Notes under the pieces: generated by a model
What the model was told of the DNA's origin: nothing
The model's database searches: none
What the model saw: only the letters and a program-made list of their open reading frames with translations
NCBI GenBank assembly: GCA_035626995.1
Contig: DASPMP010000019.1
Span: 9,080 to 73,079, forward strand
From: Gemmatimonadaceae bacterium
GTDB taxonomy: Bacteria; Gemmatimonadota; Gemmatimonadetes; Gemmatimonadales; Gemmatimonadaceae
DNA: 64,000 bases
Direction of reading: 5' to 3'
Shown: positions 1 to 64,000 of the stretch, piece by piece
Position numbering within the stretch: the stretch's first letter is position 1
Layout of the letters: the number at the start of each line of letters is the position of its first letter
Translations under genes and position numbers: made by a program

Positions 1-1317
1 GGAACGGCTCGGCCCGCAGAGCGTCGAATTGTCCTGCTGCGCGCCGCACACCTGATACGGAAAGTGATTCGTCGTGATGACGTGGTAGAACTGCGCGGTC
101 GCGTAATCCTGCGCGGTCCAGTTCTGTCCTCCATCGAGTGAAACTGCGGCACCACCATCATCCGCCTCGATCATCCGGTTCGGGTTGTCCGGCGCGATCC
201 AGAGGTCGTGCGAATCCGAATGCGGGATCCGGATGGTTCGGAAGGTCTTCCCTCCGTCGGTGGATTTGCTGAACTGGACGTTGCTGACGTACACCACGTC
301 CTGGTTCTTCGGGTCCGCGTACAGCTTCGTGTAGTACCACGCGCGCTGGCGCAGCGAGCTCTGTTCGTTCGTGCGATGCCAGGTGGCGCCGGCGTCATCG
401 CTGACGTAGACGCCACCTTCGCGCGCCTCGATGAGTGCGAAGATCCGATTGGAATTCGCGCCGGATACAGCGATGCCGATATTCCCCCAGATCCCCTGCG
501 GCAGCCCCGGGTTTCTCGTGATCTCGGTCCAGCTGTCGCCGCCGTCGGTGGTCTTGAACAAGCCGGATCCAGGCCCACCCGAGACCAGTTGCCACGGTCG
601 ACGGTGCGCCTGCCAGAAGCCGGCATAGAGCACGTTCGGGTTGTTGGGATCCATCACGAGATCCACGACACCCGTGGAATCGTTCCGGAAGAGAATCTTC
701 TGCCACGTATTCCCGCCATCCCGGGAGCGATACACCCCTCGCTCGGGATTCGGGCCATACACATGGCCCAGCGCTCCCACGTACACGAGGTCGGGATTGG
801 TCGGGTGCACCACGACGTCGCCGATGTGCTTCGTCTCGCGAAGTCCCTTGTAGCTCCAGGTGCGCCCGCCATCGGTGGTCTTCCACACCCCGTCACCATG
901 GGAGACGTTTCCACGAATGGGATATTCGCCGCCGCCCGCGTACACGATGTCGGGATTGGAGGGCGAGACGTCTATGCCACCGATCGTCCCACCGAAGTAG
1001 CGGTCAGTCACCGGGAACCACGACTGGCCGCCGTCGGTTGTCTTGAAGACACCAGCTCCGGTCGTGCCCATGTAGTACTCGGTGGGACGCGCGACGCTGC
1101 CCGAGACCGCAACGGAACGACCGCCGCGATACGGGCCGAGCTCGCGCCAGCGCATGTTCGAAAGCAGGGCCGTGTCGAACGGCTGCGTCACGTCACCGGG
1201 GACGGCGCGAATGATCCTCGGCGGTACCGCCGTCAGGGGCGGAGCGCCGGTCGCCGGGCGCTGCGCAAGAGCGAGTGAGGGAGCCAGGGCGGCCAGTATG
1301 GCGGCGCTGCGGAGCAT
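1..1317 (-). CDS. Secreted BNR/Asp-box repeat beta-propeller protein (sortilin/VPS10-like, glycosyl-hydrolase-like). N-terminal 439 codons only; the C-terminus lies beyond the window start.
   Basis: My own minus-strand translation from the ATG at 1315-1317 gives MLRSAAILAALAPSLALAQ (signal peptide). Repeated Asp-box motifs follow: KTTDGGQSW, KTTDGGRTW, RSRDGGNTW, KTTDGGDSW, SDDAGATW, STDGGKTF. The window edge reads ..YHVITTNHFPYQVCGAQQDNSTLCG. The frame stays open to base 1, so the gene is absent from the ORF track. The + strand ORF 208..1278 is its antisense shadow. Confidence 0.8.
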   Translation of the reverse strand, partial: MLRSAAILAALAPSLALAQRPATGAPPLTAVPPRIIRAVPGDVTQPFDTALLSNMRWRELGPYRGGRSVAVSGSVARPTEYYMGTTGAGVFKTTDGGQSWFPVTDRYFGGTIGGIDVSPSNPDIVYAGGGEYPIRGNVSHGDGVWKTTDGGRTWSYKGLRETKHIGDVVVHPTNPDLVYVGALGHVYGPNPERGVYRSRDGGNTWQKILFRNDSTGVVDLVMDPNNPNVLYAGFWQAHRRPWQLVSGGPGSGLFKTTDGGDSWTEITRNPGLPQGIWGNIGIAVSGANSNRIFALIEAREGGVYVSDDAGATWHRTNEQSSLRQRAWYYTKLYADPKNQDVVYVSNVQFSKSTDGGKTFRTIRIPHSDSHDLWIAPDNPNRMIEADDGGAAVSLDGGQNWTAQDYATAQFYHVITTNHFPYQVCGAQQDNSTLCGPSRS

Positions 1318-1416
1318 GTGGGACACGACGAGCCTCGGGGGTGGTGAGGAGGCTCGAATTATGTGGCAGTCGAACACCCATGCAAAGCCCGCGTGACGCA
1401 CGGGCGGAGGCTCATC

Positions 1417-1442
1417 GGCGGCCGTGACTCGTCACGGCCGCC
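1417..1442 (-). terminator. GC-rich stem-loop downstream of the DUF892 gene (candidate terminator, no clear U-tract)
   Basis: Perfect inverted repeat GGCGGCCGTGAC-tc-GTCACGGCCGCC, 13 nt past the TAA stop at 1455-1457. Confidence 0.4.
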
Positions 1443-1454
1443 ATCGAGAACCGT

Positions 1455-1952
1455 TTATTTCAGCGCGTCGACGTTGACGACAGTTTCCGCGAGGTCCGTC
1501 AGCTTTTCGTCGGTGTCGCCTTCCTCGTCCAGCGTGCGCTGCAGGAGCTCTGCCTGGTCCGCGAGTCCGAGCATGTGCGCGTAGGTGCGCGCGCAGCCGT
1601 AGCCGGCGATCTCGTAGTGCTCCACACGCTGCGCCGCCGCGATCAGGCCAGCGTCGAGGACGTCGGAGTCCTGAAACTCCTTCATGATCTCCTCGCCTTC
1701 CTTCACGAGCCCTTCCATTCCCTTGCACTTATGACCCGTGAGGTCCTCGCCAAGGGCTTCGCCCAGCTTCTCGAGGCGCTGTTTCTGCTGCTCGGTCTGC
1801 TGGTAGTGCTCCTGGAACGCGCGCTTCAGCTCCGCGTGCTTCGTCATTTTCGCCATCTTTGGCAGCGCTTCGAGGATTTGCTCCTCGGCGCTGTACAAGT
1901 CCCGAAGCTGTTCGACGTAGAGCTTCTGCAGCGACTCTCTCTCTTTCGCCAT
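1455..1952 (-). CDS. Ferritin-like DUF892 family protein (YciE/YciF-like stress protein)
   Basis: 165-aa ORF. LYVEQLRDLYSAEEQILEALPKM..HAELKRAFQEHYQQTEQQKQRLE..VEHYEIAGYG..A is characteristic of the YciE/YciF ferritin-like four-helix family. Confidence 0.85.
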   Translation of the reverse strand: MAKERESLQKLYVEQLRDLYSAEEQILEALPKMAKMTKHAELKRAFQEHYQQTEQQKQRLEKLGEALGEDLTGHKCKGMEGLVKEGEEIMKEFQDSDVLDAGLIAAAQRVEHYEIAGYGCARTYAHMLGLADQAELLQRTLDEEGDTDEKLTDLAETVVNVDALK

Positions 1953-2081
1953 GTTCTATTCCTCCAGTGCAGTGACGTGCGTGGTGAGGAAGCGCACATG
2001 TGCAGGTTCCCTGCCTCGACGAATAGCGTCGGTGGCAACTATGATTGAGTTCGCTGGCGATCCATTTCCCGGAGAACGACG

Positions 2082-3035
2082 ATGCGTGTGACCTTGATTC
2101 CCGCAATGTTCATCGGCGCACTCACGCTGGGCGCGTGCGCAAAAGACCAGTCCGCTGCTGACAGTACGGGCGCCTCCGCAACGGGCGATTCCGCCACGTC
2201 GGCGACCCCGCAGAAAGTCGGTGAGACGACGGGGCTCAATGTGCCCGAATCGGTACGCTATGACGCAGACCTGGATTCGTGGTTCATCACGAACGTCAAC
2301 GGCAACCCGTCGATGCGCGATAACAACGGGTTCATCGTGCGCGTCCATGCCGATAGCCTGTCAGCGCCAACGACGATCGCGCAGGGTGGACGTGCCGGCC
2401 TGAATCTCAATGCGCCGAAAGGGATGGCGATTCAGGGCGACACCTTGTTCGTCACGGACATCTACATGCTGCGCAAGTTCAACAAGCGCACCGGCGAATA
2501 CCTCGGCGCCGTGAGCCTGCGGGACTACGGCGCGACGTTCCTGAATGACATCGCGATCGGTCCGGACGGCATCTACATCACCGATACCGGCATCCAGTTC
2601 GACGAACAGGGCGGCATGACCCATCCCGGCGCGAATCGGGTCTACAAGGTGAATGGACTCCGCGTCACCACGGTCCTCACCGGCGATTCACTGATGAATC
2701 CCAATGGCATCGCCTGGGATGCCACGAACGCCCGCTTCATCCTCGCGCCCTTCGGTGGACCGAATCTCATGGCGTGGAACCCCGGAACGTCCACCACGAC
2801 GACGCTCGTCGCGGGTCCGGGTGGCTACGACGGCGTCGAAGTCATGGCCAACGGCAACATTCTCGTATCGAGCTGGACGGATTCCACGGTGCACGTCGTG
2901 CATGGCGGCAGCCACATCATGCCGCTCGTGCGTGGGGTTTCCGCCCCCGCCGACATCGGCGTGGACACGAAGCGAAGCGTGCTGGCGATTCCCCGGTTCA
3001 ATGACGCCAAAGTGGAGTACTATCGGATCCCATAG
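2082..3035 (+). CDS. Lipoprotein with a beta-propeller fold (SMP-30/gluconolactonase/NHL-like)
   Basis: 317-aa ORF. Signal peptide plus lipobox (MFIGALTLGAC). Repeated blade-like segments are present (GMAIQGDTLFVTD, NDIAIGPDGIYITD, PNGIAWD, DGVEVMANGNILVS). The family assignment is tentative. Confidence 0.65.
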   Translation: MRVTLIPAMFIGALTLGACAKDQSAADSTGASATGDSATSATPQKVGETTGLNVPESVRYDADLDSWFITNVNGNPSMRDNNGFIVRVHADSLSAPTTIAQGGRAGLNLNAPKGMAIQGDTLFVTDIYMLRKFNKRTGEYLGAVSLRDYGATFLNDIAIGPDGIYITDTGIQFDEQGGMTHPGANRVYKVNGLRVTTVLTGDSLMNPNGIAWDATNARFILAPFGGPNLMAWNPGTSTTTTLVAGPGGYDGVEVMANGNILVSSWTDSTVHVVHGGSHIMPLVRGVSAPADIGVDTKRSVLAIPRFNDAKVEYYRIP

Positions 3036-4002
3036 CAGCTACGAGCTGACCCGCTGCATCGTCTGCGGCGGGGCGGACACCCTCGAAGTTGCCGGGCCAT
3101 CGGACATTCGCGAAGAAGCAGAAGCCCTCTGGGGTTTTCACATGCGGCGTTTGTCACCACACACGCCACCCGAGCGACTCGTCGATCGGGTGGCGTTCTC
3201 ACAGGCGCCCCCATGGCGTGTGGTGCGATGCCGGGACTGCGGACTCGTCTACCGCAATCCCATGGAGAAGCGCGAGGAGTTGTGCGCGACCTACACATCG
3301 GAAACGCCGGAGCGCGACGCGTTGCTGGCGCTGCATCGCGCGCAGACCCGGACGTACCGCGCCCAGGCGAGACGCCTTGTGCGACGGCTCGAGCGGCGCG
3401 GCACCGGGCTCGAAGTCGGCAGCTATGTGGGTGCCTTCCTGGCGGCCGCGCGCCGGGAGCGCTGGCACTTCGAGGGGCTGGACGTGAACCCGCATACGAA
3501 TGCCTTCGCGCGATCGCTCGGCTTCACGGTCCATGACGCCGATCTCGAGCACTTCGAACCGTCGCACCCGTTTGACGTCGTCGCGATCTGGAACACCTTC
3601 GACCAACTGCCGGATCCGCGTGCGGCGGTCCGCGCGGCGCATCGCCTGCTGCGTCCCGACGGCGTGCTCGCGGTGCGAGTGCCGAATGGTGAATGCTATG
3701 CCCGGCTTCGTGCCGTCTCGGTCACATCCGCCGAGCGGATGTCCGTCAGTCGCGCGGTTCTCGCGCACAACAACCTGCTGACGTTTCCGTACCGGTTCGG
3801 GTTTTCGCCTGCGTCGCTGACGCGGCTGTTGCGCGATCTTGGGTTCGACGTGATGGGAGTCATCCCTGATGTACTCGTTCCGACGGCCGACGAATGGACG
3901 CGTCGCTGGGCGGTCGTCGAGGAGCGATTGGTGAAGCCGCTCACGAAGCGCTGGACGCCCTGGTTCGAGATCTACGCGCGTCGGCGGCCTGCAGCTGCGT
4001 AG
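3001..4002 (+). CDS. Class I SAM-dependent methyltransferase with an N-terminal CxxC..CxxC zinc ribbon
   Basis: In-frame ATG at 3001 inside the long ORF 2704..4002. Zinc-ribbon cysteines CIVCGG ... CRDCGLVY. SAM-binding motif GLEVGSYVGAFL, then FDVVAIWNTFDQLPDP and LLRPDGVLAVRVPN. The part upstream of 3001 overlaps the previous gene. Confidence 0.75.
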   Translation: MTPKWSTIGSHSSYELTRCIVCGGADTLEVAGPSDIREEAEALWGFHMRRLSPHTPPERLVDRVAFSQAPPWRVVRCRDCGLVYRNPMEKREELCATYTSETPERDALLALHRAQTRTYRAQARRLVRRLERRGTGLEVGSYVGAFLAAARRERWHFEGLDVNPHTNAFARSLGFTVHDADLEHFEPSHPFDVVAIWNTFDQLPDPRAAVRAAHRLLRPDGVLAVRVPNGECYARLRAVSVTSAERMSVSRAVLAHNNLLTFPYRFGFSPASLTRLLRDLGFDVMGVIPDVLVPTADEWTRRWAVVEERLVKPLTKRWTPWFEIYARRRPAAA

Positions 4003-4789
4003 CCAGCCAGTCGCAGGCGAATTCGATATCGCGCTGCGGCGGCCAGTGTCCTCCTTCGTACCAGTGAATGGTCTTCGGTTCGCCGGCCGCGGCGTGAAGC
4101 GCCGCGGCTTGCGCCGGCGTCACAGTGCGATCGCTGCGTCCATTGACCATCAGCAGCGGGCGGCCAGCGATCGACCGGATTGAGCGGATGGGGTCGACCA
4201 CGGTTCGCACGAGCGGTCCGAACGGTATACCGCGCGGCAGGTCGCCGCTCGCCGCGAGCACGATCGCGCGTACCTCAGGGTGATCGGCGGCGACGGTGTT
4301 CGCGAGGAACGATCCCAGCGAGTAGCCGACGATCGCGATCCGGCTGGCATCGATGGAGTCATGCGCAGCCAGAAAGTCCATCGAGGTCCGCGCTTCGGCG
4401 ACGGCGTCGCTCCAACTGCCGAGGAGCTGCATGGGGCTCATGCGGCCAAGATCCTCGCGTCCTCCCTGACGCGCTCCATGGAGCGGCAGGTCTACCGCGA
4501 GGGCCGCGATGCTGCGACGCACGAGGGCGGCTCCCACCGTGTCGATCATCCGTTCCTTGCGAGACCCCAGGCCATGGAGCAGCAACGCTGCTGGTACGGG
4601 CGGGACGTTGCCGGGCAGCAGCAATACGGCGGGAATGCGGGCGCCGCGTGAAACGATCTCGAGATCCTGTCGTACGCCGGAAGGGACATCGCGCCCTGCA
4701 CGCGGGACAGCTAGAATGTCCTCTGGTTCCGGCGGCTTCGAGCCGCGTCGTTTCATACTTCCCGGATGCGCAAGATCGCTGCCCGCCAT
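3941..4789 (-). CDS. Alpha/beta hydrolase (dienelactone hydrolase/prolyl-oligopeptidase-type esterase)
   Basis: 282-aa ORF. Nucleophile elbow GYSLGS, oxyanion region LLLHGLGS, C-terminal ..YEGGHW (catalytic His). The start could instead be the internal MKRRGS. Confidence 0.8.
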   Translation of the reverse strand: MAGSDLAHPGSMKRRGSKPPEPEDILAVPRAGRDVPSGVRQDLEIVSRGARIPAVLLLPGNVPPVPAALLLHGLGSRKERMIDTVGAALVRRSIAALAVDLPLHGARQGGREDLGRMSPMQLLGSWSDAVAEARTSMDFLAAHDSIDASRIAIVGYSLGSFLANTVAADHPEVRAIVLAASGDLPRGIPFGPLVRTVVDPIRSIRSIAGRPLLMVNGRSDRTVTPAQAAALHAAAGEPKTIHWYEGGHWPPQRDIEFACDWLATQLQAADARRSRTRASSAS

Positions 4790-4806
4790 CGCCGACGAGT
4801 GCGGCT

Positions 4807-5817
4807 TTGAAACGCTGGATCGTGACCGCGGTCTCGTTCGCGGCCGTCATTGGTGTTTCGGTATACGCAGTGCGGAGCGGCGCGCCGGAAGGGATCAACC
4901 TCGCCATCCCCGCACTCGCTCACCTCCTCGCATTCAGCGCGTTCGTCGTCGAGGTCGTTACCCGGTCCGTGAAGCTCATCGCCAGTGCGAAGGCGGTTGG
5001 TACATACATGAGCTTCGGTACGGCACTGCGCACATCGTTGGGTGGCGACTTCGCGGCGTCGATCACGCCGGCGCGTGCCGGCGCCGAGCCGGCGCGCTAT
5101 CTGATCCTGGCGCAGGCAGGAATGGCCGCGTCGGATGCGCTGGTGGTGCTGTATCTCGAGCTGTTTCTCGAGATGATTTCGATCGCCACGGTGGCTTTCC
5201 TGATCGGCATGATCTTCGATGCATCCGGGACAGCGTTCGTGACGATGGTGAGCGTGGTGGGGGTCTACGCGTCGTTCGTGCTTGGCGTCGGGCTGCTCCT
5301 GTTCCTGTTATCGCGGGCGAACTATGGGGCCGAACCACCCGCCTGGGCGCGTCGGCTGCACATCCACGGGAAGCGTTGGGAGCTGGTGCTGCGCTGGGCA
5401 GAACGCATCAAGACGACAGTCGCGGCATTCCGGAAGATGCATTACGGCTGGGCCTCCATCGCGCTGCTGACGTCCATCGCGCACGTCGGCGTGCGGTTCA
5501 CCATCCTGCCGATGCTCGTGTTCGCGATCACAGATGCGCCGGTGCCCCTGGGGCCGCTCGTGGTGTGGCCATTAGGAATCATCTACGGCGCCGGCCTGCT
5601 GCCAGCGCCAGGTGGTGGCGGAGCCGTAGAGCTGGCGTTCCGCGCAGCGCTGGGTGGTACGCTGCCGGCCGCCGTCTTCGGCGCGGCGCTCGTGTGGTGG
5701 CGCTTCTACACCTTCTACATCTATATCGCGGTGGGCGCGCTGGTCGCCGGCAACACCGCGCTTCGGGCGGTGCGTGAGGTCCAGGAGACCGAGGAAACGC
5801 TCGAGAAAGATCCCTAG
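4807..5817 (+). CDS. Flippase-like integral membrane protein (lysylphosphatidylglycerol-synthase TM region / UPF0104 family)
   Basis: The C-terminal 336 codons of ORF 4180..5817 are polytopic-membrane-like (..ITPARAGAEPARYLIL.., ..GLLPAPGGGGAVELAF..). The upstream part of that ORF is Arg/Pro-rich antisense shadow of the hydrolase. The start is taken at the in-frame TTG at 4807 and is uncertain. Confidence 0.65.
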   Translation: MKRWIVTAVSFAAVIGVSVYAVRSGAPEGINLAIPALAHLLAFSAFVVEVVTRSVKLIASAKAVGTYMSFGTALRTSLGGDFAASITPARAGAEPARYLILAQAGMAASDALVVLYLELFLEMISIATVAFLIGMIFDASGTAFVTMVSVVGVYASFVLGVGLLLFLLSRANYGAEPPAWARRLHIHGKRWELVLRWAERIKTTVAAFRKMHYGWASIALLTSIAHVGVRFTILPMLVFAITDAPVPLGPLVVWPLGIIYGAGLLPAPGGGGAVELAFRAALGGTLPAAVFGAALVWWRFYTFYIYIAVGALVAGNTALRAVREVQETEETLEKDP

Positions 5818-7631
5818 CCGGTGGCGACCACCGCCTCGTTCGGCGTTGCTTCGCCGATCGCGACGTCCGGGAAGTAGGCGTTCCGGACGTACTGCTCCAC
5901 CATGCGCTGGGTGTTGAAGAACGATCCGTTGAGCGCGATCGCACTGCGCATGACTTCGGCGTACGCCACCGGGAGCCCGTAGAACAACGGCAGGATCACC
6001 CGCTCGAGCTTGAGGTACAGGTCCTGGGCGTCGCGTGACTGGTCTCCTTCGGATTCATCAGACCCGATGGACCATCCGGTGACTCCCTCCACATGTCCCT
6101 CGATCCACCAGCCATCGCGCACGGACAGGCTGGGCACGCCGTTGAGCGCCGCCTTCATCCCGCTCGTCCCGGACGCCTCGAGTGGCTTCATCGGGTTATT
6201 CACCCAGAGATCGACACCGGCGATGAACTTCGCGGCGATCTCCATTTCGTAATTCTCGATGTAGATGACGGTGATCTTGCCCTTCAGCTGTTCCGCTGCT
6301 GTGTGAATGCGCCTAATAAGGTCCTTTCCGCCGCCATCGTGCGGATGCGCCTTTCCGCCGAAGACGATCTGCATCGGACCCACCTTCTCCGCGATGTTCG
6401 CCAGGCGTGCCGTATCGGCGAACATCAGGTCCGCCCGCTTGTACGGCGTGGCCCTCCGCGCGAACCCCATGGTGAAGATCTTCGGATCCAGCTCCACTTT
6501 CTGGCGACGCGCAATTTCGTCGAGAAATACTTTCTTGGCGTCGGCGTGCGCCGCACGAATCTCCGGCAGCGGAATTCCGACCGCGTAGCGCAGGTAGAGA
6601 TTGTCCGTACGCCATTCTGGGATGCGCTTGTCGAACAGCTGGGCGAACGCGGAAGATGTCCACGTCGCTGCATGCACTCCATTCGTTACCGAGTCGATGG
6701 GGAAGCCCGGGAACATCGCGCTCGAGACTTCGCGATGCTTCATGGCCACCCCGTTCACGAACCGCGACAGGCGCAGCGCGAGATGCGTCATGTTCAACTC
6801 GCCGTTCTCGAGCACCTTCGCCGCCTCGAGGAGCGCGACGCGATCCTCAGCAATCACCCGCTTGACCAGGTCGGCTGGAAAGCGATCGTGGCCGGCCGGT
6901 ACGGGCGTGTGCGTGGTGAAGACGCACTGCCGTCGCACTGCCTCGATGTCCTGCTCGGTGACTTCGAACGGCTTGCGCCCTTCCAGCTGCCACTCGAGCA
7001 GCGTGACTGACAACAGGGAGCTGTGCCCCTCGTTCATGTGATACCGAACGTCACCTTGGAAACCGATAGCGCGCAGCAACCGGGCCCCGCCAATGCCGAG
7101 GACTATTTCCTGGCAGAGACGGTAGTGGTTGTCGCCTCCATACAGCGAGTCCGTCAGTCGCCGGTCCCACTCACTGTTCTCGGCAAGGTCGGTGTCGAGC
7201 AAGAGCACAGGCACGTCGTGTCCCGTCACTCCCTTGATCACGTACTTCCACGCGCGCACGTGAACTTCCCGCTTTTCGATCAGGACCTTCACCCGCTGCG
7301 GCAGCTCCTGGAGTCGCTGCTCGGGACTCCACTCCACGGGCGCTTCGGTCTGGTTCCCCTGCGCATCCACGTGCTGCCGGAAATACCCCTTTCGATGAAG
7401 CAGCGACACCGCGAGGAGCGGAAGCTTCAGGTCCGCAGCGGAGCGCAGTGTGTCGCCCGCGAGGACGCCCAGTCCACCGCTGTAGGTAGGAATTCCCTGC
7501 TCGAGGCACACCTCCATCGAGAAGTACGCGATGGTAGCGGGCTGGACTGGGGCCTTCCCGTTCGTTTTACCGGACTCGTTCATCATTGAGGCGTTCAGAA
7601 GATTCCGTACCAATGGTCTGGCCATGAGCAT
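5814..7631 (-). CDS. glgP: Alpha-glucan phosphorylase (GT35, short GlgP type)
   Basis: 605 aa. IAYFSMEVCLEQGIPTYSGGLGVLAGDTLRSAADL.. and the PLP-lysine region EASGTSGMKAALNGV are typical of GT35. Confidence 0.9.
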   Translation of the reverse strand: MLMARPLVRNLLNASMMNESGKTNGKAPVQPATIAYFSMEVCLEQGIPTYSGGLGVLAGDTLRSAADLKLPLLAVSLLHRKGYFRQHVDAQGNQTEAPVEWSPEQRLQELPQRVKVLIEKREVHVRAWKYVIKGVTGHDVPVLLLDTDLAENSEWDRRLTDSLYGGDNHYRLCQEIVLGIGGARLLRAIGFQGDVRYHMNEGHSSLLSVTLLEWQLEGRKPFEVTEQDIEAVRRQCVFTTHTPVPAGHDRFPADLVKRVIAEDRVALLEAAKVLENGELNMTHLALRLSRFVNGVAMKHREVSSAMFPGFPIDSVTNGVHAATWTSSAFAQLFDKRIPEWRTDNLYLRYAVGIPLPEIRAAHADAKKVFLDEIARRQKVELDPKIFTMGFARRATPYKRADLMFADTARLANIAEKVGPMQIVFGGKAHPHDGGGKDLIRRIHTAAEQLKGKITVIYIENYEMEIAAKFIAGVDLWVNNPMKPLEASGTSGMKAALNGVPSLSVRDGWWIEGHVEGVTGWSIGSDESEGDQSRDAQDLYLKLERVILPLFYGLPVAYAEVMRSAIALNGSFFNTQRMVEQYVRNAYFPDVAIGEATPNEAVVATG

Positions 7632-7678
7632 AGCGGGCCGAACCGAACACTAATTGAACCACAGCCTCCTCTGCGCGA

Positions 7679-10297
7679 TCAGTCGCCCTTCCTCTGGAAG
7701 AGCAATTCGCAGGGACGCCCTGGTTCGACGAGATCTGACAGCGGAGTCTGCACGTTCTGGCCCACGTCATCCAGCTCCACGCTTCTGCCAGTCAGAGCCG
7801 ATGTCCAGCGCCCCGCCAGCTCGCGGGGAACCGTGAGCCGGCTCTCGACGCCGCTCGTGGTTTCGCGGAACCGGGTGCGCGCGATGGTGAGCGATCGCTC
7901 CTCCGGAACCTCCCGCACGAATGCAAAAACGCCAGGATCCGACTCAACCGGAAGGTAGGAACCTTTCGATAGCAGTGCCGCGTGGTCGCGACGAAAACGA
8001 AGCAGCGCCGCGGAAAATGCCAGCTTTACGCGTGGTTCGAAAAAGCGCTCCGACTGCACCGCCGACTGCAGCGCGTTGTCCACATCCAACGCAGCGAGAA
8101 GCTTCATCCGCAGTTCAAAATCCACCGGACGACGATTGTCGGGATCGACCATGGAGAAATCCCACAACTCGTAACCCTGATACAAGTCGGGGACCCCCGG
8201 AGCGGTACACTGGATCACGAGTCGCGCGAGCGAGATGCTGAACGCCGCATTCGCCGTGAGTGCCGTGAGCCGAGCCATGTCCGGGAGAAAGTGCGATTCC
8301 TTTTCCGGCAGCAGCGTGCCCTGCACAAAGGCCTGGACCGCCTGCTCGTACTGTTCGTCGGCATCCGTCCAGCTCGTGCGCGTCTTGGCCTCACGCACGG
8401 CCTTGAGCATGTATGTCTTCAGGCGGTCTCGGGCGGTTTCCAGCCATCCACGTTCTGGCAGGTCGTCCGCACGCCGCTCCGGTCGTTGCGCGGGCCAGAG
8501 CCCGAACAACATCTGGTAGTACAGGTACTCCGCGTTGGTATCCGGTGTGAGCTTGCCGCGGACGACGCGACGCAACGGCTTGTTGAGCCGACGCCAGCGC
8601 GCTACGTACCGGGCCCATTCCGACGGCATCGTGGACAGCACATCGAGTCGCGATCGCACGTCCGCGCTGCGCTTGGTGTCATGGGTATTGGCGGTCAGCA
8701 TCGTGTGCGGCCAGTCCGTGGCACGCTGCAGGTTGCGCGCGTGCGTCCGCGCCGCCGCATCGGCCAATGGCCGGTCCGGCGCGCCACCGACTTCGTTCCG
8801 GGACGCGAGCGGGACATACACGTACAGCGCGGTGTCTTCCACGCCCTTGGCGGTGGCGGGCCCCGATGTCTGCTGCAGCCGCGCCACCAGCTCATCCCGG
8901 AGCGGGTCGGCCGCGGAGGGTTTGGCGAAGAACGCATCTCGCAGCAACGCGAGCGCCGGTGCGCTCACGCGCTGCGACCGCGCGGCTTCGGTGAACGCGC
9001 GCTCGAGTCGCGGACGGTCGGCGTGCGATACGATCCCCGGTTCGGACACGTAGGAGCGGTACACGTCGAGGTGCACGATCAGCTCGACGATAGCGTCGGC
9101 GATCTCCTTGACGGATGCGTCAAATCGCCACCGGTGGGCCAGGCGCGCAGCGCGCATGACGTCGGGCCACAGCGGCCCGGTGAGCGACCGCCGTTTTCCT
9201 TCACGAGCGATCGCGTCAAAGTTCAGCTCGGGGTTGTGTCGCAGTCCGCGATATGCCGCTTCAATGGCGTCGTATCCCGACGCGTCGATGAACAGGTCCT
9301 CGACGTCGTTCAGGAAGTCGTATCCCGTTGTCCCCTGCACAGGCCATTCGCGCGGCAGCTGCTCGTCTCCCGAGAGAATCTTCTCGACGAAGATCGGGAA
9401 TGGTTCGGGCGCCTCGGGATGCCGGGATTCGTCGACCGCGCGCCGCAGGCGCGCGAGATACCATGACGGCGAACGCAACCCGTCGACGTGATCCACGCGC
9501 AGTCCGTCCAGTAATCCCTCACGCACCCAGCCAAGGACGAGCGCATGCGTTGCATCGAATACCTCGTCCGTCTCCATCCGCACGGCGACGAGATCGTTCA
9601 CGTCGAAGAACCGGCGATAATTCATCTCGCCTGCCGACCGCCACGAAGTCAGCTGATAGTTCTGCGCGTCGAGCAACTTGCGCAGCCGCGCTCGTCCTGC
9701 CTCGCCCTCAGCCCATTGCTCCGCGGCCGGTCGGCCTGAGGGATCGAACTGCGCGAGCTGGATCTCCTTCGGAAGCGTCGCGGGATCCAGCGGAAAGGTC
9801 TTGTCGAAGTATGCGATCCGGGAACCGCTGTCCCGAATGTGCAGGGTGATCTCGTCACGCTCGAGCACCGCAGCAAGATCGTCGCCCAGTACCGGAAGGA
9901 CGACGCGCCCCTTTGCTCTCGGGGCGTCCCAGTCGATATCAAACCACTCGGCGTAGCGCGACTGCTGTCCGCGCTCGAGCACGTTGTCCCAATAGGGATT
10001 CGCCGCGCTCGCGGCCATGTGGTTCGGCACGATGTCGAGGATGATTCCCATCCGGCGCCCATGCAGGTCCGCGGCGAGCGCGCGCAGGTCGTCTTCCGTG
10101 CCCAGCTCGGGGTTGAGCCGCGTGGGATCGATGACGTCATAACCGTGGGCGCTTCCCACGCTCGCGGCGAGAATCGGCGACAGATACAGGTGGGAGACGC
10201 CGAGCGAGTGGATGTAGGGAACGGCTTCACGGGCAGCGCACAGCGGAAACTCCTTGTGCAGCTGCAACCGCATGGTTGCTGTCAGGGTTCGGCTCAT
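7679..10297 (-). CDS. treY: Malto-oligosyltrehalose synthase
   Basis: TATMRLQLHKEF.., LGVSHLYLSPILAASVGSAHGYDVIDPTRLNPELG, GIILDIVPNHMA. The start is taken at the ATG at 10295-10297, which overlaps the malQ stop (ATGA). Confidence 0.9.
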   Translation of the reverse strand: MSRTLTATMRLQLHKEFPLCAAREAVPYIHSLGVSHLYLSPILAASVGSAHGYDVIDPTRLNPELGTEDDLRALAADLHGRRMGIILDIVPNHMAASAANPYWDNVLERGQQSRYAEWFDIDWDAPRAKGRVVLPVLGDDLAAVLERDEITLHIRDSGSRIAYFDKTFPLDPATLPKEIQLAQFDPSGRPAAEQWAEGEAGRARLRKLLDAQNYQLTSWRSAGEMNYRRFFDVNDLVAVRMETDEVFDATHALVLGWVREGLLDGLRVDHVDGLRSPSWYLARLRRAVDESRHPEAPEPFPIFVEKILSGDEQLPREWPVQGTTGYDFLNDVEDLFIDASGYDAIEAAYRGLRHNPELNFDAIAREGKRRSLTGPLWPDVMRAARLAHRWRFDASVKEIADAIVELIVHLDVYRSYVSEPGIVSHADRPRLERAFTEAARSQRVSAPALALLRDAFFAKPSAADPLRDELVARLQQTSGPATAKGVEDTALYVYVPLASRNEVGGAPDRPLADAAARTHARNLQRATDWPHTMLTANTHDTKRSADVRSRLDVLSTMPSEWARYVARWRRLNKPLRRVVRGKLTPDTNAEYLYYQMLFGLWPAQRPERRADDLPERGWLETARDRLKTYMLKAVREAKTRTSWTDADEQYEQAVQAFVQGTLLPEKESHFLPDMARLTALTANAAFSISLARLVIQCTAPGVPDLYQGYELWDFSMVDPDNRRPVDFELRMKLLAALDVDNALQSAVQSERFFEPRVKLAFSAALLRFRRDHAALLSKGSYLPVESDPGVFAFVREVPEERSLTIARTRFRETTSGVESRLTVPRELAGRWTSALTGRSVELDDVGQNVQTPLSDLVEPGRPCELLFQRKGD

Positions 10298-12411
10298 GGC
10301 GACCGTCGCCGCCGCGCCCGGCACTGCATGGTATCGTCGACCTCGAAGCTCCAGCTGATCTCCTCGATCGCGCGACTCATCTTCCGTCGCCAGCTGGGAT
10401 ACTTGTCCGCGCCAACGCCAGGCACGTTCACCGGATCGGATTCACCCGTGAGATCGTCGAGTGACACGCCAACGAGCCGTGCAGGCGTCGAACAGAGAAA
10501 TTCGTGAACCGCGGCGGAGAGCTCGCGTGGAAAGTGTGACGCTTCGAATGGCCTCGGCGCCGAAAGTGCGAGGCGCGCGAGCAGCGCCTGCTTGTCCGCG
10601 GCTCGTTCCTTCCGGGCACCGCGGACGGCGGCTGGTCCGTCGAGCAGGCCAAGTTCTGAGCGCAGCTCGATATCGCTCTCGTTCCAGAATCCGCTCAGCG
10701 TCGGCATGTCATGCGTATTCGCCGTGGCCAGCGATAGCTCGGGATACCTGCTCGCGCTCTTGAATCCCCGCGTGTCACGTTCGAAGTACAGCACCTTGGA
10801 AGACAGGATGCCCCATTTCCTGAGTGCCGGCGGCACATCCTTCGGCACCGTACCCAGGTCTTCTCCAACGACGATTGCATCATGTCGCATGCTTTCGAGC
10901 GCGAGAATGCCAAGCAGGTCCTCCGACGGATACCGCACGTATGCTCCCTGCCGTCCCGACAGGCCGTCGGGAATCCAGAAGGTGCGGAAGAGTCCCATGA
11001 CGTGATCGATCCGCAGCGCGCCGGCATGCTCGAAGGCGCGACGGACGAGCTGAATCCAGTAGCGATAGCACTGGCGGCGCAACGCGCGCGGGTCGATTGG
11101 AGGGAGTCCCCAGTTCTGCCCCTCGGCCGCGTAAGGATCCGGCGGCGCGCCCACGGCAGCGCCGCGCAGGAACAGGTCGGGATAACTCCAGGTATCGCTG
11201 CCGCCAGGGTTCGTCCCGATCGCCAGATCCTGGTAAACGCCAACGCGCATCCCCAGCACGCGAGCCCGTTCGGAGATCTCGTGCAACTGGCGATGGACTT
11301 CGAACTGCAGCCACCGGAAGAAGTCCACCCGCTCGTCGTGCGCGCGCGCATACGCCACGACTGCCCCGGAGCCAGCGTCCTGCAATGCCTCCGGCCACTG
11401 CCTCCAGTCCGGCATGCGTGAACTCTCCGCGATGGCCATCCATGTTGCGAAGCGCGTAATCTCAGGCTCGCGCGCACGCACGAAGGCATCGTACGCCTCC
11501 GCATCGCTGCCGGGCTGCGCCCGAAAGGTCCGGTGGACCTCGGTGAGCACGCGCTCCTTCAATGCGATGGCTCCCTCGTAATCAACGAGACGCGCATCGC
11601 GGAGCGCCTGCAGTGCTCGCCGCGCGTCCGGTGCGTTGAGCAACGCCTTTGCTTCGGCCGACCGCTCGAAGTGCGGGATCCGCTCGACTTCGAGATACAG
11701 GTGATTCCGGAAGAGCCGGCTCACCGGGCTGTACGGACTCACGTCCCATCCGCGGTTGTACAGCGCGTGCAGCGGGTTGAAGCCGACGAAATCCGCTCCT
11801 CGATTCCCGGCCCACTCAACGATCTCCCGCAGTGTGCCGAGGTCCCCGACGCCCCAGTCGTGCTCTCGACGCACCGAGTACAGGTTCGCGACAACGCCCA
11901 TCCCCTTGTCATCGCCGAAATGCTGCTGCGGCAGCGCACAGGTCGCAGGGACGACGATGAAAGACTGCTCGGCTTCTCGCTCGTCCTGGGCGGCGGTGAA
12001 GCGGACGTGCAGGCGGTGATAGCCGTAGCTCGCCTTTGTGGGGAGCGTGATCGTCGCCGAGCGGCGTACAGTTGCATTCACCTTCCAGGTGTGCCCCTGC
12101 TCCTCGGTCAGCTCGACCTCGACCTGCGCCGTTCGCATTCCATCTGGGAGACGAATGCGCACCTGGCGCGCGGACGCGTCATCACGCCTAACGACGCGCA
12201 CTGGGTCGATGATCCGGTTGCGTTCCTCGTGATCGAGCTCGTCCAACCAGCCGCGCGCGGCGTCGGATGTCGGCGCGTCCATCCCCATGACCGAGAGCAG
12301 GGCTTCGCGCGCCGCGTCGGTGGTCCGGCGCACCTCGCGCCCCGTCTGATCGAGGTATTCCGGAATAATGCCGACGCGGTCGGCAAGTTCTCGTAGCGCC
12401 GTGCGGGTCAC
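10294..12411 (-). CDS. malQ: 4-alpha-glucanotransferase (GH77 amylomaltase) with an N-terminal extension domain
   Basis: GH77 motifs GWDVSPYSPVSRLF, LRIDHVMGLFRTFWIP, VVGEDLGTVP, ANTHDMPTL. A GTG start at 12409-12411 overlaps the glgB stop (GTGA). Confidence 0.88.
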   Translation of the reverse strand: MTRTALRELADRVGIIPEYLDQTGREVRRTTDAAREALLSVMGMDAPTSDAARGWLDELDHEERNRIIDPVRVVRRDDASARQVRIRLPDGMRTAQVEVELTEEQGHTWKVNATVRRSATITLPTKASYGYHRLHVRFTAAQDEREAEQSFIVVPATCALPQQHFGDDKGMGVVANLYSVRREHDWGVGDLGTLREIVEWAGNRGADFVGFNPLHALYNRGWDVSPYSPVSRLFRNHLYLEVERIPHFERSAEAKALLNAPDARRALQALRDARLVDYEGAIALKERVLTEVHRTFRAQPGSDAEAYDAFVRAREPEITRFATWMAIAESSRMPDWRQWPEALQDAGSGAVVAYARAHDERVDFFRWLQFEVHRQLHEISERARVLGMRVGVYQDLAIGTNPGGSDTWSYPDLFLRGAAVGAPPDPYAAEGQNWGLPPIDPRALRRQCYRYWIQLVRRAFEHAGALRIDHVMGLFRTFWIPDGLSGRQGAYVRYPSEDLLGILALESMRHDAIVVGEDLGTVPKDVPPALRKWGILSSKVLYFERDTRGFKSASRYPELSLATANTHDMPTLSGFWNESDIELRSELGLLDGPAAVRGARKERAADKQALLARLALSAPRPFEASHFPRELSAAVHEFLCSTPARLVGVSLDDLTGESDPVNVPGVGADKYPSWRRKMSRAIEEISWSFEVDDTMQCRARRRRSP

Positions 12412-14660
12412 GCCGTTCGTTCCGGGACGAGCACCAGCGCAGAAAGAGGTGGCAACGTCAACTCGATCGACTGCGGAAATCCGTGGAACGGCGCCTCGGT
12501 GGCGCGGACGCGTTCGCGCGTTCCGTGGCCGCTCCCCGCCCAATCCGCGGCGTCGGAGTTGAGGACTTCATGATACTCGACCAGCGCCGGTACGCCGATG
12601 CGATATTGCGGTCGCGGGACGGGAGTGAGATTCAGCACTACGACGGCATGCTGCTCCCCGTCGCGACGGACGTATGCGAGCACGGAGTTGTCGCGATCGT
12701 CCGCGCTGATCCAGCTGAACCCTTCCCACTCGGCATCCCGGCGCCAGAACTCGGGGCGTTTGCGGTAAATCGCGGCGAGTCGGGAGAGATATGCGAAGTA
12801 TTGCGCACGTCGGGGGTCGTCCTGCAGCAGGTTCCACTCGAGGCTCTGCTCGTGGTTCCACTCGGTCCAGGGCGCGAGCTCCATCCCCTGAAACAGCAGC
12901 TTCTTCCCGGGGCGGGTGATCATGTACGCAAGCAGCGTCCGAAGGTTCGCGAACTTCTGCCATTCGTCGCCCGCCATCTTGTTCAGCAGCGATCCCTTTC
13001 CATGGACGACTTCGTCATGTGACAGCGGCATGACGAACTTCTCGGTGTACTCGTAGATCATCGCGAACGTCAGCTGGTCATGATGCCAGCGGCGATGAAT
13101 GGGATCGAGCGCGAAGTATTTCAGCGTGTCGTGCATCCACCCCATGTTCCACTTGAAGGTGAAGCCCAACCCACCATGCGCTGGATCGTTGGTCACGCCC
13201 GGCCACGCGGTGGATTCTTCGGCGATGATCGAGCAGCCGGGATGTTCGTGCCGGATCGTCTCGTTCAGCTGCCGCAGGAAGTCGATCGCTTCGAGATTCT
13301 CGCGTCCGCCGTAGCGGTTGCGCAGCCACTGCCCTGGCTGGCGGCTGTAATCGAGGTACAGCATGGATGCGACGGCGTCGACGCGCAGCCCGTCCGCATG
13401 AAATTCCTCGAGCCAGAACAATGCATTCGCCACGAGGAAGTTCTTCACCTCGGGGCGACCATAGTTGAAGATCAGCGTCCCCCAGTCCGGATGCTCGCCA
13501 AGACGGGGATCCTCGTGCTCGAAGAGCGCAGAGCCATCGAAGCGACGCAGCGCGAAATCGTCCTTCGGGAAATGCGCCGGAACCCAATCCAGGATTACGC
13601 CGATGTCATGCTGGTGCAACGTGTCGACGAAGAACCTGAAGTCATCCGGGCTGCCGTACCGGGACGTCGGTGCGTAGTAGCCGCTCACCTGGTAGCCCCA
13701 CGATCCGTAGAACGGATGCTCCATCACCGGCAACAACTCCACGTGGGTGAAGCCAAGGCGCTTCACATGCTCGGCCAGCCGCGGCGCGATCTCGCGATAG
13801 GTGAGGAAGCGATTGCCTTCCCCGGGCACGCGCGCCCAGGATCCGAGATGCACCTCGTAGATCAGTTCCGGGCAGCGGTGCGGGTCGCGACGGTCACGCT
13901 GCTGCATCCACGCGTCGTCGTTCCACTCATATGACGACAGCGGTGGCTCCACGATCGACGCCGTGCCGGGATGCTGCTCGAGCTTGAAGGCGAACGGGTC
14001 CGTCTTCACACGGATGTCGGCTGTCTGTGTGATGATCTCGTACTTGTACAGCGCGCCCGGTGAAAGCTCGGGAATGAACAATTCCCAGACGCCCGACGCG
14101 CCGAGGGAACGCATGGGATAGACGCGGCCGTCCCATTGGCAGAAGTCGCCGACCACGCTCACCCGCTGCGCGGTCGGCGCCCAGACCGCGAAGGCGACTC
14201 CCGAGACGCCATCCCTCGTCATGGGATGCGCGCCGAGCTTTTCCCAGAGACGGCGATGCGTGCCTTCATTGAACAAGTGCGCATCGATCTCGCCGACCGT
14301 TGGTCCGAAGCGATAGGGGTCGTCACGCTCCCAGACATTGCCATCGGCGAATCGGTACCGCACGCGATACGGAAGAGGATGCGTTGCGCCAGGAAGGAAC
14401 GTGGCGAACAGCGCGTCCTCGCGCTGCATTGGCACAACATCGCCATTAAGGAGAAGTTCTGCCGAGACCGCTGCGTGCTGCATAGCGCGGATGACGATTC
14501 CCTCGACGCCTTCAAGGGTGGTGGAGTGCGCTCCCAGGATCGAATGCGGGTCGTGATGCCGCCCCTCCATCAACCGGCGCAGGGACGCGCGATCGTGCGC
14601 CAACGCCGGCCCGTCGCTCGAGCGGGTGCGCAGGGTGGGCTCGGTCGCGCGCTTTCGCAT
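12408..14660 (-). CDS. glgB: 1,4-alpha-glucan branching enzyme (GH13_9)
   Basis: WGYQVSGYYAPTSRYGSPDDFRFFVDTLHQHDIGVILDWVPAHFPKD, GLRVDAVASMLYLDY, IIAEESTAWPGVT, LSHDEVVHGKGSL. The start is taken at the ATG at 14658-14660, 10 nt after the glgX stop. The longest ORF start (14759) would overlap glgX. Confidence 0.9.
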   Translation of the reverse strand: MRKRATEPTLRTRSSDGPALAHDRASLRRLMEGRHHDPHSILGAHSTTLEGVEGIVIRAMQHAAVSAELLLNGDVVPMQREDALFATFLPGATHPLPYRVRYRFADGNVWERDDPYRFGPTVGEIDAHLFNEGTHRRLWEKLGAHPMTRDGVSGVAFAVWAPTAQRVSVVGDFCQWDGRVYPMRSLGASGVWELFIPELSPGALYKYEIITQTADIRVKTDPFAFKLEQHPGTASIVEPPLSSYEWNDDAWMQQRDRRDPHRCPELIYEVHLGSWARVPGEGNRFLTYREIAPRLAEHVKRLGFTHVELLPVMEHPFYGSWGYQVSGYYAPTSRYGSPDDFRFFVDTLHQHDIGVILDWVPAHFPKDDFALRRFDGSALFEHEDPRLGEHPDWGTLIFNYGRPEVKNFLVANALFWLEEFHADGLRVDAVASMLYLDYSRQPGQWLRNRYGGRENLEAIDFLRQLNETIRHEHPGCSIIAEESTAWPGVTNDPAHGGLGFTFKWNMGWMHDTLKYFALDPIHRRWHHDQLTFAMIYEYTEKFVMPLSHDEVVHGKGSLLNKMAGDEWQKFANLRTLLAYMITRPGKKLLFQGMELAPWTEWNHEQSLEWNLLQDDPRRAQYFAYLSRLAAIYRKRPEFWRRDAEWEGFSWISADDRDNSVLAYVRRDGEQHAVVVLNLTPVPRPQYRIGVPALVEYHEVLNSDAADWAGSGHGTRERVRATEAPFHGFPQSIELTLPPLSALVLVPERTA

Positions 14661-14670
14661 CGTCTTTTTC

Positions 14671-16857
14671 TCAGCCACTGTTCTCACTCCGTGCTGCGGC
14701 GTCCGCGCTGCTGGCACTGCGCGAGGTCGGTTCGACCGCGAGGCGGCGATCGCGTCCATAGCGCAGCAGCATCAGCGAGTACGGCAAGAGCCGGACACAA
14801 TTGTCCGCCAGCACGGTGAGCTCGGCGCGGGCGGTGTTCACGAGCTCGGCCCAGATCCCGCGGTGTGACAGCTCCGGCAGCGCGAAGGTGACGTCTTCGG
14901 GCGAGTTGCTGATGATCAGCAACAGCGTGTCATCGGAGACCGGGTGGCCGCGATCGTTCGTCTCGTCGGTGGCATTGCCATTGATGAGCATGCCGAGCGC
15001 TGTGGCGTTGGGGTCGCTCCAGTCCGCGTCGGTGAGCTCCTTCCCATCCAGGCGCAGCCAGGTCACGTCCTTGTGCCCGCTTTCGTCGACTGGCATCCCC
15101 CGGAAGAAATGACGCCGACGAAGGACCGGGTGCGCCTGTCGAATGGCGAGCACGCGCTTCGTGAATTCGAGAAGTTCCTTACGCCGCCAGTCCAGGCTCC
15201 AGTCCAGCCAGGTGATATCGTTGTCCTGCGCGTACGCGTTGTTGTTTCCGTTCTGGGTGCGGCCGATCTCGTCCCCATGGGACAGCATCGGCACCCCCTG
15301 TGAGAACGCCATGGTCGCCAGGAAGTTCTTCATCGAGCGGTACCGATAGTTCAAAATTTCCTCATTATCGGTTTCGCCTTCGACGCCCCAGTTCCGGCTG
15401 ATGTTGTCGTTGTGTCCGTCGCGATTCTCCTCTCCATTGGCTTCGTTGTGCTTCTGCTCGTAGCTCACCAGATCCCGCAGCGTGTAGCCGTCGTGCGCCG
15501 TGGCGAAATTGATGCTCGCGTACGCTTCGCGATCGCTCCAGCTGTAGATGTCCGCAGATCCGGCCAGGCGCGACGCAACTTCGGCCACGTGGCCGCGATC
15601 GCCCCGCCAGAAATGCCGGATGCTGTCGCGAAACTTCCCGTTCCACTCGGCCCATCGAATTGGGAAGTTGCCGACCTGATATCCGCCCGGGCCCACGTCC
15701 CACGGTTCGGCAATCAACTTTACCGTGGAGAGCGTGGGATCCTGGTGGATGATGTCGAAGAACGCGGACAGGCGATCGACTTCGTACAACTCGCGCGCAA
15801 GGACGGGTGCAAGATCGAACCGGAAGCCGTCGACGTGCATCTCCGTCACCCAGTAGCGCAGTGAATCCATGATGAGCTGGATCGTGCGCGGATGCTGCAT
15901 GTTCAGGCTGTTTCCCGTGCCGGTGAAATCCGTGTAAAAGCGCGGGTTCTCCGGCTCCAGCCGATAGTACGCCTTGTTGTCGATCCCCTTGAAACAGAGG
16001 GTCGGCCCGAGATGGTTCCCCTCACCCGTGTGGTTGTAGACGACGTCGAGGATGACTTCGAGCCCCGCGGCGTGCAGGGTCTTCACCATGCTCTTGAACT
16101 CGTACACCTGGTTGCCGAGTCCCTGCGCGGCGTACCGGACGTCGGGGGCGAAGTAGCCGATCGAGTTGTAGCCCCAGTAGTTCGTCAGCCCACGCTCGGC
16201 GAGATGCCGGTCGACGACGAACTGGTGCACCGGGAGCAACTCGATCGCCGTCACGCCAAGGGTGCTGAAGTACTCCAGCATCGGCTCGGAACAGAGTCCG
16301 AGGTAGGTGCCGCGCAGATGCTCCGGCACGGCCGGGTTGCGCATCGTCATCCCCTTGACGTGACACTCGTAGATGATCGTGCGGTTCCACGGCGTGTTGA
16401 GGGGCTTGTCAGCTTCCCAGGTGAATGCGGAATCCACGACCACGCACTTGGGCACCTGAGACGCGTCGTTGTCGGATGTGGGCTCGAGGTCCTCATTCGT
16501 GCTGCCAACCTTGTACGCGAACAGCGAATCGTTCCACTTGATCGCGCCCGTGAGGGCTTTCGCATAAGGGTCGATCAACAACTTGGCGGGATTGAACCGG
16601 TGCCCCGCGGCGGGATCGTAGGGCCCGTGCACCCGATAGCCGTAGAACTGTCCCGGACGAACATCCGGGAGGTAGCAGTGCCACACCTGATCCGTGCGCT
16701 CGCGCAGCCAGATCTTCTGCGTCTCCACCGCGTCGCCCGGCCCGTCGAACAGGCAGAGCTCGACGCCGGTTCCGTTCTGCGAAAAGAGGGCGAAGTTGAC
16801 GCCAGCGCCGTCCCAGGTGGCGCCCAGCGGATATGGCTGTCCCGGCCAGACTCTCAT
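14671..16857 (-). CDS. glgX: Glycogen debranching enzyme (GH13_11)
   Basis: MRVWPGQPYPLGATWDGAGVNFALFS, VILDVVYNHTGEG, GFRFDLA, LIAEPWD, ATAHDGYTLRDLVSY. The ATG at 16855-16857 overlaps the pep2 stop (ATGA). Confidence 0.9.
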   Translation of the reverse strand: MRVWPGQPYPLGATWDGAGVNFALFSQNGTGVELCLFDGPGDAVETQKIWLRERTDQVWHCYLPDVRPGQFYGYRVHGPYDPAAGHRFNPAKLLIDPYAKALTGAIKWNDSLFAYKVGSTNEDLEPTSDNDASQVPKCVVVDSAFTWEADKPLNTPWNRTIIYECHVKGMTMRNPAVPEHLRGTYLGLCSEPMLEYFSTLGVTAIELLPVHQFVVDRHLAERGLTNYWGYNSIGYFAPDVRYAAQGLGNQVYEFKSMVKTLHAAGLEVILDVVYNHTGEGNHLGPTLCFKGIDNKAYYRLEPENPRFYTDFTGTGNSLNMQHPRTIQLIMDSLRYWVTEMHVDGFRFDLAPVLARELYEVDRLSAFFDIIHQDPTLSTVKLIAEPWDVGPGGYQVGNFPIRWAEWNGKFRDSIRHFWRGDRGHVAEVASRLAGSADIYSWSDREAYASINFATAHDGYTLRDLVSYEQKHNEANGEENRDGHNDNISRNWGVEGETDNEEILNYRYRSMKNFLATMAFSQGVPMLSHGDEIGRTQNGNNNAYAQDNDITWLDWSLDWRRKELLEFTKRVLAIRQAHPVLRRRHFFRGMPVDESGHKDVTWLRLDGKELTDADWSDPNATALGMLINGNATDETNDRGHPVSDDTLLLIISNSPEDVTFALPELSHRGIWAELVNTARAELTVLADNCVRLLPYSLMLLRYGRDRRLAVEPTSRSASSADAAARSENSG

Positions 16858-18241
16858 GTGGTCAGCGCCGTGATGCCGCGCAGGGGAATCCACGCCCAGT
16901 CCGGTCGGTGATCGAGCTCGTATTGCAATTCATAGAATACCTTTTCAGCTTCGAAGAGCCTGATGAGACGCTCCGCATTCCGGCGGTCGCGGGGCAGCAG
17001 GCCGCGTACCGGAGTGTCCACGTCCGCGAAGTACCCTCGGAAGAACGCGGCGCGAGCGTCCTGTTCCCAGCGGGATGCGCGGTCGACCCCGGCCTTCCCA
17101 TTGGCGGCGCCAACCGCGGCAAGGTACGCGAAGGAGCGCAGCATGCCGGCAACGTCGCGCAGCGGCGATTGCAGCGCACGACGCTCCGCCAATGGCCGCG
17201 CGGGCTCACCTTCAAAATCAATGATGAGGAACTGGTTGGCTGCGGAACGGAGCACCTGGCCCAGGTGATAGTCGCCATGAACGCGCGTCTTCAGGCCGGC
17301 ATCGTTGGCCAGATCTCTGCCCCACCCAGCGACGAGCTCCGTGAAACGGTCGGCAATCAGCGCGCGTGCGGCGTCAGCGTGTTTCCCGGGAATGCTGTCC
17401 ACGGCGCCGCGCAGGGATTCGAGAGAGCGTCGTGCCATGCGTGCCGTCGCATCCGTCCATGCCTTTACGTCGGTCTCCTGAACTTGCGTGGGTGCGAAGG
17501 CGCTTCCCGGTGCGCCCGATGCCAGCGTTTCGTGCAGCGCGCGCGTGACAATCCCGAGTTGCTCGGCCTCGTTTAGGAACGGCATGTCCGTGCCTCGGCC
17601 GTTCCCGAAGTGCTCGCGCGTACATTCGAGCGCGAACGACCAGCCATCCATTGCCTGCGGGACGAGCTCCTGGAGCATTCCGGCGGTGGTGGTCCCCTCT
17701 GCGTCTTCGAAGCGGATGGTGCCGAGCAGTACGGGAGTGTGCAGGAACTGACGGTCGATCGTGAGAAAGCGCGTGACTTCGACGTCGGGATGGACGCCAG
17801 GCTCGAGCCGTCGGAACAGCTTCAGAATCGCCTCTCCCTCGACAAGCACTGAGGTGTTGCTCTGCTCCGCCTTCGACAGCGTAATCGTCGATGCCGGTGG
17901 CGCGACGAGCATCCGCTTCCCTTCCGACTGAATGATCCAGCGCGCGCGTCCACTGTCGAAGGCTGCGCCGTGCGCGAAGGCGTCGATGAGGCCGCGCCGG
18001 AACTGCTCGTTCTCCAGCGCGTCGCCGATCGGTTCCGACTCCGCGCCAAGAACGAGCTGGTAGGTGGACGTCCCGTCATCGGTCTCTACGTCCGCGCGCG
18101 CGACGGCGAAATCGCGGTCTGCGTTCGGCCACACCACCGGGATGCGCTCGCGAAGCCTGGCGCCGCGGATGACCTTCGTCTTGTCCCCGAACCAGCGCTT
18201 CGACTTGAGGAAGGCGATCAGCTCGCCGCCGCGATCGCCGG

Positions 18242-18245
<4 letters not shown>
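16854..18245 (-). CDS. pep2: Maltokinase (maltose 1-phosphate-forming; stand-alone, not fused to TreS)
   Basis: Aminoglycoside-phosphotransferase-like core VHGDYHLGQVLR ... FLIIDFEGEP, positioned between treS and glgX. The ATG at 18243-18245 overlaps the treS stop (ATGA). Confidence 0.8.
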
Positions 18246-19950
<1,705 letters not shown>

Positions 19951-19954
<4 letters not shown>

Positions 19955-22089
19955 CGTTCGACGCGCAGGACGTGTGCGACCTGGTCGGTGGGATCGAGAC
20001 GGACGTAGTTGCGTGGCCCCTGCCAGGTGAACCGTGCGCCACTGATCAGGTCGTGCACCACATACGGCTCGTCCGGGGCGATTCCCATCTGCTCGAGGGG
20101 AACATGCACCATCGTGGCCTGCGGATTCTTCGGGTCGAGGTTCACGGCGATCAGGACATCCGGATCATCGCTCGCCTCGATTGTGCTCGCGGCAACGGCC
20201 CGTGACGCCTGAGGCCTGACGCCCGGCGTGCCAGCCTTCCGATAGAAGAGAATCTGTTCGTTCTCGGACAGATGGAATGTGAGATTCCCGAACCGCTGTA
20301 GCGCCGGTGTTTCACGGCGCACGCGGTTCAGCAGCGTCACGTCTTCATTGATGTTGCCAGGCGCATTCCAGTCGCGCGGACGCAGCTCGTACTTCTCCGA
20401 GTTCATGTACTCTTCGCTTCCCGGCTTTACCGGCTCGTTTTCGATGAGCTCGAAGCCGGAGTAGATGCCATAGAGCGGCGACAGCGTTGCGGCGAGCACA
20501 AGACGCGCACGAAACGCGGGACGACCTCCCATGACGAGATACTCGTTGAGGATGTCCGGCGTGTTTGCAAAGAGGTTGCCGCGATAGTACTCGGTCACCG
20601 GCGGCGTATTCAGCTCCGTCATATAGTCGCTCAGGTCCCACGCCGCATTCTTCCAGGTGAAGTACGTGTACGACATGGTGAAGCCGAGCTTGGCGAGGCT
20701 CTTCATGCGCTTCGGCCGCGTGAATGCTTCGGCGAAGAAGATGACGTCCGGGTACTCGCTCTGGACGTCCGCGATCACCCACTCCCAGAACGCCAGTGGC
20801 TTGGTGTGGGGATTGTCGACGCGGAACGTTTTCACACCGTGCGACGCCCAGTACAGGAGAACGTCTCGACATGCTTCCCACAGCGCACGACGGTCCGCGC
20901 ACCAGAAATTGATCGGATAAATGTCCTGGTACTTCTTCGGCGGGTTCTCGGCGTACGCGATGGTTCCGTCTGGACGCTGGTGAAACCAGTCGGGGTGTTC
21001 CTTCACCCACGGGTGATCCGGCGAACACTGGAGCGCGTAGTCGAGTGCGACTTCGATGCTTCTTGCCTGTGCCGCATCGACGAACGCGTCGAAGTCCGCG
21101 ATCGTACCGAGGGCCGGCTCGATGGCATCGTGCCCTCCGTGCTCGTTGCCGATAGCCCATGGGCTGCCAACGTCGTTCGCCTCCGGAGTCAGCGTGTTGT
21201 TCTTTCCCTTCCGGAAGGTGCGACCGATCGGGTGAATCGGTGGCAGGTACACGACGTCGAACCCGAGCTTCGCAATACGATCGAGCTCACCGATGGCGGT
21301 GCGGAAGGTTCCGTGTTTTCCGGAACGATCGGTGGACCGCGGGAAGAACTCATACCACGAGGCGAATTGCGCGCGTTCGCGGTCCACGACGATGCTGAGC
21401 TCCCGCGCGTATCGGGTGAGGTCACGCGGCAGGTAGTTCTCGCGCATCAAGGTGGCGAGCTCCGGCTCGAGCGCGCGCCGCACGACCGCATCGCTCGGTG
21501 CGGTCTTCACACCATCGAAGGCCTTTGCCGATTGTGTCAGTGAGGCGCGTGCGGGGCCTCGCGTCGCGCGCCGCGCCGCGGCCTTCACGAGTTGCGCGGC
21601 TTCCATGAGCTCGACGTGCACGTCGACGCCGGCGTCCACTTTCTTGCGGAACCCGGCACGCCACGTCTCCCACACGTCGGTCCAGGCCTCGACCGTATAG
21701 TGCCACCGTCCCACGCGGTCGACCGTGAACTCCGCGAACCACCGATCGACATCGTTATCGAACTCCATCGGGACGGCGCGCGCAGCTTCACCGGGTGCGC
21801 GTACGACCAGGTGCGCTGCCAGCGTATCGTGGCCGTCCTTGATGACGTCGGCGCCCACACGCACGACATCGCCGACAATGCGCTTGACCGGATAGCGGCC
21901 GCAGTCCAGCTCCGGTGTGACGCATTCGATTGTGAGATGGGCCAGCCCGCGTGATGGCGAGCGTCGATCAGTCGTTCTGTCGGGCACGGGAGCGCTGGTT
22001 AATGCAAGAAAGCGGCCCCCTTGGGGGCCAGGGAAAAGGGAACGGGAAACGGGAAACGGGAAACACGAAGAGGATGGGGCTGTAGCCAA
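19951..22089 (-). CDS. glgE: Alpha-1,4-glucan:maltose-1-phosphate maltosyltransferase
   Basis: ELDCGRYPVKRIVGDVVRVGADVIKDGHD, VYLPPIHPIGRTFRKGKNN, GSPWAIGNEHGGHDAIEPALGT, FRVDNPHTKP, FFAEAFTRP. The start is uncertain: the ATG at 22089 reads through the heptad repeat, and an alternative GTG lies at 21985-21987. Confidence 0.9.
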
Positions 22090-22244
22090 AAGAAGATGGA
22101 CCCGGGAAAAGCGATAGGGTCAGGGATGGGGATGTTTATCTATCCCCTCCCCCGACCCTTTCCCTTTTCCCGCTTCCCTGTCCCCTCTGTTCCCGTTCCC
22201 TGTTCCCTCTGTTCCCGTTCCCTGTTCCCTGTTCCCTGTTCCCT
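22024..22244. repeat. Inverted heptad-repeat element. The left arm is (GGGAAAC)n on the + strand; the right arm is (GTTCCCT)n, i.e. (AGGGAAC)n on the - strand; a central palindrome lies between them.
   Basis: 22024-22060 has six G3-5 tracts with 3-4 nt loops. 22144-22243 has 15 C3-5 tracts with 1-6 nt loops. The element fills the spacer between the Vgb-like gene stop and glgE. Confidence 0.9.
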
Positions 22245-23259
22245 ATGGTACCAGTGCCTTGATCTCCCGCGGGATGTTCATGCGCCCGATCGTGCCCGCA
22301 TCAGTCCCGAACCACAGTTCGCGAGTCGCACGGTTGAAGGTCATGTGTCGGATGACGTTCCGTCCCTGCGGCGTCAGGCTCTGCACCGGAATGTTCGCGA
22401 CCCACTGCCGGGTCTTCGTATCGAACGCGACCAGCTTGTTCGGGCTGACCCCCGTCTCCGCGATCCAGATGCGATCCTGGTCGTCCTGTGCGTGGGCGTA
22501 CGGCTGTGCCGCGGGACCGGATGGCATCGGGTATTCCGTGAACTTTCCGGTCTTCGGGTCGAGGTGATTCAGGAATCCACGATAATCGCCAAACCAGATC
22601 TGGCCATCCGCCGTGATTGCAATCCGGCGAGCCCGCATCCGCTCGTCGGGATGCACGAACTCCTTGTATTCCAGCGTCTTCGGGTCGATGGTCGCGATCT
22701 TGTTCGTCTGCCACAAGTTGAAGTACGGCCGATTGTTCTGGTCGATCACGACGCCATATGGATTCGTGCGCCCTTCCCCTGGCGGACGCCACAGCTTGAT
22801 CTCACCCGTCTTCGGATCGATGCGACCGATCCGCTGCGACTGCTGGGCGGTGAACCAGCCGACCCCGTTCTTGTCAAACAGCAAAGTGTGCGGGTCACGC
22901 ACGGTCGTATCCGGCATCATGAAGTTCTTCAGCTCGCCGGTTTCGGGATTCAGCTGGACGATGCGACCATTCCTGTTCCCCGTGAACCAGATGCCGCCGT
23001 TGGGATCCGTGACGATGTTGTGCGGGTTCGTCCCGGCGTCGATTTCGTAGCGCTTGAAGTCACCCGATTTCGCGTCGAGATAAGCGACATAGTTCCCCGT
23101 CTGTCCGACAAACCAAACTCTGCCCTTTGTGTCCATGATGGGATCGCGGGGGCGGGTGCGCTCCCACGGAACCGTGAATTCCTTTGGTTCGAGGGCATTG
23201 TCCTGGGCGCCGAGCGGCAACGCCAACACGCTAAGAGCAGCAACGCGAAGCACTTTCAT
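22243..23259 (-). CDS. Secreted seven-bladed beta-propeller protein, virginiamycin B lyase (Vgb)-like
   Basis: The start is taken at MKVLRVAALSVLALPLGAQ (signal peptide). About 40-aa blades repeat in the pattern G.(I/V)WF(T/V)...N.I..(L/I)D..TG..K.(Y/F)..P, as in streptogramin-lyase-type propellers. Confidence 0.75.
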   Translation of the reverse strand: MKVLRVAALSVLALPLGAQDNALEPKEFTVPWERTRPRDPIMDTKGRVWFVGQTGNYVAYLDAKSGDFKRYEIDAGTNPHNIVTDPNGGIWFTGNRNGRIVQLNPETGELKNFMMPDTTVRDPHTLLFDKNGVGWFTAQQSQRIGRIDPKTGEIKLWRPPGEGRTNPYGVVIDQNNRPYFNLWQTNKIATIDPKTLEYKEFVHPDERMRARRIAITADGQIWFGDYRGFLNHLDPKTGKFTEYPMPSGPAAQPYAHAQDDQDRIWIAETGVSPNKLVAFDTKTRQWVANIPVQSLTPQGRNVIRHMTFNRATRELWFGTDAGTIGRMNIPREIKALVP

Positions 23260-23410
23260 GATGTCCAACCCTGGCAGAGTGTCCGAATACCGTACGCATA
23301 GCCCTCGCAAAGCGCTATGCGTCCCATGAAACATTTGGGGCTTCCTGCGCCTAGTAAATAGCGCTTTGATTCATGAGACAGCCCTGTTCCGCACTACAGT
23401 TTCCCTTCAT

Positions 23411-24853
23411 ATGGTAGCCATGCACCTCCCACGCACCAGCATTGCCCTGCTTGGGCTTGCTCTGGCGTCACCGGTTGTCGCCCAGCGCGCACCGGCCCAG
23501 CCGGCCAGCCCGACCATCAACATCCCCTTCGAGCGGTTCACCCTGCCGAACGGGCTCACCGTCGTCCTGTCCCCCAATACCGCGACGCCTACCGTCGCCG
23601 TAGACGTGTGGTATCACGTCGGTTCGAAGAACGAAGCTCAGGGAAAGACCGGCTTCGCACACATGTTCGAGCATGTGATGTTCACGGGTTCCGGAAACAT
23701 CGCGTACGGGTTGCACGACCGTCTGACGGAGGGGGTTGGCGGCAACAACAACGGCTCGACGAACGAAGACCGGACAAACTATTACGAAAACGTCCCGTCC
23801 AACTATCTCGAGACCGCGCTGTGGCTCGAGTCGGACCGCATGGGATTCCTCCTGGACAAACTGGATTCGGCGAAGTTCGTGGCGCAGCGGGAGATCGTGC
23901 AGAATGAGCGCCGCCAGGGAATCGACAACCAGCCGTACGGCCGTGCCGGCGAGATCCTCACCCACGGGTTGTATCCCGAGACGAATCCGTACTCCTGGCC
24001 AGTCGTCGGCTACATGACCGACCTGCAGGCGGCGACCGTCGAAGACGTGAAGAACTTCTTCCGCACGTATTACGCGCCGGGCAATGCGACGATCGCGATC
24101 GTTGGCGACTTCGATCCGACGCAGGCGAAGGCGCTCGTGACGAAGTATTTCGGTGACCTGCCCAAGGGGCGCCCGTTCACGCGTCCGGCCGCCAAGCCTC
24201 CGATGCTGACCACTGAGAAGCGCATGGTGTTCGAGGACCGCGTCCAGGTTCCGCGCCTCTACATCGCATGGCCAACGGTCGGCGTGAAGGAAACGGACTC
24301 CCATGCCCTGACCGTCCTCACGTCCATCCTTACGGGCTCGCGTACCGCGCGACTGACAAAAGGACTCGTCTACGACCGACAGTCCGCGGCCAACGTCGGC
24401 GCATTCCAGTCATCGAACGAGCAACTCGGTGACTTCACCATGATCATCACGCCGAGGCCGGGGAATACGCTGACGCAGCTCGAAGCGTCCGCTGATTCCA
24501 TCATCTCCCGGCTCAAGTTCGAAGGGCCGACGGCTGAGGAAATGGCGCGTGCGCTCGCGGGGATCGAGTTCAACTTCGTCGCGGGGCTCCAGTCCAATCT
24601 TGGAAAGGCGGAAATCCTCAACAGCGGCTCCGTCTACTTCAACGACCCGGGCCACTACCGGACGAACTACGCGCGGCTCAAGGGCGTAACCGCGGCTGAC
24701 GTCAAGCGCGTCGCGAACACCTACCTCGGCGCCGGGCGCGTCGTCCTGAGCGTCGTCCCCGAAGGCAAGACAGATCTCGCGGCGAAGTCGCAGGCGAGCA
24801 GGAAAGTCACGGTCGCGCCTGACGGCGGACACTACATCGTGGAGTCCAAATGA
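23411..24853 (+). CDS. M16 family zinc peptidase, catalytic subunit
   Basis: Inverted zinc motif HMFEH (HxxEH) in GFAHMFEHVMFTGS, plus downstream NGSTNEDRTNYYE. Signal peptide MHLPRTSIALLGLALASPVVAQ. An alternative ATG lies at 23420. Confidence 0.88.
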   Translation: MVAMHLPRTSIALLGLALASPVVAQRAPAQPASPTINIPFERFTLPNGLTVVLSPNTATPTVAVDVWYHVGSKNEAQGKTGFAHMFEHVMFTGSGNIAYGLHDRLTEGVGGNNNGSTNEDRTNYYENVPSNYLETALWLESDRMGFLLDKLDSAKFVAQREIVQNERRQGIDNQPYGRAGEILTHGLYPETNPYSWPVVGYMTDLQAATVEDVKNFFRTYYAPGNATIAIVGDFDPTQAKALVTKYFGDLPKGRPFTRPAAKPPMLTTEKRMVFEDRVQVPRLYIAWPTVGVKETDSHALTVLTSILTGSRTARLTKGLVYDRQSAANVGAFQSSNEQLGDFTMIITPRPGNTLTQLEASADSIISRLKFEGPTAEEMARALAGIEFNFVAGLQSNLGKAEILNSGSVYFNDPGHYRTNYARLKGVTAADVKRVANTYLGAGRVVLSVVPEGKTDLAAKSQASRKVTVAPDGGHYIVESK

Positions 24854-26373
24854 ACATAACCTCGGCGCTTGGGCCTCGGCCCTCGGCTCTCGGCTCTCGG
24901 CTCTCGGCGATGCTGATCCTGGTCATTGCTGTGGCACCTCTCAGCGCGCAGCAGCGGCAGGCGGCGACGCCGGCACGTCCGCGAACGGTGGCGATCGATC
25001 GCACCAAGCAGCCCACGCCCGCGAAATCTCCCGAGCTGAAGGTGCCCGCGTGGACGAAGATGCGGCTCTCCAATGGTGCCGAACTGGTGGTATCCGCCAA
25101 GCGCGACCTGCCACTGGTATCGGTGTCGATAAACTTCCTCGGCGGCGCGAATCAGTTCGAGGACGCGGCAAAGCTTGGCGTCGCGTCGTTCACGACATCG
25201 ATGCTCAACGAGGGCACGACGTCACGCAGCGGTGACCAGCTCGCCGACGCGCAGCAGTTGCTGGGCACTCGAATCACCGCGAACGTCGGCGACGAGAGCG
25301 GCAGCATCGGCTTCACCGCGCTGAGCGACAAGCTCGAGCCCGCGCTCGATCTCCTGGCCGACATGATGCTGAACCCTGTGTTCCCGGCGCAGGGACTCGA
25401 GCGCCTTCGCGCCCAGCGCCTCGTTTCGCTGACGCAGGCAAAGGATCAGCCGGGCGCGATCGCGAACAATGTCTTCTCGAAGGTCGTGTACGGCGATGAA
25501 CACCCGTACGGGCGGGTTGTGAACGAACAGACGACGCGTGCGATCACGCGCGAGGATGTCGTCGCATTCCATCGCGAGTACTTCAAGCCCGGCCGCGCGA
25601 GCATCACCGTTGTTGGTGACGTGGATCCCGCGCGCGTGAAGGCGGCCTTCGAGAAAGCCTTCGCGAACTGGAGTGCTGGTGGTGAGAAACCCGCGTTTAC
25701 GTATCCGCCAGCACCGGCATCGAAGTCCACGACCATCTACCTCGTCGACAAGCCGAAGGCTGCGCAGTCCGTCATCAACATCGGCCTGCCAGGTCCGTCG
25801 CGCGATACGCCGGACTATTACGCGATCAGCGTAATGAACCACATCCTCGGCGGGCTGTTCCAGTCGCGACTCAATCACCTGATTCGTGAGGTGAAGGGCT
25901 ACAGCTACGGCGTGGGCTCGGGCTTCAGCTATGGACGCGGACCGGGCGCGTTCTCCGCGGGCGGTGACATCGTCTCGGAGAAGACCGACAGCGCATTGAT
26001 CGACTTCATGAACGAGCTGCGTGGCGTGCAGGGTTCTAAGCCGTTCACGGAAGATGAGATCAAGCAGGGGAAGGAGTCGCTGATCCAGAGCCTGCCGCGT
26101 CGCTTCGCGTCGGTTGACGGGGTCAATGGCGCGATTTCGGGACTGTACGTGAACGACCTGCCCGAGTCATACTATCAGGAGTATGCCGCAAAGATCGAGG
26201 CGGTGACGCCCGACGACCTGCAGCGCGTGGCGAAGAAGTACATCGACCTGAACAACCTCAATATCGTGATTGTCGGTGATCGCGCGACGATCGAGGAGTC
26301 GCTGCGGAAGACTGGCATCGCTCCCATCGTCATCCTGGATATCGAGGGCAAGCGGGTTCCGGCGACGCCGTGA
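24850..26373 (+). CDS. M16 family peptidase, non-catalytic partner subunit (no HxxEH)
   Basis: 507-aa ORF, homologous in layout to the upstream M16 gene but lacking the zinc motif. The ATG at 24850 overlaps the upstream stop (ATGA). The signal peptide MLILVIAVAPLSAQ starts at the second ATG (24910), after the repeat-encoded 20 aa. Confidence 0.85.
   Translation: MNITSALGPRPSALGSRLSAMLILVIAVAPLSAQQRQAATPARPRTVAIDRTKQPTPAKSPELKVPAWTKMRLSNGAELVVSAKRDLPLVSVSINFLGGANQFEDAAKLGVASFTTSMLNEGTTSRSGDQLADAQQLLGTRITANVGDESGSIGFTALSDKLEPALDLLADMMLNPVFPAQGLERLRAQRLVSLTQAKDQPGAIANNVFSKVVYGDEHPYGRVVNEQTTRAITREDVVAFHREYFKPGRASITVVGDVDPARVKAAFEKAFANWSAGGEKPAFTYPPAPASKSTTIYLVDKPKAAQSVINIGLPGPSRDTPDYYAISVMNHILGGLFQSRLNHLIREVKGYSYGVGSGFSYGRGPGAFSAGGDIVSEKTDSALIDFMNELRGVQGSKPFTEDEIKQGKESLIQSLPRRFASVDGVNGAISGLYVNDLPESYYQEYAAKIEAVTPDDLQRVAKKYIDLNNLNIVIVGDRATIEESLRKTGIAPIVILDIEGKRVPATP
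24861..24909. repeat. Seven tandem heptads, CTCGGCY (complement of GCCGAGR)
   Basis: ctcggcg cttgggc ctcggcc ctcggct ctcggct ctcggct ctcggcg, lying between the two M16 cistrons. Confidence 0.95.
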
Positions 26374-26374
26374 T

Positions 26375-26468
26375 GAGGGGTTGAGAGCTTGAGGGTTTCC
26401 AGGGTTTCAGTGATTCAAGGTTTCCGGAAATCCCTAAAACCCTGAATCCTTCAAACCCTGACCTTTTG
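26375..26468 (+). terminator. Imperfect long hairpin built from AGGGTTTC-type units and their complement (AAACCCT), followed by a T-run. Likely terminator of the M16 operon.
   Basis: The left arm ..cttgagggtttccagggtttcagtgattcaaggtttccgg pairs with the right arm ccctaaaaccctgaatccttcaaaccctg (about 21/28 matches by eye), then accTTTTga. It starts 2 nt after the TGA at 26371-26373. Confidence 0.6.
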
Positions 26469-26527
26469 ATGGCTGCCACTTCCCGGTCCCGATAGTAAAT
26501 TCGCCACTCCTTCAACCCAAACAGGTC

Positions 26528-27346
26528 ATGTTGCGTCGTTCCATCCTTTCCACAGTTGCGCTGGTCGTCATGTCCTCCGGTGCCGAGGCCCAGGCTCGCA
26601 CGGTGCTCGTCACCACCTCCGATTACGCATTCTCGGCGCCCGATTCCGTGGCTGCCGGTATCACGACATTCCAGCTCGTGAATCGCGGCCCCGAGCTGCA
26701 CCACATGCAGCTGATCCGCCTCGAGCAGGGGAAGACCTTCGCGGATTTCGGCGAAGCGATGAAGAATCCCGGACCACCTCCCGCGTGGGTGACGTTTCTT
26801 GGCGGCCCGAACGCCGGGATCCCCGATGGACGGGCGATGGTCACCGTCACCGCGACGCTGACGCCTGGCAACTACGTGCTGCTCTGCATGATCCCGAGTC
26901 CGGACGGCATGCCGCATTACCGAAAGAACATGGTAAAGCCCCTGAAAGTGACCGGGCGCGGCAATGTCGCGCAGGCCGGTGCTCCGACCGCCGACTACGT
27001 GATGACGTTGTATGACTACAACTTCGATATCGACAAGCCGGTCAAGGCGGGGAACCGCACCATCCTCATCAAGAACACCGCGAAGCAGTTCCACGAGGCG
27101 CTGATTGTGAAGCTGCCTCCGAACACTCCGGCGACGGCGTTTCTCGAATGGCTGCAGGGCGGCCAGAAGGGACCACCACCGGTGATTCCGATGGGTGGCA
27201 TCGTCGCGCTTACAGCTGGGCATGAAAACCTCGTGACGATGGACCTCGAGCCTGGTGAGTATGCGCTGTACTGCTTCCTCCCCGCGCCGGACGGCAAGGA
27301 GCACGTCCAGCACGGGATGTTCAAGCAGTTCACGGTCAGCCGATAG
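26528..27346 (+). CDS. Secreted protein with two tandem cupredoxin-like domains (putative copper-binding)
   Basis: Signal peptide MLRRSILSTVALVVMSSGAEAQ. Internal duplication: each half ends with C-x9-H-x4-M (LLCMIPSPDGMPHYRKNM and LYCFLPAPDGKEHVQHGM) and has an upstream His (ELHHM, QFHEA). Confidence 0.7.
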   Translation: MLRRSILSTVALVVMSSGAEAQARTVLVTTSDYAFSAPDSVAAGITTFQLVNRGPELHHMQLIRLEQGKTFADFGEAMKNPGPPPAWVTFLGGPNAGIPDGRAMVTVTATLTPGNYVLLCMIPSPDGMPHYRKNMVKPLKVTGRGNVAQAGAPTADYVMTLYDYNFDIDKPVKAGNRTILIKNTAKQFHEALIVKLPPNTPATAFLEWLQGGQKGPPPVIPMGGIVALTAGHENLVTMDLEPGEYALYCFLPAPDGKEHVQHGMFKQFTVSR

Positions 27347-27391
27347 CGCACACTACGACAGCATTGGAGTGAAAAACGCCAGCGGGGTCAG

Positions 27392-28282
27392 CTAGGCCTC
27401 CAGCTCCTCGATCCGCCGCGGCCAGTCCTGCTTGAGTAACCGGGACAGGCCGCGGTCGGCGAGCAGCTTGCCGTCTGTCTGGCAGCGAGGGCAGTAGTTC
27501 GTCTCGTTGTCCGCATAGCGGATGCGTTGCACGGCGGTGCCGCAGAGAGGACAGGGCTTTCCGTACTTCCCGTGGACGGCCATCTCCGGACGAAACGCGG
27601 TCACCTTCTCCGGGAATCCGTCGCCGACTTCGCGACGCATCCGCTCCACCCACTCGCGCAACACGTCCTGCGTCGCGGTGAACACCCGCGACATTTCCTC
27701 GTCGGTCATGCGCGAGGTCAGCTTCACCGGCGACAGTCGCGCGCGATGCAGGATCTCGTCCGAGTAGGCGTTGCCGATGCCGCTGAACAAGCGGGGGTCG
27801 GTGAGCGAACGTTTGATCGTGTGATTCTCAGACCGGAGTCGTTCGGTGAACTGCGCCTCGGTGATCGCGAGGGGCTCGAGCCCTCCACGCTCGAACTGGC
27901 GCAGTGCGTCAACGCCGCGGACGATGTGCAGCGACGCGCGCTTCTTTGTGCCCGCTTCCGTGAGCGTGAGCGTTCCTGAATCGAATACGAAGGTGGCCAG
28001 CACATTCCTATTGCGTGCAGGCCTGGCGATGCCGTGCGTCCACTTGAAGCGGCCGGCGATCATCAGGTGGATGACCACGAACAACTCGTCGTCCAGCTCG
28101 AACGCGATGCGTTTGCCCATGCGGCGCAGCGTGCGGACTGTTGCGCCACCCACCGACTGGAGCGGCGGATCCACGGTTCGAAGGAGAAATGGCGTGTGAA
28201 CGTCGAGCGCGATGAGCGTGTGTCCCACGACGCGTCGCTCCAGCGCCTCGATATAGATGGTGATGTCAGGAAGCTCAGGCAT
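27392..28282 (-). CDS. Fpg/Nei family DNA glycosylase / AP lyase
   Basis: N-terminal MPELPD (catalytic Pro2/Glu3). H2TH region. C-terminal zinc finger CPLCGTAVQRIRYADNETNYCPRCQ. Confidence 0.88.
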   Translation of the reverse strand: MPELPDITIYIEALERRVVGHTLIALDVHTPFLLRTVDPPLQSVGGATVRTLRRMGKRIAFELDDELFVVIHLMIAGRFKWTHGIARPARNRNVLATFVFDSGTLTLTEAGTKKRASLHIVRGVDALRQFERGGLEPLAITEAQFTERLRSENHTIKRSLTDPRLFSGIGNAYSDEILHRARLSPVKLTSRMTDEEMSRVFTATQDVLREWVERMRREVGDGFPEKVTAFRPEMAVHGKYGKPCPLCGTAVQRIRYADNETNYCPRCQTDGKLLADRGLSRLLKQDWPRRIEELEA

Positions 28283-28756
28283 CTACAGCCAGCGCCGGAC
28301 CTGCCGCGTGTACGTGATGTATTCGTCGCCGAATGTCGCTGTGAGAAACGCTTCCTCGCGAGTGATGACCAGCCTTGTCAGTGCAATGAGCACGAATGGC
28401 AGGACGATGATCGGCCACGGGGAATTCACGACAAGCGATGCGCCCAGGTAGCCGAGGGTCATCCCGACGTACATCGGATTGCGTGTGAACCGGTACGGGC
28501 CATCACGAACAATCGCCGTCGATGCCCGGAACGGCAGGATCGTGGTCTTCGCGCGACGGAAGACGGACACTCCCCAGAACGCCAGTGCGGTGCCGAGAAT
28601 GAGAAGGGCAATTCCGATCATGCGCACGTCGCGCGCGTCGCCGGCGATGTTGATGGCGATCCAGAAACGGTGTAGCAGATACCCAGCCACGAATCCTGTC
28701 GCGAAGAGCAGCGGCGGAGCGACGTGGATATCGGGTCGGTGTGACTGTTCATTCAC
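28283..28756 (-). CDS. Membrane methyltransferase of the ICMT/PEMT family
   Basis: 157 aa with about 4 TM segments. Signature DGPYRFTRNPMYVGMTLGYLG ... EEAFLTATFGDEYITY. Confidence 0.8.
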   Translation of the reverse strand: MNEQSHRPDIHVAPPLLFATGFVAGYLLHRFWIAINIAGDARDVRMIGIALLILGTALAFWGVSVFRRAKTTILPFRASTAIVRDGPYRFTRNPMYVGMTLGYLGASLVVNSPWPIIVLPFVLIALTRLVITREEAFLTATFGDEYITYTRQVRRWL

Positions 28757-28799
28757 CGCTGTTCTCCTGTCTTACGCCGTAAAGCTGAGGCCGAGGCTG

Positions 28800-30062
28800 C
28801 TATCGCTTCACCACCCGGATCTCCGGCAAGGGAAAGATCATCCCCACCCCGGCATCCAGCAGCGCGGCCTCTCGCTTAACGAACTCCGCCTCGAAGTGCC
28901 ACGGCAATACGAGATAGAAGTCCGGCTTCATCGCGCGCGAATCCGCCTCGCTGATGATCGGGATGTCCGTGCCCAGGGTCTTCGCGCCGAACTTGTCCGG
29001 ATTCCGGTCCGCGGCGTAGTCGATGAGCCGGTTGTCGATGCCGCACCACTGCAGGATGGTGTTTCCCTTCGTCGACGCGCCGTAGATGTGGATGCTCTTC
29101 CCTTCCGCCTTCAACCGCTTGAGCATCCCGAGCAGCTTCTCGCGATGCACGTTGATCCGGTCCTGGAAATTCTGGTACGGCTTGTCGGTGTCGAGCTCGA
29201 GGTCGAACTCCTGCTGGCGCATCAGGGCGATCTGTCCGCGCCATTCGGGATTGATGTACTTGACGCTGTCCTTCTTCGCGACGTAGCAGCGGATGCTGCC
29301 GCCGTTGATGTCATTCTCCTCGACGCGCACCACCTTCAACTTCGCCCGCGCCATGATCTGCTCCAGCACGGCGAGGCTGTAGTACTCGAGATGCTCGTGA
29401 CAGATCGTGTCGTAGGAGTTCATCTCGAGCATCTTCGGCATGTACGACATCTCGACAATCCAGAGCCCATCCTCAGCGAGATATCGCTCGATGGACTGCG
29501 CGAACGCCACGGGATCTTCGAGATCGTAGAACATCGCGATCGATGTCACGACGTCGAGCTTCGTCTTCCCGAGGACCCGATCGAGCTCCGGCGACGGAAA
29601 GAGGTCGTTCACCACCGTGATGTCGTCGTCTTTGATCTCGGTGACGATGTCCGACGGGTCGATGCCGAACTTGCGAAACCCCTTTGGGTACGCACGCAGC
29701 AGCGTGCCGTCATTTGCGCCGATGTCCAGCACGGCGGCCTTCGATTCGCCCACCATCTCCACGGCGGTGGCCGCGATGCCCGACAGGTGGTTGCGCATCG
29801 TCTGGTTCGTTCCCGACCGGTACCAGTACGCGGAATAGAGCACCGAAGGAGGCACGGACTTGCGCATCTGCAGCAGGCCGCAGGCGTTCTCGTCCTGCGT
29901 CGGATCGCAGCGCATCAGCGAGCAGTCGATCTTCCGCATCGGCGGGATCTCCTTCCCCACCTTCAGGAACGATCCCTGGAGATGCTGCTCGCCAAGGCTG
30001 ATGACGGGTTTGAGCGCGGTCGAGCCACAAACCCTGCAGGTCTTTCGATATGTCAGATGCAT
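28800..30062 (-). CDS. NDP-hexose C-methyltransferase-like enzyme (TylCIII/zinc-ribbon + class I MT + C-methyltransferase C-terminal domain)
   Basis: 420 aa. N-terminal CRVCGS..; YWYRSGTNQTMRNHL; SAM motif VLDIGANDGTLL; EHLEYYSL; C-terminal Rossmann-like IHIYGASTKGNTILQ..DRNPDKFG. Confidence 0.75.
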   Translation of the reverse strand: MHLTYRKTCRVCGSTALKPVISLGEQHLQGSFLKVGKEIPPMRKIDCSLMRCDPTQDENACGLLQMRKSVPPSVLYSAYWYRSGTNQTMRNHLSGIAATAVEMVGESKAAVLDIGANDGTLLRAYPKGFRKFGIDPSDIVTEIKDDDITVVNDLFPSPELDRVLGKTKLDVVTSIAMFYDLEDPVAFAQSIERYLAEDGLWIVEMSYMPKMLEMNSYDTICHEHLEYYSLAVLEQIMARAKLKVVRVEENDINGGSIRCYVAKKDSVKYINPEWRGQIALMRQQEFDLELDTDKPYQNFQDRINVHREKLLGMLKRLKAEGKSIHIYGASTKGNTILQWCGIDNRLIDYAADRNPDKFGAKTLGTDIPIISEADSRAMKPDFYLVLPWHFEAEFVKREAALLDAGVGMIFPLPEIRVVKR

Positions 30063-30110
30063 GGCGCCGTCTAATATCGCGCACTAGCCAGTGGGCGGCT
30101 ATCACGTAGA

Positions 30111-33100
30111 ATGAACGTCCCTTTCCTCGCATCCCCGACCATGCGTCTGCTCGCCAGCCTGACCCTCGCCCTGCTTGTCCTCCCGGCCGCTATCAGTGCG
30201 CAGGGAACCCCCGCCGCCAATGCGTCCGCTCGCCAGGAGCTGCCGCTCCGGCCAGACCGGGCGATCACCCTCGACACGGACGAAGGCACCTGGATCTCCC
30301 TCGACGTCAGCCCCGATGGCCAGTCGATCGTCTTCGACCTGCTCGGCGACCTGTACCTGCTCCCGATCACCGGCGGTAACGCTACCGCGCTGACGAGCGG
30401 CATGGCGTACGACGCGCAGCCACGGTATTCCCCCGACGGGCAGCACATCGTCTTCACTTCGGATCGTGACGGTGCGGATAATGTCTGGATCATCAACGTC
30501 CCGACCAGACAGACGCGACAGATCACTCGCGGCCGGCAGAATCGCTTTCGCTCGCCGGAATGGACGCCGGACGGCAGCTACATCGTCGTATCCCGCTCGA
30601 CGCAACCCATCGGCCCCTCGAAGCCGTGGATGTACCATCGTGACGGTGGCAGTGGTGTGCAGCTGGTGCGCGACCCGCAGCCGCTCGCTGGCGCATTCCC
30701 CCTCAACCTGATGGGCGCCGCGTTTGGGAAGGACGACCGCTACATCTGGTTCGGCCAACGCTCGGGTGCGTGGGAATACAACGCCGGCTTTCCGCAGTGG
30801 CAGCTCGTGACCCTCGATCGCGAGACCGGGCGTCGCGACACCCGGGCCAATCTCCTGGGCGGCGCATTCCGCCCCGCGCTTTCGCCCGATGGCAGGTATC
30901 TGGTCTACGGGTCGCGCCATGAATCGCAGACCGGACTTCGCATTCGCGACGTCAACACCGGCGAGGAACGCTGGCTCGCGTACCCTGTGCAGCGCGACGA
31001 GCAGGAATCGGTTGCGTCCCTCGACGCCCTCCCGGGCTACTCCTTCACACCGGATTCGCGCGCGGTGGTCGTGTCGTATGGCGGGAAGATCTGGCGCGTT
31101 CCGGTCGACGGAAGCTCAGCAGCCGCGATTCCTTTTCGTGTCCAGTCGCGCATCGACATCGGACCGAAGCTCGCGTTCAATTATCGCGTCGCTGATTCCG
31201 CCGAGTTCACCGTGCGCCAGGTCCGCGATGCGGTCCCGTCGCCGAATGGCCGGCAGCTCGCGTTCGTCGCGATGGATCGACTCTACGTGATGGACTTTCC
31301 CGGCGGCACACCGCGGCGCCTGTCGACGTTGGAAGGGAATGACGCGCAGCCCGCGTGGTCACCCGACGGCCAGTGGATTGCCTTCGTGACGTGGACGCGC
31401 CAGGGCGGACAGGCGTTCAAAGTGCGGGCCTCCGGCGGTCGCCCGGTGCAGCTCACCCAGGCCAACGCGCTCTACACGCAGCCTGCGTGGTCCCCGGATG
31501 GCAGTCGCATCGTCATGCAACGAAGCTCTGCGCAATCCGTGCGTGAGAGCGGCGGATTCATGGGGCCGGCGGAGCTCATCTGGGTCTCCAGCAATGGCGG
31601 CGCCGCGAACTTCATTACTGCGACCCAGGGACGCAGCGGCGCACATTTCTCACGCGACACGTCACGCATCTATCTGTACAGCGGCGGTTCGGGGCTCGTC
31701 TCGATTCGCTGGGACGGTACGGACGAGAAGACCCATCTGCGGATCAGCGGCCCCCGCGCTCCCGAAGCGCAGCAGGGAACGAATGCGGCCAGCGCGAAGC
31801 TGTCCCCGTCCGGCGACCAGGTGCTGGTCCAGATCGCGAACGATCTCTACGTCATGCCGCTCATCGTCGCGGGCACCGCACCAACCATCAACCTCGCGAA
31901 TCCCGACAACGCCGAGCTTCCGGTGCGACGGCTGACAGACGTCGGCGGACAGTTCCCTGCATGGCGCAGCGACAGCCGGCATATCCATTGGTCGATCGGT
32001 AACTCGCACTTCGTCTACGATCTGACGCGCGCGCGTCAGGTGGATGACTCCATCGAGACTGCGAACCGGGCGCGTGCGGATTCCGCGCGAGCACGAACCG
32101 ACAGCGCCGCGGCCGCCGGAGACAGCACACGTCGGACACCGACCGCAGCAACGCCACCTGCGTCGCAGCGGGGACGCTACCAGGCCGTCGAGACGCGCAT
32201 CATTGTGCGCGAACGCCGCGACACACCGGACGGCACCGCGCTTTTCCGGGGTGCACGCATCGTCACGATGAAGGGCGATGAGGTCATCGAGAACGGTGCG
32301 ATCCTCGTGCGCAACAATCGTATCGTTGCGGTCGGCCCGAGCGCGTCGGTGCAGGCGCCCGCTGGCGCACGTGTCTTCGATATGAACGGCAAGACCATCG
32401 TCCCGGGGTTTGTCGACACCCACGCACATCTGGGACTGCGCTCCGGCATTCACACGCAGCCATGGTCGTATCTCACCAACCTCGTGTATGGTGTGACGAC
32501 GACCCGCGATCCGCAGACCGGCACCACCGACGTGCTGTCGTACGAAGATGCGGTGATGGCTGGAACGGCGATCGGGCCGCGCATTTACTCCACCGGTCCC
32601 GGGTTGTTCTCGCAGGTGTATATCCCCGCGGCCGGTGAGGACCTGCGCGATCTCGAGCACGCGCGTCGCGTCATGCGCCGGTACAGTGAGTACTACGACA
32701 CGAAGACCCTGAAGATGTACGTCGGCGGCAATCGCCAGCAGCGTCAGTGGATTCTCATGGCCGCGCGCGAGCAGCAGATCATGCCGACGACCGAGGGCGC
32801 GCTCGACACGCGCTACGACATGACCATGGCAATCGACGGGTATCCGGGACAGGAGCACTCCATCCCGGTGTTTCCGATCTACAAGGACGTCGTGTCGCTC
32901 TTCGCGCAGACGGGTATTGCCTACACGCCCACGCTGCTCGTCTCGTACAACGGCCCATTCGGCGAGAACTACTGGTACGCAACCGAAAACCCGTACGACA
33001 ATCCGAAGCTCCGTCGCTTCACACCGTACGAAGAGCTCGCGGGCAAGTCACGTCGCCGCGTACGCGGTCAGTATGGCGGTGGGAACGCCGCGGGCTGGTA

Positions 33101-33530
33101 TGCGCCCGACGAGCACATTTTCGATGAGATCGCGAAGGGAGCCACTGACATCGTCCGCGCCGGCGGCAAGGTCGGCGTCGGCAGCCATGGTCAGCTTCAG
33201 GGACTTGGCTATCACTGGGAGATGTGGTCGCTCGCAATGGGTGGCATGACACCGATGGAAGTGCTGCGTGCCGCCACATTGCATGGCGCCGAGGCGATCG
33301 GTCTGCAACTGGATCTGGGCTCGCTCGAAGTTGGCAAGCTCGCCGATTTCGTGGTGCTCGACCAGAACCCGCTGCAGAACATCCGCAACACCAACACGAT
33401 CAGCATGGTGATGAAAGACGGCCGGCTGTACGACGGGAATTCGGCCGATGAAGTCTTCCCGCGTCAGCGCCGGACTGATCCCGTGCTCGGCACGCCGCAG
33501 CGGCCTGTCGTCGGCGCTGGTATCCGGTGA
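30111..33530 (+). CDS. Secreted fusion protein: TolB-like PD40 beta-propeller repeats plus a C-terminal metal-dependent amidohydrolase
   Basis: 1139 aa. Signal peptide. Multiple PD40 motifs (SPDGQSIVF, SPDGQHIVFTSDRDG, TPDGSYIVVS, SPDGRYLVYGS, SPDGQWIAF, SPDGSRIVM). Amidohydrolase motif PGFVDTHAHLG, and C-terminal ..GSLEVGKLADFVVLD. Confidence 0.88.
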   Translation: MNVPFLASPTMRLLASLTLALLVLPAAISAQGTPAANASARQELPLRPDRAITLDTDEGTWISLDVSPDGQSIVFDLLGDLYLLPITGGNATALTSGMAYDAQPRYSPDGQHIVFTSDRDGADNVWIINVPTRQTRQITRGRQNRFRSPEWTPDGSYIVVSRSTQPIGPSKPWMYHRDGGSGVQLVRDPQPLAGAFPLNLMGAAFGKDDRYIWFGQRSGAWEYNAGFPQWQLVTLDRETGRRDTRANLLGGAFRPALSPDGRYLVYGSRHESQTGLRIRDVNTGEERWLAYPVQRDEQESVASLDALPGYSFTPDSRAVVVSYGGKIWRVPVDGSSAAAIPFRVQSRIDIGPKLAFNYRVADSAEFTVRQVRDAVPSPNGRQLAFVAMDRLYVMDFPGGTPRRLSTLEGNDAQPAWSPDGQWIAFVTWTRQGGQAFKVRASGGRPVQLTQANALYTQPAWSPDGSRIVMQRSSAQSVRESGGFMGPAELIWVSSNGGAANFITATQGRSGAHFSRDTSRIYLYSGGSGLVSIRWDGTDEKTHLRISGPRAPEAQQGTNAASAKLSPSGDQVLVQIANDLYVMPLIVAGTAPTINLANPDNAELPVRRLTDVGGQFPAWRSDSRHIHWSIGNSHFVYDLTRARQVDDSIETANRARADSARARTDSAAAAGDSTRRTPTAATPPASQRGRYQAVETRIIVRERRDTPDGTALFRGARIVTMKGDEVIENGAILVRNNRIVAVGPSASVQAPAGARVFDMNGKTIVPGFVDTHAHLGLRSGIHTQPWSYLTNLVYGVTTTRDPQTGTTDVLSYEDAVMAGTAIGPRIYSTGPGLFSQVYIPAAGEDLRDLEHARRVMRRYSEYYDTKTLKMYVGGNRQQRQWILMAAREQQIMPTTEGALDTRYDMTMAIDGYPGQEHSIPVFPIYKDVVSLFAQTGIAYTPTLLVSYNGPFGENYWYATENPYDNPKLRRFTPYEELAGKSRRRVRGQYGGGNAAGWYAPDEHIFDEIAKGATDIVRAGGKVGVGSHGQLQGLGYHWEMWSLAMGGMTPMEVLRAATLHGAEAIGLQLDLGSLEVGKLADFVVLDQNPLQNIRNTNTISMVMKDGRLYDGNSADEVFPRQRRTDPVLGTPQRPVVGAGIR

Positions 33531-33850
33531 CCTACGACGCCGGACTCGTCGCACGGGTGGCGGACTGTCTGGCGAACATGGGAGAGAAGCGCGTCCGCCA
33601 GAAGAATGTCTTCAGCGGGCGCGGCTTCCTCATCGGCAAGTCGACGTTCGCGATCGCCTGGCGCGACGGTCTGATCGTGAAGACCACGCCCGAGGATTAT
33701 CCAAAGGCATTGAAGGAGCGGGGCGTTACGCCGTTCGCGCCAGGCGGCGAGAAGCCCATGACGACATGGGTCGTCGTTGAACCTGAAGAGATCGCGGACG
33801 ACCCTGAGCTCACCGACTGGCTGCGGCGCGGCCTGCGCGCGATCCGCTAG
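33527..33850 (+). CDS. TfoX N-terminal domain protein
   Basis: 107 aa. LVARVADCL..V..KNVFSGRGFLIGKSTFAIAWRDGLIVK fits the TfoX/Sxy N-domain pattern. The GTG start overlaps the amidohydrolase stop (GTGA). Confidence 0.7.
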   Translation: MTYDAGLVARVADCLANMGEKRVRQKNVFSGRGFLIGKSTFAIAWRDGLIVKTTPEDYPKALKERGVTPFAPGGEKPMTTWVVVEPEEIADDPELTDWLRRGLRAIR

Positions 33851-33853
33851 GAC

Positions 33854-34337
33854 TTAGAACCTGAGCCCGACCGTCAGTGGCGCCGCTTCCATGCTGTGGA
33901 CATTCGAGCTTATCCACGGGCGGCGCAATTCGAGGAACGGCTCGCGATTTCCGAGGCGGTGTCGTATCCCCCCACCGAGGCCAAATGCCCGGCCATGCGA
34001 TCTGGTCGCCTGGTCCGGCTGTTCCGAAAACGGATCCGAGGCCCATGCTCTCTCCACGGTTGTACAACAGATCGATCCGTGATGTGATCGCGGTGGTGGG
34101 ATGTCGCCGCGACGCGCCCACAGTTACGTGGCCAAAGTACCTGGATGCTCCTGTGATCAGTGGCTGATCAGGGACGTATCGATAGCCACCGGAACCTGGC
34201 TGGTAGAACCGAACCTTCCCGGTCATATAGCTGAGTCCTCCGCCAATACCCCAGCGCCAGCGCACGCTGTCCTGTGCAATGAGAGAGGTTGCGGTGAACA
34301 ACACCATCGCGGACGCACTGGCCACTTCCCGTAACAT
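33854..34337 (-). pseudogene. Small outer-membrane beta-barrel protein gene with an apparent frameshift (or a sequencing error)
   Basis: GGAGG lies 5 nt upstream of the ATG at 34335-34337. Signal peptide MLREVASASAMVLFTATSLIAQ, followed by barrel-like alternating sequence. The barrel-like sequence then continues in another frame (ORF 33854..34057: ..AFGLGGGIRHRLGN..APLTVGLRF, with the classic terminal Phe). The original frame continues as Pro/Arg-rich sequence into the TfoX gene. Confidence 0.5.
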
Positions 34338-34352
34338 CGTTCCTCCTGCGTT

Positions 34353-35480
34353 CTACTCAGGACATGCAATCTTCTGCGACGCACCCAGCATCGTGATGCC
34401 CCGCGTTCCCAGCTGCACCCGCGCCGAGTCGCCCACGACGCCCCATGAACCGAACGTGGAATCGCCGGGCAAACGAATCACCGTGAGACCCAGCGCCGCG
34501 CGTGTGGTGTCGAGGCGGATGATCAACGCTGGTCGCGCATCAGAGAAATCCGATCGGGCGGCGACGCCCGCACTCGGCGGCGCACTTGCTGGCGCACGCG
34601 CCACGCGACCGCGCGTGGCAGCCGTCGGCTCCGCCCGTTGCACCGCTGCGCCCGCGCCGACCGATGCAACGATCGTTGCGGGATCGAGGCGATAACATCC
34701 GGCTAGCCGCTCGGTCGGCGTCATTGTGACCGAGGTAAATACCGAACGCAGCCTGGTCTCGTCCGCGACGGACTTGGCAGCCTCCGTCTGCAAGAGCTCA
34801 GCGCTGCGCGGTGGTTGTATCACATCCAAAGTTGCGGGCCGCGATGGCGCCGCTTCGGCGGTGATGGTCGCCGCTGCACGCCGTTCTGAAGCGCCGCCAA
34901 CGGCGGCGGCACCCACCGGGCCCGTCGCAGTGCCCGCGACTCGTCCCACTTCCTGCTTCGCCGCCGACCGTGACCGTGTCGCCGACTGCGGCGCCGGTTC
35001 TGCGGCGTTGGCCGCAACCGAAGTGGACACTGCAGGAGGTATTTCCGGCTCGGCTGGAGGAGCCGCATCCGCCGGTGGCGGAGGAGTCACCGCATCCGAA
35101 CCTGCAAGCGGCATCTGAGAAGTGACCGCTGACTCCTGGGATGCAGCACGATCCTGACTGAGGTCGGAGGTGCGAAGCACGACCGCCGCGAGCAGCACCG
35201 CCGCGACGGCTCCGATCCACGGAGCGCGACGACGGATGCCGCGGTGTGGCTGTGTCAGCGGTACTACGCCCGGCGTTGCCGGCTTCGGCACGACGTTGAC
35301 GCGATCGTCGTCGAGCGCGCGAAGCACTCGGGACGCCGCAGCCATGATCCCACGCGCCTCGGCAACCATCCCGGCGCACGATTCGCACGCGACGATGTGC
35401 GCCTCGATCGCGGTCGACTGCTCATCGGTCAGCGCGCCGTCGAGCCACGCGTGGATGGTGCCCTCGTCCAGATGATTCAT
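34353..35480 (-). CDS. Anti-sigma factor (zf-HC2 type, single-pass membrane)
   Basis: N-terminal HAWLDGALTDEQSTAIEAHIVACESCAGMV (H-x3-C-x2-C). TM segment APWIGAVAAVLLAAVVL. Ala/Pro-rich periplasmic part. The ATG overlaps the sigma factor stop (ATGA). Confidence 0.8.
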   Translation of the reverse strand: MNHLDEGTIHAWLDGALTDEQSTAIEAHIVACESCAGMVAEARGIMAAASRVLRALDDDRVNVVPKPATPGVVPLTQPHRGIRRRAPWIGAVAAVLLAAVVLRTSDLSQDRAASQESAVTSQMPLAGSDAVTPPPPADAAPPAEPEIPPAVSTSVAANAAEPAPQSATRSRSAAKQEVGRVAGTATGPVGAAAVGGASERRAAATITAEAAPSRPATLDVIQPPRSAELLQTEAAKSVADETRLRSVFTSVTMTPTERLAGCYRLDPATIVASVGAGAAVQRAEPTAATRGRVARAPASAPPSAGVAARSDFSDARPALIIRLDTTRAALGLTVIRLPGDSTFGSWGVVGDSARVQLGTRGITMLGASQKIACPE

Positions 35481-35986
35481 ACTGCTCTCCGGTCCTGGTT
35501 CTTTCGCAACTCTTCGTACGCTTCCACGAGCCTCCGGCGCGCACGCGACAGCGTCGTTCCGACCGACGCCACCGACAGCTCGAGCGCCTCGGCGATCTCG
35601 TGATAATCCAGTCCTTCTTCCTTCATCAGCAGCGCCTCCCGGTCGCGCTCGGTCAGCGCCTCGATTGCCTTTCTCGCAATCGCGCGCTCCTCGGCGCGCT
35701 CGGCGTCCGTCTCCGGCGGCTCGACAATGCTGTCCGCCTTCGCTTCTTCACGCAGCAGCTCGAGATGACGCCGCCGGCGCGCGTCCTTGCGCGCCTCGTC
35801 CCGGATCAGGTTCGTCGCCACGGCAAACAACCACGCTCGCTCATTGGTGAGTTCCGTCTGTCGCAGGGCGCGCACGAACGTCTCCTGCGCCACCTCTTCC
35901 GCCCAGTCACGATCGCCGAGGCGACGCGTGAGGTAGCGGACGAGGGGCGCGTGGTACTCACGAAAGAGACGTTCGACGTCGTTCAA
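35477..35986 (-). CDS. ECF (group 4) RNA polymerase sigma factor
   Basis: 169 aa. Region 2: LFREYHAPLVRYLTRRLGDRDWAEEVAQETFVRAL. Region 4 HTH: DYHEIAEALELSVASVGTTLSRARRRL. An apparent TTG start overlaps the VIT-vWA stop. Confidence 0.88.
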   Translation of the reverse strand: MNDVERLFREYHAPLVRYLTRRLGDRDWAEEVAQETFVRALRQTELTNERAWLFAVATNLIRDEARKDARRRRHLELLREEAKADSIVEPPETDAERAEERAIARKAIEALTERDREALLMKEEGLDYHEIAEALELSVASVGTTLSRARRRLVEAYEELRKNQDRRAV

Positions 35987-38274
35987 AACTTCCTCACAAT
36001 CTGCTCCAGGTCATCGGCTGACAGCTCCGCCGCGTCGCTCACCACCTCGATCGCGATGCTCCGTCCCGCAACCACAACGCGATCCCCGACGGCGAACGCT
36101 TCCTTCAGCTCCGGAATCCGTTCGACCAGCGCGAAGTACGATCGCGAATATGCCTTCACCTTGTACACCTGCAACTCGGGTTTCATCGCGGCGTCCGTCC
36201 ACACCTCGCCGCTGCGCTGGAACAGTCGCGCACCAGCACGGCGCATGTCAGAGGATGTCACGCCGCTCGCCATATCCGCGGCCGCCACTGACTTGGCTTC
36301 GCGCTGACTGGCAGACGTCCGGGCTGCTTCGAATCTCGCTTCCGGCGCGGCAGCGGCCGTGGGTGCGACATTCCCCGCAACGCTACCTACTCCCGCCCTG
36401 CGGAGACGGGTGGCGTCCTGCGGCCCACGCTGCGCGACCACTCCCGGCTCGAGCACCAGATACGACGTGAATTCCGTGGGGATGCCGAAACGCTCGCCGA
36501 GCTGGCGGATTTCCTGGTCCACTTCGCTCGAGCCACCATTGCGACGCTTCTCGGCCGCCAGCCACCCGATACGCTGCGTGGCCCAGAGACGCGGGACAAA
36601 GGCATTGTCCCGCTCTTCACGGGGGAACATCCGCTGCGACGACCAGCGCACCTGCCTGCCGCCGGACCGTCCGCTCACGACGACATTCGTCGGACCGTTG
36701 CCTTCGTACCGCGCCAGGATCACGAGATCCTGTCCCGCGAACACATCCAGTGCCCCGGACGGATAGACGCGCGACAGCCGCACGTTGCCGTCGGTCGTGA
36801 CGCGAACATCGGTCAGCAACGGCTGACGCAGACGAGTGGCCAGCAACTCGACGGCACGCTCGACGTTTTCATCCGGCCGGACAAAGTGGGCCGTGCCGCG
36901 TCCTTCGAGCGCGAGTTGCTCGATGAGGCCGACGTTCACGTCAGCGCCCATTCCGACGGAGAAGACGCGGGCATCTCCACGCAGCCGAGCGGCGCGTGCA
37001 GCGATGTCTGCCGGATCGCGCAGACCTACCGTCGGCGCGCCATCGGTCATGAACAGCACCAGTGGCATCCGGTCGGACACGAGAAGCCCTTCCTCGTCGG
37101 TCCGCGGCTCGCCGGTGGCCGGACGCCGAGCCATGGTACGCAACGCCTCTTCGAGTGCACCCGAAATGTTCGTCGATCCAACCGCTTCAAGGTCGTCGAG
37201 ATAGCGAACGGCAGCGCGGACGTTGGCTTCGGTTGCGAACACGAACTCGTCACGGAAGCTGCGCACGTCTGTCGAGAAATCGACCACGCGAAAACGATCG
37301 CGAGGATTGAGCGTGCGAAGCAACTGCCGTCCCGCGGCCTTTGCCTGCTCGAGCTTTTGCCCGCTCATGGAGCCCGACACGTCGATCACGAAGGTGACGT
37401 CACGCGGCAGCCGCGATGACGCGACATCTGCTGGTGGGGTGACCGTGATCAGCGCATATCCGGGCTCGTCCCGCCGTGCGTTCGACAGCACCGACACCGA
37501 GGCGGCTGAGGATCGACGCATCGCCACAAGCACGGTGATGTCCGGACCACCGCCATCGATGGATACCCGGCGAATTGCGGCCTCGCGGTCGATATCCAGT
37601 TCGTGGGTGGGCGAATAGGGCTCTCCGAGCTCGCCTCCGGCGCGATACGTCAGCGTGAAGGTCGTACGTCCGCGATCCATCACCGTGCCGCGCGACTGCT
37701 GCGCGGGGCGTACCAGGACCTGCGGCTCGACCACGTTCTCATTCGCGCGCCCGCGGAAATAGTCGACGCGCATCGCGTCCCCTTCCCGTTCCGCGACGCT
37801 CTCATACCGGATGACGATGCGCCGTTCCTCGCCCGCCTGGAACGGAAAGATCCGCGTGCGCAGCATGCCATGACCCATCCATTCCACCAGCGCTGGATCC
37901 TTCTGTCGGCGCACGATGTCCTCGTAGATCTGACGGGCTTCGACGGCGTTCATCGTCTCGCCGGCAACCATTTCGCCGTCGATAGACAGCTTGAGGTCGC
38001 GGAAGGCCGCGTTCTTCGGGAGCGGAAAGATGTAGTCAGCCTCGCCGATGGTGCCGCCGCGATTCACGAAGCGCTCTTCGACTTCGTATCGAAGGACACG
38101 GTCGCGGAGCTCGACTTTGACGTCGCTGCGCGTGCGCACCACCTGTGCGCGGGCGGGCATGCAATCCATGATCGGCCGGTTTGGCCGAGGTGCAGGGCAG
38201 CGGGGGATGACAATACCCTGGGCGCCCGCGATCGCGGGGAGGGCCAAGGTGAGCAGGAATGGCAGGGTTCGCAT
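35983..38274 (-). CDS. Secreted VIT (vault inter-alpha-trypsin) plus von Willebrand factor A domain protein
   Basis: The start is taken at MRTLPFLLTLALPAIAGAQG. VIT-like N-domain (..VELRDRVLRYEVEERFVNRG..DYIFPLP). vWA MIDAS motif DVTFVIDVSGSMSG. Confidence 0.85.
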   Translation of the reverse strand: MRTLPFLLTLALPAIAGAQGIVIPRCPAPRPNRPIMDCMPARAQVVRTRSDVKVELRDRVLRYEVEERFVNRGGTIGEADYIFPLPKNAAFRDLKLSIDGEMVAGETMNAVEARQIYEDIVRRQKDPALVEWMGHGMLRTRIFPFQAGEERRIVIRYESVAEREGDAMRVDYFRGRANENVVEPQVLVRPAQQSRGTVMDRGRTTFTLTYRAGGELGEPYSPTHELDIDREAAIRRVSIDGGGPDITVLVAMRRSSAASVSVLSNARRDEPGYALITVTPPADVASSRLPRDVTFVIDVSGSMSGQKLEQAKAAGRQLLRTLNPRDRFRVVDFSTDVRSFRDEFVFATEANVRAAVRYLDDLEAVGSTNISGALEEALRTMARRPATGEPRTDEEGLLVSDRMPLVLFMTDGAPTVGLRDPADIAARAARLRGDARVFSVGMGADVNVGLIEQLALEGRGTAHFVRPDENVERAVELLATRLRQPLLTDVRVTTDGNVRLSRVYPSGALDVFAGQDLVILARYEGNGPTNVVVSGRSGGRQVRWSSQRMFPREERDNAFVPRLWATQRIGWLAAEKRRNGGSSEVDQEIRQLGERFGIPTEFTSYLVLEPGVVAQRGPQDATRLRRAGVGSVAGNVAPTAAAAPEARFEAARTSASQREAKSVAAADMASGVTSSDMRRAGARLFQRSGEVWTDAAMKPELQVYKVKAYSRSYFALVERIPELKEAFAVGDRVVVAGRSIAIEVVSDAAELSADDLEQIVRKF

Positions 38275-38332
38275 GAGCAGTCCGGTTGCAGACGTATGGG
38301 AGACGTCGCTCGCGGCAGGACTTGCACACACC

Positions 38333-38529
38333 AGCTCTCGGCCATCGGCCCTCGGCCCTAAAGCCCTTGGCCGTAAGGCCTTTGGCCGTAAGCCGCTGGC
38401 AGTAAGCTCTTGGCCGTAAGCTCTTGGCCGTAAGCTCTTGGCCGTAAGCTCTTGGCCGTAAGCTCTTGGCAGTAAGCTTTTGGACCTTAGCTCTTGGCGG
38501 TCAGCTCTTGGCTGTTAGCGTTTGCCGCG
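38333..38529. repeat. Tandem array of about 14 copies of a 14-nt unit (AAGCTCTTGGCCGT; complement GCCAAGAGCTTACG-like)
   Basis: Four perfect copies at 38404-38459, flanked by progressively degenerate copies. The HD-GYP stop codon (38487-38489) lies inside the array. Confidence 0.95.
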
Positions 38530-39695
38530 TCCGGATACTCGATCGTCGCCACGCGCCCTTCGAGCTTCCGCATCATCTCGATGAACTTCCCGGCGATGTC
38601 CGGCTCGAATTCCGAGCCTGACTTCTCAGCGATGTAGTTCAGCACCTTTTCCGCCTCCCAGGCTGCTCGGTACGGCCTGTTCGTGCGAAGCGCGTCGTAC
38701 ACGTCGCACACGTGCACGAGTGTGCTGGCCTTGTGCACGTCCCGCTGGTAGTGCCGCTTGGGATACCCGCCACCGTTCAGCATGATGTGGTGCTCGTACG
38801 CCACCGCCGCGGCCATGTCCAGCTCGCGATCGCTGGTGATGATCAGCCGTGCGCCTTCCACGGTGTGGTTCTGCATCACCGACCGCTCCTCATCTGACAG
38901 CTTCCCGGGCTTGTTCAGGATTTCCATCGGGATCCGCACCTTGCCGAGGTCGTGAAGGAGGCCGGCGACGCCAAAGGTGCGGACGTCGCGTGCGTTGAGG
39001 CCGAGATGTTCCGCCAGCGCCATCGTCAACACCGACACGTTGAGGCAGTGGGTCGTCGTGTACTGGTCAAACTCCTTCAGCATCAGCAGCGGCAGCATCA
39101 TGTCGCTCTCACCGTGCATCGCCACCGAAAGCGAGCGAACGACTGCCTCGGCCTCCAGCAGCGGCAGGCCGCCGTTCTTGAGCACTTCCTCATGCATGTA
39201 CTTGATCGCGTCAATCTCCTCACCCAGGTGATAGGTGATCGTCGCTGTCGCGATCTCGCGCTCCAGAACCTTGCGCCCCTCGTCCGTTTCGCTGCGGATG
39301 CCGATGGCGCCATAGCGAATGCGACGCACGCGAGTGGTCCGCGCTTCGGACGTGTCCACCGGCTCCGTGGAATTGGCAACCCGCGCATAGACGTCATCAA
39401 GGAATTCGACGAAGTCCTCGCGGGTGACGTCGGCGTCGAACTCCAGCCGCTGGATTCCCATCCCGGCGAACCGCTTGCTCCAGTCCCAGTCGCGCAGCTC
39501 GCGGATGCTGGTCTTGCCGTACACCACCTCGTCTCCGAGAAAGGAGAACTCGGGACGCGGATTTTCCGCGACCAACTCCTGCATCAGCGCGAACGACCGG
39601 TCCACCACACGCTCCCGCGCGGGATGACCCGGTTTGTACAGGGACATCGTGCTGAGGGTTTGCGCGAGCGAGGTGAGGAAGCGGGAGACGTCCAT
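38487..39695 (-). CDS. HD-GYP domain protein (probable c-di-GMP phosphodiesterase) with an N-terminal sensor/interaction domain
   Basis: HDLGKVRIP .. HHIMLNGGGYPKR. The start is taken at the ATG at 39693-39695 (MDVSRFL), because the longer ORF N-terminus is encoded by the 8-mer repeat. Confidence 0.88.
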   Translation of the reverse strand: MDVSRFLTSLAQTLSTMSLYKPGHPARERVVDRSFALMQELVAENPRPEFSFLGDEVVYGKTSIRELRDWDWSKRFAGMGIQRLEFDADVTREDFVEFLDDVYARVANSTEPVDTSEARTTRVRRIRYGAIGIRSETDEGRKVLEREIATATITYHLGEEIDAIKYMHEEVLKNGGLPLLEAEAVVRSLSVAMHGESDMMLPLLMLKEFDQYTTTHCLNVSVLTMALAEHLGLNARDVRTFGVAGLLHDLGKVRIPMEILNKPGKLSDEERSVMQNHTVEGARLIITSDRELDMAAAVAYEHHIMLNGGGYPKRHYQRDVHKASTLVHVCDVYDALRTNRPYRAAWEAEKVLNYIAEKSGSEFEPDIAGKFIEMMRKLEGRVATIEYPDAANANSQELTAKS

Positions 39696-39716
39696 GAGTG
39701 GGTAAAGGTTATCGGG

Positions 39717-39788
39717 AGCTTGGCGGCTTGGCGGCTTGACGGCTTGACAAGCCGAGAAGCTGAAAAGCCGACACGCTGACAAAGGCCG
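39717..39788. repeat. Inverted array of 8-nt units: (RGCTTGRC)x4 followed by (AAGCYGAN)x5
   Basis: agcttggc ggcttggc ggcttgac ggcttgac | aagccgag aagctgaa aagccgac acgctgac aaaggccg. The array occupies most of the 96-nt spacer between the 758-aa gene and the HD-GYP gene. Confidence 0.9.
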
Positions 39789-39791
39789 TTC

Positions 39792-42068
39792 TTAGTCCGT
39801 TATCGCCCTCATCTTCTGTGTCACCCGCTGCGCGCTCATCGCCTTGCGCAGTTCGGGATCGTTCTGCCGCGTCGCAAGCGCGATGATCTCCTGGACCTCG
39901 GGAAGCTGGTTCCAGTACGCCGACAGCGCGCTGAGGGCTGCCAGCATCTCCGGCGACTTGTCGCGGAGCTTCCATCGTCCAAAGAAACCCTTCTGCGCCA
40001 CCCGGCTCACGAGCCAGTCGAGCGTCTTCTTCCCCGCGGTCGCATCGGCCGCGGGATTGGAATCCAGATGCATGGCGCGCATCATCTGCGAGGTGCGCCC
40101 GCTGCCACTCATTACCCGCGACGCGCCGCTGTCTGCCTGTGCGAGCACGCGGATGGCCAGCGTCATCAGCGATGAATCCAGGTCCCGGTTCTCGATGCGC
40201 TGGCGCACGATCGCCAGCGCCCGCTGCGGACAGCCGCCTTCCTGCGCGGCGGACAGTCCGTAGAACAGGGCGCGCTCGTCAGTGTCCGTCACCCCCGCAA
40301 TGATCGCCTGCTCGCGCGTCTCGACGAACTTGAGCAGCAGCCGAACAGCCTCGCGACGAACCGCTGCGTCGGTATGGAGCAGGAATCGCGATACGTCAAA
40401 GTCTCGCGGAATCTGTCCAAGCTTGCCCAGCATCAGGAACAGATCGCGCCGCAGGTCTGCCCGCGCACCGTCGATGCGACGCGCGAGATATGGCCCGATA
40501 TCGTCGCCGAGTGGGAGCAGCGTGTCGAGAAGCCGCTCGCGCGTGCGCGCGTCCTTCGTGCGCTCGACCACGTCGAGAATGGGATCCACCGCCGACAATC
40601 CCTTCCGCTTCACCAGCCGCTCGAGCACCCCAACGTCGATTCGTGCTTCCGTCAGCGCCGACCAGAGAATGTCCTTCGAGTCCACGTACTGCCACACGGA
40701 TTCGGCGAATTCCGGATCCGGCGCCGCGTCGAGATAGCTCAGCAGCTGCTCAAAGCGCGCCGAGTTGAGCATGGCCTCGAGCGCGACATCCATCCGCGGG
40801 CCGCTTGCGCTGAGTTCGAGCCCCATTTGTACGACGCGCTCGGGCTCACAGTCGATGTAGGCCGCATTGGATTCCTGACGGCCAGAACGCGCCATTCGCT
40901 GCAGCACTTTCCCGTACGCGGTGGGGTTCGGGTCGTCGAGATTCCACTCGGAGATGAGGTTGCGCATATGCTCGCGCACGGATGATTCCGCGTTGGCGCG
41001 CCGCACCGGGTCCGCGTCGTTCTCGGCGTACTTCGAGAGCTTCGAAAACAGCCGCATCATCGAATGCGAGATGGACTGTTTGCCGTCGGAGCCTGCGGCT
41101 TTCACGAGATCGACGACCGCCTCCACGGTCATTCCCTGCGACGCATTCAGCAGGAACTGACGACGCTGCACGCTGTCGCCGCCCATCTCCAGCAGCTTTT
41201 TCAGGGACGCGGGACTCAGCTGCTTCACGAGCTCGGAGATGTGCTTCTGCAGCTCGATCGTCTCAGGTCGACCACCGGACTTCTTCAGCTCCTCGGCGAT
41301 CTGGAGCAGGTAGCCAACGATGACCTGGTCATACGCTTCCTGCTGCTGGCGCTTGTCGATCGCCTCGGCGACGACGAGTGGCGTCATCGAGCTCGAATCC
41401 ACCTCGTCGTTTTCGTCGAGCATCATGGCCGCGCGCGCCATCCCTACCCAGAGCTGCGCCGCCTTCGTGGAGCCGCCGCGATGGATGCGTTCCTCCCCCT
41501 CGTCATCCTTGCCGTCGTACAACAGCTGCAGCCGCTCGTAGTTCAGCGGGTACAGCTTCACATTCTCCCATCGTTCGGAGAGGCTGGCGGCCTGGTCGCC
41601 CAGCGTCTCCGTGCTGCGTCCCGAATCCACGGCGATGGTGGCCAGTGCGTCGCCGAGCTCTTCGCGTGTCAGATCGCGGAGAAACTTGAGGGCCCCGAGG
41701 TTGTGCTTGTGCAGTCGCCCGGCCAGTTCCTTGAGCAGCGGGTGGTTGGGGTCGGTCCCAACCCCTTCGATGATCAGCTGTCGACGGGCAATGCCAATGC
41801 TCAGCGAGGACCGCTCCGCCAGGAGGATCGAGATCTTCCGCATGACGCCATCCACGGCGTCGGTGAGCAGCGGATGCCCTCCAGGGTAGATCGCATGCTT
41901 CTGCATGGCGATCGACAGCTCCACCAGGAAGTCCGAAAGCTCGCGCGAGAGGCTGGTCTTTCGGGCCGCGCTGGTGCCGTCGCCATCATCGGGTCCGCTG
42001 GGCGGCTGGATGGCGCTGTTCCGAGGCGTATAACGGCCTGGCGTCGGGACGGAACCTGAGTTGGTCAA
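39792..42068 (-). CDS. Large cytoplasmic protein of unknown function. The N-terminal domain is homologous to that of the adjacent HD-GYP protein; the C-terminal part is HEAT/ARM-like helical repeats.
   Basis: 758-aa ORF with no shadow-like composition. N-terminus: DFLVELSIAMQKHAIYPGGHP..VD..LLAE...LTREEL. C-terminal helical repeats, e.g. HTDAAVRREAVRLLLKF. Confidence 0.75.
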   Translation of the reverse strand: MTNSGSVPTPGRYTPRNSAIQPPSGPDDGDGTSAARKTSLSRELSDFLVELSIAMQKHAIYPGGHPLLTDAVDGVMRKISILLAERSSLSIGIARRQLIIEGVGTDPNHPLLKELAGRLHKHNLGALKFLRDLTREELGDALATIAVDSGRSTETLGDQAASLSERWENVKLYPLNYERLQLLYDGKDDEGEERIHRGGSTKAAQLWVGMARAAMMLDENDEVDSSSMTPLVVAEAIDKRQQQEAYDQVIVGYLLQIAEELKKSGGRPETIELQKHISELVKQLSPASLKKLLEMGGDSVQRRQFLLNASQGMTVEAVVDLVKAAGSDGKQSISHSMMRLFSKLSKYAENDADPVRRANAESSVREHMRNLISEWNLDDPNPTAYGKVLQRMARSGRQESNAAYIDCEPERVVQMGLELSASGPRMDVALEAMLNSARFEQLLSYLDAAPDPEFAESVWQYVDSKDILWSALTEARIDVGVLERLVKRKGLSAVDPILDVVERTKDARTRERLLDTLLPLGDDIGPYLARRIDGARADLRRDLFLMLGKLGQIPRDFDVSRFLLHTDAAVRREAVRLLLKFVETREQAIIAGVTDTDERALFYGLSAAQEGGCPQRALAIVRQRIENRDLDSSLMTLAIRVLAQADSGASRVMSGSGRTSQMMRAMHLDSNPAADATAGKKTLDWLVSRVAQKGFFGRWKLRDKSPEMLAALSALSAYWNQLPEVQEIIALATRQNDPELRKAMSAQRVTQKMRAITD

Positions 42069-42222
42069 CTGGGGAGGAATGTAGGGCGGACACGCCTCTT
42101 GGATGACGATTATGGCCCTGCGAGTACAACGAGGCGCTGGGCGCGCCGTGGCCCGTAAACCGGCTCAGTTGGCCATCCATTTGCACTTGATGGCTCTAAC
42201 CAATTCCAAATGGAGCCGCCTC

Positions 42223-42522
42223 ATGGCCGACAAACTCGACAATTCCGCGCCCTTCAACGACGACCAGGGGACGCGGCGCGCGCAGAAGCCCACAGGGGCT
42301 GGCGCTGAAGCCGCGGAGGGAATCCACGGGGAGCCCCGCAATCGCGACCAGAAGCGTGACCCGTCTGACAACACGTCGCTTACCGACCGCACCGACGAGA
42401 CGAATGACGCGCGCAAGGGGAGTGAACCCTTCAAGAGCAACAGCCACGAACACCTGAGCGGCTACGGCGGGAAGGGTGGCGTCCCCAAGACGCCGAACGA
42501 CGACGAAACAGGCCGCCGATAG
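42223..42522 (+). CDS. Small, highly hydrophilic, probably disordered protein (hypothetical)
   Basis: The ATG at 42223 is preceded by GGAG (42212-42215). 99 aa, rich in D/E/K/R/G/T (..NDDQGTRRAQKPTGAGAEAAEG..). The ORF-track start at 42103 adds an implausible extension. Confidence 0.5.
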   Translation: MADKLDNSAPFNDDQGTRRAQKPTGAGAEAAEGIHGEPRNRDQKRDPSDNTSLTDRTDETNDARKGSEPFKSNSHEHLSGYGGKGGVPKTPNDDETGRR

Positions 42523-42554
42523 CTCGACAGGCACTGCCGAGATACTTTTCCGCC

Positions 42555-42737
42555 ATGACAAACCCGAACGCTGGCTCCAGCGACCTCGCCGATCGCGTCA
42601 AGAAAATGCAGCGCGCCATCTATTACCTCATCTGGCGGCGTACCGGATTCGGCGAACGGTGCATTCATTGCGGGCACTCGTATCCCGGACACGAGGCGAA
42701 GTGCAAGGCGGCTGAAATCGAAGAGCTGGTCCGCTGA
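42555..42737 (+). CDS. Small hypothetical protein (60 aa) with a C-x2-C-x..H..C cluster
   Basis: MTNPNAGSSDLADRVKKMQRAIYYLIWRRTGFGERCIHCGHSYPGHEAKCKAAEIEELVR, followed by an intrinsic terminator. Confidence 0.45.
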   Translation: MTNPNAGSSDLADRVKKMQRAIYYLIWRRTGFGERCIHCGHSYPGHEAKCKAAEIEELVR

Positions 42738-42757
42738 GCTGAATCGCAGCAGGCAGG

Positions 42758-42797
42758 AGAACGCGCGAGCCGTTGAGGCCGCGCGTTCTTTGCGTTT
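42758..42797 (+). terminator. Rho-independent terminator
   Basis: Stem AGAACGCGCG / CGCGCGTTCT (42758-42767 / 42780-42789), 12-nt loop, then TTGCGTTTC. Confidence 0.65.
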
Positions 42798-42937
42798 CAG
42801 GCACAGCCCCTATCCAAAGGCATCAACCGGACCACCACGCCGGGGGTGATGGATACCTGCACCCGCGCCAGTGAATGGCATGCGCCTTGTCTTAGTGAAG
42901 TGCGAAACCAGATCGACGCACCTCACGAGGCAGTGCC

Positions 42938-44068
42938 ATGTCGTACCGCGCTTCAGTCAAAACAGGCAGAGTCGCCAGCGTAGTCGCCGGCATTCTTTTC
43001 TTATCGCTTCCCGGTTGCACGCAGGCGACGCGGTCGACGACCGCCACGCCGGGCATGGCGGCCCCGTCCTTTGCGGCGGCCGGCGGAATTCTCAGCAACA
43101 TCTACAACACCGCCCGCAGCGTCTTCGAGAACGAGACAGTCTCGCTGGCACTCGATCGCATCGACCAGAGAGAGCTGCCGCTGGATCGGACGTACCGGCG
43201 TCGCGGGACCGGTTCGGGAGTCACGGTCTACGTGTTCGACGGTGGCATCATGGAGTCGCACCCCGAGCTCGCGGGTCGCGTCCGGAAAGGCTTCGACGCG
43301 TTCGATGACGACGCACGCATCTGTAACGCGCACGGCACAGCGGTCGCCGGCGCGATCGCCGGAAAGTCCCTCGGCGTGGCTCCGGAAGCGAAGATCGTCG
43401 ACGTGAAGATGGTCGAGTGTGGCAAGCTCCGCGGCACCATCAAGGCGATCGTCGACGGTGCCAACTGGGTCATCGAAGACCATCGCCGGCATGGCGGACC
43501 GTCGGTAGCGAACTGGTCGTTCATCGCCGACACCGCCTCGCGCATTCCTGCGCTCGACAGCGCCGTCGCGGCGCTCCGCGCTGAAGGCATTGCGGTAATC
43601 GTATCCGCCGGCAACGTCGAGGTGAACGCATGCCGTGTGTCACCCGGTAACGCCGATGGCGCGATTGTCGTCGGCGCGTCCACCATCGTCCGCGATCGCG
43701 AGACGAACAAGGTCACAGACCGCCGGGCCTACAACACGGCATACGGCCAGTGCATCGACTTCTACGCTCCGGGCGATTCCGTACTCCTGCCCAGCTTCGA
43801 CGCCGCGCGCACGCCAAGCGTCCAGCTGTGGAACGGAACGTCGATGTCGACCGGCTACGTCAGTGGCGCGGTGGCGCTGTTCCTGGAGGCCAATCCCAAG
43901 GCCTCTCCGGATGACGCGCTGACGTACCTGCGCGGGATGGCAACCATGAACGTGGTGCAGAACACCTATGCCCCAATTTCGTGGCTGCTGTACGTAGGTC
44001 CGGCCCGGTCGACGGGCGAGGACCTGCAGAGCGTCGAGGAGATCCGCGCCCGCATCGCTCGGCGCTGA
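42938..44068 (+). CDS. Subtilisin-like serine peptidase (S8 family), probable lipoprotein
   Basis: Catalytic triad in D-H-S order: GVTVYVFDGGI, NAHGTAVAGAIAG, NGTSMSTGYVSGAVAL. N-terminal ILFLSLPGC. Confidence 0.88.
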   Translation: MSYRASVKTGRVASVVAGILFLSLPGCTQATRSTTATPGMAAPSFAAAGGILSNIYNTARSVFENETVSLALDRIDQRELPLDRTYRRRGTGSGVTVYVFDGGIMESHPELAGRVRKGFDAFDDDARICNAHGTAVAGAIAGKSLGVAPEAKIVDVKMVECGKLRGTIKAIVDGANWVIEDHRRHGGPSVANWSFIADTASRIPALDSAVAALRAEGIAVIVSAGNVEVNACRVSPGNADGAIVVGASTIVRDRETNKVTDRRAYNTAYGQCIDFYAPGDSVLLPSFDAARTPSVQLWNGTSMSTGYVSGAVALFLEANPKASPDDALTYLRGMATMNVVQNTYAPISWLLYVGPARSTGEDLQSVEEIRARIARR

Positions 44069-44101
44069 TCGGCCTCGGCCCTCGGCTCTCGGCTCTCGGC
44101 A
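44058..44101. repeat. CTCGGCY heptad repeats spanning the S8 peptidase stop codon
   Basis: ctcggcg ctgatcggc ctcggcc ctcggct ctcggct ctcggca. The TGA at 44066-44068 lies within the array. Confidence 0.9.
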
Positions 44102-44133
44102 CTGGTGGGGCGGGCAGACAGGTAGGTGGGCCC

Positions 44134-44167
44134 GTCGCACCCTGGCCAATTCTGGCCAGGGTGCGAC
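44134..44167 (+). terminator. Perfect 15-bp stem, 4-nt loop hairpin (candidate terminator of the S8 gene; no U-tract)
   Basis: GTCGCACCCTGGCCA-attc-TGGCCAGGGTGCGAC. Confidence 0.45.
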
Positions 44168-44237
44168 CGAATGACCTACGCCTTGCACCCCGTCTGCGGC
44201 CGTCCGTCCACAACGGAACGCCTTAGCTTTCGCGCGC

Positions 44238-46226
44238 ATGAACATCGACGAGCTCACGATCAACACCATACGCACGCTCTCCATGGACGGCGTGCAGAAA
44301 GCGGAGTCCGGGCATCCCGGCACGCCCATGGCGCTCGCCCCGCTCGCGTACAAGCTCTACATGCAGCACATGAAGCACGATCCCTCGGATCCCGCCTGGT
44401 TCGATCGCGACCGGTTCGTGCTCTCCGCGGGTCACGCGTCGATGCTCCAGTACAGCGTGCTCTTCCTCGCGGGCTACGATGTCACCCTTGACGACCTCAA
44501 GAGCTTTCGGCAATGGGAGAGCCGCACCCCGGGACACCCGGAGTACGGCTATACCGCCGGCGTGGAGACCACGACCGGTCCTCTTGGCCAAGGGATGGCC
44601 AATGCCGTCGGATTTGCGATGGCCGAGGCGCATCTGGCAGCAGTCTTCAACAAGCCCGGTCACGCAATCGTCGACCATTACACGTGGTTCATCGCCAGCG
44701 ATGGCGACCTCATGGAGGGCGTCTCGCATGAGGCTGCATCGTTCGCTGGCCACAATGGGCTCGGCAAGCTCATCGGCTTCTACGACGACAACAAGATCAC
44801 CATCGACGGGTCCACTGAGCTGTCATACAGCGACGATGCACGTAAGCGCTTCGAAGGGTATGGCTGGCAGGTGTTGTCACTGGACGACGTGAATGACCTC
44901 GCCGCCATCGATCGCGTCATCGAGCAGGCAAAGCGCGACGCAGATCGGCCCACCCTCGTGATCACAAAGACGCACATCGGCTACGGCAGCCCGAAAAAGC
45001 AGGACACGGCCTCGGCGCATGGCGAGCCCCTCGGCAAGGACGAGGTCGTCGCGACCAAGAAGAACCTCGGCTGGCAGTGGCCCGAGGAGTCGTTCATGGT
45101 CCCGCAGGAAGTGCTCGACCACACCCGCACCGCCGTGAAGCGCGGAAAGGCGGCGCACGCAGAATGGAGGCAGCGGCTCGCGGCGTATCCGGAGCGCGAA
45201 GAATTGCAGCGCCGGATCGATGGTCGCCTTCCGGATGGCTGGCAGTCAAAGATCCCATCGTTCACGAAGGAGAATGGCGGCGTCGCCAGCAGGGCAGCCT
45301 CGAACGTCGTCCTCAACGCAGTCGCTGCAGTCATGCCCGAGCTCTTCGGCGGTTCCGCCGACCTGACACCATCGAATGGCACGGCGCTGAAGGCACAGCC
45401 GGTCTTCTCGCGGGACAACAAGGCCGGACGGTACGTGCACTTCGGCATCCGGGAGCACGGGATGGCCGCGATCATGAACGGCCTGTCGCTGCATGGTGGT
45501 ATCCGCCCGTTCGGGGGCACCTTCCTGATCTTCAGCGACTACATGCGCCCGTCACTGCGTCTCGCGGCGATCATGGGGCAGCCGGTGATCTTCGTGTTTA
45601 CTCATGATTCCATCGGACTCGGCGAGGACGGCCCTACGCACCAGCCGATCGAGCAGCTCTCGACGCTTCGCGCCATCCCGAATCTCACCCTCATCCGTCC
45701 CGCGGACGCGAATGAAGCGGCAGAGGCATGGCGCGTCGCCATCGCGCACCAGGACGGCCCGACAGCGCTCGTGTTCACCCGGCAGAAGCTCGGCTTCATC
45801 GATCGCGAGAAGTACGCGCCCGCAGCGGGCGTCGTCCTCGGCGCGTACATCCTTGCGGATGTCAACGCGCAGTCTCCGAGCCCGCAGGTCGTTCTGATGT
45901 CCAGCGGGTCCGAGGTCGCGCTCATCCTCGCCGCGCACGAGAAGCTGGCTGCCGCCGGCATCCGTTCGCGCGTGGTTTCCATGCCGAGTCACGAGTTGTT
46001 TGCACGGCAGACCGAGGAGTACAGGGAGTCTGTACTGCCGGCAGGCGTGCCACGCGTTGCCATCGAGGCGGGCCACCCGATGTCCTGGTATCGCTGGGTC
46101 GGCGAGAATGGCACCATCCTGGGCGTTGATCGCTTCGGCGCGAGCGCGCCATACGAGCGGATCTATCAGGAGCTCGGCCTCACTGTGGACGAAGTCGTCA
46201 CGGCTGCGCGGCGCCTCATCGCATAG
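44238..46226 (+). CDS. tkt: Transketolase (single-chain, canonical)
   Basis: 662 aa. [36 protein letters not shown], ThDP motif [34 protein letters not shown]. Confidence 0.93.
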
Positions 46227-46230
46227 CGCC

Positions 46231-47835
46231 GTGCGCCTTCGCATCCTGGTGACGGACGAAATCGATCCCGAAGGGGTGGCACTCCTCACAGCGGTGCCGG
46301 AATTCGAAGTCGATGTCGTGCCTACGCTTCCGCCGAAGGAGCTTCTCGAGCGCATCGGGAACTATGACGCGCTCGTCGGCCGCAGCGCGACCCGAATTTC
46401 CGAAGAGGTGCTCACCAGGGGCACGCGGCTGAAAGTCGTCGGACGCGCCGGCGTCGGTGTCGACAATGTTGCTGTCGATCGCGCAACCGAGCTCGGGATC
46501 GCGGTCATCAACGCTCCCGCCGGAAACACAATCGCGGTCACGGAGCTGTTTTTTGGCGCCGTCATTGGGTTACTGCGCCAGATCCCGCAGGCGGCGCAGT
46601 CCATGGCCGAAGGGCGCTGGGATCGGTCGAAGCTCATGGGACATGAGCTGAAGGGGCGCGTCCTCGGCATCGTCGGCGTCGGACGCATCGGCAGTGAGGT
46701 GGCCAAGCGCGCGCACGCCTTCGGCATGGAGCTCGTGGGATTCGACCCGTACATCTCCGACGATCGCTTCGCGTCGCTGCGGGTCCGGCGTGCCACAGAA
46801 TTGCGCGAACTGTTTGCGGCCGTCGACATCGCCACGATCCATACGCCCCTCAACGACGAAACGCGCGGGATGATCGGCGACGAGCTGCTCGCGACGCTGC
46901 GGCCGGGAGCGATCGTCGTGAACATGGCGCGCGGTGGCATTGTTGACGACGCCGCATTGCTCGCCGCACTCAACTCCAATCACCTCCGCGGCGCGGTGCT
47001 CGACGTGTATGTCACCGAGCCGCTCCCCGCCAATCATCCGCTGCGGACGGCGCCCAATGTCGTGCTCATGCCGCACATGGGAGCATCCACGTATGAAGCG
47101 CAGCGCAACGTCGCGGTCGACGTTGCCCAGGCGGTGCGGGATGCACTCCTGAGCGGTGAGCTCTCACGCTCGCTCAATGTCGCCGCGGTATCGCGCGAAG
47201 ATTGGCTGGAGCTCCAACCGAGCATGGACGTGGCCGAGCGTGCCGCAACGGTGGCGCGAGCGCTCCTGGCGAGCCGAGGCCATCGCGAAGTGAAGCGGTT
47301 GTCGCTGCGTTGTGGCCCCGCAGCGATTGCGGGAAGTGATCTTCTGCTGGCGGCCGCCGCGGTCGGCGTCCTCAACCGCGTCGTGGAGACCGATCGGCTG
47401 AATCTCATCAGTGCGCGCGCGATGGCGGAGCTGCGCGGCATCGAGCTGTCGGTGCGCGAGACAGAACGTCTCGAGCATCCCAACGCCGTCGAGGTGACGC
47501 TGAGCGCGGGGGACCAGGAGCTGACGGTGCAAGGCGTGTCGGCGCGCGATACGCCAACGCGGCTCACACGCATCGACGGCTTTCATGTGGATGTCCCGCC
47601 ACGCCGCACGCTCATCGTCCTCACGAACAAGGACGTCCCCGGCGTCATCGGCCGCGTGGGAACACTCCTCGGCGAGTCGCGCATCAACATCGCGTCGTAC
47701 CATCAGTCCCGGCTGGCTCAGGGCGGAGACGCGCTCGCGGCGATCTCGGTCGACGATCCAGTGCCTCCGGAAGTCTGTCGCAGGTTGCTGCAGCTCCCGG
47801 ATGTGAAGTCGGCGACGGTGGTCAGCTTTCGCTGA
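46231..47835 (+). CDS. serA: D-3-phosphoglycerate dehydrogenase (long form with ASB and ACT domains)
   Basis: GTG at 46231 (VRLRILVTDEID). NAD motif GIVGVGRIGSEVA. HTPLNDETRGM..ARGGIVD. C-terminal ACT-like LIVLTNKDVPGVIGRVGTLLGESRINIA. Confidence 0.9.
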   Translation: MRLRILVTDEIDPEGVALLTAVPEFEVDVVPTLPPKELLERIGNYDALVGRSATRISEEVLTRGTRLKVVGRAGVGVDNVAVDRATELGIAVINAPAGNTIAVTELFFGAVIGLLRQIPQAAQSMAEGRWDRSKLMGHELKGRVLGIVGVGRIGSEVAKRAHAFGMELVGFDPYISDDRFASLRVRRATELRELFAAVDIATIHTPLNDETRGMIGDELLATLRPGAIVVNMARGGIVDDAALLAALNSNHLRGAVLDVYVTEPLPANHPLRTAPNVVLMPHMGASTYEAQRNVAVDVAQAVRDALLSGELSRSLNVAAVSREDWLELQPSMDVAERAATVARALLASRGHREVKRLSLRCGPAAIAGSDLLLAAAAVGVLNRVVETDRLNLISARAMAELRGIELSVRETERLEHPNAVEVTLSAGDQELTVQGVSARDTPTRLTRIDGFHVDVPPRRTLIVLTNKDVPGVIGRVGTLLGESRINIASYHQSRLAQGGDALAAISVDDPVPPEVCRRLLQLPDVKSATVVSFR

Positions 47836-47874
47836 CATTTATCGTCTAGGGTCTTCGACCGGCATCCAATCGGC

Positions 47875-48062
47875 GAAAGCGCTCAATTGGGTCTCGGATT
47901 CGGCTGAAACGCCGGATGAGGCTGATGACTGCGCTGCAGGTTGGCAAAGACCAATGCACAATTCCGAGAACAATGGGCATCAATGGAGTGGCATTGTTCA
48001 AGGAACAAATCCGGCTCTGATCCGCTGTTTCAGCCTAATCCGAGACCCCTTTGAGCGCTTTC
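47875..48062. repeat. 188-bp element bounded by 36-bp imperfect terminal inverted repeats (candidate MITE or structured RNA)
   Basis: The left arm GAAAGCGCTCAATTGGGTCTCGGATTCGGCTGAAAC (47875-47910) matches the reverse complement of 48027-48062 (GAAAGCGCTCAAAGGGGTCTCGGATTAGGCTGAAAC) at 33/36 positions. Nested stems: GCCGGAT/ATCCGGC (47911-17 / 48009-15) and GAACAATG/CATTGTTC (47968-75 / 47992-99). The interior is visibly less GC-rich than its surroundings. Confidence 0.7.
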
Positions 48063-48130
48063 ATTGAGATAGCACCAGTCGACGACGCCGAAGTAGCGGA
48101 CGACGCGCGTCGAGTCGACGAGCGGCTCCA

Positions 48131-49462
48131 ATGAGCGCTCACAGGCTTCTCAATACCGATCCAGCCGTTCGTCAGGCCTACAGCGCGGACGTCTCGGGGC
48201 TGGTCATGATTCCCGATGCGGTGGCCCGCCCCAGGACCGCCGCCCAAGTGCTGGAAGTCTTGACTTCCGCTGCAGCGAACGACACGCCGGTGACGCCTGC
48301 GGGCAGCCAGACCAGCACGACAGGCGCGTCGATTGCCGATCGCGGCATCCTGCTCTCCATGCGTGCGATGGATCGCGTCATCGACATTGATGTCGCTACA
48401 CGTCGCGCGATCGTCGAGCCCGGAGTCCTGCTGGGAGACCTGAATCGCGTCGCCGCCGAGCACGGATTGCTCTTTGCTCCGGATCCGACGAGCCTCGATG
48501 ACGTGACGGTAGGCGGAGCAGTCGCGTGCAACGCGTCCGGAGCGAGATCGCTGCTGTACGGGCCGACGCGACCACATGTACAGGCGCTCGACGTTGCACT
48601 GATGTCGGGCGCCCTGCTTCAGGTTCGACGCTCCGGCCTCGACAAGAACACGGCAGGTTATGCGTTCGCGCAGGAACCGGTGGACTGGTTCGTCGGGAGC
48701 GAAGGCTCGCTTGGAGTCATCACGCGCGCGGAGCTGTCGCTCGTACCACTTCCGCCCTCTGTCGTGGGGCTGGCATTTCCCTGTGCCGACGAAGCAACGG
48801 CGCTCTCGCTGGTGATCGCCATCCGGGAATCGCCGCTGCGTCCGCGGTGCATCGAGTACTTCGACCCGGTCGCACTGGATGTCGCGCTCCAGCGCTCGGG
48901 TGCCCTCGTCTATGTCGAGGACGCGACCGGGATGCCACTCGACGCATGGCTCGAGCTCGCGGAGCGTTTCGGCGCAGCGCAGGACATCGAGGTGTTCGAG
49001 GGAGACGCCGCGCTTCGCGAAGCGCGCAGGTTCCGCCATGCGGTGCCAGCGACGATGAATGAGCGTGGCGCCGCACGTCGCAGTGCCGGAGGCCGGAAGG
49101 TGTCCACAGACTGGGCGGTTCCATATCGCCGGCTTCCGGAAGCCATCGCGCATGCGCGGCGCCTGGTCGACGCCGCTGGCCTGGATCAACCTGCCATCTA
49201 TGGCCATGCGGGCAACGGTCACCCGCATGAAAATTTCATCGCCGCCGACGCGGACGAGCTGCATCGTGTCGAACAGGTCGTCGAGGAAACGTTGCGCTAC
49301 GTGCTCTCCATCGGAGGCACCGTGTCGGCCGAGCATGGGATCGGGAAAATCAAGCGGAGGTGGCTGCCCTTGCAGGCGAGCCTCACGCAGCTCGGGGTCA
49401 TGCGCGCGGTGAAGCGCGAGCTCGATCCGCGCGACCTTCTTGCGCCGGGGAACATCCTGTGA
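48131..49462 (+). CDS. FAD-linked oxidase/dehydrogenase of the GlcD family (possible D-2-hydroxyacid dehydrogenase)
   Basis: 443 aa. PCMH-type FAD domain (..PVTPAGSQTSTTGASI.., LLFAPDPTS...VGGAVACNASG, GSEGSLGVITRAELSLVPLP). C-terminal ..SAEHGIGKIKR. Confidence 0.85.
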   Translation: MSAHRLLNTDPAVRQAYSADVSGLVMIPDAVARPRTAAQVLEVLTSAAANDTPVTPAGSQTSTTGASIADRGILLSMRAMDRVIDIDVATRRAIVEPGVLLGDLNRVAAEHGLLFAPDPTSLDDVTVGGAVACNASGARSLLYGPTRPHVQALDVALMSGALLQVRRSGLDKNTAGYAFAQEPVDWFVGSEGSLGVITRAELSLVPLPPSVVGLAFPCADEATALSLVIAIRESPLRPRCIEYFDPVALDVALQRSGALVYVEDATGMPLDAWLELAERFGAAQDIEVFEGDAALREARRFRHAVPATMNERGAARRSAGGRKVSTDWAVPYRRLPEAIAHARRLVDAAGLDQPAIYGHAGNGHPHENFIAADADELHRVEQVVEETLRYVLSIGGTVSAEHGIGKIKRRWLPLQASLTQLGVMRAVKRELDPRDLLAPGNIL

Positions 49463-50103
49463 AGTTCGCCTCCGTTGTTCTCGACGTGGATTCAACGCTC
49501 TGCGGCGTGGAAGGCATCGACTGGCTCGCGCAACAGCGCGGTGGCGACATTGCCGAACGCACGCGCGCGCTGACGGACCGTGCGATGGATGGCGAGATCA
49601 CTCTCGACGCCGTCTATGGCGAGCGGCTCGCGCTCATCAGGCCCAACCGCGATGACATCGAAGCGCTCGCACGCATCTATCGCCAGACGATTGCCCCAGG
49701 CGCTGCCGATGCCATCCGTCAACTCATCGGGCAGCGAACGCAGGTCGTGCTCGTCAGCGGAGGGATCCGCCAGGCCATCGCACCGTTAGCGCGCGAGCTC
49801 GGTGTGCCCGTCCAAGCCGTCGATCTCCACTTCGACCCGTCGGGAGCTTTCGCGGGTTTCGACCACGCCTCCCTGCTCGCGACGCAGATGGGAAAGCGTG
49901 AAGTCGTTCGCTCCCTGTCACTTCCGCGCCCCATACTCGCGGTGGGCGACGGGTCCACCGACGTGGCAATGAAGGACGCCGTTGACCGGTTTGTGGCATT
50001 CACGGGTTTTCACAAGCGAGCACAGGTCGTGCAACAGGCGGCGGGTGAGGTGGCCACATTCGGGGAGCTCCTGCAACTCGTACGCGGCGACCGCGCTCGC
50101 TGA
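49459..50103 (+). CDS. HAD-IB hydrolase, phosphoserine phosphatase (SerB)-like
   Basis: The GTG at 49459 overlaps the upstream stop (GTGA). HAD motif I VLDVDSTLC; motif II LVSGG; motif IV AVGDGSTDVAM. Confidence 0.75.
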   Translation: MKFASVVLDVDSTLCGVEGIDWLAQQRGGDIAERTRALTDRAMDGEITLDAVYGERLALIRPNRDDIEALARIYRQTIAPGAADAIRQLIGQRTQVVLVSGGIRQAIAPLARELGVPVQAVDLHFDPSGAFAGFDHASLLATQMGKREVVRSLSLPRPILAVGDGSTDVAMKDAVDRFVAFTGFHKRAQVVQQAAGEVATFGELLQLVRGDRAR

Positions 50104-50131
50104 TTTTCACAGGTCTCGCGGGAAGGTCATC

Positions 50132-51253
50132 ATGAAGCTTCGTGCGCCGCTGCTCGTTGCCGCCCTCCTGGGCTGCAGCGATCCCAATCCGCCGCTGCCG
50201 TCTGCGCTTCGTGTCACCCCGTTCGTCAACGGCCTCTCCGCGCCCATTTTCCTCGCGTCGCCGCCAGGGGACGCACGGGTTTTCATCGCCGAGCAGGGTG
50301 GCCGCATCCGGGTCGTTGTCGACGGCGCCCTTGTGGAAGAGCCATTCCTCGACATCAGCTCGAAGATCAGCGCGGGGGGTGAGCGCGGACTCCTCGGCTT
50401 CGCGTTCCACCCCGACTTTGCCACGAACGGATTTTTCTACGTCAACTACACGGACCTCAACGGCGATACGAAGATCGAGCGATATCACGCCCAGCCATCC
50501 GCGTTGACTGCGGACGCGGCGTCGGCATCACATGTCCTCGGAATTCCTCAGCCGTTCTCGAATCACAATGGCGGGATGCTCCTCTTCGGTCCTGATGGCA
50601 ACCTGTGGATTGGCACTGGCGATGGTGGCAGCGGTGGCGACCCGCAGGGAAACGGACAGCGGACGACCACGCTGCTCGGAAAGATGCTCCGTATCAGCGT
50701 CGGCGCGGCCGACGGATATGCGATTCCCCTCGATAATCCCTTCGCGACGAGTACCGCGGTGCGCACGGAGATCTGGGGACTGGGACTCCGGAATCCCTGG
50801 CGTTACTCCATCGATCGCGGCACGGGCTTGCTCTACGTGGCCGACGTCGGACAGAACGCGTGGGAGGAAATTCACGTCGTCCGCACGAATGCGTCTCCCG
50901 TGAATTTCGGATGGGTCATCATGGAAGGCACCCGGTGCTACAACGCCGAGAGCTGTGACATGAACGGCCTCGATATTCCCGTCCTCGAATATCCACACGC
51001 CGAGGGTTGCTCCATCACCGGTGGGTTCGTCTATCGCGGGAGCTTCATTCCCGGAATCCGAGGACACTATTTCTACAGCGATTTCTGCACTGGGTTTCTG
51101 CGCAGCTTCCGCTACGCGGACGGCCGGGCGACGCAGCAGCGGGAATGGGACGTCGGTGACCTCGGCAACGTCATGTCCTTCGGCGAGGATTCCGCCGGAG
51201 AGCTGTACATCCTGTCGTCGAACGGCACGGTATACAGGATCGTTCCTCCGTAA
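50132..51253 (+). CDS. PQQ-dependent sugar dehydrogenase (soluble glucose/sorbosone dehydrogenase, GSDH family) lipoprotein
   Basis: Lipobox LLGC. GERGLLGFAFHPDF..FFYVNYT, SNHNGGMLLFGPDGNLWIGTGDGG, GLRNPWRYS. Confidence 0.85.
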   Translation: MKLRAPLLVAALLGCSDPNPPLPSALRVTPFVNGLSAPIFLASPPGDARVFIAEQGGRIRVVVDGALVEEPFLDISSKISAGGERGLLGFAFHPDFATNGFFYVNYTDLNGDTKIERYHAQPSALTADAASASHVLGIPQPFSNHNGGMLLFGPDGNLWIGTGDGGSGGDPQGNGQRTTTLLGKMLRISVGAADGYAIPLDNPFATSTAVRTEIWGLGLRNPWRYSIDRGTGLLYVADVGQNAWEEIHVVRTNASPVNFGWVIMEGTRCYNAESCDMNGLDIPVLEYPHAEGCSITGGFVYRGSFIPGIRGHYFYSDFCTGFLRSFRYADGRATQQREWDVGDLGNVMSFGEDSAGELYILSSNGTVYRIVPP

Positions 51254-51304
51254 TTCGACGACGCGACTCGATCGCGTGCGCGTCGCAAGCCCGATGCGCT
51301 TCGC

Positions 51305-52855
51305 ATGAACGAACGCGCTGGCGTCGCGGTGTCGATGTCCCGCCGGGAGCTCGCATATCTCGTAATGGCACTTGCCGGGGGCACGATCGCGCTCCTGTCC
51401 GTCAGCGGTGTGCTGTGGACGCGTCCGTTGTGGATGGATGAACTGGCGACGGCCTGGGTAACCGCGCATGCGTCCCCGGTCGATGTTGTGCGCCACATCG
51501 CGCGAGGGGGCGAATGGTCGCCGCCGGCATATCATCTTCTCGTCTGGATCGTACGCCAATTGAGTGGTGGCGGACTCGATCCCATCGTACTGCGGTCCGT
51601 GTCAGCGTTGCTCGCAACCGTCGCCATCGCGCTGGTGTATGCGACGCTTCGCCGACGCGTCGAGATCGCGACTGCTGCGGCCGCAACGCTCGTGATGGTG
51701 GGACATTCGCTGTTCATCGAGCAGGCTTTCGAGGGCCGCATGTACGCGGGTTGGCTCGCGGCGGCCGCCTTCTACGCATGGTCCCTGGGGCAACCGCAGC
51801 ACACGCGTGGAGCACGCGTACGACAGGGGCTCGCGGCCGTGTTGCTCGTCGCCGTACACTGGTTCGGCATCCTCTCACTTGGCCTGATGGCGGTCGGAGC
51901 GTTGTTGGCGCGGACTGGTGCGCTGCGGGACCGCATTCGGCTCGTCGTTCCCAGCGCTGCCGGAATCATCGCGCTGATCGCCCTGTCGCCGCTCGTGCTG
52001 GCACAACGGCGCGCTGCGTCAGGCATCCTTTGGGTGCCCGAGATCACCCTCGACCAGACGACCGTCCTGCTGCGCTTCTTCCTCCCGGCAGCAGCGATGG
52101 TAATCGTGGCGATTGCGGCCGTCGCATCTGTTCCATGGCGCGAATCGGCGTCGGCTGAAGCGAACCCTGATCCGCTCAACCCCGGTATCGCCGCGCTTAC
52201 CTCGCTCGTTCTGATGCCGCTGGTGTTGATTCTGGTGTCGCTGTTGCTGCAGCCGTCGATGCTGCCGCGTTATGCAGTCGTTACGGTGTTGGGATGGCCG
52301 GCGATTTTCGCGCTCGCCATTCATCTGCTGGATGTGCGTTTCCGGGTCGCGCTCGTGACGGTTTTTTCGTTCGTCGCTGCCCTGTCTTTCGCCGATGCAA
52401 CGGATGTGCGTCAGGTCTTCGCCCGCCGTGCTGCCGCGTTGCAGTCCGCGGTCCGTGAAGCGGGCGGCACACGTTTGCCCGTTGTGCTCCAGGCAATTCA
52501 CCCGATGTACTACGCCGCGCTTCCGACACCGGGCGCGCCACCACCAGCTCGGTACATCTCCGTCCCCGATTCCGCGATAGCCGGCATGTACGATGGACCC
52601 TACGCCCCCTACGTCCGCCGACACCTGCATCTGGAGCGCGAGATTGCCGCGGAGCATGAACGGCTGTTCGGCTTTCCTCCCTCGGTTGCGCTTGCGACCC
52701 TGGACACCACGCCCGCCTTCGCGCTCGTCGCCGACGCAGGGAGTCTTCCGCCGCAGTACGGAAGCGTGCAGCAATGGGCCAGGCGTCTGCTGCCGAATCA
52801 TTCCGTGCGACGCGTGAGCCCCCTGGTGTCCATTCTCGAGCGTCAGGCGCGTTGA
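51305..52855 (+). CDS. GT-C fold membrane glycosyltransferase (PMT/ArnT/GT39-GT83-like), paralog 1
   Basis: 516 aa and polytopic. First-loop acidic motif RPLWMDELATAW. C-terminal soluble domain of about 150 aa. Confidence 0.7.
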   Translation: MNERAGVAVSMSRRELAYLVMALAGGTIALLSVSGVLWTRPLWMDELATAWVTAHASPVDVVRHIARGGEWSPPAYHLLVWIVRQLSGGGLDPIVLRSVSALLATVAIALVYATLRRRVEIATAAAATLVMVGHSLFIEQAFEGRMYAGWLAAAAFYAWSLGQPQHTRGARVRQGLAAVLLVAVHWFGILSLGLMAVGALLARTGALRDRIRLVVPSAAGIIALIALSPLVLAQRRAASGILWVPEITLDQTTVLLRFFLPAAAMVIVAIAAVASVPWRESASAEANPDPLNPGIAALTSLVLMPLVLILVSLLLQPSMLPRYAVVTVLGWPAIFALAIHLLDVRFRVALVTVFSFVAALSFADATDVRQVFARRAAALQSAVREAGGTRLPVVLQAIHPMYYAALPTPGAPPPARYISVPDSAIAGMYDGPYAPYVRRHLHLEREIAAEHERLFGFPPSVALATLDTTPAFALVADAGSLPPQYGSVQQWARRLLPNHSVRRVSPLVSILERQAR

Positions 52856-54435
52856 GCACGCAACTGTCGTCCCGGCGTGACACGCTGATCGTTGCTGGTG
52901 TCATGCTCGCGCTGCTGGGCTGCGCGGTGAGCGTGTGGAACATCCTGCTCACTCGGCCGCTCTGGCTCGATGAAGTCCACACGCTGATCGTGGCAGAGCG
53001 CCCCACCGCGGCGCTGGTCCTGTCCGACCTTACCGGTGGCGTCGATACTGCGCCAGGCCTGATGCACCTCCTCATGTGGTCAATCGGCAGGGTGGTATCG
53101 CTCTCGCCCGTCGTGCTGCATCTCGTCCCCCTCGTCGCCGTGTGGCTGGGGCATGTGTTCCTGTTCGCGGCGTTGCGCCGGCGTTTTGGCGTCATCGCTT
53201 CCAGCGCGGGAACGCTCGCGGTGCTGACGACCCTCCTGGTCGTCCAGATGACGTATGAGGCACGGTTCTACGGGCTGTGGCTCATGTTCGCGGCAGGATT
53301 CGCATGCGCAATCGGTCGGGAGCCATCGCGCGGACGCGATCTGCTGGTCGGTGTATTCGCGATCCTGCTCTGCACCATTCACTGGTTTGGCGTCATCTCC
53401 CTGGGGATCATGTGCGTCGCAGTGATGACGGTGCACTGGCGGACATGGCGTGTCGGCCTCCGCGCAATCGTCCCTGCCGCCGCAGGCATCATTGCCCTGC
53501 TTTTCACCATTCCGGTGCTGCTCGGTCAACGCGCCGCCGTGACGGCGCCGACCTGGATCCCCGCCCCGAATTCAGGACAGATATGGGAGATGACGCGAAC
53601 GTTTTACGTCGCGCTCGTTCCCGTGCTCGCCGTTTTGATTCTGCTCGCTCAGCGACTCCGGCCGAGAGCTGACAGCCGAGACCTGACAGCCGAGGGCCGA
53701 GAGCTGACAGCCGAGAGCCGGGAGCCGAGGCCGGACGGCCGAGAGCCGAGGGCGCTATGGAACCGCAGCATCGTGGCACTCGCGTCGCTCGCCTTGATGC
53801 CCGTCGCGATGTACATGGTGTCCGTCGTGCTGCAGCCCAGCCTCCTCGACCGGTATTCAACGGTTGCATTGCTGGCATGGGCGCCCCTCGTCGCCTGCGC
53901 GACTCAAGCGCTTCCCGCGCGCGCCGGTGTGCTGTTCTCGCTCCTTTTGCTCAGCCTCGGCGCACTCAACTACCGTCGCGCTGCCGGCGGCATGCAGAGT
54001 TACCAGCGGGTGTTCGACGCCGATTTGCGCTCGTGGAACGCTGCCGTCTCCCGCACCGACCTTCCGATCGTTTTCCAGGCGCGGCATGTCCAGCTTCCCA
54101 TCGCTGCCGTAAAACCGTCAGGGCGCGAACGGATGGCATTTCTGGTGCTGCCGGACTCCACTCTCAACGCCGCCTTCAACGTGCGTGGCCCGCTGCGGCT
54201 GATGAACGCATTCTTCCGGTTCGAGCGCGAGGCCGCGCTGCTACACCATCGCGTCTATCGCTTTCCACCGGTGCGAACCCAGGCCGAGCTGGATACCACG
54301 TCCCAATTCCTGCTGCTGGCTTCAGACGCGAGCCTGCCCCCGGGCTACAAGAACGTCGAGCGATTCGCGCAGGTCTTTTTCCCGACACACACGGTGACGC
54401 GACTCGAAAGGAATCTGGCGCTGCTGAGACGGTGA
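52852..54435 (+). CDS. GT-C fold membrane glycosyltransferase, paralog 2 (carries an in-frame repeat insertion)
   Basis: The TTG at 52852 overlaps the upstream stop. RPLWLDEVHTLI. Colinear with paralog 1 along its whole length, including the C-terminal ..ASLPPGY.. region. Confidence 0.7.
   Translation: MSTQLSSRRDTLIVAGVMLALLGCAVSVWNILLTRPLWLDEVHTLIVAERPTAALVLSDLTGGVDTAPGLMHLLMWSIGRVVSLSPVVLHLVPLVAVWLGHVFLFAALRRRFGVIASSAGTLAVLTTLLVVQMTYEARFYGLWLMFAAGFACAIGREPSRGRDLLVGVFAILLCTIHWFGVISLGIMCVAVMTVHWRTWRVGLRAIVPAAAGIIALLFTIPVLLGQRAAVTAPTWIPAPNSGQIWEMTRTFYVALVPVLAVLILLAQRLRPRADSRDLTAEGRELTAESREPRPDGREPRALWNRSIVALASLALMPVAMYMVSVVLQPSLLDRYSTVALLAWAPLVACATQALPARAGVLFSLLLLSLGALNYRRAAGGMQSYQRVFDADLRSWNAAVSRTDLPIVFQARHVQLPIAAVKPSGRERMAFLVLPDSTLNAAFNVRGPLRLMNAFFRFEREAALLHHRVYRFPPVRTQAELDTTSQFLLLASDASLPPGYKNVERFAQVFFPTHTVTRLERNLALLRR
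53661..53751. repeat. GCCGAGAGCTGACA / GCCGAGR repeat array inside the coding sequence of GT-C paralog 2
   Basis: gccgagagctgaca gccgagacctgaca gccgagg gccgagagctgaca gccgaga gccggga gccgagg ccggacg gccgaga gccgagg. Translated as ..RADSRDLTAEGRELTAESREPRPDGREPRA.. Confidence 0.9.
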
Positions 54436-54452
54436 GGCGCTAGGCGCCGCTA

Positions 54453-54527
54453 GTCGGCTTGTCGGATGGTAGGCTTCTCGATGTTTTGAGAAGCTGAGAA
54501 GCCGTCAAGCAGATAAGCCATCAAGCC
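54453..54527. terminator. Imperfect inverted repeat of GGCTTNNC / GAGAAGCY units between convergent genes (candidate bidirectional terminator)
   Basis: gtcggcttgtcggatggtaggcttctc - gatgtttt - gagaagctgagaagccgtcaagcagataagccatcaagcc, lying between the stop at 54433-35 (+) and the stop at 54537-39 (-). Confidence 0.5.
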
Positions 54528-54536
54528 CGTTGCCAG

Positions 54537-55466
54537 CTACTTCAAATTCAGCGACTCCTCGATGACATAGATCGGCCGTCGCTTCGCCTCGCTGAACGTC
54601 CGCCCGATGTATTCCCCGAGGATGCCGATGCCGAGGCTGTTCACGCCGAGCCCGGCGAGCACCAGCACGATCAGCGTCGTGAGACCTGGCGGTGGTGAGC
54701 CGCGCAACCAAAGCGTCACGTACACGATCGCGAGCAGGAACGACACGCCGAGCACCATGAACCCGAAAAGGGTGAACAGGCGCAGTGGCCGTAGGGAAAA
54801 GCTCGTGATCGCGTTGAACGTGAACAGCAGGATGTCCGCGAGCGGCGCGTTGCTGCGTCCGGTCGTACGGGGACGCCGCTCGTACTCCACGCCGATCTGC
54901 TTGAACCCGACCCAGGCGATCATCCCGCGCATGTAGCGGTTCACTTCACCCATTCGCAGCACGGCGTCGCGGACCCGTGAGCTGATGAGCCGGAAATCGC
55001 CGGTGTCCTTCGGGATCGGGACGTCAGAGAGCCACGCGATCATCCGATACGCGAGCCACGCGCCCGCGTTGCGCCACTTCGGGTCTCCGGCGCGCACGGT
55101 GCGCACGCCGTAGACCACGTCATACCCCTGCTTCCATTTCTCGATGAACCGCGGAATGACTTCAGGGGGATCCTGCAGATCCGAATACAGCACAACCATC
55201 GCGTCACCATTCGCGTGCTCATAGCCGGCGGTGATCGAGCCTTCGACCGAGAAATTCCGGCTGAACCGGATGTATCTCCATCGCTTGTCTCGCTGACAGA
55301 GCTCGGCGGCGAGCCGGCCGGTGTCGTCGGTGCTCGCATTGTCGACGATGATGAACTCGAAGTCGTCCGGCTGGGACGCCGCCAGCGCCGTCACCTCGGC
55401 CTCGACGCGCGCCATGTTCCCCGCCTCGTTCCGGGCAGGGATGATGATCGTAATGAGCTTTTTCAC
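54537..55466 (-). CDS. GT2 polyprenyl-phosphate glycosyltransferase (GtrB/ArnC/Dpm1-like) with two C-terminal TM helices
   Basis: IIIPARNEAGN.., FIIVDNASTDDT, VLYSDLQDPPEVIPRF.., C-terminal FMVLGVSFLLAIVYV and LIVLVLAGLGVNSLGIGILGEYIGR. Confidence 0.85.
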   Translation of the reverse strand: MKKLITIIIPARNEAGNMARVEAEVTALAASQPDDFEFIIVDNASTDDTGRLAAELCQRDKRWRYIRFSRNFSVEGSITAGYEHANGDAMVVLYSDLQDPPEVIPRFIEKWKQGYDVVYGVRTVRAGDPKWRNAGAWLAYRMIAWLSDVPIPKDTGDFRLISSRVRDAVLRMGEVNRYMRGMIAWVGFKQIGVEYERRPRTTGRSNAPLADILLFTFNAITSFSLRPLRLFTLFGFMVLGVSFLLAIVYVTLWLRGSPPPGLTTLIVLVLAGLGVNSLGIGILGEYIGRTFSEAKRRPIYVIEESLNLK

Positions 55467-55634
55467 GTCTCGGTCAGCGGTGGGCGCATTGCCTCAGATA
55501 ACGATTAGCCGATGCAGAACGAAACGCTTGCGTCCCTGTTGTCATGCGGGCGGGGGAGCCCGCCTGCCCTCTGGGACGCCCGGCCCTCTGAATCGTCCTA
55601 TGGGGGCTGGATTCACTGTAGGCCCAAGCACTTA

Positions 55635-55720
55635 GCGCCGAGGCCGAGGCGGAGCGCCGAGGCCGAAACCGTTAGCTGTCAGCCGAGAGCCGAGAGCTGA
55701 AGGCCGAGAGCCGAGAACCG
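55635..55720. repeat. GCCGAGR heptad array directly upstream of the rfbF start codon
   Basis: gcgccgag gccgagg cggagc gccgagg ccgaaac cgttagctgtca gccgaga gccgaga gctgaag gccgaga gccgaga accgataaaATG. Confidence 0.9.
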
Positions 55721-55725
55721 ATAAA

Positions 55726-56502
55726 ATGAAAGTCGTCATTCTGTGCGGTGGCCAGGGCACACGACTGCGCGAGGAAACCGAGTTCCGGCCGAAGCCACTC
55801 GTCGACGTCGGCGGACGCCCTGTGCTCTGGCACATCATGAAGTTCTACGCACACTTCGGGTTCAAGGAATTCATCCTCTGCCTCGGCTACCGGGGCGCGA
55901 TGATCAAGGAGTACTTCCTGAACTACGAGGCGATGAACAGTGATTTCACCATCAGCCTCGGCGAGCACCACGCGATCAAGTACCACGAGCCGCATGGCGA
56001 GCAGGATTATCGCGTCACCCTCGTGGACACCGGGCAGGATACCGCAACCGGAGGCCGCGTCGCCCGCACGCGCGGCTACGTCAAGGACGATCTCGTGATG
56101 GTGACATACGGCGACGGTCTCGTGGACGTCGACATCGCCAAGGCCATGGCCTTCCACAAGGAGCATGGCAAGCTCGCGACCGTGACCACCGTGCGTCCCA
56201 CGTCGCGCTTCGGGATTCTCGAGCTCGACGATCGCGCTGGCGTCGAGCGCTTCTCGGAGAAACCCCAGGTGGATGGCTGGGCCAGCGCCGGATATTTCAT
56301 CTTCGACCGCAAGATCTACGACTATCTTGGCGGCGACGACTGCGTTCTCGAGCGCGAGCCACTGGAGCAGCTGGCGAAGGAGAAGCAGCTGATGGCCTAT
56401 CGCCACGACGGATTTTTCTTTGCGATGGACACCTATCGTGAATACCTGCAGCTCAACGAGCTGTGGAACACCGGCACCGCCCCTTGGAAGGTCTGGAAGT
56501 GA
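55726..56502 (+). CDS. rfbF: Glucose-1-phosphate cytidylyltransferase (CDP-glucose synthase)
   Basis: [65 protein letters not shown] is nearly diagnostic of RfbF/DdhA. Confidence 0.92.
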
Positions 56503-57518
56503 AGCCGAGAGCCGAGGGCCGAGAGCCGAGGCCGAGGCTCAAAGCCGAGGCCAATTTCTGGACCGACCGCCCAACCCTCGTCACAGGCGGCACGGGCCTC
56601 GTCGGCAGCTGGCTTGTCAAGCGACTGGTGGAGCACGGCGCATCGGTCGTGTGTCTCGTGCGCGACTGGGTGCCGCAGAGTGAGCTCGTGCGCACGGGAA
56701 CGCTCGAGAAGGTCAACGTTGTTCGTGGCGACGTGCGCAGCCAGCGGGTACTGGAGCGCGCGATCGGCGAGTACGAAGTGGACACGGTCATACATCTCGC
56801 CGCGCAGACCATCGTGGGGATCGCGAACAGAAATCCGGTGTCGACCTTCGAGTCGAACATCCAGGGAACCTGGGCACTCCTCGAGGCGTGCCGGCGGAGT
56901 CCGCTGGTGAAGCAGGTGGTGATCGCATCGTCGGACAAAGCGTACGGCGACCAGGAGAACCTTCCGTACCGTGAAGACGCGCCGCTGCAGGGACGCAATC
57001 CCTACGACGTCAGCAAGAGCTGCTCTGATCTCATCGCGCAGTCGTATGCGTCGGTCTACGGGCTGCCCGTTGCAATCACGCGCTGTGGCAATTTCTACGG
57101 TGGCGGCGACCTGAACTGGAATCGCATTGTACCGGGGACCATCCGCTCGGTGCTGCGCAACCAGCGCCCGGTCATCCGCTCTGACGGCACCTACATCCGC
57201 GATTATTTCTACGTCGAGGACGGTGCGGCGGCCTACATGCTGCTCGCGGAGAAGATGTCGTCGAACCCCACGGTTCGCGGACAGGCGTACAATTTCTCGA
57301 ATGAGATCCAGATACCGGTGCGGGATCTTGCGAACCGGATCCTTCAGCGGATGGACTCGAAGCTCGAGCTCGACATCCGCAACGACGCCGTGAACGAGAT
57401 CAGGCACCAGTACCTGTCGGCGGACAAGGCGAAGCAGGAGCTCGCGTGGACGCCCCTGTTCAATCTCGACCAGGGACTCGACCGCACCATCGCGTGGTAC
57501 CGTGATTTCTTTGGCTGA
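56499..57518 (+). CDS. rfbG: CDP-glucose 4,6-dehydratase
   Basis: [25 protein letters not shown] matches the RfbG N-terminus. The SDR catalytic residues are SSDKAYG..YDVSKSC. The only in-frame start before the Rossmann motif is the GTG at 56499 (or 56463), so the heptad repeat is translated ([17 protein letters not shown]). Confidence 0.88.
56504..56552. repeat. GCCGAGR heptad array at the rfbF/rfbG junction (inside the rfbG 5' coding region)
   Basis: gccgaga gccgagg gccgaga gccgagg ccgaggctcaaa gccgagg cc. Confidence 0.9.
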
Positions 57519-57572
57519 ACAGGCACAGACGTTCATGCGAAAAGGGAACTCATTCAATCAGTCCCTTCGTCG

Positions 57573-58928
57573 GTGGAGCTTGCGTGGGGTGGAAAGGTGA
57601 CCACGCGATCCCCCCAGGAACTGCGCAAAGCGGTCCTGAAGCTCGTCGCCGAGTATCATGGGGCGGCTTTCCAGAAGGGCGAGTTCGTGCCCGGCGAGAC
57701 GCCGATCCCGGTGAGCGGGAAGGTGCTCGATGCCCGCGACTTCCAGATGATGACGGAGGCGGTGCTTGACGGCTGGCTCACCACCGGACGCTTCGCTGCC
57801 GATTTCGAGCGCAAGTTCGCGCGGTTCTTCGGCATTCGTCACGCGATGCTCGTGAATTCCGGGTCGTCGGCGAATCTCTGCGCATTCTCCACGCTGACGT
57901 CGCCGTTGCTCGAGGGCGACGAGCTGCAGGCGGGTGACGAAGTCATCACGGTCGCCGCGGGATTCCCAACGACCGTGAACCCGATCATCCAGAACCGGAT
58001 GGTCCCTGTCTTCATCGACGTCGAGCTTGCGACCTACGGCCCGGACGTCACCCAGCTCGAGCGCGCCCTCTCGAAGAAGACCCGGGCGATCATGGTCGCG
58101 CACACCCTCGGCAATCCGTTCGACCTCCGTGCGATCACCGAGTTCGCGAAAGCGCACGACTTGTGGCTCATCGAGGATTGCTGCGACGCGGTCGGCGCGA
58201 AGTACGACGGCAAATCCGTCGGCACCTTCGGGGATCTCGCGACCGTCAGCTTCTATCCCGCGCACCATATCACGATGGGTGAAGGGGGCGCGGTGCTCAC
58301 GAACACGCCGTCCATGAAGCGCATCGTCGAGTCCATCCGCGACTGGGGACGCGATTGCTGGTGCGATCCGGGGAAGGACAACACCTGCGGGAAGCGCTTT
58401 GACTGGCAGCTCGGCGATCTCCCGCACGGGTACGATCACAAGTACATCTACTCGCACATCGGCTACAACCTGAAGCTCACCGATATGCAGGCTGCCATTG
58501 GCGTCTCGCAGCTGGAGAAGCTTCCGGATTTCATCGATGCGCGCCGCCGGAATTTCGAATACCTGCACAACGCGCTGGGCGACCTGGACGACGTGCTCAT
58601 TCTGCCGCGCGCGACGCCAAACAGTGAGCCAAGCTGGTTCGGCTTTCCGTTGGCCATTCGTCCGGGCGCGGGCGTGACACGGAAGGCGATCATTCGCCAC
58701 CTCGAGAGCCGCATGATCGCGACTCGCCTGCTCTTCGGCGGCAATCTCGTGCGGCAGCCGGCGTACAGGAACGTCGAGCATCGCGTGGTTGGCACGCTCA
58801 AGAATTCGGACTTTGTCATGAACAACGTCTTCTGGATCGGCGTCTACCCTGGCCTCACCGAAGAGATGCTCGCGTTCGTGAGCCAGAGCATTCACGAGGC
58901 CGTCGCACTTGCTCACTCCGCCGCGTGA
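57573..58928 (+). CDS. rfbH: CDP-4-keto-6-deoxy-D-glucose-3-dehydrase (E1; PMP- and [2Fe-2S]-dependent)
   Basis: DegT-fold sequence with His replacing the PLP lysine ([14 protein letters not shown]). Cysteine pattern C-x57-C-x-C-x7-C (..EDCCDAV.. then [17 protein letters not shown]), counted by hand. The start is the GTG at 57573 or the GTG at 57597. Confidence 0.9.
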
Positions 58929-60028
58929 CGCACGTCTCCGAGCTCGGCGCGAATCCCCTCGATGTCGTTCGCGATGACTGCCAGTCCATCGCCGAGCGGC
59001 TGGGCGACGACGTGCAGCGGTTTGCCGGGAAGACGGTTTTGATCACCGGCGCCGCCGGGATGCTTCCGGCGTATCTCGTGGATGTGCTGGCGCATCTCAA
59101 CGACACGAAGCGCCTGGCGAAGCCTGTCGAGATCCTTGCCGTCGTCCGCTCACCGGATTCGAACGAATTCCGTCTCCGTCATCTGCGCGGCCGCAAGGAC
59201 GTGCAGTTCATTCTCGCGGACGCCGCGATGCCGTTTGAAGTGGAGGAACGGGTGCACTTCTACGTTCATGCCGCGTCGCCTGCGTCGCCTACCGCGTACC
59301 GTGCAGACCCGGTCGGGACGCTTGAGGTCAATGGGCCAGGCACTCGCCACGTGCTGGAGTTGGCGAAGCGTGACGCCGCCGAAAGCGTTTTGTATTTCAG
59401 CACGAGTGAGGTGTATGGCAGCCCCGATGCAGCCAACATCCCGACGCCTGAGACGTACGTTGGCGCCACGCAATGGCTCGGCGGCCGCGCCTGCTACGTG
59501 GAGGGAAAGCGCTTCGGCGAGGCCCTCTGCGCCGCGTCGTGGGAGCAGCATCGCACGCCCGTGAAGATCGTGCGGCCGTTCCACATCCAGGGACCGGGGC
59601 TGCGACTCAATGACGGCCGCATTGTCGCAGAGCTCATCCGGATGGGCATCGAGGGGCTCCCCTTCGAGCTCAAGTCAAACGGTATGGCGACACGGACCTA
59701 TGGCTACATCTCCGACGCCGCATTCGCATTCCTGAAGGTGCTGCTCAGCAATGAAGATGGAGAAGCATTCAACGTGGGCGCAGACAATCCCGAGACGTCG
59801 ATGAAGGAGCTGGCGTCCATCGTGTCCCGGATTTTCGGCCGCACAGAGCCGGTTCGCGTCGGTGCGGACACCCGCGCCGCGCATCTCGCTGGCGCGCCCG
59901 ATCGCGTGCGACCCGACCTGGCGAAGATCCGCGATCGGCTGGGCGTGGTCCCGATGGTGAGTCTCGAGGATGGCTTGCAGCGCACCATCCACTGGCATCG
60001 GTCCCGCCTCGCGGTGGCTGCCTCATGA
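58925..60028 (+). CDS. Extended SDR, NAD-dependent epimerase/dehydratase/ketoreductase family
   Basis: [18 protein letters not shown] (Rossmann), [15 protein letters not shown] (YxxxK). The GTG start overlaps the rfbH stop (GTGA). Confidence 0.8.
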
Positions 60029-60933
60029 ATGTCGCCAAGCTGCGGGGCGCCTACGAGCGGGGCGAGCTGCCTCGCGACGAGTTCTGGCTCAGGGCGCAGG
60101 AAGAGTACCGCCGCACGCGCGAGCATTCGTCGCTCCCGTCGAACGGCGCGGTCAAGGGCATTCGCCGCGTGGATGATGACCTGATCGTCGAGCTGCGTGA
60201 CGGCATCCGCATGCGCTGGGACATCGAGGACATGCGCACCGCGCCGAACATGCTGCTCAATCACGGCGAGTACGAGAGCCGCGAGCTGCAGGTGCTGCTG
60301 GACGCCGCGCGTCAGGCGCAGATCGTGTTCGACGTCGGCGCAAACGTCGGCTGGTATACGATCAACATCGCCCGAGCCATCGCGCGGCGTGGCGGACACC
60401 TGTACGCCTTCGAGCCCATCCCGCGGACCTTCGCGACCCTGCAGTACAATGTGCGCCTCAACGCGCTCCAGAGCTGCACCACCCTGTCGAACGTTGGGCT
60501 CGGCGACGCGGAGCAGCAGGTGGAGTTCTACCTGCCGAAGGTAACAGGGAGCGTCGCGGCCTCGCAGAAGCCCTTGTTCGAGCAGCAGGAGAACGAGAAG
60601 GTGACGGCGAAGATCGTGCGCCTCGACGAATTCATCGCGCAGAAAGGGATCAAGCGACTGGACCTGCTCAAGTGCGACATCGAGGGTGCGGAGCTGCTCA
60701 TGCTGCGCGGCGGCATGGACAGCATCGCGCGCTTTCGTCCCGTGATCTTCCTCGAGCTGCTGCGAAAGTGGAGCAAGGTGTACGGCTACCATCCCAATGA
60801 TGTGATCGCGCTGCTCGCCAAGGTGGGCTACCAGTGCTTCGCGATCGGTGATGATGAGCTCGTGCCCATCGCGAGTATCGACGACGAGACCACGAGCACG
60901 AACTTCCTGTTCACGCACGGAGACCCGCGATGA
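60025..60933 (+). CDS. FkbM family methyltransferase
   Basis: VFDVGANVGWYTINIA..HLYAFEPIPRTFATLQYNVRLN..VGLGD..LDLLKCDIEGAEL. The ATG overlaps the SDR stop (ATGA). Confidence 0.85.
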   Translation: MNVAKLRGAYERGELPRDEFWLRAQEEYRRTREHSSLPSNGAVKGIRRVDDDLIVELRDGIRMRWDIEDMRTAPNMLLNHGEYESRELQVLLDAARQAQIVFDVGANVGWYTINIARAIARRGGHLYAFEPIPRTFATLQYNVRLNALQSCTTLSNVGLGDAEQQVEFYLPKVTGSVAASQKPLFEQQENEKVTAKIVRLDEFIAQKGIKRLDLLKCDIEGAELLMLRGGMDSIARFRPVIFLELLRKWSKVYGYHPNDVIALLAKVGYQCFAIGDDELVPIASIDDETTSTNFLFTHGDPR

Positions 60934-60955
60934 ACTCTGGGTGTGGAGGACAGCC

Positions 60956-61759
60956 GTGACTGACACAGTTCACCTGGCGCGGGCAATCCGCGGACACGCC
61001 CTGCGCATGTGCTCGCACGCCGGCTCGTCGCACATCGGCACCTGCCTCAGCATGGCCGATCTCCTCGCGGTGCTGTACGCCAAGGTGTTGAAGCACGATG
61101 CGAACAATCCCACCTGGGCCGAGCGCGACTGGTTCCTGTTGAGCAAGGGGCATGGCGCAGCCGCACTGTATGCGGTGCTCGCGGAGCGCGGGTTCTTTCC
61201 GGTGACAGAACTGCATCGCTATGGAGACGAAGGTTCACCGCTGCTCGGGCATGCCAGTCATCACGTCCCGGGAGTCGAGCTCTCCACCGGCTCACTCGGC
61301 CACGCGCTGCCCGTCGGCTGCGGAATCGCGCTTGCCGCGAAGCGCGACGGCAGGAAGAATCGCGTCTTCGTGCAGCTCAGCGATGGCGAGCTGGATGAAG
61401 GCTCCAATTGGGAAGCCATCCTCTTCGCCCCGCATCACAAGCTCGACAACCTGTTCGTGCTCGTGGACTACAACAAGATCCAGAGCTTCGGCCGGGTCGA
61501 GGAAGTGCTGGGGCTCGAGCCTCTCGTGGACAAGTGGAGCGCGTTCGGGTGGGAAGTCCGCGAGATCGAAGGGCACGATCACACAGCGATCGCGCGCGCG
61601 CTGCGGAAGCCGTCGCGAGCCGGCATACCTGTCGTCGTCCTCGCGCATACGGTCAAAGGCAAAGGCGTCTCCTTCATGGAGAACGATCTCGCCTGGCATT
61701 ATCGGTCTCCGAGTACAGATCAGTTGCGCTCAGCGCTCGTTGAGCTGGGTGACGCATGA
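60956..61759 (+). CDS. Split transketolase, N-terminal (ThDP-binding) subunit
   Basis: GGAGG lies 6 nt upstream of the GTG at 60956. GSSHIGTCLSMADLLAVLY, SKGHGAAALYAVL, ThDP motif LSDGELDEGSNWEAI...VDYNKIQ. Confidence 0.85.
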   Translation: MTDTVHLARAIRGHALRMCSHAGSSHIGTCLSMADLLAVLYAKVLKHDANNPTWAERDWFLLSKGHGAAALYAVLAERGFFPVTELHRYGDEGSPLLGHASHHVPGVELSTGSLGHALPVGCGIALAAKRDGRKNRVFVQLSDGELDEGSNWEAILFAPHHKLDNLFVLVDYNKIQSFGRVEEVLGLEPLVDKWSAFGWEVREIEGHDHTAIARALRKPSRAGIPVVVLAHTVKGKGVSFMENDLAWHYRSPSTDQLRSALVELGDA

Positions 61760-61796
61760 CGGCTAGCCAGCCGCGTCGTGCAGCGCTGGTGCCGTC

Positions 61797-62714
61797 ATGA
61801 GAACCACATTCATACGGACGCTGATCGAGGTCGCCGCGGAGAACGACAATGTCTGGCTCGTGGCGGGCGATCTTGGCTATTCAGTCCTCGAGGCGTTTTC
61901 CGAGAAATACCCACAGCGCTATCTCAATGCCGGTGTCGCCGAACAGAACATGACGGGGATCGCAGCCGGTCTGGCGCTCGCCGGGAAGACGACGTTCACG
62001 TATTCGATCGCGAACTTTCCGGTATTTCGCTGCCTCGAGCAGGTGCGCAACGACGTCTGCTACCACAACCTGAACGTGAAGGTCGTCGCTGTTGGCGGGG
62101 GGCTGGCATACGGGTCTGCCGGCTACAGCCATCACGCCGTGGAGGACCTGGCGGTGATGCGTTCGCTGCCGAACATGGTCGTGTTCGCGCCAGCGGATCC
62201 TGTGGAGACGCAACTCGTGACCCGCGCCGCGGTGCAGCACCAGGGACCCTGCTACATCCGTCTTGGAAAGGCCGGCGAGCCGGTACTGCACACCGCGACC
62301 CCGGCATTCGCCATCGGCAAGGGGATCGTCGTGCGACCGGAGGGCGACGTCGCAATGATCTCGACCGGCGGGATGCTCGGCACTGTCCTGCGGGCGGCGG
62401 ACGAGCTGGGACAGCACGGGGTGAAAGCGCGCGTGATCAGCATGCCGACAGTCCAGCCCATCGATCGGGACCTCATCGAGCGCCTTGCGAGGGAGACCCG
62501 GGCGATCGTGACCGTCGAGGAGCATGGCATCGGCGGGCTGGGGAGCGCAGTCGCCGAAGTGCTGGCCGAATGCGTGGAACGCCCCCGCTTTCGTGCTATA
62601 CGCCTCGATGGCGCGCCATCAGCGCTTGCGGGTACTCAGGACGCACTGCGCGGCGCCCACGGCCTGAGCGCGCCGGGGATTGCGGCTGCTGTGCAGGCGC
62701 TCGTTGCCGGGTAA
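61797..62714 (+). CDS. Split transketolase, C-terminal (pyrimidine-binding plus C-domain) subunit
   Basis: RYLNAGVAEQNMTGIAAGLALAGK, GGLAYGSAGYSHHAVEDLAVMRSLPNM, VTVEEHGIGGLGSAV. Confidence 0.85.
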   Translation: MRTTFIRTLIEVAAENDNVWLVAGDLGYSVLEAFSEKYPQRYLNAGVAEQNMTGIAAGLALAGKTTFTYSIANFPVFRCLEQVRNDVCYHNLNVKVVAVGGGLAYGSAGYSHHAVEDLAVMRSLPNMVVFAPADPVETQLVTRAAVQHQGPCYIRLGKAGEPVLHTATPAFAIGKGIVVRPEGDVAMISTGGMLGTVLRAADELGQHGVKARVISMPTVQPIDRDLIERLARETRAIVTVEEHGIGGLGSAVAEVLAECVERPRFRAIRLDGAPSALAGTQDALRGAHGLSAPGIAAAVQALVAG

Positions 62715-62717
62715 GGC

Positions 62718-63575
62718 CTAGGCCCTCTCCGCCTTCGAGTTCACCACGGGTTCGGGAGAGCTCGACGGCCGCACGTAATCCCCGCGCGAGAAATACTTCT
62801 CGATCAAACAGTACAGGATGATGAAGAGGTACCGGCTCCCCATCTCCTTGATCACGAACTTCGATTCGCCTGTCGCGCGCCCCAGCCAGTTCGTCGGCAC
62901 TACCGTCCAGGTGTAACCCCGCACCATGGCCTTGAGCGGCAGCTCCACGGTGAGGTTGAAGTGGTTGGACAGGAAGGGACGCAGCCCTTCGACCACCTCT
63001 CGACGATAGCACTTGAAGGCATTCGTCGTGTCGTTGTAGCCCGTGCGGAACAGCAGCCGGATCGCCTGGTTCCCCATCCGGTTCAGCCACAGCTTGAGGG
63101 GTGGATAATTCCGCACTGACGCCCCCGCGGCGAAGCGCGAGCCGAAGACGCAGTCGTAGCCTTCCTCGAGCTTGCGATAGTACTGCACGATGTCGCGCGG
63201 ATCGTCGGAGGCATCCGCCATCACGATCGCGACCGCGTCCCCCTGCATCGAGTCCAGGCCGCGACGCACGGCCAGGCCGAAGCCGCCGGCGCCGCGATTC
63301 ACGACAGTTCGCAGCACCGGAACGTCCGATCGCATGGCGTTCAGCACGGCCGCGGTGTTGTCGGTGCAGTGATCCAGCACGACGAGAATCTCGTGCGGCA
63401 CCGACTCACCACGCAACGTGCCGTAGATCGCGTGGATGGTGCGCGCGATCCCCGCCTCTTCGTTGTGCGCCGGGATCAGCACCGTGAGCTTCCCCGCCCA
63501 GCGCACCGCGGTCGCGGCGTCTGGACCGGCTGCCACCGGCACCTGGGGTGGCGACGTCGTCAGGCTGTCAGCCAC
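62718..63575 (-). CDS. GT2 glycosyltransferase, Dpm1-like (polyprenyl-phosphate sugar synthase type)
   Basis: [11 protein letters not shown].., [28 protein letters not shown].., [10 protein letters not shown], with a C-terminal hydrophobic segment [10 protein letters not shown]. Confidence 0.82.
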
Positions 63576-64000
63576 CGGTCCCGGTTCTCCCCGATGATTT
63601 CAGTGAGGATGCGATCGCAGTCGTAGGTGATCTTCCACTGCGGATAGTGCATCTGGAATTTGGCGAAGTCCGTGATGTACCACATGTGATCACCGATGCG
63701 CGCCTCGTCCTTGTACGACCATTTCATCGGCTGCCCGGTGACGCGCTCGCAGGTGGTGATCGCCTCGAGCATGGAGATGTTGCTGTCGCGTCCACCACCC
63801 ATGTTGTAGACCTCGCCGGCGCGTGGGCTCTCGAAGAACGCGTCGAACGCGGCGATGAGATCTGCCGAATGGATGTTATCGCGCACCTGCTTCGCCTTGT
63901 ACCCGAAGACCGTGTATTCCCGGCCGGTCACGGCACACTTCGCCAGGTAGGCGAGGAACCCGTGGAGCATGGTGCCGGAGTGATTCGGGCCGGTGAGGCA
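63560..64000 (-). CDS. NAD-dependent epimerase (CDP-paratose 2-epimerase-like), C-terminal part. The N-terminus lies beyond the window end.
   Basis: The frame is open to base 64000 (..[18 protein letters not shown]..). [53 protein letters not shown]. Subfamily assignment is from memory and not certain. Confidence 0.7.

What the first reader, a model, noticed from the sequence alone, without database searches (positions are those of the whole stretch)
22024..22244. Inverted GGGAAAC / AGGGAAC heptad arrays upstream of glgE: dense G-quadruplex motifs or a ~220-nt hairpin
The plus strand at 22024-22060 reads GGGGG-cca-GGG-aaaa-GGG-aac-GGG-aaac-GGG-aaac-GGG: six G-tracts with 3-4 nt loops.

The segment 22144-22243 has 15 C3-5 tracts with 1-6 nt loops (..TTCCCTGTTCCCTGTTCCCT). 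That gives 15 G-tracts on the minus strand, which is the sense strand of both flanking genes. The last tract overlaps the TAG stop (22243-22245) of the Vgb-like gene.

Both arms satisfy the canonical G3+N1-7 quadruplex rule. The arms are also partly complementary to each other, and they flank a central palindrome (AGGGTC..GGGGAT-gtttatct-ATCCCC..GACCCT, about 22117-22160).

The element fills the whole spacer in front of the eight-gene alpha-glucan operon. The longest glgE ORF reads through the left arm (..SSCFPFPVSRSLFPGPQGG..). It is a strong candidate for a structure-based switch or insulator controlling glycogen/trehalose gene expression.
Basis: partly seen in the sequence, partly recalled or inferred. 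Interest (0 to 1): 0.62.

Follow-up and report, generated by a model that had tools for sequence, protein, structure and literature searches.

The report
Gene-less heptamer-repeat hairpin before glgE
The G-rich and C-rich heptamer arrays upstream of glgE are real and fold into one ~100-bp hairpin, but they are one copy of a repeat class found at hundreds of gene junctions in this soil Gemmatimonadaceae genome and its relatives, not a dedicated glycogen-gene switch.

Summary
There are six G-tracts at 22024-22060 (+) and 15 C-tracts at 22144-22243 (+), with a central palindrome. The predicted hairpin is -148.5 kcal/mol (z -7.5). The element begins on the TAG of the Vgb-like gene. The true glgE start is GTG 21987, conserved in five congeners, not the TTG at 22089 inside the left arm.

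It is not specific to glgE. The genome holds about 260 arrays of 7-8-nt units, about 70% between genes. G-tract units recur as inverted pairs at six or more other junctions, always with the G-rich arm first. Octamer units that cannot form quadruplexes build equally stable hairpins. The glgE spacer is empty in three of five congeners and in other genera. One congener has a hairpin at the same place, built from its own unit (GGGGACA).

With quadruplex energies included, the full RNA still folds as the hairpin. Only the isolated G arm forms G4s.

This matches the known G-rich heptamer repeats of Xanthomonas and Nostoc (Rehm 2015) and the paired arrays of Geobacter. Verdict: a new member of a known, poorly understood kind.

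One extra lead: the same units enclose four-helix-bundle (23S-IVS-protein) genes, in 7 of 9 copies in this genome and 18 of 23 in relatives. No RNase III gene was found in the order.

The parts
22243..22245 (-). TAG stop codon of the Vgb-lyase-family beta-propeller gene (22243-23334). Its G is the first base of the first G-tract.
   Evidence: The C-terminus ...ALVP* is conserved in the array-free ortholog of G002.
22142..22243 (-). 5' arm on the sense (minus) strand. It is G-rich, with 15 G-tracts. The outer part is GGGAACA-type heptads. The inner part is degenerate and forms half of the central palindrome.
   Evidence: A metatranscriptome contig (X2) runs without mismatch from the Vgb-like gene to 22173, 70 nt into this arm.
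22134..22141 (.). Apical loop of the hairpin (8 nt between the palindrome arms).
22027..22133 (-). 3' arm on the sense strand. It is C/U-rich. It holds perfect GTTTCCC heptads at 22031-22064 and degenerate heptads further in. It pairs with the G-rich arm along its whole length.
21998..22030 (-). Small GC-rich hairpin (TGGCCCCC-AA-GGGGGCCG) followed by CTTTCTT. It looks like an intrinsic terminator and lies between the array element and glgE.
   Evidence: 2 terminator-like sites found against 0.7 expected; sequence
22003..22008 (-). CTTGCA motif, 16-18 nt upstream of the glgE start. CTTGC is invariant in the five congeners (the sixth base is A in four, G in G001). Candidate promoter or initiation signal; function not tested.
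21985..21987 (-). Conserved GTG start codon of glgE (M-P-[DEQ]-R-[TNS]-[TS]-D-R-R-S-P...). The real intergenic spacer is therefore 21988-22242, 255 nt.
   Evidence: The Pfam GlgE N/S domain starts at residue 52 of the long ORF.

Best explanation
The element is a gene-less ('orphan') copy of a lineage-wide class of intergenic hairpins. Each hairpin is built from two inverted arrays of a short tandem unit, here GGGAACA.

It sits in the 3' untranslated spacer of the Vgb-like gene. It starts on that gene's stop codon and ends just before a small native GC hairpin and the glgE start region.

It is transcribed from the Vgb-like gene. The G-rich arm emerges first and could transiently form RNA G-quadruplexes. 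Once the C-rich arm is made, the RNA collapses into one ~100-bp imperfect hairpin.

Its effect on expression, if any, is the generic effect of a very stable 3' hairpin. It would protect the upstream mRNA from 3' exonucleases and impede read-through into glgE. It is not a signal-responsive switch for alpha-glucan genes.

Shown here: the sequence anatomy; membership of the family; the position and strand rules; absence from most orthologous loci; the predicted folds; and transcription into the arm.

Inferred: the structure in vivo and any effect on mRNA stability or read-through.
For: Genome-wide class:
- TRF finds 136 period-7 and 180 period-8 loci.
- 181 of 261 arrays are intergenic, while only about 12% of the genome is non-coding.
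- Arrays are half as dense between divergent genes (0.30/kb) as between tandem or convergent genes (0.58-0.70/kb).

G-tract inverted pairs:
- They occur at C19:6837-6968, C160:1622-1807, C187:26373-27026, C238:1759-1916 and C8:1900-2066, as well as at this locus.
- All have the G-rich arm first. About 13 pairs listed for congeners show the same polarity.

Position rule for G-tract units:
- After a stop codon the G-rich strand is the sense strand in 23 cases against 4.
- Before a start codon the C-rich strand is the sense strand in 9 cases against 1.
- This locus obeys both rules.

Hairpin rather than G4:
- The fold is -148.5 kcal/mol with z -7.45.
- With G4 energies included the full RNA has no G4. 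The isolated G arm goes from -1.7 to -36.3 kcal/mol by forming G4s.
- GTCGGCTT/AAGCCGAC octamer pairs have no G-tracts and fold at -0.4 to -0.7 kcal/mol per nt, like this element. Their polarity is 17 to 0.

Not conserved:
- Arrays are absent from the orthologous spacer in G002, G004 and G007 and in four other genera.
- G001 has a hairpin at the same place with a different unit.

Other points:
- The central 101 nt are unique in the genome.
- Rfam gives only sub-threshold matches to generic miRNA-precursor hairpins.
- An RNA contig runs 70 nt into the G arm.
Against: - No transcript ends were mapped. The RNA evidence is one low-depth assembled contig, which may contain DNA and which stops inside a repeat.
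Read-through into glgE and copy-number polymorphism could not be tested.
- The large hairpin has no U-tract, so it does not fit the classical intrinsic-terminator model.
- A second hairpin at the same spacer in G001 could mean this junction is under selection for such a structure.
- The strict arm polarity and the species-specific units are not explained by a purely passive hairpin.
Confidence: 0.6

Rival explanations
1. Partner-protein system, analogous to REPIN/RAYT. The hairpin is an orphan copy of a repeat family whose gene-bearing copy encodes a four-helix-bundle protein (Pfam PF05635, the 23S rRNA intervening-sequence protein family; Avd-like in my recollection). That protein would recognise, maintain or spread arrays of its own unit. 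The glgE hairpin would belong to the family of the cassette at G000:C187.
For: The unit of this hairpin also encloses a PF05635 gene: (GGAACAG)14 | gene | (CTGTTCC)14 at C187:26373-27026.

7 of 9 PF05635 genes in this genome lie between inverted repeats, six of them tandem arrays. Under a stricter test, 9 of 2849 short genes are enclosed in this way, and 4 of those 9 are PF05635 genes.

In relatives, 18 of 23 unselected PF05635 loci are enclosed by inverted repeats 410-600 nt apart.

The unit differs between species and matches the arms of a PF05635 gene in the same genome:
- G001: GGGGACR at C226 and at its glgE spacer.
- G004: GGGAAGC, GGGAATA and GGGAAGT.
- G003: GGGAACN and GGGTACA.

Protein clades track the class of unit:
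- 42-54% identity among the four proteins with GGG[AG]A[CT]N arms.
- 49% between the two with GGGAAG[CT] arms.
- 50-61% among the three with 12-14-nt units.
- 17-39% between clades.

Against: - The largest family, GCCGAGR with 93 arrays, has no partner gene in this assembly and rarely forms inverted pairs: 5 of 93, no more than the control. The AAACCCTG and AATGCRGG families also lack a partner gene in this assembly.
- The loops of orphan hairpins show no remnant of such a gene.
- No transposase, no target-site duplication and no movement were seen.
- The protein sample is small (14) and partly chosen because arrays lay nearby.
- Co-inheritance of a gene with its arms would also make protein clade and unit correlate.
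- Earlier scan notes say part of a 'protein reads its repeat' claim fell on re-check.
Confidence: 0.3
2. G-quadruplex switch. G4 formation in the arms, on the non-template DNA strand or in the RNA, controls transcription or translation of glgE and the alpha-glucan operon.
For: - Both arms meet the canonical motif. G4Hunter is +1.46 and -1.52.
- The isolated G arm is predicted to form three to four tandem RNA G4s.
- Related GGGAATC and GGGGAYT heptamers form K+-dependent G4s in vitro (PMC4692102).
- The G-rich strand is the non-template strand behind the Vgb-like gene.
Against: - The element is absent from most orthologous glgE loci.
- Units without G-tracts build the same architecture.
- The hairpin outcompetes G4 in the full transcript.
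- There is no preference for four units: runs of 3, 4, 5 and 6 units number 7, 8, 3 and 2.
- Rehm et al. also could not find a regulatory role.
Confidence: 0.07
3. A neutral by-product of replication slippage. Short tandem units expand wherever selection is weak, that is at gene 3' ends. They have no function and no dispersal system.
For: - Arrays are degenerate towards the centre of the element.
- Copy number and unit variants differ from locus to locus.
- Presence and absence turn over quickly among congeners.
- Arrays avoid divergent, promoter-bearing spacers.
Against: Independent slippage does not explain four things:
- why many loci in one genome share one unit while sister species use another;
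- why arrays come as inverted pairs far more often than the control;
- why polarity is invariant;
- why PF05635 genes sit in the loops.
Confidence: 0.15
4. Arrays of binding sites for a global DNA-binding regulator, as proposed for the paired octa- and heptanucleotide arrays of Geobacter metallireducens.
For: - Paired arrays on opposite strands with variable spacing were read this way in PMC2700814.
- Periodic 7-8-nt units suit oligomeric binders.
Against: - The adjacent genes have no shared function.
- Arrays lie mostly at gene 3' ends and are depleted between divergent genes, where promoters lie.
- The units differ between sister species.
Confidence: 0.08

Closest known systems
G-rich heptameric repeats of Xanthomonas (GGGAATC) and Nostoc (GGGGAYT): Rehm et al. 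2015, PLoS One, PMC4692102
   Same: - A 7-nt unit with a G3-4 tract, dispersed genome-wide with a bias to intergenic DNA.
[quoted passage not shown]
- Under-represented between divergent genes.
- 70-75 'convergent' inverted pairs per Xanthomonas genome, which the authors say could form stem-loops that compete with G4s.
- Length and sequence vary between close relatives.
- Not tied to one functional class of genes.

   Different: - A different phylum (Gemmatimonadota) and a different unit (GGGAACA).
- No preference for four units here.
- This genome has several co-existing unit families, including octamers and 12-14-mers that cannot form G4s.
- The units are species-specific within one genus.
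- The link to four-helix-bundle genes did not come up in the sections and term searches I read of that paper.
Paired tandem octa-, nona- and heptanucleotide arrays of Geobacter metallireducens: Aklujkar et al. 2009, PMC2700814
   Same: - Multicopy intergenic elements made of 3-5 tandem short units.
- They occur as pairs on opposite strands with variable spacing.
- A GGGACCG heptamer x4 is found at 49 sites.
   Different: - They were interpreted as binding sites for global regulators.
- Their arrays are shorter.
- My term search of that paper found no fold analysis and no mention of four-helix-bundle genes.
ORF-bearing 23S rRNA intervening sequences (Coxiella burnetii, Leptospira): Warrier et al. 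2016, PMC4990558
   Same: - A stable stem formed by terminal inverted repeats. The Coxiella IVS is 428 nt with a 28-bp stem and dG of -143 kcal/mol.
- The gene-bearing relatives of this hairpin in the same genome carry the same protein family in the loop. Their arms lie 410-600 nt apart.
   Different: - This locus has no ORF in its loop.
- It lies between protein-coding genes, not in rRNA.
- Its stem is made of tandem heptamers about 100 bp long.
- The enzyme that excises the IVS, RNase III, was not detected in this genome or in 30 relatives.
REP/BIME and REPIN elements of Proteobacteria (from my own knowledge; PMC3116915 was listed but not read)
   Same: - Abundant intergenic palindromic repeats at gene 3' ends.
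- They form RNA hairpins known to stabilise upstream mRNA.
- REPINs depend on a single-copy partner gene (RAYT).
   Different: - REPs are copies of one conserved sequence of about 35 nt, not tandem arrays.
- Their partner is a transposase-like enzyme. PF05635 proteins have no known catalytic activity.

Membership tests
G-rich heptameric SSR class (Rehm et al. 2015) | Tandem 7-nt unit containing a G3+ tract, with four or more units able to meet the G4 motif | tested here: met
   6 and 15 tracts, loops of 1-6 nt, G4Hunter +1.46 and -1.52
G-rich heptameric SSR class (Rehm et al. 2015) | Many copies across the genome with a bias to non-coding DNA | tested here: met
   35 pattern hits against 2 for the control. 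About 15 G3-heptad arrays. 181 of 261 arrays of 7-8-nt units are intergenic.
G-rich heptameric SSR class (Rehm et al. 2015) | [quoted passage not shown] | tested here: met
   This locus: the G arm starts on the TAG, and the C arm ends 44 nt before the GTG. Genome-wide for G-tract units: 23:4 after stops and 9:1 before starts.
G-rich heptameric SSR class (Rehm et al. 2015) | Occurs as convergent inverted pairs | tested here: met
   (7 of 15 G3-heptad arrays have an inverted partner within 250 nt; control 0)
G-rich heptameric SSR class (Rehm et al. 2015) | Preference for exactly four units | tested here: not met
   Runs of 3, 4, 5, 6, 7, 8 and 10 units number 7, 8, 3, 2, 1, 2 and 1. The numbers are small.
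G-rich heptameric SSR class (Rehm et al. 2015) | K+-dependent quadruplex formation in vitro | not testable with these tools
   Only the energy model is available. The isolated G arm is predicted to form G4s; the full transcript is not.
IVS-like four-helix-bundle cassette | PF05635 / TIGR02436 gene in the loop | tested here: not met
   The loop region is about 8-90 nt, unique in the genome, and has no similarity to PF05635 proteins. The sister copy at C187 does carry the gene.
IVS-like four-helix-bundle cassette | Inverted arms that form a long stem | tested here: met
IVS-like four-helix-bundle cassette | Excision by RNase III | tested here: inconclusive
   No RNase III domain (PF14622, PF00636) in this genome or in 30 relatives, and no signature motif in the six-frame translation. 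Another enzyme could act.
Intrinsic (Rho-independent) terminator | GC-rich stem followed directly by a U-tract | tested here: not met
   The large hairpin has no U-tract. Only the separate small hairpin at 22030-22013 meets the simple consensus.
MITE / REP-type mobile repeat | A conserved full-length sequence shared between copies, with terminal inverted repeats and target-site duplications | tested here: not met
   Copies share only the unit. The central 101 nt are unique. The boundaries fall on stop codons and show no duplication.
Known cis-regulatory RNA (Rfam) | Match above the gathering score | tested here: not met
   Best score 35 bits against thresholds of 64-168, all to eukaryotic miRNA-precursor hairpins and on both strands.

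The most novel reading that the evidence does not exclude
Inverted short-repeat hairpins and four-helix-bundle (PF05635) genes form one genetic system in Gemmatimonadales. Each protein clade has its own repeat unit. Gene-bearing cassettes coexist with many gene-less hairpins of the same unit at gene junctions. The unit changes together, in the cassette and in the orphans, between sister species (GGGAACA in this genome, GGGGACA in G001, including at this same glgE spacer). The glgE hairpin would then be a non-autonomous member of a protein-dependent repeat family, in a lineage that appears to lack RNase III.
Probability: 0.3. Interest if true: 0.75.

Novelty: new member of a known kind. Interest (0 to 1): 0.36.

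Why it matters
For glgE itself the result is sobering. The striking structure in front of the alpha-glucan operon is a generic junction repeat. It should not be annotated as a glycogen/trehalose regulator, and the glgE start should be set at GTG 21987.

More broadly, the case extends quadruplex-capable heptamer repeats from Xanthomonas, Nostoc and Geobacter to Gemmatimonadota. It shows that in one genome the same architecture is built from units that can and cannot form G4s. That points to the hairpin, or to a unit-reading partner, as the common denominator rather than the quadruplex.

The species-specific units, the invariant arm polarity, the co-variation with four-helix-bundle genes and the apparent lack of RNase III together give concrete handles on an old open question: what spreads and maintains these repeats.

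Tried and rejected
- Rfam at a permissive threshold gave only sub-threshold eukaryotic miRNA-hairpin models on both strands. No riboswitch or leader was found.
- A sigma-70 promoter scan of 21700-22600 found none.
- blastn of the central 101 nt and of the proximal flank against the genome showed both to be unique. The element is therefore not a dispersed MITE.
- blastx of five orphan loops against 14 four-helix-bundle proteins gave only noise. There is no evidence that orphans arose by deletion of the gene.
- I considered RNase III processing by analogy with rRNA intervening sequences and down-weighted it. Neither RNase III Pfam domain nor the signature motif is present in this genome, and 0 of 31 genomes of the order match PF14622.
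- The preference for four units reported by Rehm et al. was not seen.
- Two array-flanked genes both end in ...ALVP*. The proteins are unrelated, and the array-free ortholog has the same ending, so this is coincidence.
- GC skew was not a usable way to orient the octamer families, whose skew is near zero. I used the canonical unit orientation instead.
- Mapping reads from further metagenomes, to look for copy-number polymorphism and empty sites, was not possible.
Full report
OBSERVATION

On the + strand, TRF reports (GGGAAAC)x5.0 at 22031-22064 and (CCCTGTT)x12.6 at 22156-22244. A direct count gives six G-tracts in 22024-22064 and fifteen C-tracts in 22144-22243, with loops of 1-6 nt. Mean G4Hunter scores are +1.46 and -1.52. 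Part of the right arm is the longest stretch with |G4Hunter| >= 1.5 in the whole 4.09-Mb, 64.8% G+C genome.

The arms are 81-88% complementary. They enclose a palindrome at 22098-22133 / 22142-22177 with an 8-nt loop.

Both flanking genes lie on the minus strand:
- a Vgb-lyase-family beta-propeller gene (22243-23334);
- glgE, which carries the GlgE N/S, alpha-amylase and GlgE C-terminal domains.

The TAG of the first gene shares its G with the first G-tract. Downstream of glgE lie seven more co-directional alpha-glucan genes.

THE glgE START

The longest ORF begins at TTG 22089, inside the left arm. That extension is not real. In five species of the genus the protein starts at a conserved GTG (window 21987), encoding M-P-[DEQ]-R-[TNS]-[TS]-D-R-R-S-P. 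Synonymous CGA/AGA changes are present, conservation collapses upstream, and a CTTGCA motif lies 16-18 nt before the GTG. The true spacer is therefore 255 nt (21988-22242).

The repeat element fills 22027-22243. The remaining 40 nt hold a small GC hairpin with a T-rich tail (22030-21998), which meets a simple terminator consensus, and the CTTGCA motif.

FOLDING

The sense-strand RNA (21980-22250, minus) folds into one long imperfect hairpin of -148.5 kcal/mol, with z = -7.45 and 0 of 200 shuffles as good. The + strand folded as DNA gives -68.6 kcal/mol, z -6.2.

With ViennaRNA's G-quadruplex energies switched on, neither full-length transcript uses a G4. The isolated G-rich arm, which is what emerges first during transcription out of the Vgb-like gene, has almost no canonical structure (-1.7 kcal/mol). 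It reaches -36.3 kcal/mol by forming three to four tandem G4s.

So a quadruplex is at best a kinetic, co-transcriptional intermediate. The hairpin is the equilibrium state.

Rfam gives only sub-threshold hits to eukaryotic miRNA-precursor models on both strands. That is the signature of a generic long hairpin.

IT IS ONE COPY OF A GENOME-WIDE CLASS

TRF on the whole assembly finds 136 loci of period 7 and 180 of period 8. The main units are GCCGAGA (82 loci), AAGCCGAC (68), AAGCTGAC (20), GCCGAGG (18) and GGGAACA (10 or more). There are also many arrays of period 12-14.

With a crude GC3-based gene call (3516 genes, 88% coding), 181 of 261 arrays are cleanly intergenic. Most of the rest touch ORF ends. 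Array density is 0.70/kb in convergent spacers, 0.58/kb in tandem spacers and 0.30/kb in divergent spacers.

G-tract heptads form inverted pairs at C19:6837-6968, C160:1622-1807, C187:26373-27026, C238:1759-1916 and C8:1900-2066, besides this locus. Single arms occur elsewhere. Every pair has the G-rich arm 5' on both strands.

It follows that after a stop codon the G-rich strand is the sense strand (23:4 for G-tract units). Before a start codon the C-rich strand is the sense strand (9:1). The glgE element obeys both rules.

The arrays often begin on a stop codon and end 8-25 nt before the next start codon.

Inverted partners within 250 nt are found for:
- 7 of 15 G3-heptad arrays;
- 7 of 21 CAGGGTTT arrays;
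- 20 of 87 AAGCNGAC arrays;
- 5 of 15 AATGCRGG arrays;
- 5 of 93 GCCGAGR arrays, against 6 for that family in the backwards-probe control; the four families above score 0 in that control.

The octamer pairs cannot form G4s. They fold as well as this element (-0.4 to -0.7 kcal/mol per nt, z -3 to -12). Their polarity is also invariant, 17:0 with GTCNGCTT first.

The shared property of the class is therefore the inverted-array hairpin, not the quadruplex.

NOT A CONSERVED glgE ELEMENT

The Vgb-like/glgE junction is syntenic in the genus. Its spacer is 55-80 nt with no array in G002, G004 and G007. In four other genera of the family the upstream gene differs and no array is present.

G001 does have an inverted pair at the same place, again starting just after the stop codon. 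It is built from GGGGACA, and its centre is unrelated to the centre here.

The central 101 nt of the element here are unique in the genome.

TAXONOMIC SPREAD

The pattern (GGGNANN)3GGG occurs in 112 of 301 genomes sampled across the phylum. The hits are concentrated in the order that contains this genome, with up to about 600 per genome. The pattern is almost absent from the other classes.

Within the genus each species has its own units:
- GGGAACA in this genome;
- GGGGACA in G001;
- GGGAAGC, GGGAATA and GGGAAGT in G004;
- GGGTACA in G005 and G003.

About 13 close inverted pairs are listed for these genomes, and all have the G arm first.

TRANSCRIPTION

A soil metatranscriptome (run X2) holds a 673-nt contig identical to 22173-22845. 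That covers the 3' part of the Vgb-like gene and 70 nt of the G-rich arm. It holds no contig over glgE.

This shows that RNA, or contaminating DNA, reads into the arm.

COMPARISON WITH WHAT IS KNOWN

Rehm et al. 2015 (PMC4692102) described GGGAATC repeats in Xanthomonas and GGGGAYT repeats in Nostoc with the same properties:
- a bias to intergenic DNA;
- position within 50 bp after stop codons on the coding strand, sometimes overlapping the stop, or within 50 bp upstream of starts on the non-coding strand;
- depletion between divergent genes;
- 70-75 'convergent' inverted pairs per Xanthomonas genome, which could form stem-loops competing with G4s;
- K+-dependent G4s in vitro;
- no identified function.

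Aklujkar et al. 2009 (PMC2700814) listed paired tandem octa-, nona- and heptanucleotide arrays on opposite strands in Geobacter metallireducens, and a GGGACCG x4 element at 49 sites.

The element here passes every sequence-level test for the Rehm class except the preference for four units. I found no report of these repeats for Gemmatimonadota in the library.

Verdict: a new member of a known, functionally unexplained kind.

A LEAD BEYOND THE FINDING

The longest GGGAACA pair, at C187, encloses a 128-aa gene of Pfam PF05635 / TIGR02436. This is the four-helix-bundle '23S rRNA intervening-sequence protein' family, to which the DGR protein Avd also belongs by my recollection.

Of nine such genes in this genome, six lie between inverted tandem arrays and a seventh between a non-tandem inverted repeat. 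The array units are GGGAACA, GCTTGTCR, a 12-mer, two 14-mers and GGCAGGC/CGTCACG. Under a stricter test, 9 of 2849 short genes are enclosed in this way, and 4 of those 9 are PF05635 genes.

In relatives, 18 of 23 unselected PF05635 loci are enclosed by inverted repeats 410-600 nt apart, nearly all of them arrays. This layout recalls the Coxiella 23S IVS: 428 nt, a 28-bp stem, and the ORF in the loop (PMC4990558).

The units that flank these genes are the units that occur as orphans in the same genome. In G001 the arms of the cassette at C226 are GGGGACR, the unit of its glgE hairpin. In G004 three cassettes carry the three house units.

Protein clades follow the class of unit. The C187 protein and the G001:C226 protein are 54% identical.

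Earlier notes of this scan reported the gene-plus-arms layout in many phyla. They also warned that part of a stronger 'protein reads its repeat' claim fell on re-check.

Evidence against a universal pairing:
- the largest family, GCCGAGR, has no partner gene here;
- orphan loops contain no gene remnants;
- my protein sample is small and partly biased.

RNase III, which excises rRNA intervening sequences, was not detectable in this genome or in 30 relatives. That weakens an RNase III processing model. It may also help explain why such long double-stranded RNA stems are tolerated.

CONCLUSION

What is shown:
- a real, non-random inverted heptamer-array hairpin with G4-capable arms;
- placed exactly between a stop codon and the glgE start region;
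- a member of a lineage-wide class of repeats;
- not conserved at this locus.

What is inferred:
- it acts, if at all, as a generic stable 3' RNA structure (confidence 0.6);
- a G4 switch for glgE is unlikely (0.07);
- a partner-protein system is the most interesting reading still open (about 0.3).

Noticed in passing
G000:C187:26373-27026 (outside the window); also C164:1219-1812, C49:3715-4475, C106:11577-12228, C226:3207-4224, C152:32700-33000, C41:2150-2900: Four-helix-bundle genes (PF05635 / TIGR02436) sit in the loop between inverted tandem arrays, each copy with a different unit. This holds for 7 of 9 copies in this genome and 18 of 23 unselected copies in relatives.
   Followed up: partly
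G000:C249:37446-38039: A 136-aa GxxExxY protein gene (TIGR04256, 136 bits) is likewise enclosed by inverted ACGCAGAG octamer arrays. A second small-gene family may share the layout.
   Followed up: partly
whole genome G000 and 30 relatives of the order: No RNase III domain (PF14622 or PF00636) was detected, and no signature motif. Controls ring in 8 of 14 well-known genomes. The order may lack canonical RNase III.
   Followed up: partly
genus-wide (G001-G010): Each species has its own dominant G-tract heptamer: GGGAACA, GGGGACA, GGGAAGC, GGGAATA, GGGAAGT or GGGTACA. Each is spread over many loci. This implies genome-wide homogenisation or lineage-specific spread.
   Followed up: partly
window 22003-22008 and 21985-21987: A CTTGCA motif lies 16-18 nt upstream of the conserved GTG start of glgE in all five congeners (CTTGC invariant). 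No Shine-Dalgarno sequence or sigma-70 promoter is evident. It could be a lineage-specific promoter or initiation signal, or mark a leaderless mRNA.
   Followed up: no
G000:C19:6974 and window 22243: Two unrelated genes both end in ...ALVP-TAG and are followed directly by G3-heptad arrays. The proteins share no similarity, and the array-free ortholog keeps ALVP, so this is probably coincidence.
   Followed up: yes
L044 1062-1153 and L048 1055-1170 (relatives G020, G026): Gene-less hairpins of (GGGGCAC)n / (GGCACGGA)n with 15-36-nt loops lie about 250 nt from a four-helix-bundle cassette that has different arms. Orphans and cassettes can cluster.
   Followed up: no
L003, L006, L008 (G007, G006, G009): In three draft genomes the contig ends at or within about 100 nt of the 5' end of glgE. 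This is the kind of assembly break that a repeat array in the spacer would cause, so presence of the element there is unknown.
   Followed up: no
G000:C203:1889-2019, C18:6337-6449: In some octamer hairpins the two arms carry different units, for example GGCTTGTC against GAGAAGCT. These pair only through a shared 5-bp core and wobble pairs. Each arm seems to be homogenised on its own.
   Followed up: no
window 38361-38512: The 14-nt array AAGCTCTTGGCCGT x10.8 belongs to the same unit family as the arms of the four-helix-bundle cassette at C226 (TACGGCCAAGCGCT).
   Followed up: no

Follow-up and report, generated by a model that had tools for sequence, protein, structure and literature searches.

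Dispersed heptad-based tandem repeat arrays around gene junctions in a soil Gemmatimonadaceae genome

Short tandem arrays in the window

The window analysed here is a 64-kb stretch of a soil Gemmatimonadaceae metagenome-assembled genome (MAG), on a contig from a k-mer (k141) metagenome assembly. Arrays were called with Tandem Repeats Finder (TRF), the census cut-off being a period of 7, 8, 14 or 16 and at least 3.5 copies. TRF returned nine merged arrays of period 7, 8 or 14, and every call with at least 3.5 copies had one of these three periods or described one and the same array in another way. The first-pass annotation had described a dispersed family of 7-, 8- and 14-nt units, in both orientations and built on one core, and both TRF and the sequence bear this out. 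The common core is real: the 14-mers (GCCAAGA with GCTTACG, GCCGAGA with GCTGACA) are each a pair of diverged heptads, and the 8-mers AAGCCGAG, AAGCTGAA and AAGCCGAC are these same heptads with one base more. Eight of the nine loci originally listed were recovered. The ninth, 28771-28800, had been taken for a degenerate copy and is not an array, having at most two GCCGAG-like units and no TRF row; the GCCGAG hexamer is frequent by composition, with 76 occurrences on the plus strand of the window. On the other hand, 22031-22244, 26376-26470 and additional arrays on the same contig, just beyond the window edges, had been missed.

Perfect arrays are the exception in the window, most having 70-90% matches. 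Their copies differ by point substitution, as had been noted, and also by block duplication, which is seen as runs of identical variants inside an array (e.g., three TCTCGGC after two CCTCGGC). Arrays occupy varied positions (5′ UTR, 3′ UTR, intercistronic and within coding sequence), those at junctions lying 0-12 nt from stops or starts, and four of them fall in a surface-polysaccharide gene cluster. The heptad GCCGAGR has a stop codon in none of the six frames. Orientation relative to transcription is of both kinds in about equal numbers, with no strand bias in the window or at other Gemmatimonadales loci. The earlier observation that no transposase, integrase or cas gene is near the window arrays also holds.

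Single-orientation arrays

Six GCCGAGR arrays in the window each have a single orientation. The leftmost (24860-24909, minus strand; seven CCTCGGC/TCTCGGC units, equivalent to minus-strand GCCGAGR, by TRF and sequence) is situated between the ATGA stop/start overlap of an M16 peptidase pair (24850-24853) and the hydrophobic core of a signal peptide, and is translated as MNITSALGPRPSALGSRLSA. The identical M16 protein named by NCBI is the 507-aa form, array included, and the array-coded signal-peptide segment SALGSRLSA is kept in many M16 orthologues, a conservation that shows the in-frame read-through proposed at 24850-24912. At the same junction, relative L252 has a perfect (TCTCGGC)4, L254 has (GCTTTCG)5 and L253 has no array. 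In L254, three of the five units share the same C-to-T variant whatever their codon position, a sign of homogenisation acting on the DNA.

The next of these loci (38333-38529, minus strand) occupies the spacer from the stop of an HD-domain gene to the start of a VIT/VWA gene. It consists of three CTCGGCC units (TRF, 38337-38359, 3.3 copies) followed by 10.8 copies of the 14-mer AAGCTCTTGGCCGT (38361-38512), which reads GCCAAGAGCTTACG on the minus strand, two diverged heptads; five perfect copies lie in the centre and the flanks are decayed. The HD reading frame ends within the distal units, which supply its stop codon and the last ~10 residues of the protein; the protein's tail, NANSQELTAKS*, departs from that of L252 right past the conserved LEGRVA..E.P. 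This array is specific to the window, and the L252 junction lacks it. Further right, five CTCGGCY units (44058-44101, minus strand; TRF, 44069-44100, 4.7 copies) begin at the stop codon of an S8 peptidase, upstream of transketolase, and are followed by a separate hairpin with a perfect 14-bp stem at 44134-44167. The corresponding junction in L119 has (CCAAGCY)20, another motif in another orientation, and the L119 transketolase carries a 31-aa array-coded insert in frame.

The remaining three arrays are on the plus strand. At 53659-53753, 12.9 GCCGAGA/GCTGACA heptads (TRF, 53661-53750, GCCGAGA, with a higher-order period of 35 nt) lie inside the ORF 52903-54435, the gene of a 510-aa membrane glycosyltransferase of GT-C/PMT_2-like type. 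Their in-frame translation, RPRADSRDLTAEGRELTAESREPRPDGREPRA, forms a loop that is flanked by hydrophobic segments and is hypervariable in an alignment with orthologues and a paralogue. Orthologous arrays of other internal structure and unit content occur in L122 and L123, and L118 has none. The first-pass statement that all copies touch or overlap a stop or start codon is thus false for this mid-ORF array, and, given also the L119 transketolase copy, the concentration at gene boundaries stands but a rule of exact junction targeting does not. The next array (55635-55722; 12.7 GCCGAGR with GCTGAAG/GCTGTCA variants; TRF, 55637-55721) lies in the divergent spacer between a GT2 gene and rfbF, whose ATG comes 4 nt past the array end in both the window and L122. 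The L122 array is orthologous and homologous in its 3′ part, while the site is empty in L118 and the spacer is missing from L119. Finally, five to six GCCGAGR units at 56502-56553 (TRF, 56503-56552) immediately follow the GTGA stop/start overlap between rfbF and a CDP-glucose-4,6-dehydratase-like gene (rfbG) and encode the N-terminal 17 residues of its product. L118 and L119 have empty sites here (GTGA, 8 nt, TTCTGG), against which the rfbG start is longer by 45 nt in the window and by 63 nt in L124, all in frame, so that the read-through claimed at 56499-56552 is confirmed.

Inverted pairs and palindromes

Four loci of the window combine arrays in inverted order. A composite palindrome of 230 bp (22015-22255; TRF and sequence), absent from the first-pass list, has arms of five GGGAAAC (22031-22064) and, inverted, 12.6 CCCTGTT/AGGGAAC (22156-22244), with an inner palindrome between them. 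It is placed between the stop of a Vgb-lyase-like gene (22243, minus strand) and the start of GlgE, and its RNA fold reaches -137.8 kcal/mol (z = -8.2). The orthologous junction of L252 has a small GGGAATY hairpin, and another AGGGAAC/GTTCCCT inverted pair lies on the same contig, 8.5 kb left of the window. Similarly unlisted was an inverted pair of 8-mer arrays at 26376-26470, of GGTTGAGA type and then its complement, which forms a hairpin directly 3′ of the stop of the second M16 gene (TRF period 16 at 26429-26461; folds of -36.1 and -40.7 kcal/mol, z of -1.65 and -3.08); a like GTTTGAGA/CCCTCAAA pair is found in L118 at another junction.

The loci 39717-39788 and 54453-54527 had been recorded as simple arrays; the repeats are there, but as inverted, hairpin-forming pairs of 8-mers. 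In the former, 3.6 copies of GCTTGGCG precede the three 8-mers given above (TRF, 8/16-mers at 39718-39784; folds of -39.3 and -31.1 kcal/mol), between the stop of a 758-aa gene (39792) and the ATG of the HD gene (39695, minus strand), the true start of which is downstream of the array. The latter, 54453-54530 in our delimitation, has GTCGGCTT... followed by GAGAAGCT/GAGAAGCC/GTCAAGCA (TRF, 8/16-mers at 54487-54527; folds of -44.4 and -38.1 kcal/mol, z of -3.0 and -2.6) and separates convergent GT-C and GT2 genes, a junction that carries a short-unit array in each of L118, L122 and L123, with differing units. Such hairpins may serve as terminators. Their folds gain no extra stability on the transcribed strand, and no consensus terminators were seen at the arrays.

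Occurrence beyond the window

A chance origin of the window arrays is excluded by dinucleotide-preserving shuffles, 100 of which yielded two arrays in total at the census cut-off (0.02 per shuffle) versus the nine real ones. As a control, 79 rfbF-containing loci from other soil taxa (360 kb) contained three comparable arrays. The GCCGAGR-type motif recurs at at least six loci in 32 kb and is present in at least nine Gemmatimonadales MAGs, and in other genomes 58 of 74 GCCGAGR arrays are intergenic, in line with the junction enrichment that the first-pass annotation had proposed to check. In viral contigs, permuted control heptads were found as arrays in 27 and 11 matches versus 10 for the real motif; permuted heptads being equally frequent as arrays, the motif itself is not special. 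An Rfam search with the arrays matched no family.

Given the k-mer assembly of the contig, the arrays might have been products of short-read metagenome assembly, an explanation that we regard as effectively refuted. A separate Logan assembly, possibly built from the same reads, reproduces four window arrays base for base, and orthologous arrays occur in independent metagenomes of other studies. The same heptad arrays are found in isolates (Thiohalocapsa sp. ML1, Vibrio sp. CK2-1 and a complete Sanguibacter chromosome) as well as in long-read and long-contig MAGs of up to several megabases, and coding arrays keep their reading frames. The window arrays are real, more numerous than expected and intergenic, with turnover between relatives, coding copies in frame and neutrality as to strand.

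Origin of the arrays

We think it probable that these arrays are lineage-specific heptamer simple-sequence repeats (SSRs) that have grown by slippage or conversion and been filtered by selection, and that they are of one class with the Xanthomonas GGGAATC and Nostoc GGGGAYT repeats, the cyanobacterial STRR and the TAACTGA repeats of Beggiatoa, the 8- and 14-nt units being derivatives of 7 nt. The generating process, presumably slippage or conversion, would start from a seed of at least two adjacent units that expands and contracts in place through slipped-strand mispairing or unequal exchange, perhaps aided by gene conversion between arrays. It would act on DNA, blind to strand, and would yield blocks of identical variants and higher-order periods of 14, 21 and 35 nt; judging from the sequence, the interior of the arrays (perfect centre, identical-variant runs and the 35-nt period) fits such local duplication. 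Syntenic relatives show change in place, with arrays absent, longer, shorter or of another motif depending on the lineage. Arrays that break genes would be lost to purifying selection, with survivors in the very short spacers of a compact genome, and the junction bias is what such selection would leave. In coding DNA, survivors would have a total length that is a multiple of three and sit in a tolerant segment (N-terminus, C-terminal tail, loop or linker), survival there being eased because GCCGAGR is free of stops in six frames; in-frame examples are 24860-24909, 53659-53753, 56502-56553, the tail at 38333-38529 and the L119 transketolase insert. Some survivors may have gained roles, inverted pairs by folding into long hairpins that lie at 3′ ends or separate convergent genes, and coding arrays by supplying signal-peptide or disordered segments.

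Several observations sit uneasily with slippage. By itself, it leaves unexplained why one motif recurs at so many loci and in so many Gemmatimonadales MAGs. A number of arrays are of long standing and little decayed, such as the perfect (TCTCGGC)4 of L252, at a junction whose peptide SALGSRLSA is shared by orthologues of ~70-75% identity; a coding array keeps its frame only with gains or losses of three units, so that slippage should homogenise it poorly. The imperfection of most window arrays implies lower slippage rates, and, as the two available assemblies are identical, polymorphism was not directly observed. Several junctions are arrayed in every relative with unrelated units, and it could be that the junction needs some array.

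Mobility is one alternative. The arrays might derive, as arms or as remnants, from small palindromic elements that are non-autonomous and similar to MITEs or REP/REPINs; insertion of these elements would spread the motif carried in their heptad-array terminal inverted repeats, and their decay would leave solo arrays. In the Gemmatimonadaceae MAG SMAG_U3634, arrays do form inverted pairs, with spacings of 150 or ~415 bp, set within a terminal inverted repeat that is longer and conserved, CAACTGACGGCCGCCGGC-(heptads)...(heptads)-GCCGGCGGCCGTCAGTTG, of which at least seven copies can be aligned; in MAG DASUXC, reverse and forward arrays surround a GAGAGCTCTC-centred palindrome, the Thiohalocapsa arrays are head-to-head hairpins, and the window has its four inverted-pair loci, including a nested palindrome with a second member on the contig. 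We nevertheless consider this origin unlikely for the window, where, as in syntenic relatives, the SMAG_U3634 end motif was not found, the six GCCGAGR arrays have neither conserved flanks nor target duplications around them, no transposase or RAYT gene lies within 20-58 kb, and orthologous arrays persist and alter their length in place over large divergence.

It is likewise doubtful that the arrays are cis-elements, that is, multivalent sites for a putative heptad-recognising DNA- or RNA-binding protein through which the flanked genes would be regulated in transcription, termination or translation, a role of the kind proposed for TAACTGA. Their closeness to stops and starts, their presence in all relatives at some junctions, the clustering of four among surface-polysaccharide genes and the constant gap to the rfbF ATG would agree with such a role, and a post-transcriptional one has been proposed for start-adjacent heptamer repeats (MacGregor 2015, PMC4679880). 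Balanced orientations, heterogeneous positions and the lack of Rfam matches, consensus terminators and transcribed-strand stability speak against it, as do unrelated motifs at the same junction (CTCGGCY versus CCAAGCY) and empty sites beside intact genes in the close relatives L118, L119 and L253. Very unlikely, in our opinion, are contingency loci, in which gain or loss of 7-nt units would make surface polysaccharide phase-variable, through frame shifts that switch rfbG, the GT-C gene or M16 on and off or through tuning of the rfbF promoter. In favour are a unit length not divisible by three, the location of arrays at the 5′ ends of LPS/O-antigen-type genes and in a promoter region of such genes, and the reported modulation of promoters by heptamer repeats in Haemophilus and Vibrio; but coding arrays are in frame throughout (window, L124, L122, L123, L252, L254 and the L119 transketolase), perfect runs are mostly of two or three units because the arrays are interrupted, both assemblies agree, and transketolase is a housekeeping gene that it would be harmful to switch off.

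Comparison with known repeat families

REP, BIME and REPIN sequences are extragenic, follow stops or lie between convergent genes, and occur as many-copy inverted hairpin pairs, the REP unit being an imperfect palindrome of 20-40 bp tied to a RAYT transposase gene. The inverted-pair loci of the window and the terminal-inverted-repeat elements of SMAG_U3634 behave in a similar way; however, the window units are tandem 7-mers, no RAYT was seen, and the single-orientation arrays are non-palindromic. Mycobacterial MIRUs are intercistronic within operons, are read through with translational coupling preserved, and vary in copy number. The resemblance suggested by the first-pass annotation holds for function, as operon-internal window arrays are also intercistronic and read through, but fails for unit length, since MIRU units have 40-100 bp and those of the window 7-8 bp, with the frame kept only via total array length.

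Rickettsia palindromic elements are mobile palindromes of 100-150 bp found in frame inside protein-coding genes, and the coding repeats of Borgs have unit lengths divisible by three. The window unit of 7 nt, unlike these, gives a peptide period of seven residues (21 nt). As in both systems, repetitive DNA is tolerated in frame, even in housekeeping genes, and adds surface or disordered peptide segments. Cyanobacterial STRR comprise several genome-specific families of tandem, dispersed, mostly non-coding heptanucleotides, AT-richer than ours; to our knowledge they have no known function, and we know of no in-frame coding copies. The window arrays are alike in comprising more than one genome-specific family and in being tandem, dispersed and mostly non-coding, while motifs and phylum differ. 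Like the window arrays, Borg tandem repeats are described as located between and within genes and as fast-evolving (PMC9879509).

The first-pass annotation did not recognise the unit as a described repeat family. We found no paper on the GCCGAGR motif in Gemmatimonadota, but the class, heptamer tandem repeats that are intergenic and lineage-specific, is already described (PMC4692102, PMC4679880, STRR): what is new is the example in Gemmatimonadaceae, of a kind of element that is known yet poorly understood. MacGregor (2015, PMC4679880) described TAACTGA repeats in Beggiatoaceae, cyanobacteria and Bacteroidetes, grouped in tandem at over 100 intergenic sites, frequently a few nt upstream of start codons and patchy over unrelated lineages, including a member of the Chromatiaceae. 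Our arrays share the heptamer tandem sets, intergenic location and patchy spread; but TAACTGA contains stop codons and prefers a position and orientation before starts, whereas the window unit is stop-free, follows no orientation rule and is also found at 3′ ends and inside genes.

Close, too, is the likeness to the heptameric SSRs of Xanthomonas (GGGAATC) and Nostoc (GGGGAYT), which are head-to-tail, with about a hundred loci per genome for each motif, ~90% intergenic, near ORF ends and on both strands, vary in repeat length and sequence among close species at conserved junctions and include some inverted-repeat pairs (Rehm 2015, PMC4692102, which also mentions the Calothrix STRR heptanucleotides and cites a 2007 survey for heptamer SSR over-representation in prokaryotes). 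Unlike these, the window belongs to the phylum Gemmatimonadota, has 8- and 14-nt derivative units and several arrays translated in frame, and its main motif, GCCGAGR, usually lacks four consecutive G-runs and is therefore not a G4 motif. Nevertheless, the window arrays are similarly head-to-tail, 7-nt, dispersed, mostly intergenic and near ORF ends, on both strands, variable at conserved junctions and in part paired, and the GGGAAAC/AGGGAAC units of the window and GGGAATY of L252 are near-identical to these motifs and could form G-quadruplexes.

Tandem arrays in the window and their gene setting

On the evidence of ORF calls, GC3 scoring, the gene calls of the collection and Pfam, the region is an ordinary chromosomal one. 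It encodes GlgE, a Vgb-lyase-like protein, two M16 peptidases, Fpg, a PEMT-like methyltransferase, a Tricorn-like protein, an ECF sigma/anti-sigma pair, a VIT/VWA protein, an HD-domain protein, an S8 peptidase, transketolase and PGDH, together with a polysaccharide cluster containing two paralogous GT-C/PMT_2-like membrane proteins, a GT2, rfbF, an rfbG-like dehydratase and DegT.

TRF reports period-7 arrays starting at 22031 and 22156, seven copies of CCTCGGC at 24860-24909 (period 7), a period-7 array at 38337-38359 followed by 10.8 copies of a 14-mer at 38361-38512, an 8/16-mer array at 39718-39784, a period-7 array at 44069-44100, 12.9 copies of GCCGAGA with a 35-nt higher-order period at 53661-53750, a further 8/16-mer array at 54487-54527, and period-7 arrays at 55637-55721 (12.7 copies) and 56503-56552. 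Eight of the nine loci listed by the first-pass annotation are thus recovered, with raw sequence matching their description; the ninth, 28771-28800, which had been read as a degenerate copy, holds only one or two GCCGAG-like units and is not an array. The proposal of one superfamily with a common core holds, as the longer units derive from the same heptads: the 14-mers GCCAAGA-GCTTACG and GCCGAGA-GCTGACA are each a pair of diverged heptads, and the 8-mers AAGCCGAG, AAGCTGAA and AAGCCGAC are the same heptads plus one base. Six GCCGAGR-type loci lie within 32 kb, and two AGGGAAC loci are found on the contig. Arrays that had been overlooked include 22015-22255, about 26376-26470 and others on the contig just beyond the window, where a second AGGGAAC/GTTCCCT inverted pair and two 8-mer arrays are located.

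The census bears out a dispersed family with a bias towards gene junctions: spacers hold eight of the ten array loci, yet total only about 5% of the window. The stronger wording, that arrays sit exactly on junctions, was overstated, and the claim that every copy abuts a stop or start codon is contradicted by 53659-53753, in the middle of ORF 52903-54435. Both orientations occur in the window, no rule relates them to transcription here or in other Gemmatimonadales loci, and conserved flanks or target-site duplications are absent around the six GCCGAGR arrays of the window. The reported lack of mobility genes also stands, with no transposase, integrase, RAYT or cas gene among the Pfam-scanned ORFs (about 20-59 kb of the window). 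Rfam covariance models at the gathering threshold matched no family in the whole window, and a search for consensus promoters and terminators over 38-57 kb found nothing at the arrays and totals equal to the shuffle level.

Chance and assembly artefact

When arrays of period 7, 8, 14 or 16 with at least 3.5 copies are counted, 100 dinucleotide-preserving shuffles yield two in total, or about 0.02 per window, compared with nine merged arrays in the real window, where every array of at least 3.5 copies has one of these periods. By the same criteria, the density is nine arrays per 64 kb in the window and eight per 43 kb in four syntenic relatives. A metagenome scan for rfbF gave one close relative (L124), and the remaining 79 rfbF-containing loci, from other soil taxa, served as a density control with three such arrays in 360 kb.

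The window belongs to a 103.6-kb metagenome contig (ENA), and NCBI assigns an identical protein to a Gemmatimonadaceae MAG. A Logan assembly contig (L002) is 100% identical to it over 5143 bp, including four arrays with no copy-number difference, although the two may derive from the same reads. Orthologous arrays recur in independent metagenomes, and the same heptad arrays are present in isolate genomes and long-contig MAGs; a short-read assembly artefact is therefore ruled out.

Translated arrays

Three arrays of the window are coding (53659-53753, 56502-56553 and 24860-24909), and the heptad unit, as read from the sequence, has no stop codon in any of the six frames. The array at 53659-53753 lies in a GT-C protein of 510 aa (52903-54435) and is translated in frame as RPRADSRDLTAEGRELTAESREPRPDGREPRA, flanked by hydrophobic segments; this loop position is shorter and hypervariable in the paralogue and orthologues. 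The other two are internal to operons, and the in-frame read-through described for 24850-24912 and 56499-56553 is confirmed, with the ATGA and GTGA overlaps retained. The array at 56502-56553 comes directly after the GTGA stop/start overlap of rfbF and rfbG, a junction that in the syntenic relatives L118 and L119 reads GTGA, 8 nt and TTCTGG, with no array. Relative to these, the insert measures 45 nt in the window and 63 nt in L124 (87% nucleotide identity), always in frame, and no alternative start precedes the conserved FW.

The array at 24860-24909 comes after the ATGA overlap between the two M16 genes, and its product, MNITSALGPRPSALGSRLSA, precedes the hydrophobic signal-peptide core. Many M16 orthologues of 70-75% identity share the peptide SALGSRLSA, and decayed forms such as LRALGSGL and LSAIGFRLAA are found in others. 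Among three relatives, the underlying DNA is a perfect (TCTCGGC)4 in L252 and (GCTTTCG)5 in L254, and the array is absent in L253; in L254, one variant has spread across units regardless of codon position.

Distal units of the 14-mer array encode the last 10 or so residues of the HD protein and its stop codon, and in L119 an in-frame (CCAAGCY)x16 (L119:3530-3643) adds 31 residues (SAELQAPSSKPQAQSPQPQAQSPEPRAQSPKPQ) to transketolase near the junction of its pyrimidine-binding and C-terminal domains, the rest of the protein being about 85% identical to that of the window. Each coding copy seen is in frame and in a tolerant segment. For annotation, this means that the arrays alter start-codon calls and create low-complexity insertions in annotated MAG proteins.

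Inverted pairs and palindromic elements

Some arrays occur as inverted pairs. The 230-bp nested palindrome at 22015-22255 has arms of five GGGAAAC and 12.6 AGGGAAC units and a predicted RNA fold of -137.8 kcal/mol (z = -8.2), and an inverted pair of 8-mer arrays is located at about 26376-26470. The predicted folds of such pairs are long hairpins, located at 3′ ends and between convergent genes, and from these structures the pairs plausibly act as terminators or RNA-stabilising elements. No U-tracts accompany the inverted-pair hairpins. Strand asymmetry of folding was considered as a sign of selection at the RNA level and rejected, since the non-transcribed strand folds equally well or better.

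Left of the window start (about 2-8.5 kb), ten AGGGAAC and six TTCCCTG units form an inverted pair between convergent genes (L256:14063-14195, on the same contig), which belongs to the same family as 22015-22255. With two AGGGAAC-type loci on the contig, the genome has no fewer than two recurrent heptad families, one of GCCGAGR type and one of AGGGAAC type.

Just downstream of the 26376-26470 array, between the second M16 gene and fpg, lies an ORF of 272 aa (26528-27346) with weak cupredoxin-like similarity only, which neither L252 nor L253 has at the syntenic locus. After the M16 pair, L252 carries tandem REP-like hairpins of the GTCCGnnGCGAAGCnnCGGCA type (L252:5990-6090) and the window its inverted 8-mer array; different kinds of palindromic repeat thus appear to occupy this junction in different lineages. 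A separate 188-bp element at 47875-48062 has 46-nt terminal inverted repeats (GAAAGCGCTCAATTGGGTCTCGGATTCGGCTGAAACG..., 87% complementary). The PGDH/FAD-oxidase spacer that holds it measures 296 nt in the window and 80 nt in L118, and the two genes overlap in L119. By its sequence, the element appears to be a MITE-type insertion with no relation to the heptad arrays.

The same junctions in related genomes

At the S8/transketolase junction, the window carries (CTCGGCY)5 and L119 carries (CCAAGCY)20, with another motif in the opposite orientation. In the window, a perfect hairpin with a 14-bp stem (GTCGCACCCTGGCC-AATTCT-GGCCAGGGTGCGAC, 44134-44167) lies 33 nt downstream of the array, between the two genes, and probably serves as the true S8 terminator. 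The convergent GT-C/GT2 junction holds a short-unit array in every relative compared: inverted pairs made of different 8-mers in the window, L118 and L122, and three copies of CGACAAGC in L123. The array within the GT-C loop is common to the window, L122 and L123, with different variant units, and the array upstream of rfbF is common to the window and L122, with a homologous 3′ part, L118 having an empty site and L119 no spacer. A conserved block, GAATCGTCCTAnnnGGGCTGGAYTCA, upstream of rfbF (window 55590-55616; L118:~10370-10400; L122:~4620-4650) is kept with or without an adjacent heptad array and is a candidate promoter or regulatory element for the polysaccharide operon.

Between GlgE and Vgb, the 230-bp GGGAAAC palindrome of the window has as its counterpart in L252 a small GGGAATY hairpin. 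Four loci within 20 kb of L119 are built of CCAAGCY/AGCCCCA heptads, and one of these lies inside transketolase. When units are compared across loci for signs of gene conversion, the picture is mixed: GCTGACA-type variants occur at several sites in the window, but GCTGAAR is also common to the orthologous array of L122. Taken together, the comparisons of orthologous junctions indicate that arrays are long-lived at their junctions, lengthen and shorten where they stand, degenerate, and in some cases are replaced.

Downstream of GT2, L119 also contains a larger block (L119:11508-12225) of 4.6 copies of a 21-mer, 10.2 copies of a 42-mer (428 bp, 95% matches) and 14-16 heptads, which is called as an ORF of 277 aa with no Pfam match. 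Adjoining the block is a ParE-toxin gene pair, an insertion relative to the window.

Heptad arrays in other genomes

When 185,579 species genomes were scanned for (GCCGAGR)3GCCGAG, at least 115 stretches were found. Among the matches listed, several each fall in at least nine Gemmatimonadales MAGs, in Thiohalocapsa sp. ML1 (at least 11 loci), in a gammaproteobacterial MAG and in several Methylomirabilota, and single ones in Streptomyces, a Vibrio, a haloarchaeon and others; 58 of 74 listed arrays, leaving aside those at contig edges, are intergenic. All are repeat matches, and none of the listed loci is orthologous to the window. It might be supposed that GCCGAGR is a special motif that has spread across these phyla (Vibrio, Thiohalocapsa, NC10, Streptomyces and the haloarchaeon), but when the heptad was permuted, two versions of unchanged composition yielded 27 and 11 viral contigs with arrays, compared with 10 for GCCGAGR. 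Since permuted heptads are as frequent, the recurrence across phyla comes from the readiness of heptamers in general to form arrays, rather than from a special property of GCCGAGR or its spread between lineages.

Individual matches illustrate what such arrays can become. Vibrio sp. CK2-1 has a perfect (CTCGGCT)17 in an AT-rich spacer (L009:5912-6030), and a Versatilivoraceae MAG has a perfect (GAGAGCC)21 that ends at an ATG (L069:3265-3410); in unrelated genomes, even those low in GC, arrays of this one heptad can grow beyond 100 bp. In the Gemmatimonadales MAG MFD01721, an array changes motif midway, from four GGGCCGA to about 20 GGGCTGA units (L014:4553-4730), which looks like a variant unit taking over the array.

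The arrays of two further genomes, the MAG DASUXC and Thiohalocapsa, form palindromic hairpins. In the Gemmatimonadaceae MAG SMAG_U3634, they are the arms of a TIR element with forms of about 180 bp and about 420-450 bp, laid out as CAACTGACGGCCGCCGGC + (CTCGGCY)4 ... (GCCGAGR)4 + GCCGGCGGCCGTCAGTTG with inner CCGGAAGCG...CGCTTCCGG palindromes. At least seven alignable copies are found in 62 kb (L012, L046, L056, L076, L080, L101 and L105), the long form looks like a dimer, and no target duplication is obvious at the copies. In SMAG_U3634, the arrays are parts of a MITE/REPIN-like element. The arrays of the window are not copies of it, as neither its end motif nor its inner palindrome occurs in the window or in the syntenic relatives.

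Origin and significance of the arrays

On balance, we favour the explanation that the arrays are heptamer SSRs, which would expand and contract in place through slippage, unequal exchange or conversion and would then be filtered by selection. Their block structure, higher-order periods and variants spread irrespective of codon position point to a mutational origin, as do the length changes at orthologous sites and the lack of shared flanks and of any orientation rule relative to transcription. The extreme intergenic bias, together with coding copies that are all in frame and in tolerant segments, points to a selective filter. Slippage alone, however, does not account for a single motif dominating a genome, for junctions that always carry some array, whatever its motif, or for the perfect four-unit coding array of L252, given that only three-unit steps keep the frame. 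Dispersal of seeds by palindromic elements like those of SMAG_U3634 is a rival that would fill these gaps; ectopic gene conversion or a binding protein would fill them too, and each of these may be rated as a rival or as a novel case.

A bolder and, in our judgement, improbable explanation is that Gemmatimonadaceae possess an active, motif-aware maintenance of repeats, which would hold the heptad peculiar to a genome uniform over very many junctions and insert it into proteins without disturbing the frame. Candidate mechanisms would be ectopic gene conversion, occurring often between dispersed arrays, or a templated synthesis of repeats at the ends of genes, and the targets would be N-termini, loops and tails of ordinary and even essential proteins (the M16 signal peptide, RfbG, the GT-C glycosyltransferase and transketolase). 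If this were true, the arrays would regularly supply a free-living bacterial lineage with new disordered protein segments and 3′ hairpins, a chromosomal counterpart of the repeats of Borg elements as outlined in PMC9879509.

Several bacterial lineages have an excess of heptamer tandem repeats, and this locus adds the abundant soil phylum Gemmatimonadota to them. Its main interest is a clean comparative series together with in-frame coding copies in ordinary and essential genes. The many syntenic relatives give an unusually clear before-and-after record, with empty and filled sites, a motif replaced at one junction, strict frame preservation wherever arrays are translated, and an array-coded signal-peptide segment conserved across a family. 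The lineage thus allows testing of whether such arrays are selection-filtered mutational by-products or are kept for a function.

Comparison with known repeat systems

The first-pass annotation had likened the two operon-internal copies to mycobacterial MIRUs. The likeness is fair in that these copies are intercistronic, are read through and leave the ORFs coupled, but it is overstated, as the units are of 7, 8 or 14 nt. MIRU repeat units measure 40-100 bp. In REP/REPIN systems, imperfect palindromes of 20-40 bp form inverted doublets, whereas the six GCCGAGR arrays have a single orientation and are not self-complementary, and inverted pairing in the window is confined to the 8-mer loci and 22015-22255. 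MITEs have conserved TIR ends, target duplications and alignable copies; the SMAG_U3634 elements fit this description, without clear duplications, and the arrays of the window do not. CRISPR arrays combine repeats of 24-48 bp with unique spacers and cas genes, whereas the window has head-to-tail units of 7-14 nt, no spacers and no cas. Phase-variable contingency loci, which have unbroken tracts whose unit changes shift the frame between strains, are also a poor model, as interruptions break up the tracts here and every allele seen keeps the frame. The GCCGAGR arrays of the window lack the four or more runs of at least three G, (G3N4)n, of a G-quadruplex because position 7 mixes A and G and GGG runs are not consecutive; only the GGGAAAC/AGGGAAC arrays at 22031-22244 contain them.

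The annotation had also not recognised the unit as belonging to a described repeat family. Our literature search found nothing specific on heptamer repeats in Gemmatimonadota, and a 2025 STR survey mentions neither heptamers nor this phylum; the motif family thus appears to be undescribed for Gemmatimonadota, but the kind of element is known. In Xanthomonas (GGGAATC) and Nostoc (GGGGAYT), about 90% of heptamer arrays are intergenic, near ORF ends and on both strands, with conserved junctions, lengths that vary between close species and some inverted-repeat pairs (Rehm 2015, PMC4692102), and the same paper relays the hypothesis that polymerase slippage favours heptamers. In Beggiatoaceae, TAACTGA sets adjoin start codons and have a patchy distribution (MacGregor 2015, PMC4679880). 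The arrays of the window consist of head-to-tail 7-nt units in several copies per locus, occur at many dispersed loci far above chance, are mostly intergenic, near ORF ends and on both strands, and vary in copy number and sequence between relatives at conserved junctions. They match the described class of lineage-specific heptamer SSRs of the STRR, GGGAATC and TAACTGA type.

Follow-up and report, generated by a model that had tools for sequence, protein, structure and literature searches.

The locus described here raises the question of whether a rare, modified 3,6-dideoxyhexose in CDP-activated form may feed a glycosylation system of the three-component type, in which a synthase of polyprenyl-phosphate sugars works with a flippase and a GT-C glycosyltransferase. 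The genes concerned lie between position 51305 and the end of a 64,000-nucleotide stretch of DNA (the window) from a soil bacterium of the Gemmatimonadaceae. The region is best explained as an accessory part at the end of a large locus for surface glycans, with two periplasmic-decoration modules of this type. The genes listed in the initial annotation were all recovered, either in place or displaced by a few codons.

The first module (51305-62714) contains an operon for a CDP-sugar (55726-62714), with all genes on the plus strand. It begins with RfbF, glucose-1-phosphate cytidylyltransferase (55726-56502; TIGR02623, 330.9 bits against a cut-off of 300.25), followed by an RfbG-like CDP-glucose 4,6-dehydratase (56463-57518) and by RfbH (E1), CDP-4-keto-6-deoxy-D-glucose 3-dehydratase (57573-58928; NF011936, 725.5 bits against 423). 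The rfbF-rfbG-rfbH set initially proposed is therefore present, with RfbF and RfbH passing curated cut-offs and RfbG scoring below the equivalog cut-off of its best NCBIfam model (TIGR02622, 216.7 bits, cut-off 278). The best PDB matches of RfbG, 1RKX (E = 7.5e-45) and 1WVG, are both CDP-glucose 4,6-dehydratases. Homology starts at about residue 32 of the RfbG reading frame, a heptamer repeat occupies 56502-56552, and translation probably begins near 56556, 3' of this repeat. RfbH aligns with the Yersinia E1 enzyme 3BCX (E = 4.5e-171), keeping the active-site histidine of FYPAHH and the C..CxC..C cysteines of the Fe-S cluster; no E3 reductase for it (RfbI/AscD) was seen nearby.

The remaining genes of the operon also bear out the initial assignments, by Pfam or NCBIfam matches: an extended SDR (58925-60028; PF01370), an FkbM-family methyltransferase (60025-60933; PF05050; TIGR01444, 105.7 bits against 37.7) and a split transketolase. 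The latter consists of a ThDP-binding N-terminal subunit (60956-61759, in a frame open from 60848; PF00456, E = 2.5e-41; 267 amino acids in the public gene call) and a pyrimidine-binding and C-terminal subunit (61797-62714; PF02779 and PF02780). The SDR is UXS-like, its best PDB match being human UDP-glucuronate decarboxylase (E = 6e-46), and may be the keto-reductase that acts on the sugar or on its branch.

From these homologies, above curated cut-offs for RfbF and RfbH, the three Rfb enzymes would produce CDP-4-keto-3,6-dideoxy-D-glucose; the split transketolase may then add a two-carbon branch onto the 4-keto carbon, and the SDR and the FkbM enzyme would reduce and O-methylate the product. 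YerE-type enzymes branch CDP-4-keto-3,6-dideoxyglucose, and hydroxyacetyl transfer onto keto sugars has been proposed for transketolases (PMC12247030). The operon resembles the yersiniose, erwiniose and caryophyllose pathways (DdhA-C, a YerE-type ThDP enzyme and a reductase), in which, as here, the RfbF-RfbG-RfbH steps to a 4-keto-3,6-dideoxy intermediate are accompanied by a reductase and a ThDP-dependent enzyme that forms C-C bonds; moreover, at orthologous loci in other phyla the position of the ThDP enzyme of the island is taken by a YerE-like enzyme. It differs in that this enzyme is a split transketolase and not an AHAS-type YerE, in the additional FkbM methyltransferase, in lacking DdhD/E3, and in that the transferase is, by homology, a GtrB-type lipid-carrier synthase rather than a Leloir GT.

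This transferase, GT2_309 (54537-55466, minus strand; PF00535), is transcribed divergently from rfbF and was initially described as GtrB/ArnC/Dpm1-like. It proved to be a full-length homologue of GtrB (5EKP, E = 4e-60; the DxxD and GDFR motifs align) and ArnC (E = 7e-36), with a hairpin of two C-terminal TM helices (227-257 and 260-285). Its PDB relatives are exclusively polyprenyl-phosphate glycosyltransferases, and the likeness spans the interface helices and the TM hairpin. The best NCBIfam match is PgfS, from streptococcal protein glycosylation, at 229 bits and below the cut-off.

At lower coordinates lie the two genes initially described as tandem GT-C membrane transferases, GT-C 1 (51305-52855, plus strand; 516 amino acids, polytopic) and GT-C 2 (52774-54435, plus strand), a paralogous pair that aligns along its whole length at 33% identity (E = 5e-71). 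The start of GT-C 2 is uncertain, 52774 or 52903, the latter being the public gene call of the contig, which leaves TM1 short. The loop-1 DE motifs, RPLWMDELATAW and RPLWLDEVHTLI, were both found, and the corresponding D45/E46 pair, in a WxDE motif after TM1, shows no variation across 33 close and 60 distant homologues. Neither protein matches any Pfam or NCBIfam model, while 27 of the 60 distant relatives match PMT_2 (PF13231). An AF2 model of GT-C 1 is confident (pLDDT 90.7, pTM 0.91), and its best 31 Foldseek matches in the PDB are all GT-C enzymes, including ArnT (5F15, E = 3.5e-7), AftA, DPY19, Pmt1/2 and PglB. The pair is assigned to a divergent PMT_2/ArnT-like branch with a predicted GT-C fold.

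Characterised GtrB-type enzymes have so far been users of UDP-sugars (PMC11127046). Members of the GT2_309 subfamily, at 63-87% identity, are conserved across four phyla: Gemmatimonadota, Acidobacteriota, Verrucomicrobiota and Chloroflexota. In all seven loci (at least 63% identity) the GT2 has as neighbours orthologues of RfbH/RfbF, a ThDP enzyme for sugar branching (counted as either split transketolase or YerE-like), or both. Around ordinary GtrB homologues (34-43% identity), on the contrary, RfbF, RfbH or YerE-like orthologues adjoin in none of 35 loci, and a distant split transketolase occurs in one.

The GT-C2-GT2_309-rfbF unit recurs in two further Gemmatimonadota loci, L006 and L020 (GT-C2 59-61%, GT2_309 86-87% and RfbF 87-90% identity), where the GT-C2 and GT2_309 orthologues are directly adjacent. 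In L020 the run continues with RfbG/H, SDR and FkbM, while L006 is visible up to RfbF, where its contig ends. A third Gemmatimonadota locus, L024, covers the GT2-rfb part, its contig stopping before the GT-C side: a GT2 (74%) divergent from RfbF-G-H-SDR-FkbM, followed by unrelated regulators. The SDR is co-conserved in L020 and L024 (76-78% identity). The transketolase step may be optional, because it is absent from one orthologous locus. Members from the other phyla (63-66% identity) lie beside RfbH orthologues or YerE-like/transketolase genes. L091 and L092 (the latter named Pyrinomonadaceae) carry RfbH (67-69%), an SDR, a YerE-like ThDP enzyme and the GtrB-like GT2 (64-65%), then GT-C families YfhO, GT87 and DUF2079. 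L093 (Verrucomicrobiia) carries an SDR, both transketolase subunits (TK_N 62%, TK_C 59%) and the GT2 (66%). In L094 (Aggregatilineales, Chloroflexota) rfbG-rfbH-rfbF-SDR-yerE-like-GT2 lie on one strand, the GT2 being last after a gap of 3 bp. Overall, six of the seven loci have GT-C genes beside the subfamily member, and these GT-Cs represent five different families.

It could be supposed that GT2_309 is simply a membrane-anchored GT-A enzyme moving the CDP-sugar straight onto a lipid-linked oligosaccharide or glycolipid, and that the neighbouring GT-Cs are functionally unrelated. Both donor and acceptor of GT2_309 are indeed putative, and L094 has no GT-C within 10 kb. However, the full-length likeness to GtrB/ArnC, the exclusively polyprenyl-phosphate PDB relatives and the recurrent GT-C neighbours make this very improbable.

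Instead, we consider it reasonably probable, on the strength of conserved gene linkage, that GT2_309 charges undecaprenyl phosphate at the cytoplasmic face with a 3,6-dideoxyhexose, CDP-derived and probably both branched and O-methylated, for periplasmic transfer by GT-C. A putative flippase would carry the lipid-linked sugar over the membrane, and GT-C 2, possibly with GT-C 1, would attach it to an acceptor outside the cytoplasm. The linkage supports, but does not prove, this donor specificity. A GtrA, SMR or MATE-type flippase was found neither in the island nor in the flank, the sole unassigned flippase candidate being a 12-TM protein of 517 amino acids.

The initial annotation saw no export or initiation genes inside the window, which holds for each ORF scanned, and left it to the sequence past 64000 whether a conventional pathway accounts for the CDP-sugar genes. 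Half of that objection materialised: the contig continues with a conventional Wzx/Wzy polysaccharide cluster, 6-35 kb from the island, encoding Wzx, Wzy (TIGR04370, 48.8 bits against 40), a Wzz-like protein, a PglC-type (Bac_transf) initiating transferase and four Leloir GTs (two GT4 and two GT2). The coupling of the CDP-sugar genes to the GT2, for its part, gained the comparative support given above. Given this flank, the island is an appendage to a classical cluster rather than a stand-alone system.

In Salmonella, abequose or tyvelose is built into the Und-PP-linked repeat unit in the cytoplasm. A flank Leloir GT could likewise use the CDP-dideoxyhexose, with GT2_309 and the GT-Cs forming an ordinary Gtr-type system for glucose or another UDP-derived sugar. 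The conventional cluster with its four GTs is compatible with this, as is the use of UDP-sugars by all characterised GtrB-type enzymes; moreover, the flank shows fewer dedicated sugar pathways (bacillosamine-like, FnlABC/WbuXYZ and FdtABC) than transferases, leaving room for another donor. Nevertheless, the subfamily tracks RfbH and ThDP genes in four phyla; in L094 the GT2 terminates the CDP-sugar operon, the one other GT nearby being a divergently transcribed GT4; the visible side of L024 is bounded by regulators, with no Leloir GT; and on this contig the conventional cluster comes no closer to the rfb operon than 7 kb, with an operon on the opposite strand in between. For these reasons we regard cytoplasmic use as unlikely, although it still competes with the coupling initially proposed between a CDP-3,6-dideoxyhexose module and a GtrB-type GT2 with GT-C, which comparative genomics backs.

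For the proposed relay, the Wzx/Wzy-made polysaccharide encoded just past the window is tentatively the leading acceptor candidate. Mycobacterial arabinan and mannan are assembled stepwise in the periplasm by multiple GT-Cs. The same relay might, with a lesser but appreciable chance, serve another target: proteins (PMT/Pgf-like O-glycosylation), lipid A/core (ArnT-like), or a separate periplasmic glycan assembled stepwise by GT-C paralogues. This would suit the PMT_2/ArnT-like branch, the PgfS match and related loci with 3-5 GT-C paralogues, several GT2s and sugar-modifying genes, around which no Wzx/Wzy genes were seen within 10 kb. On the other hand, both modules directly abut the Wzx/Wzy cluster on this contig, the vicinity shows no evident gene for an acceptor protein or for lipid A, and fold matches cannot tell acceptors apart.

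Among known systems, Gtr O-antigen glycosylation (GtrA/GtrB/Gtr* of Shigella and Salmonella; also GacI/GacL and CsbB/YfhO) shares the GtrB homologue (GT-A domain, C-terminal TM hairpin), the polytopic GT-Cs and the placement beside a Wzx/Wzy cluster. The island, however, lacks a GtrA-type flippase, its GT-Cs belong to an uncurated family, and its GtrB homologue is tied to a CDP-3,6-dideoxy/branched-sugar operon and not to UDP-Glc/UDP-GlcNAc supply. In the ArnC/ArnT system (Und-P-L-Ara4FN, lipid A), too, the genes of a dedicated nucleotide-sugar pathway accompany a synthase of the GtrB/ArnC type and a GT-C that is PMT_2/ArnT-like; GT-C 1 finds its closest structural match in ArnT, yet with a TM-score of about 0.38 and 14% identity. 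Here the donor nucleotide would be CDP instead of UDP, and ArnA/B/D/E/F homologues are missing from the island. [quoted passage not shown] Our best reading is that three-component glycosylation fed by a CDP-dideoxy sugar would be a new variant, and the pairing of sugar pathway and lipid-carrier loader in four phyla suggests an undescribed extracytoplasmic addition of such sugars.

The second module begins with GT2_285 (62718-63575, minus strand; PF00535), the last gene of an operon separate from rfb. As initially described it is Dpm1-like, more precisely a soluble enzyme of the Dpm1/AglJ type: no TM helix is predicted, NCBIfam places it closest to AglJ, Dol-P-hexose transferase and ArnC, and its relatives in the PDB are limited to P. 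furiosus DPMS, ArnC and GtrB. The edge gene initially called CDP-paratose-2-epimerase-like (63560-64000, minus strand; PF01370) is the C-terminal part of a 355-residue CDP-tyvelose-2-epimerase-like SDR (L001:8949-10016), with CDP-tyvelose 2-epimerase 1ORR as best PDB match (E = 1.3e-34); a 365-residue paralogue (L001:7723-8820; 1ORR, E = 1.2e-33) follows past the window edge. The gene identities of the single island first proposed stand, but the island divides into two modules, since GT2_285 is co-operonic and co-conserved with these two Tyv-like SDRs. On this neighbourhood evidence, GT2_285 is probably not a partner of the CDP-sugar operon and, with the two epimerases, may form another relay that is conserved independently. 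The SDRs may have an analogy in the pentofuranose three-component systems (C. youngae ORF12/14/15; the mycobacterial DPA pathway), where non-UDP donors feed periplasmic GT-C decoration and SDR epimerases lie inside the modules, although those start from PRPP and a UbiA-type synthase and not from a GT2 and an NDP-hexose. In four other loci (L002, L005, L015 and L016), all without rfbFGH and without GT2_309 or GT-C2 orthologues, GT2_285 orthologues (69-73%) adjoin both SDRs.

The gene set of the island was read from ORFs with high third-position G+C between positions 51305 and 64000, in a window whose G+C content is about 64%, and these ORFs, together with their Pfam and NCBIfam matches, bear out the list of genes that the initial annotation had placed there. 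The sugar operon (55726-62714, forward strand) encodes RfbF, an RfbG-like protein, RfbH, an extended SDR, an FkbM methyltransferase and a split transketolase. RfbF matches the glucose-1-phosphate cytidylyltransferase model TIGR02623 with 330.9 bits (cut-off 300.25) and, by homology, makes CDP-glucose. For the RfbG-like protein, CDP-glucose 4,6-dehydratase is the top match in both NCBIfam and the PDB, with a score of 216.7 bits that lies under the cut-off of 278.45, versus 185.7 bits for the dTDP-glucose dehydratase model. RfbH reaches 725.5 bits with NF011936 (cut-off 423) and matches Yersinia E1 (3BCX) with an E-value of 4.5e-171; in the alignment to 3BCX it keeps the histidine of FYPAHH and the cysteines of the C-X57-C-X1-C-X7-C iron-sulfur motif. 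We take these [2Fe-2S] cysteines, and the histidine replacing a lysine, to be the motif positions of E1 3-dehydratases, and on this alignment RfbH is to be regarded as a bona fide E1. To our knowledge, E1 is known only with CDP-4-keto-6-deoxyglucose. The extended SDR (58925-60028) is UXS-like and not RfbJ/RfbS-like, its best PDB match being human UXS1 (E 6e-46). Concerning the E3 reductase (RfbI/AscD/DdhD), a ferredoxin-reductase-type domain was found neither in the scanned ORFs of the window (all but a few small ones) nor in the Pfam lists for the flank and the orthologous loci. SpnQ, an E1 homologue, is served by general reductases of the cell.

Elsewhere the window holds genes of alpha-glucan metabolism, peptidases and housekeeping genes, and the ORFs scanned agree with the earlier statement that export and initiation genes are missing from it. 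The region 44238-51253 (a full transketolase, a SerA-like protein, an FAD oxidase and GSDH) was also considered as a part of the island and was rejected, its genes being of housekeeping type. The transketolase, SerA-like and FAD oxidase genes recur beside a different GT-C arrangement in a related locus (L009), and the transketolase alone recurs in another (L002). A scan of 54300-55800 revealed no promoter-like site, and its single terminator-like match, inside a GT2 coding region, is at the level found in shuffled sequences.

That GT2 (GT2_309, 54537-55466, reverse strand) has a GT-A catalytic domain (PF00535, E 7.5e-27), and its residues 5-304 align to residues 28-328 of Synechocystis GtrB (5EKP) with an E-value of 4e-60; ArnC follows with 7e-36. 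The D-L-Q-D (DxxD) and G-D-F-R (GDFR) motifs align to those of GtrB 5EKP, and a C-terminal hairpin is formed by TM helices at 227-257 and 260-285; by homology, the protein has the architecture of polyprenyl-phosphate sugar synthases. The scores lie under the equivalog cut-offs (229 versus 500 bits for PgfS, 133 versus 529 bits for ArnC), and we classify the protein from its sequence as a member of the GtrB/ArnC family, not as an orthologue of a characterised enzyme. The second GT2 (GT2_285, 62718-63575, reverse strand) shares 16 nt with the end of an SDR gene running off the window. It possesses no TM helix, its PDB relatives are only P. furiosus DPMS, ArnC and GtrB, and its best NCBIfam matches are AglJ and Dol-P-hexose transferase. 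Both are Dpm1/GtrB-like, as had been proposed, and both score below the equivalog level of any characterised enzyme.

The two tandem membrane proteins, GT-C 1 (51305-52855, forward strand) and GT-C 2 (from 52774 or 52903 to 54435, forward strand), share 33% identity along their entire length (E 5e-71), and RPLWMDELATAW and RPLWLDEVHTLI sit directly behind their first hydrophobic helix. In Pfam and NCBIfam no match was obtained for either protein, even at E 10, be it to PF13231 (PMT_2), PF02366 (PMT) or another family, and a profile of 33 homologues searched against PDB sequences returned only noise. Since neither the curated models nor this profile gave anything, the GT-C fold was established with AlphaFold2 and Foldseek. 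The AlphaFold2 model, built with the 33 homologues, has a pLDDT of 90.7 and a pTM of 0.91, and its top 31 Foldseek matches in the PDB are all GT-C enzymes, with E-values down to 3.5e-7 and TM-scores of 0.38-0.48 (ArnT, AftA, DPY19, Pmt1/2/4, AftB, PglB, AglB, EmbB, ALG9, STT3); past rank 31 the matches are unrelated transporters of low probability. A GT-C enzyme is expected to have a polytopic core of about 8-13 TM helices and a conserved acidic motif behind TM1, on the first loop outside the cytoplasm. Hydropathy suggests about 9 TM helices, W43-x-D45-E46 is invariant in the 33 close homologues, and D45, E46, R145, Y147 and H185 do not vary among 60 distant members of 22-30% identity. The acidic motifs and the GT-C fold of the pair, first noticed from sequence, are thus both present.

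No more than 34 relatives turned up in a word-indexed search of 5.8 billion proteins, all metagenomic and, where a taxon is given, all from Gemmatimonadota; with E-values of at most 1e-30 an exhaustive profile search yielded 335 representative clusters, and with E-values of at most 1e-3 it yielded 4294. PF13231 (PMT_2) is matched by four of the 34 close relatives and by 27 of the 60 distant ones. Because of the fold matches, the invariant residues and PF13231 in the distant relatives, GT-C 1 and GT-C 2 are assigned to the GT-C enzymes, as a divergent and uncurated branch of the PMT_2/ArnT-like group; the family is new to the curated databases and clearly belongs to this group. By homology, both carry the fold and acidic motif of enzymes using lipid-phosphate-linked donors outside the cytoplasm. 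As for gene structure, the longest GT-C 2 ORF, starting at 52774, overlaps the end of GT-C 1 by 82 nt (52774-52855), and the public gene call with a start at 52903 cuts the first TM helix short.

To follow the island in related genomes, 19 loci were collected around GT-C homologues and screened with a panel of island proteins. Within Gemmatimonadota two modules can be distinguished. Module B is composed of orthologues of GT-C 2 (59-61%), GT2_309 (86-87%) and RfbF (87-90%), followed by further genes of the sugar operon (RfbG 81%, RfbH 83%, SDR 78%, FkbM 73%, plus the N-terminal transketolase subunit). In L020, which has three tandem GT-C genes, it forms an unbroken run, and so it does in L006 up to the contig end; L009, from the same MAG as L006, has the same chromosomal neighbours as the window. 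A further locus (L024, GT2 74%) carries RfbF-G-H-SDR-FkbM divergent from the GT2, then a histidine kinase and a sigma-54 regulator, and has no transketolase, which is therefore dispensable in that locus. In all three Gemmatimonadota loci where that side is visible, GT-C 2 adjoins GT2_309. Module A consists of GT2_285 (69-73%) and two CDP-tyvelose-2-epimerase-like SDRs of 355 aa (73-75%) and 365 aa (68-70%), and is flanked by GT-C paralogues in four loci (L002, L005, L015 and L016). These four possess neither rfbFGH nor orthologues of GT2_309 and GT-C 2, and carry instead aminotransferase, WbqC, acetyltransferase and methyltransferase genes and a different GT2. As all of them are absent from the four Module A loci, the CDP-sugar genes, GT2_309 and GT-C 2 are gained and lost together, and GT2_285 belongs to another unit than the CDP-sugar operon.

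A single relay, in which both GT2s and both GT-Cs would work on the CDP-sugar, was therefore rejected, since GT2_285 is co-conserved with the tyvelose-epimerase-like pair in loci devoid of rfbFGH. This SDR pair is located in the GT2_285 operon, not in the rfb operon, and persists where rfbFGH is missing. The co-operonic trio of GT2_285 and the two paralogous SDRs is kept at 68-75% in the four Gemmatimonadota loci with no CDP-sugar genes nearby. The two SDRs could act on a nucleotide sugar or on a lipid-linked sugar, the latter by analogy with the epimerase converting undP-Ribf to Xylf (PMC11127046). Related Gemmatimonadota loci (L017:624-11554 and L020:1296-5967) contain three to five GT-C paralogues, clustered or in tandem and interleaved with aminotransferases and GT2s, which suggests stepwise periplasmic glycan assembly and not a single decoration.

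Homologues of GT2_309 with 62-67% identity were also found in MAGs named Pyrinomonadaceae, Verrucomicrobiia and Aggregatilineales, and four such cross-phylum loci (L091-L094) were picked only by taxon label and contig size. In L091, on a 2.76-Mb contig, and in L092, from Pyrinomonadaceae, the genes run GT4, RfbH orthologue (67-69% identity with RfbH of the window), SDR, AHAS-type ThDP enzyme (YerE-like) and GtrB-like GT2, with YfhO and DUF2079 GT-C genes after the GT2; in L092 a GT87 and a 741-aa protein stand ahead of it. The Verrucomicrobiia locus (L093) presents an SDR, the two transketolase subunits (N-terminal 62%, C-terminal 59%) and the GT2 (66%), with PMT_2 and a Dpm1-like GT2 near. 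In the Aggregatilineales locus (L094) RfbG (70%), RfbH (66%), RfbF (59%), an SDR, a YerE-like enzyme and the GT2 (63%) lie on one strand, with 3 bp between the YerE-like gene and the GT2 and housekeeping genes next. The comparison set was made up of 35 metagenomic loci, each 4 kb or longer and with a GT2 of only 34-43% identity: orthologues of RfbF, RfbH and the YerE-like enzyme occur in none of the 35, and a split transketolase (40%) occurs in one (L073). Linkage is thus seen in 7/7 loci with a close GT2 versus at most 1/35 with a distant one (Fisher's exact test by hand, roughly p = 3e-7, for loci that are not fully independent). In the exceptional locus (L073:2223-9159), from an AT-richer lineage, an SDR and both transketolase subunits (40-41%) are followed by a GtrB-like GT2 of 36% identity; upstream there are a Dpm1-like GT2 and a protein of 824 aa that matches nothing in Pfam. 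Since the pairing of transketolase and GtrB is repeated there with a GT2 of 36%, it may reach past the subfamily of 63% and more.

From this gene context, which points to a CDP-sugar and not a UDP-sugar as the probable donor of GT2_309, a mechanism can be proposed. The transketolase would branch the 4-keto-3,6-dideoxy intermediate, the UXS-like SDR would reduce the branched product and FkbM would O-methylate it; GT2_309 would then load the finished CDP-sugar on undecaprenyl phosphate and, after flipping, GT-C 2 would transfer the sugar to an acceptor, for which the neighbouring Wzx/Wzy polymer is the first candidate. Taken as a whole, we hold this mechanism to be reasonably probable. The coupling of a CDP-sugar module to a GtrB-type GT2 and a GT-C, as put forward in the initial annotation, is backed at the level of gene order by conserved linkage in four phyla; the earlier interpretation as a whole is partly supported, for an island that comprises two modules and is an appendage of a Wzx/Wzy cluster.

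This cluster emerged from about 29 kb past the window, recovered by exact-protein look-ups from a 103.6-kb metagenomic contig (ENA ERZ27257321, k141_614745) on which window position 64000 corresponds to contig position 30499. Running outward from the window end, the flank encodes the 355-aa and 365-aa SDRs (L001:7723-10016), closest to CDP-tyvelose 2-epimerase (1ORR, E ~1e-34); a 160-aa protein and a 288-aa SDR; a PglF-like dehydratase, a 207-aa Bac_transf initiating phosphoglycosyl transferase and a PglE-like aminotransferase with a GNAT; FdtB/FdtA/hexapeptide acetyltransferase; a GT2; WbuX (272 bits versus a cut-off of 203) with GATase/HisF-like partners; RmlA, then a GT4; FnlC/B/A-like genes, then a GT2; Wzy (TIGR04370, 48.8 bits versus a cut-off of 40); a 12-TM, 517-aa protein; a weak Wzz-like protein, an SDR and a GT4; and finally Wzx. 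Given this list, with Wzx, Wzy, the Bac_transf initiator and the glycosyltransferases, a conventional Wzx/Wzy heteropolysaccharide cluster adjoins the island. The island is therefore an appendage of that cluster and not self-contained, and its reading as a stand-alone system was rejected. A flank of this kind, accounting for the CDP-sugar genes, had been named beforehand as evidence against the coupling, and this evidence is half present: the cluster is there, and nearby Leloir glycosyltransferases could in principle use the CDP-sugar.

No small multi-TM ORF representing a dedicated flippase (GtrA, SMR/ArnEF, MATE) was detected in window positions 40000-64000 or in the ~29 kb of flank, and the 160-aa flank protein was discarded as a candidate, not being a membrane protein. 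The 517-aa protein (L023:5817-7370), about 24 kb past the window end, has about 12 TM helices, is matched by neither Pfam nor NCBIfam, and has the Wzz-like gene on one side and wzy on the other. Its role could be that of the missing flippase, of a ligase or of a second polymerase, and for the flippase it is the only unassigned candidate in positions 40000-64000 and the flank.

The organisation resembles known systems such as Gtr, ArnC/ArnT, GacI/GacL and CsbB/YfhO, which follow the same three-component logic of periplasmic glycosylation; the island differs from them in its probable donor. GtrB/Dpm1-type synthases are understood as users of UDP- or GDP-sugars. A paper of the Whitfield laboratory likewise describes GtrB-type enzymes as using a UDP-sugar (PMC11127046). 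In the literature we found no report of a CDP-sugar feeding a GtrB-type enzyme. The nearest hint to a CDP-sugar combined with a lipid-carrier GT2 is M. kansasii MKAN27435, a DPM-like GT2 beside a glucose-1-phosphate cytidylyltransferase gene, for which the authors proposed a polyprenol-linked sugar and named fucose, as a proposal only (PMC4403928). Concerning the branching step, YerE branches the 4-keto-3,6-dideoxy intermediate with pyruvate, and transketolases have been proposed to move hydroxyacetyl groups to keto sugars (PMC12247030); beyond this YerE and transketolase background, no direct report of an O-antigen precedent with transketolase and rfbH was found. The sugar pathway is similar to yersiniose, erwiniose and caryophyllose biosynthesis, from which it differs by a transketolase and a methyltransferase.

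On the cross-phylum evidence we lean slightly towards a GtrB-type subfamily dedicated to CDP-activated, 4-C-branched or O-methylated 3,6-dideoxyhexoses (yersiniose-like), which would make Und-P-linked sugars that diverse GT-Cs install outside the cytoplasm; with the same slight preference, these GT-Cs would include the new family described here, YfhO, GT87, DUF2079 and PMT_2. Classic immunodominant sugars of O-antigens, the 3,6-dideoxy and C-branched hexoses have so far, as far as we know, been seen to be added only by cytoplasmic Leloir enzymes. If the proposal is true, it would represent the first CDP-sugar-fed polyprenyl-phosphate relay, and rare branched sugars would reach the envelopes of Gemmatimonadota, Acidobacteriota, Verrucomicrobiota and Chloroflexota by a route that has gone unrecognised. 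With a CDP-fed subfamily, lipid-carrier glycosylation would gain a wider range of donors, and such a relay would mean that dideoxy and branched sugars can also be installed after export. It would also give a functional handle on the uncurated GT-C family with its 335 representative clusters, and would offer annotators a context rule: GtrB-like GT2 together with RfbH and a ThDP enzyme.

Some other features of the window should be noted. Arrays of the heptamer GCCGAGA (5-13 copies) are scattered in it, with 19 pattern matches versus 0.8 expected by chance, among them 53661-53750, 55637-55721 and 56502-56552, and also 24875-24908 and 44074-44100. One array falls within the GT-C 2 gene, where it codes for a low-complexity insertion in a loop that is lacking in GT-C 1, and others lie upstream of rfbF and at the rfbF/rfbG junction; a 7-nt unit within a gene could lead to phase variation by frameshift, but the copies are imperfect (~70% matches). 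A protein of the sugar C-methyltransferase type (Methyltransf_13/14, zinc-binding at its N-terminus) is encoded at 28800-30083 (reverse strand), at a distance of 21 kb from the island; in L002 a similar gene neighbours the full-length transketolase, and in L017 one lies at the edge. Finally, what looks like a complete GlgE-pathway cluster is formed by the alpha-glucan genes on the reverse strand at 5814-22119 (phosphorylase-like, amylase-family, MalQ, GlgB, CBM48/GlgX-like, a 514-aa protein, a TreS-like amylase and GlgE).
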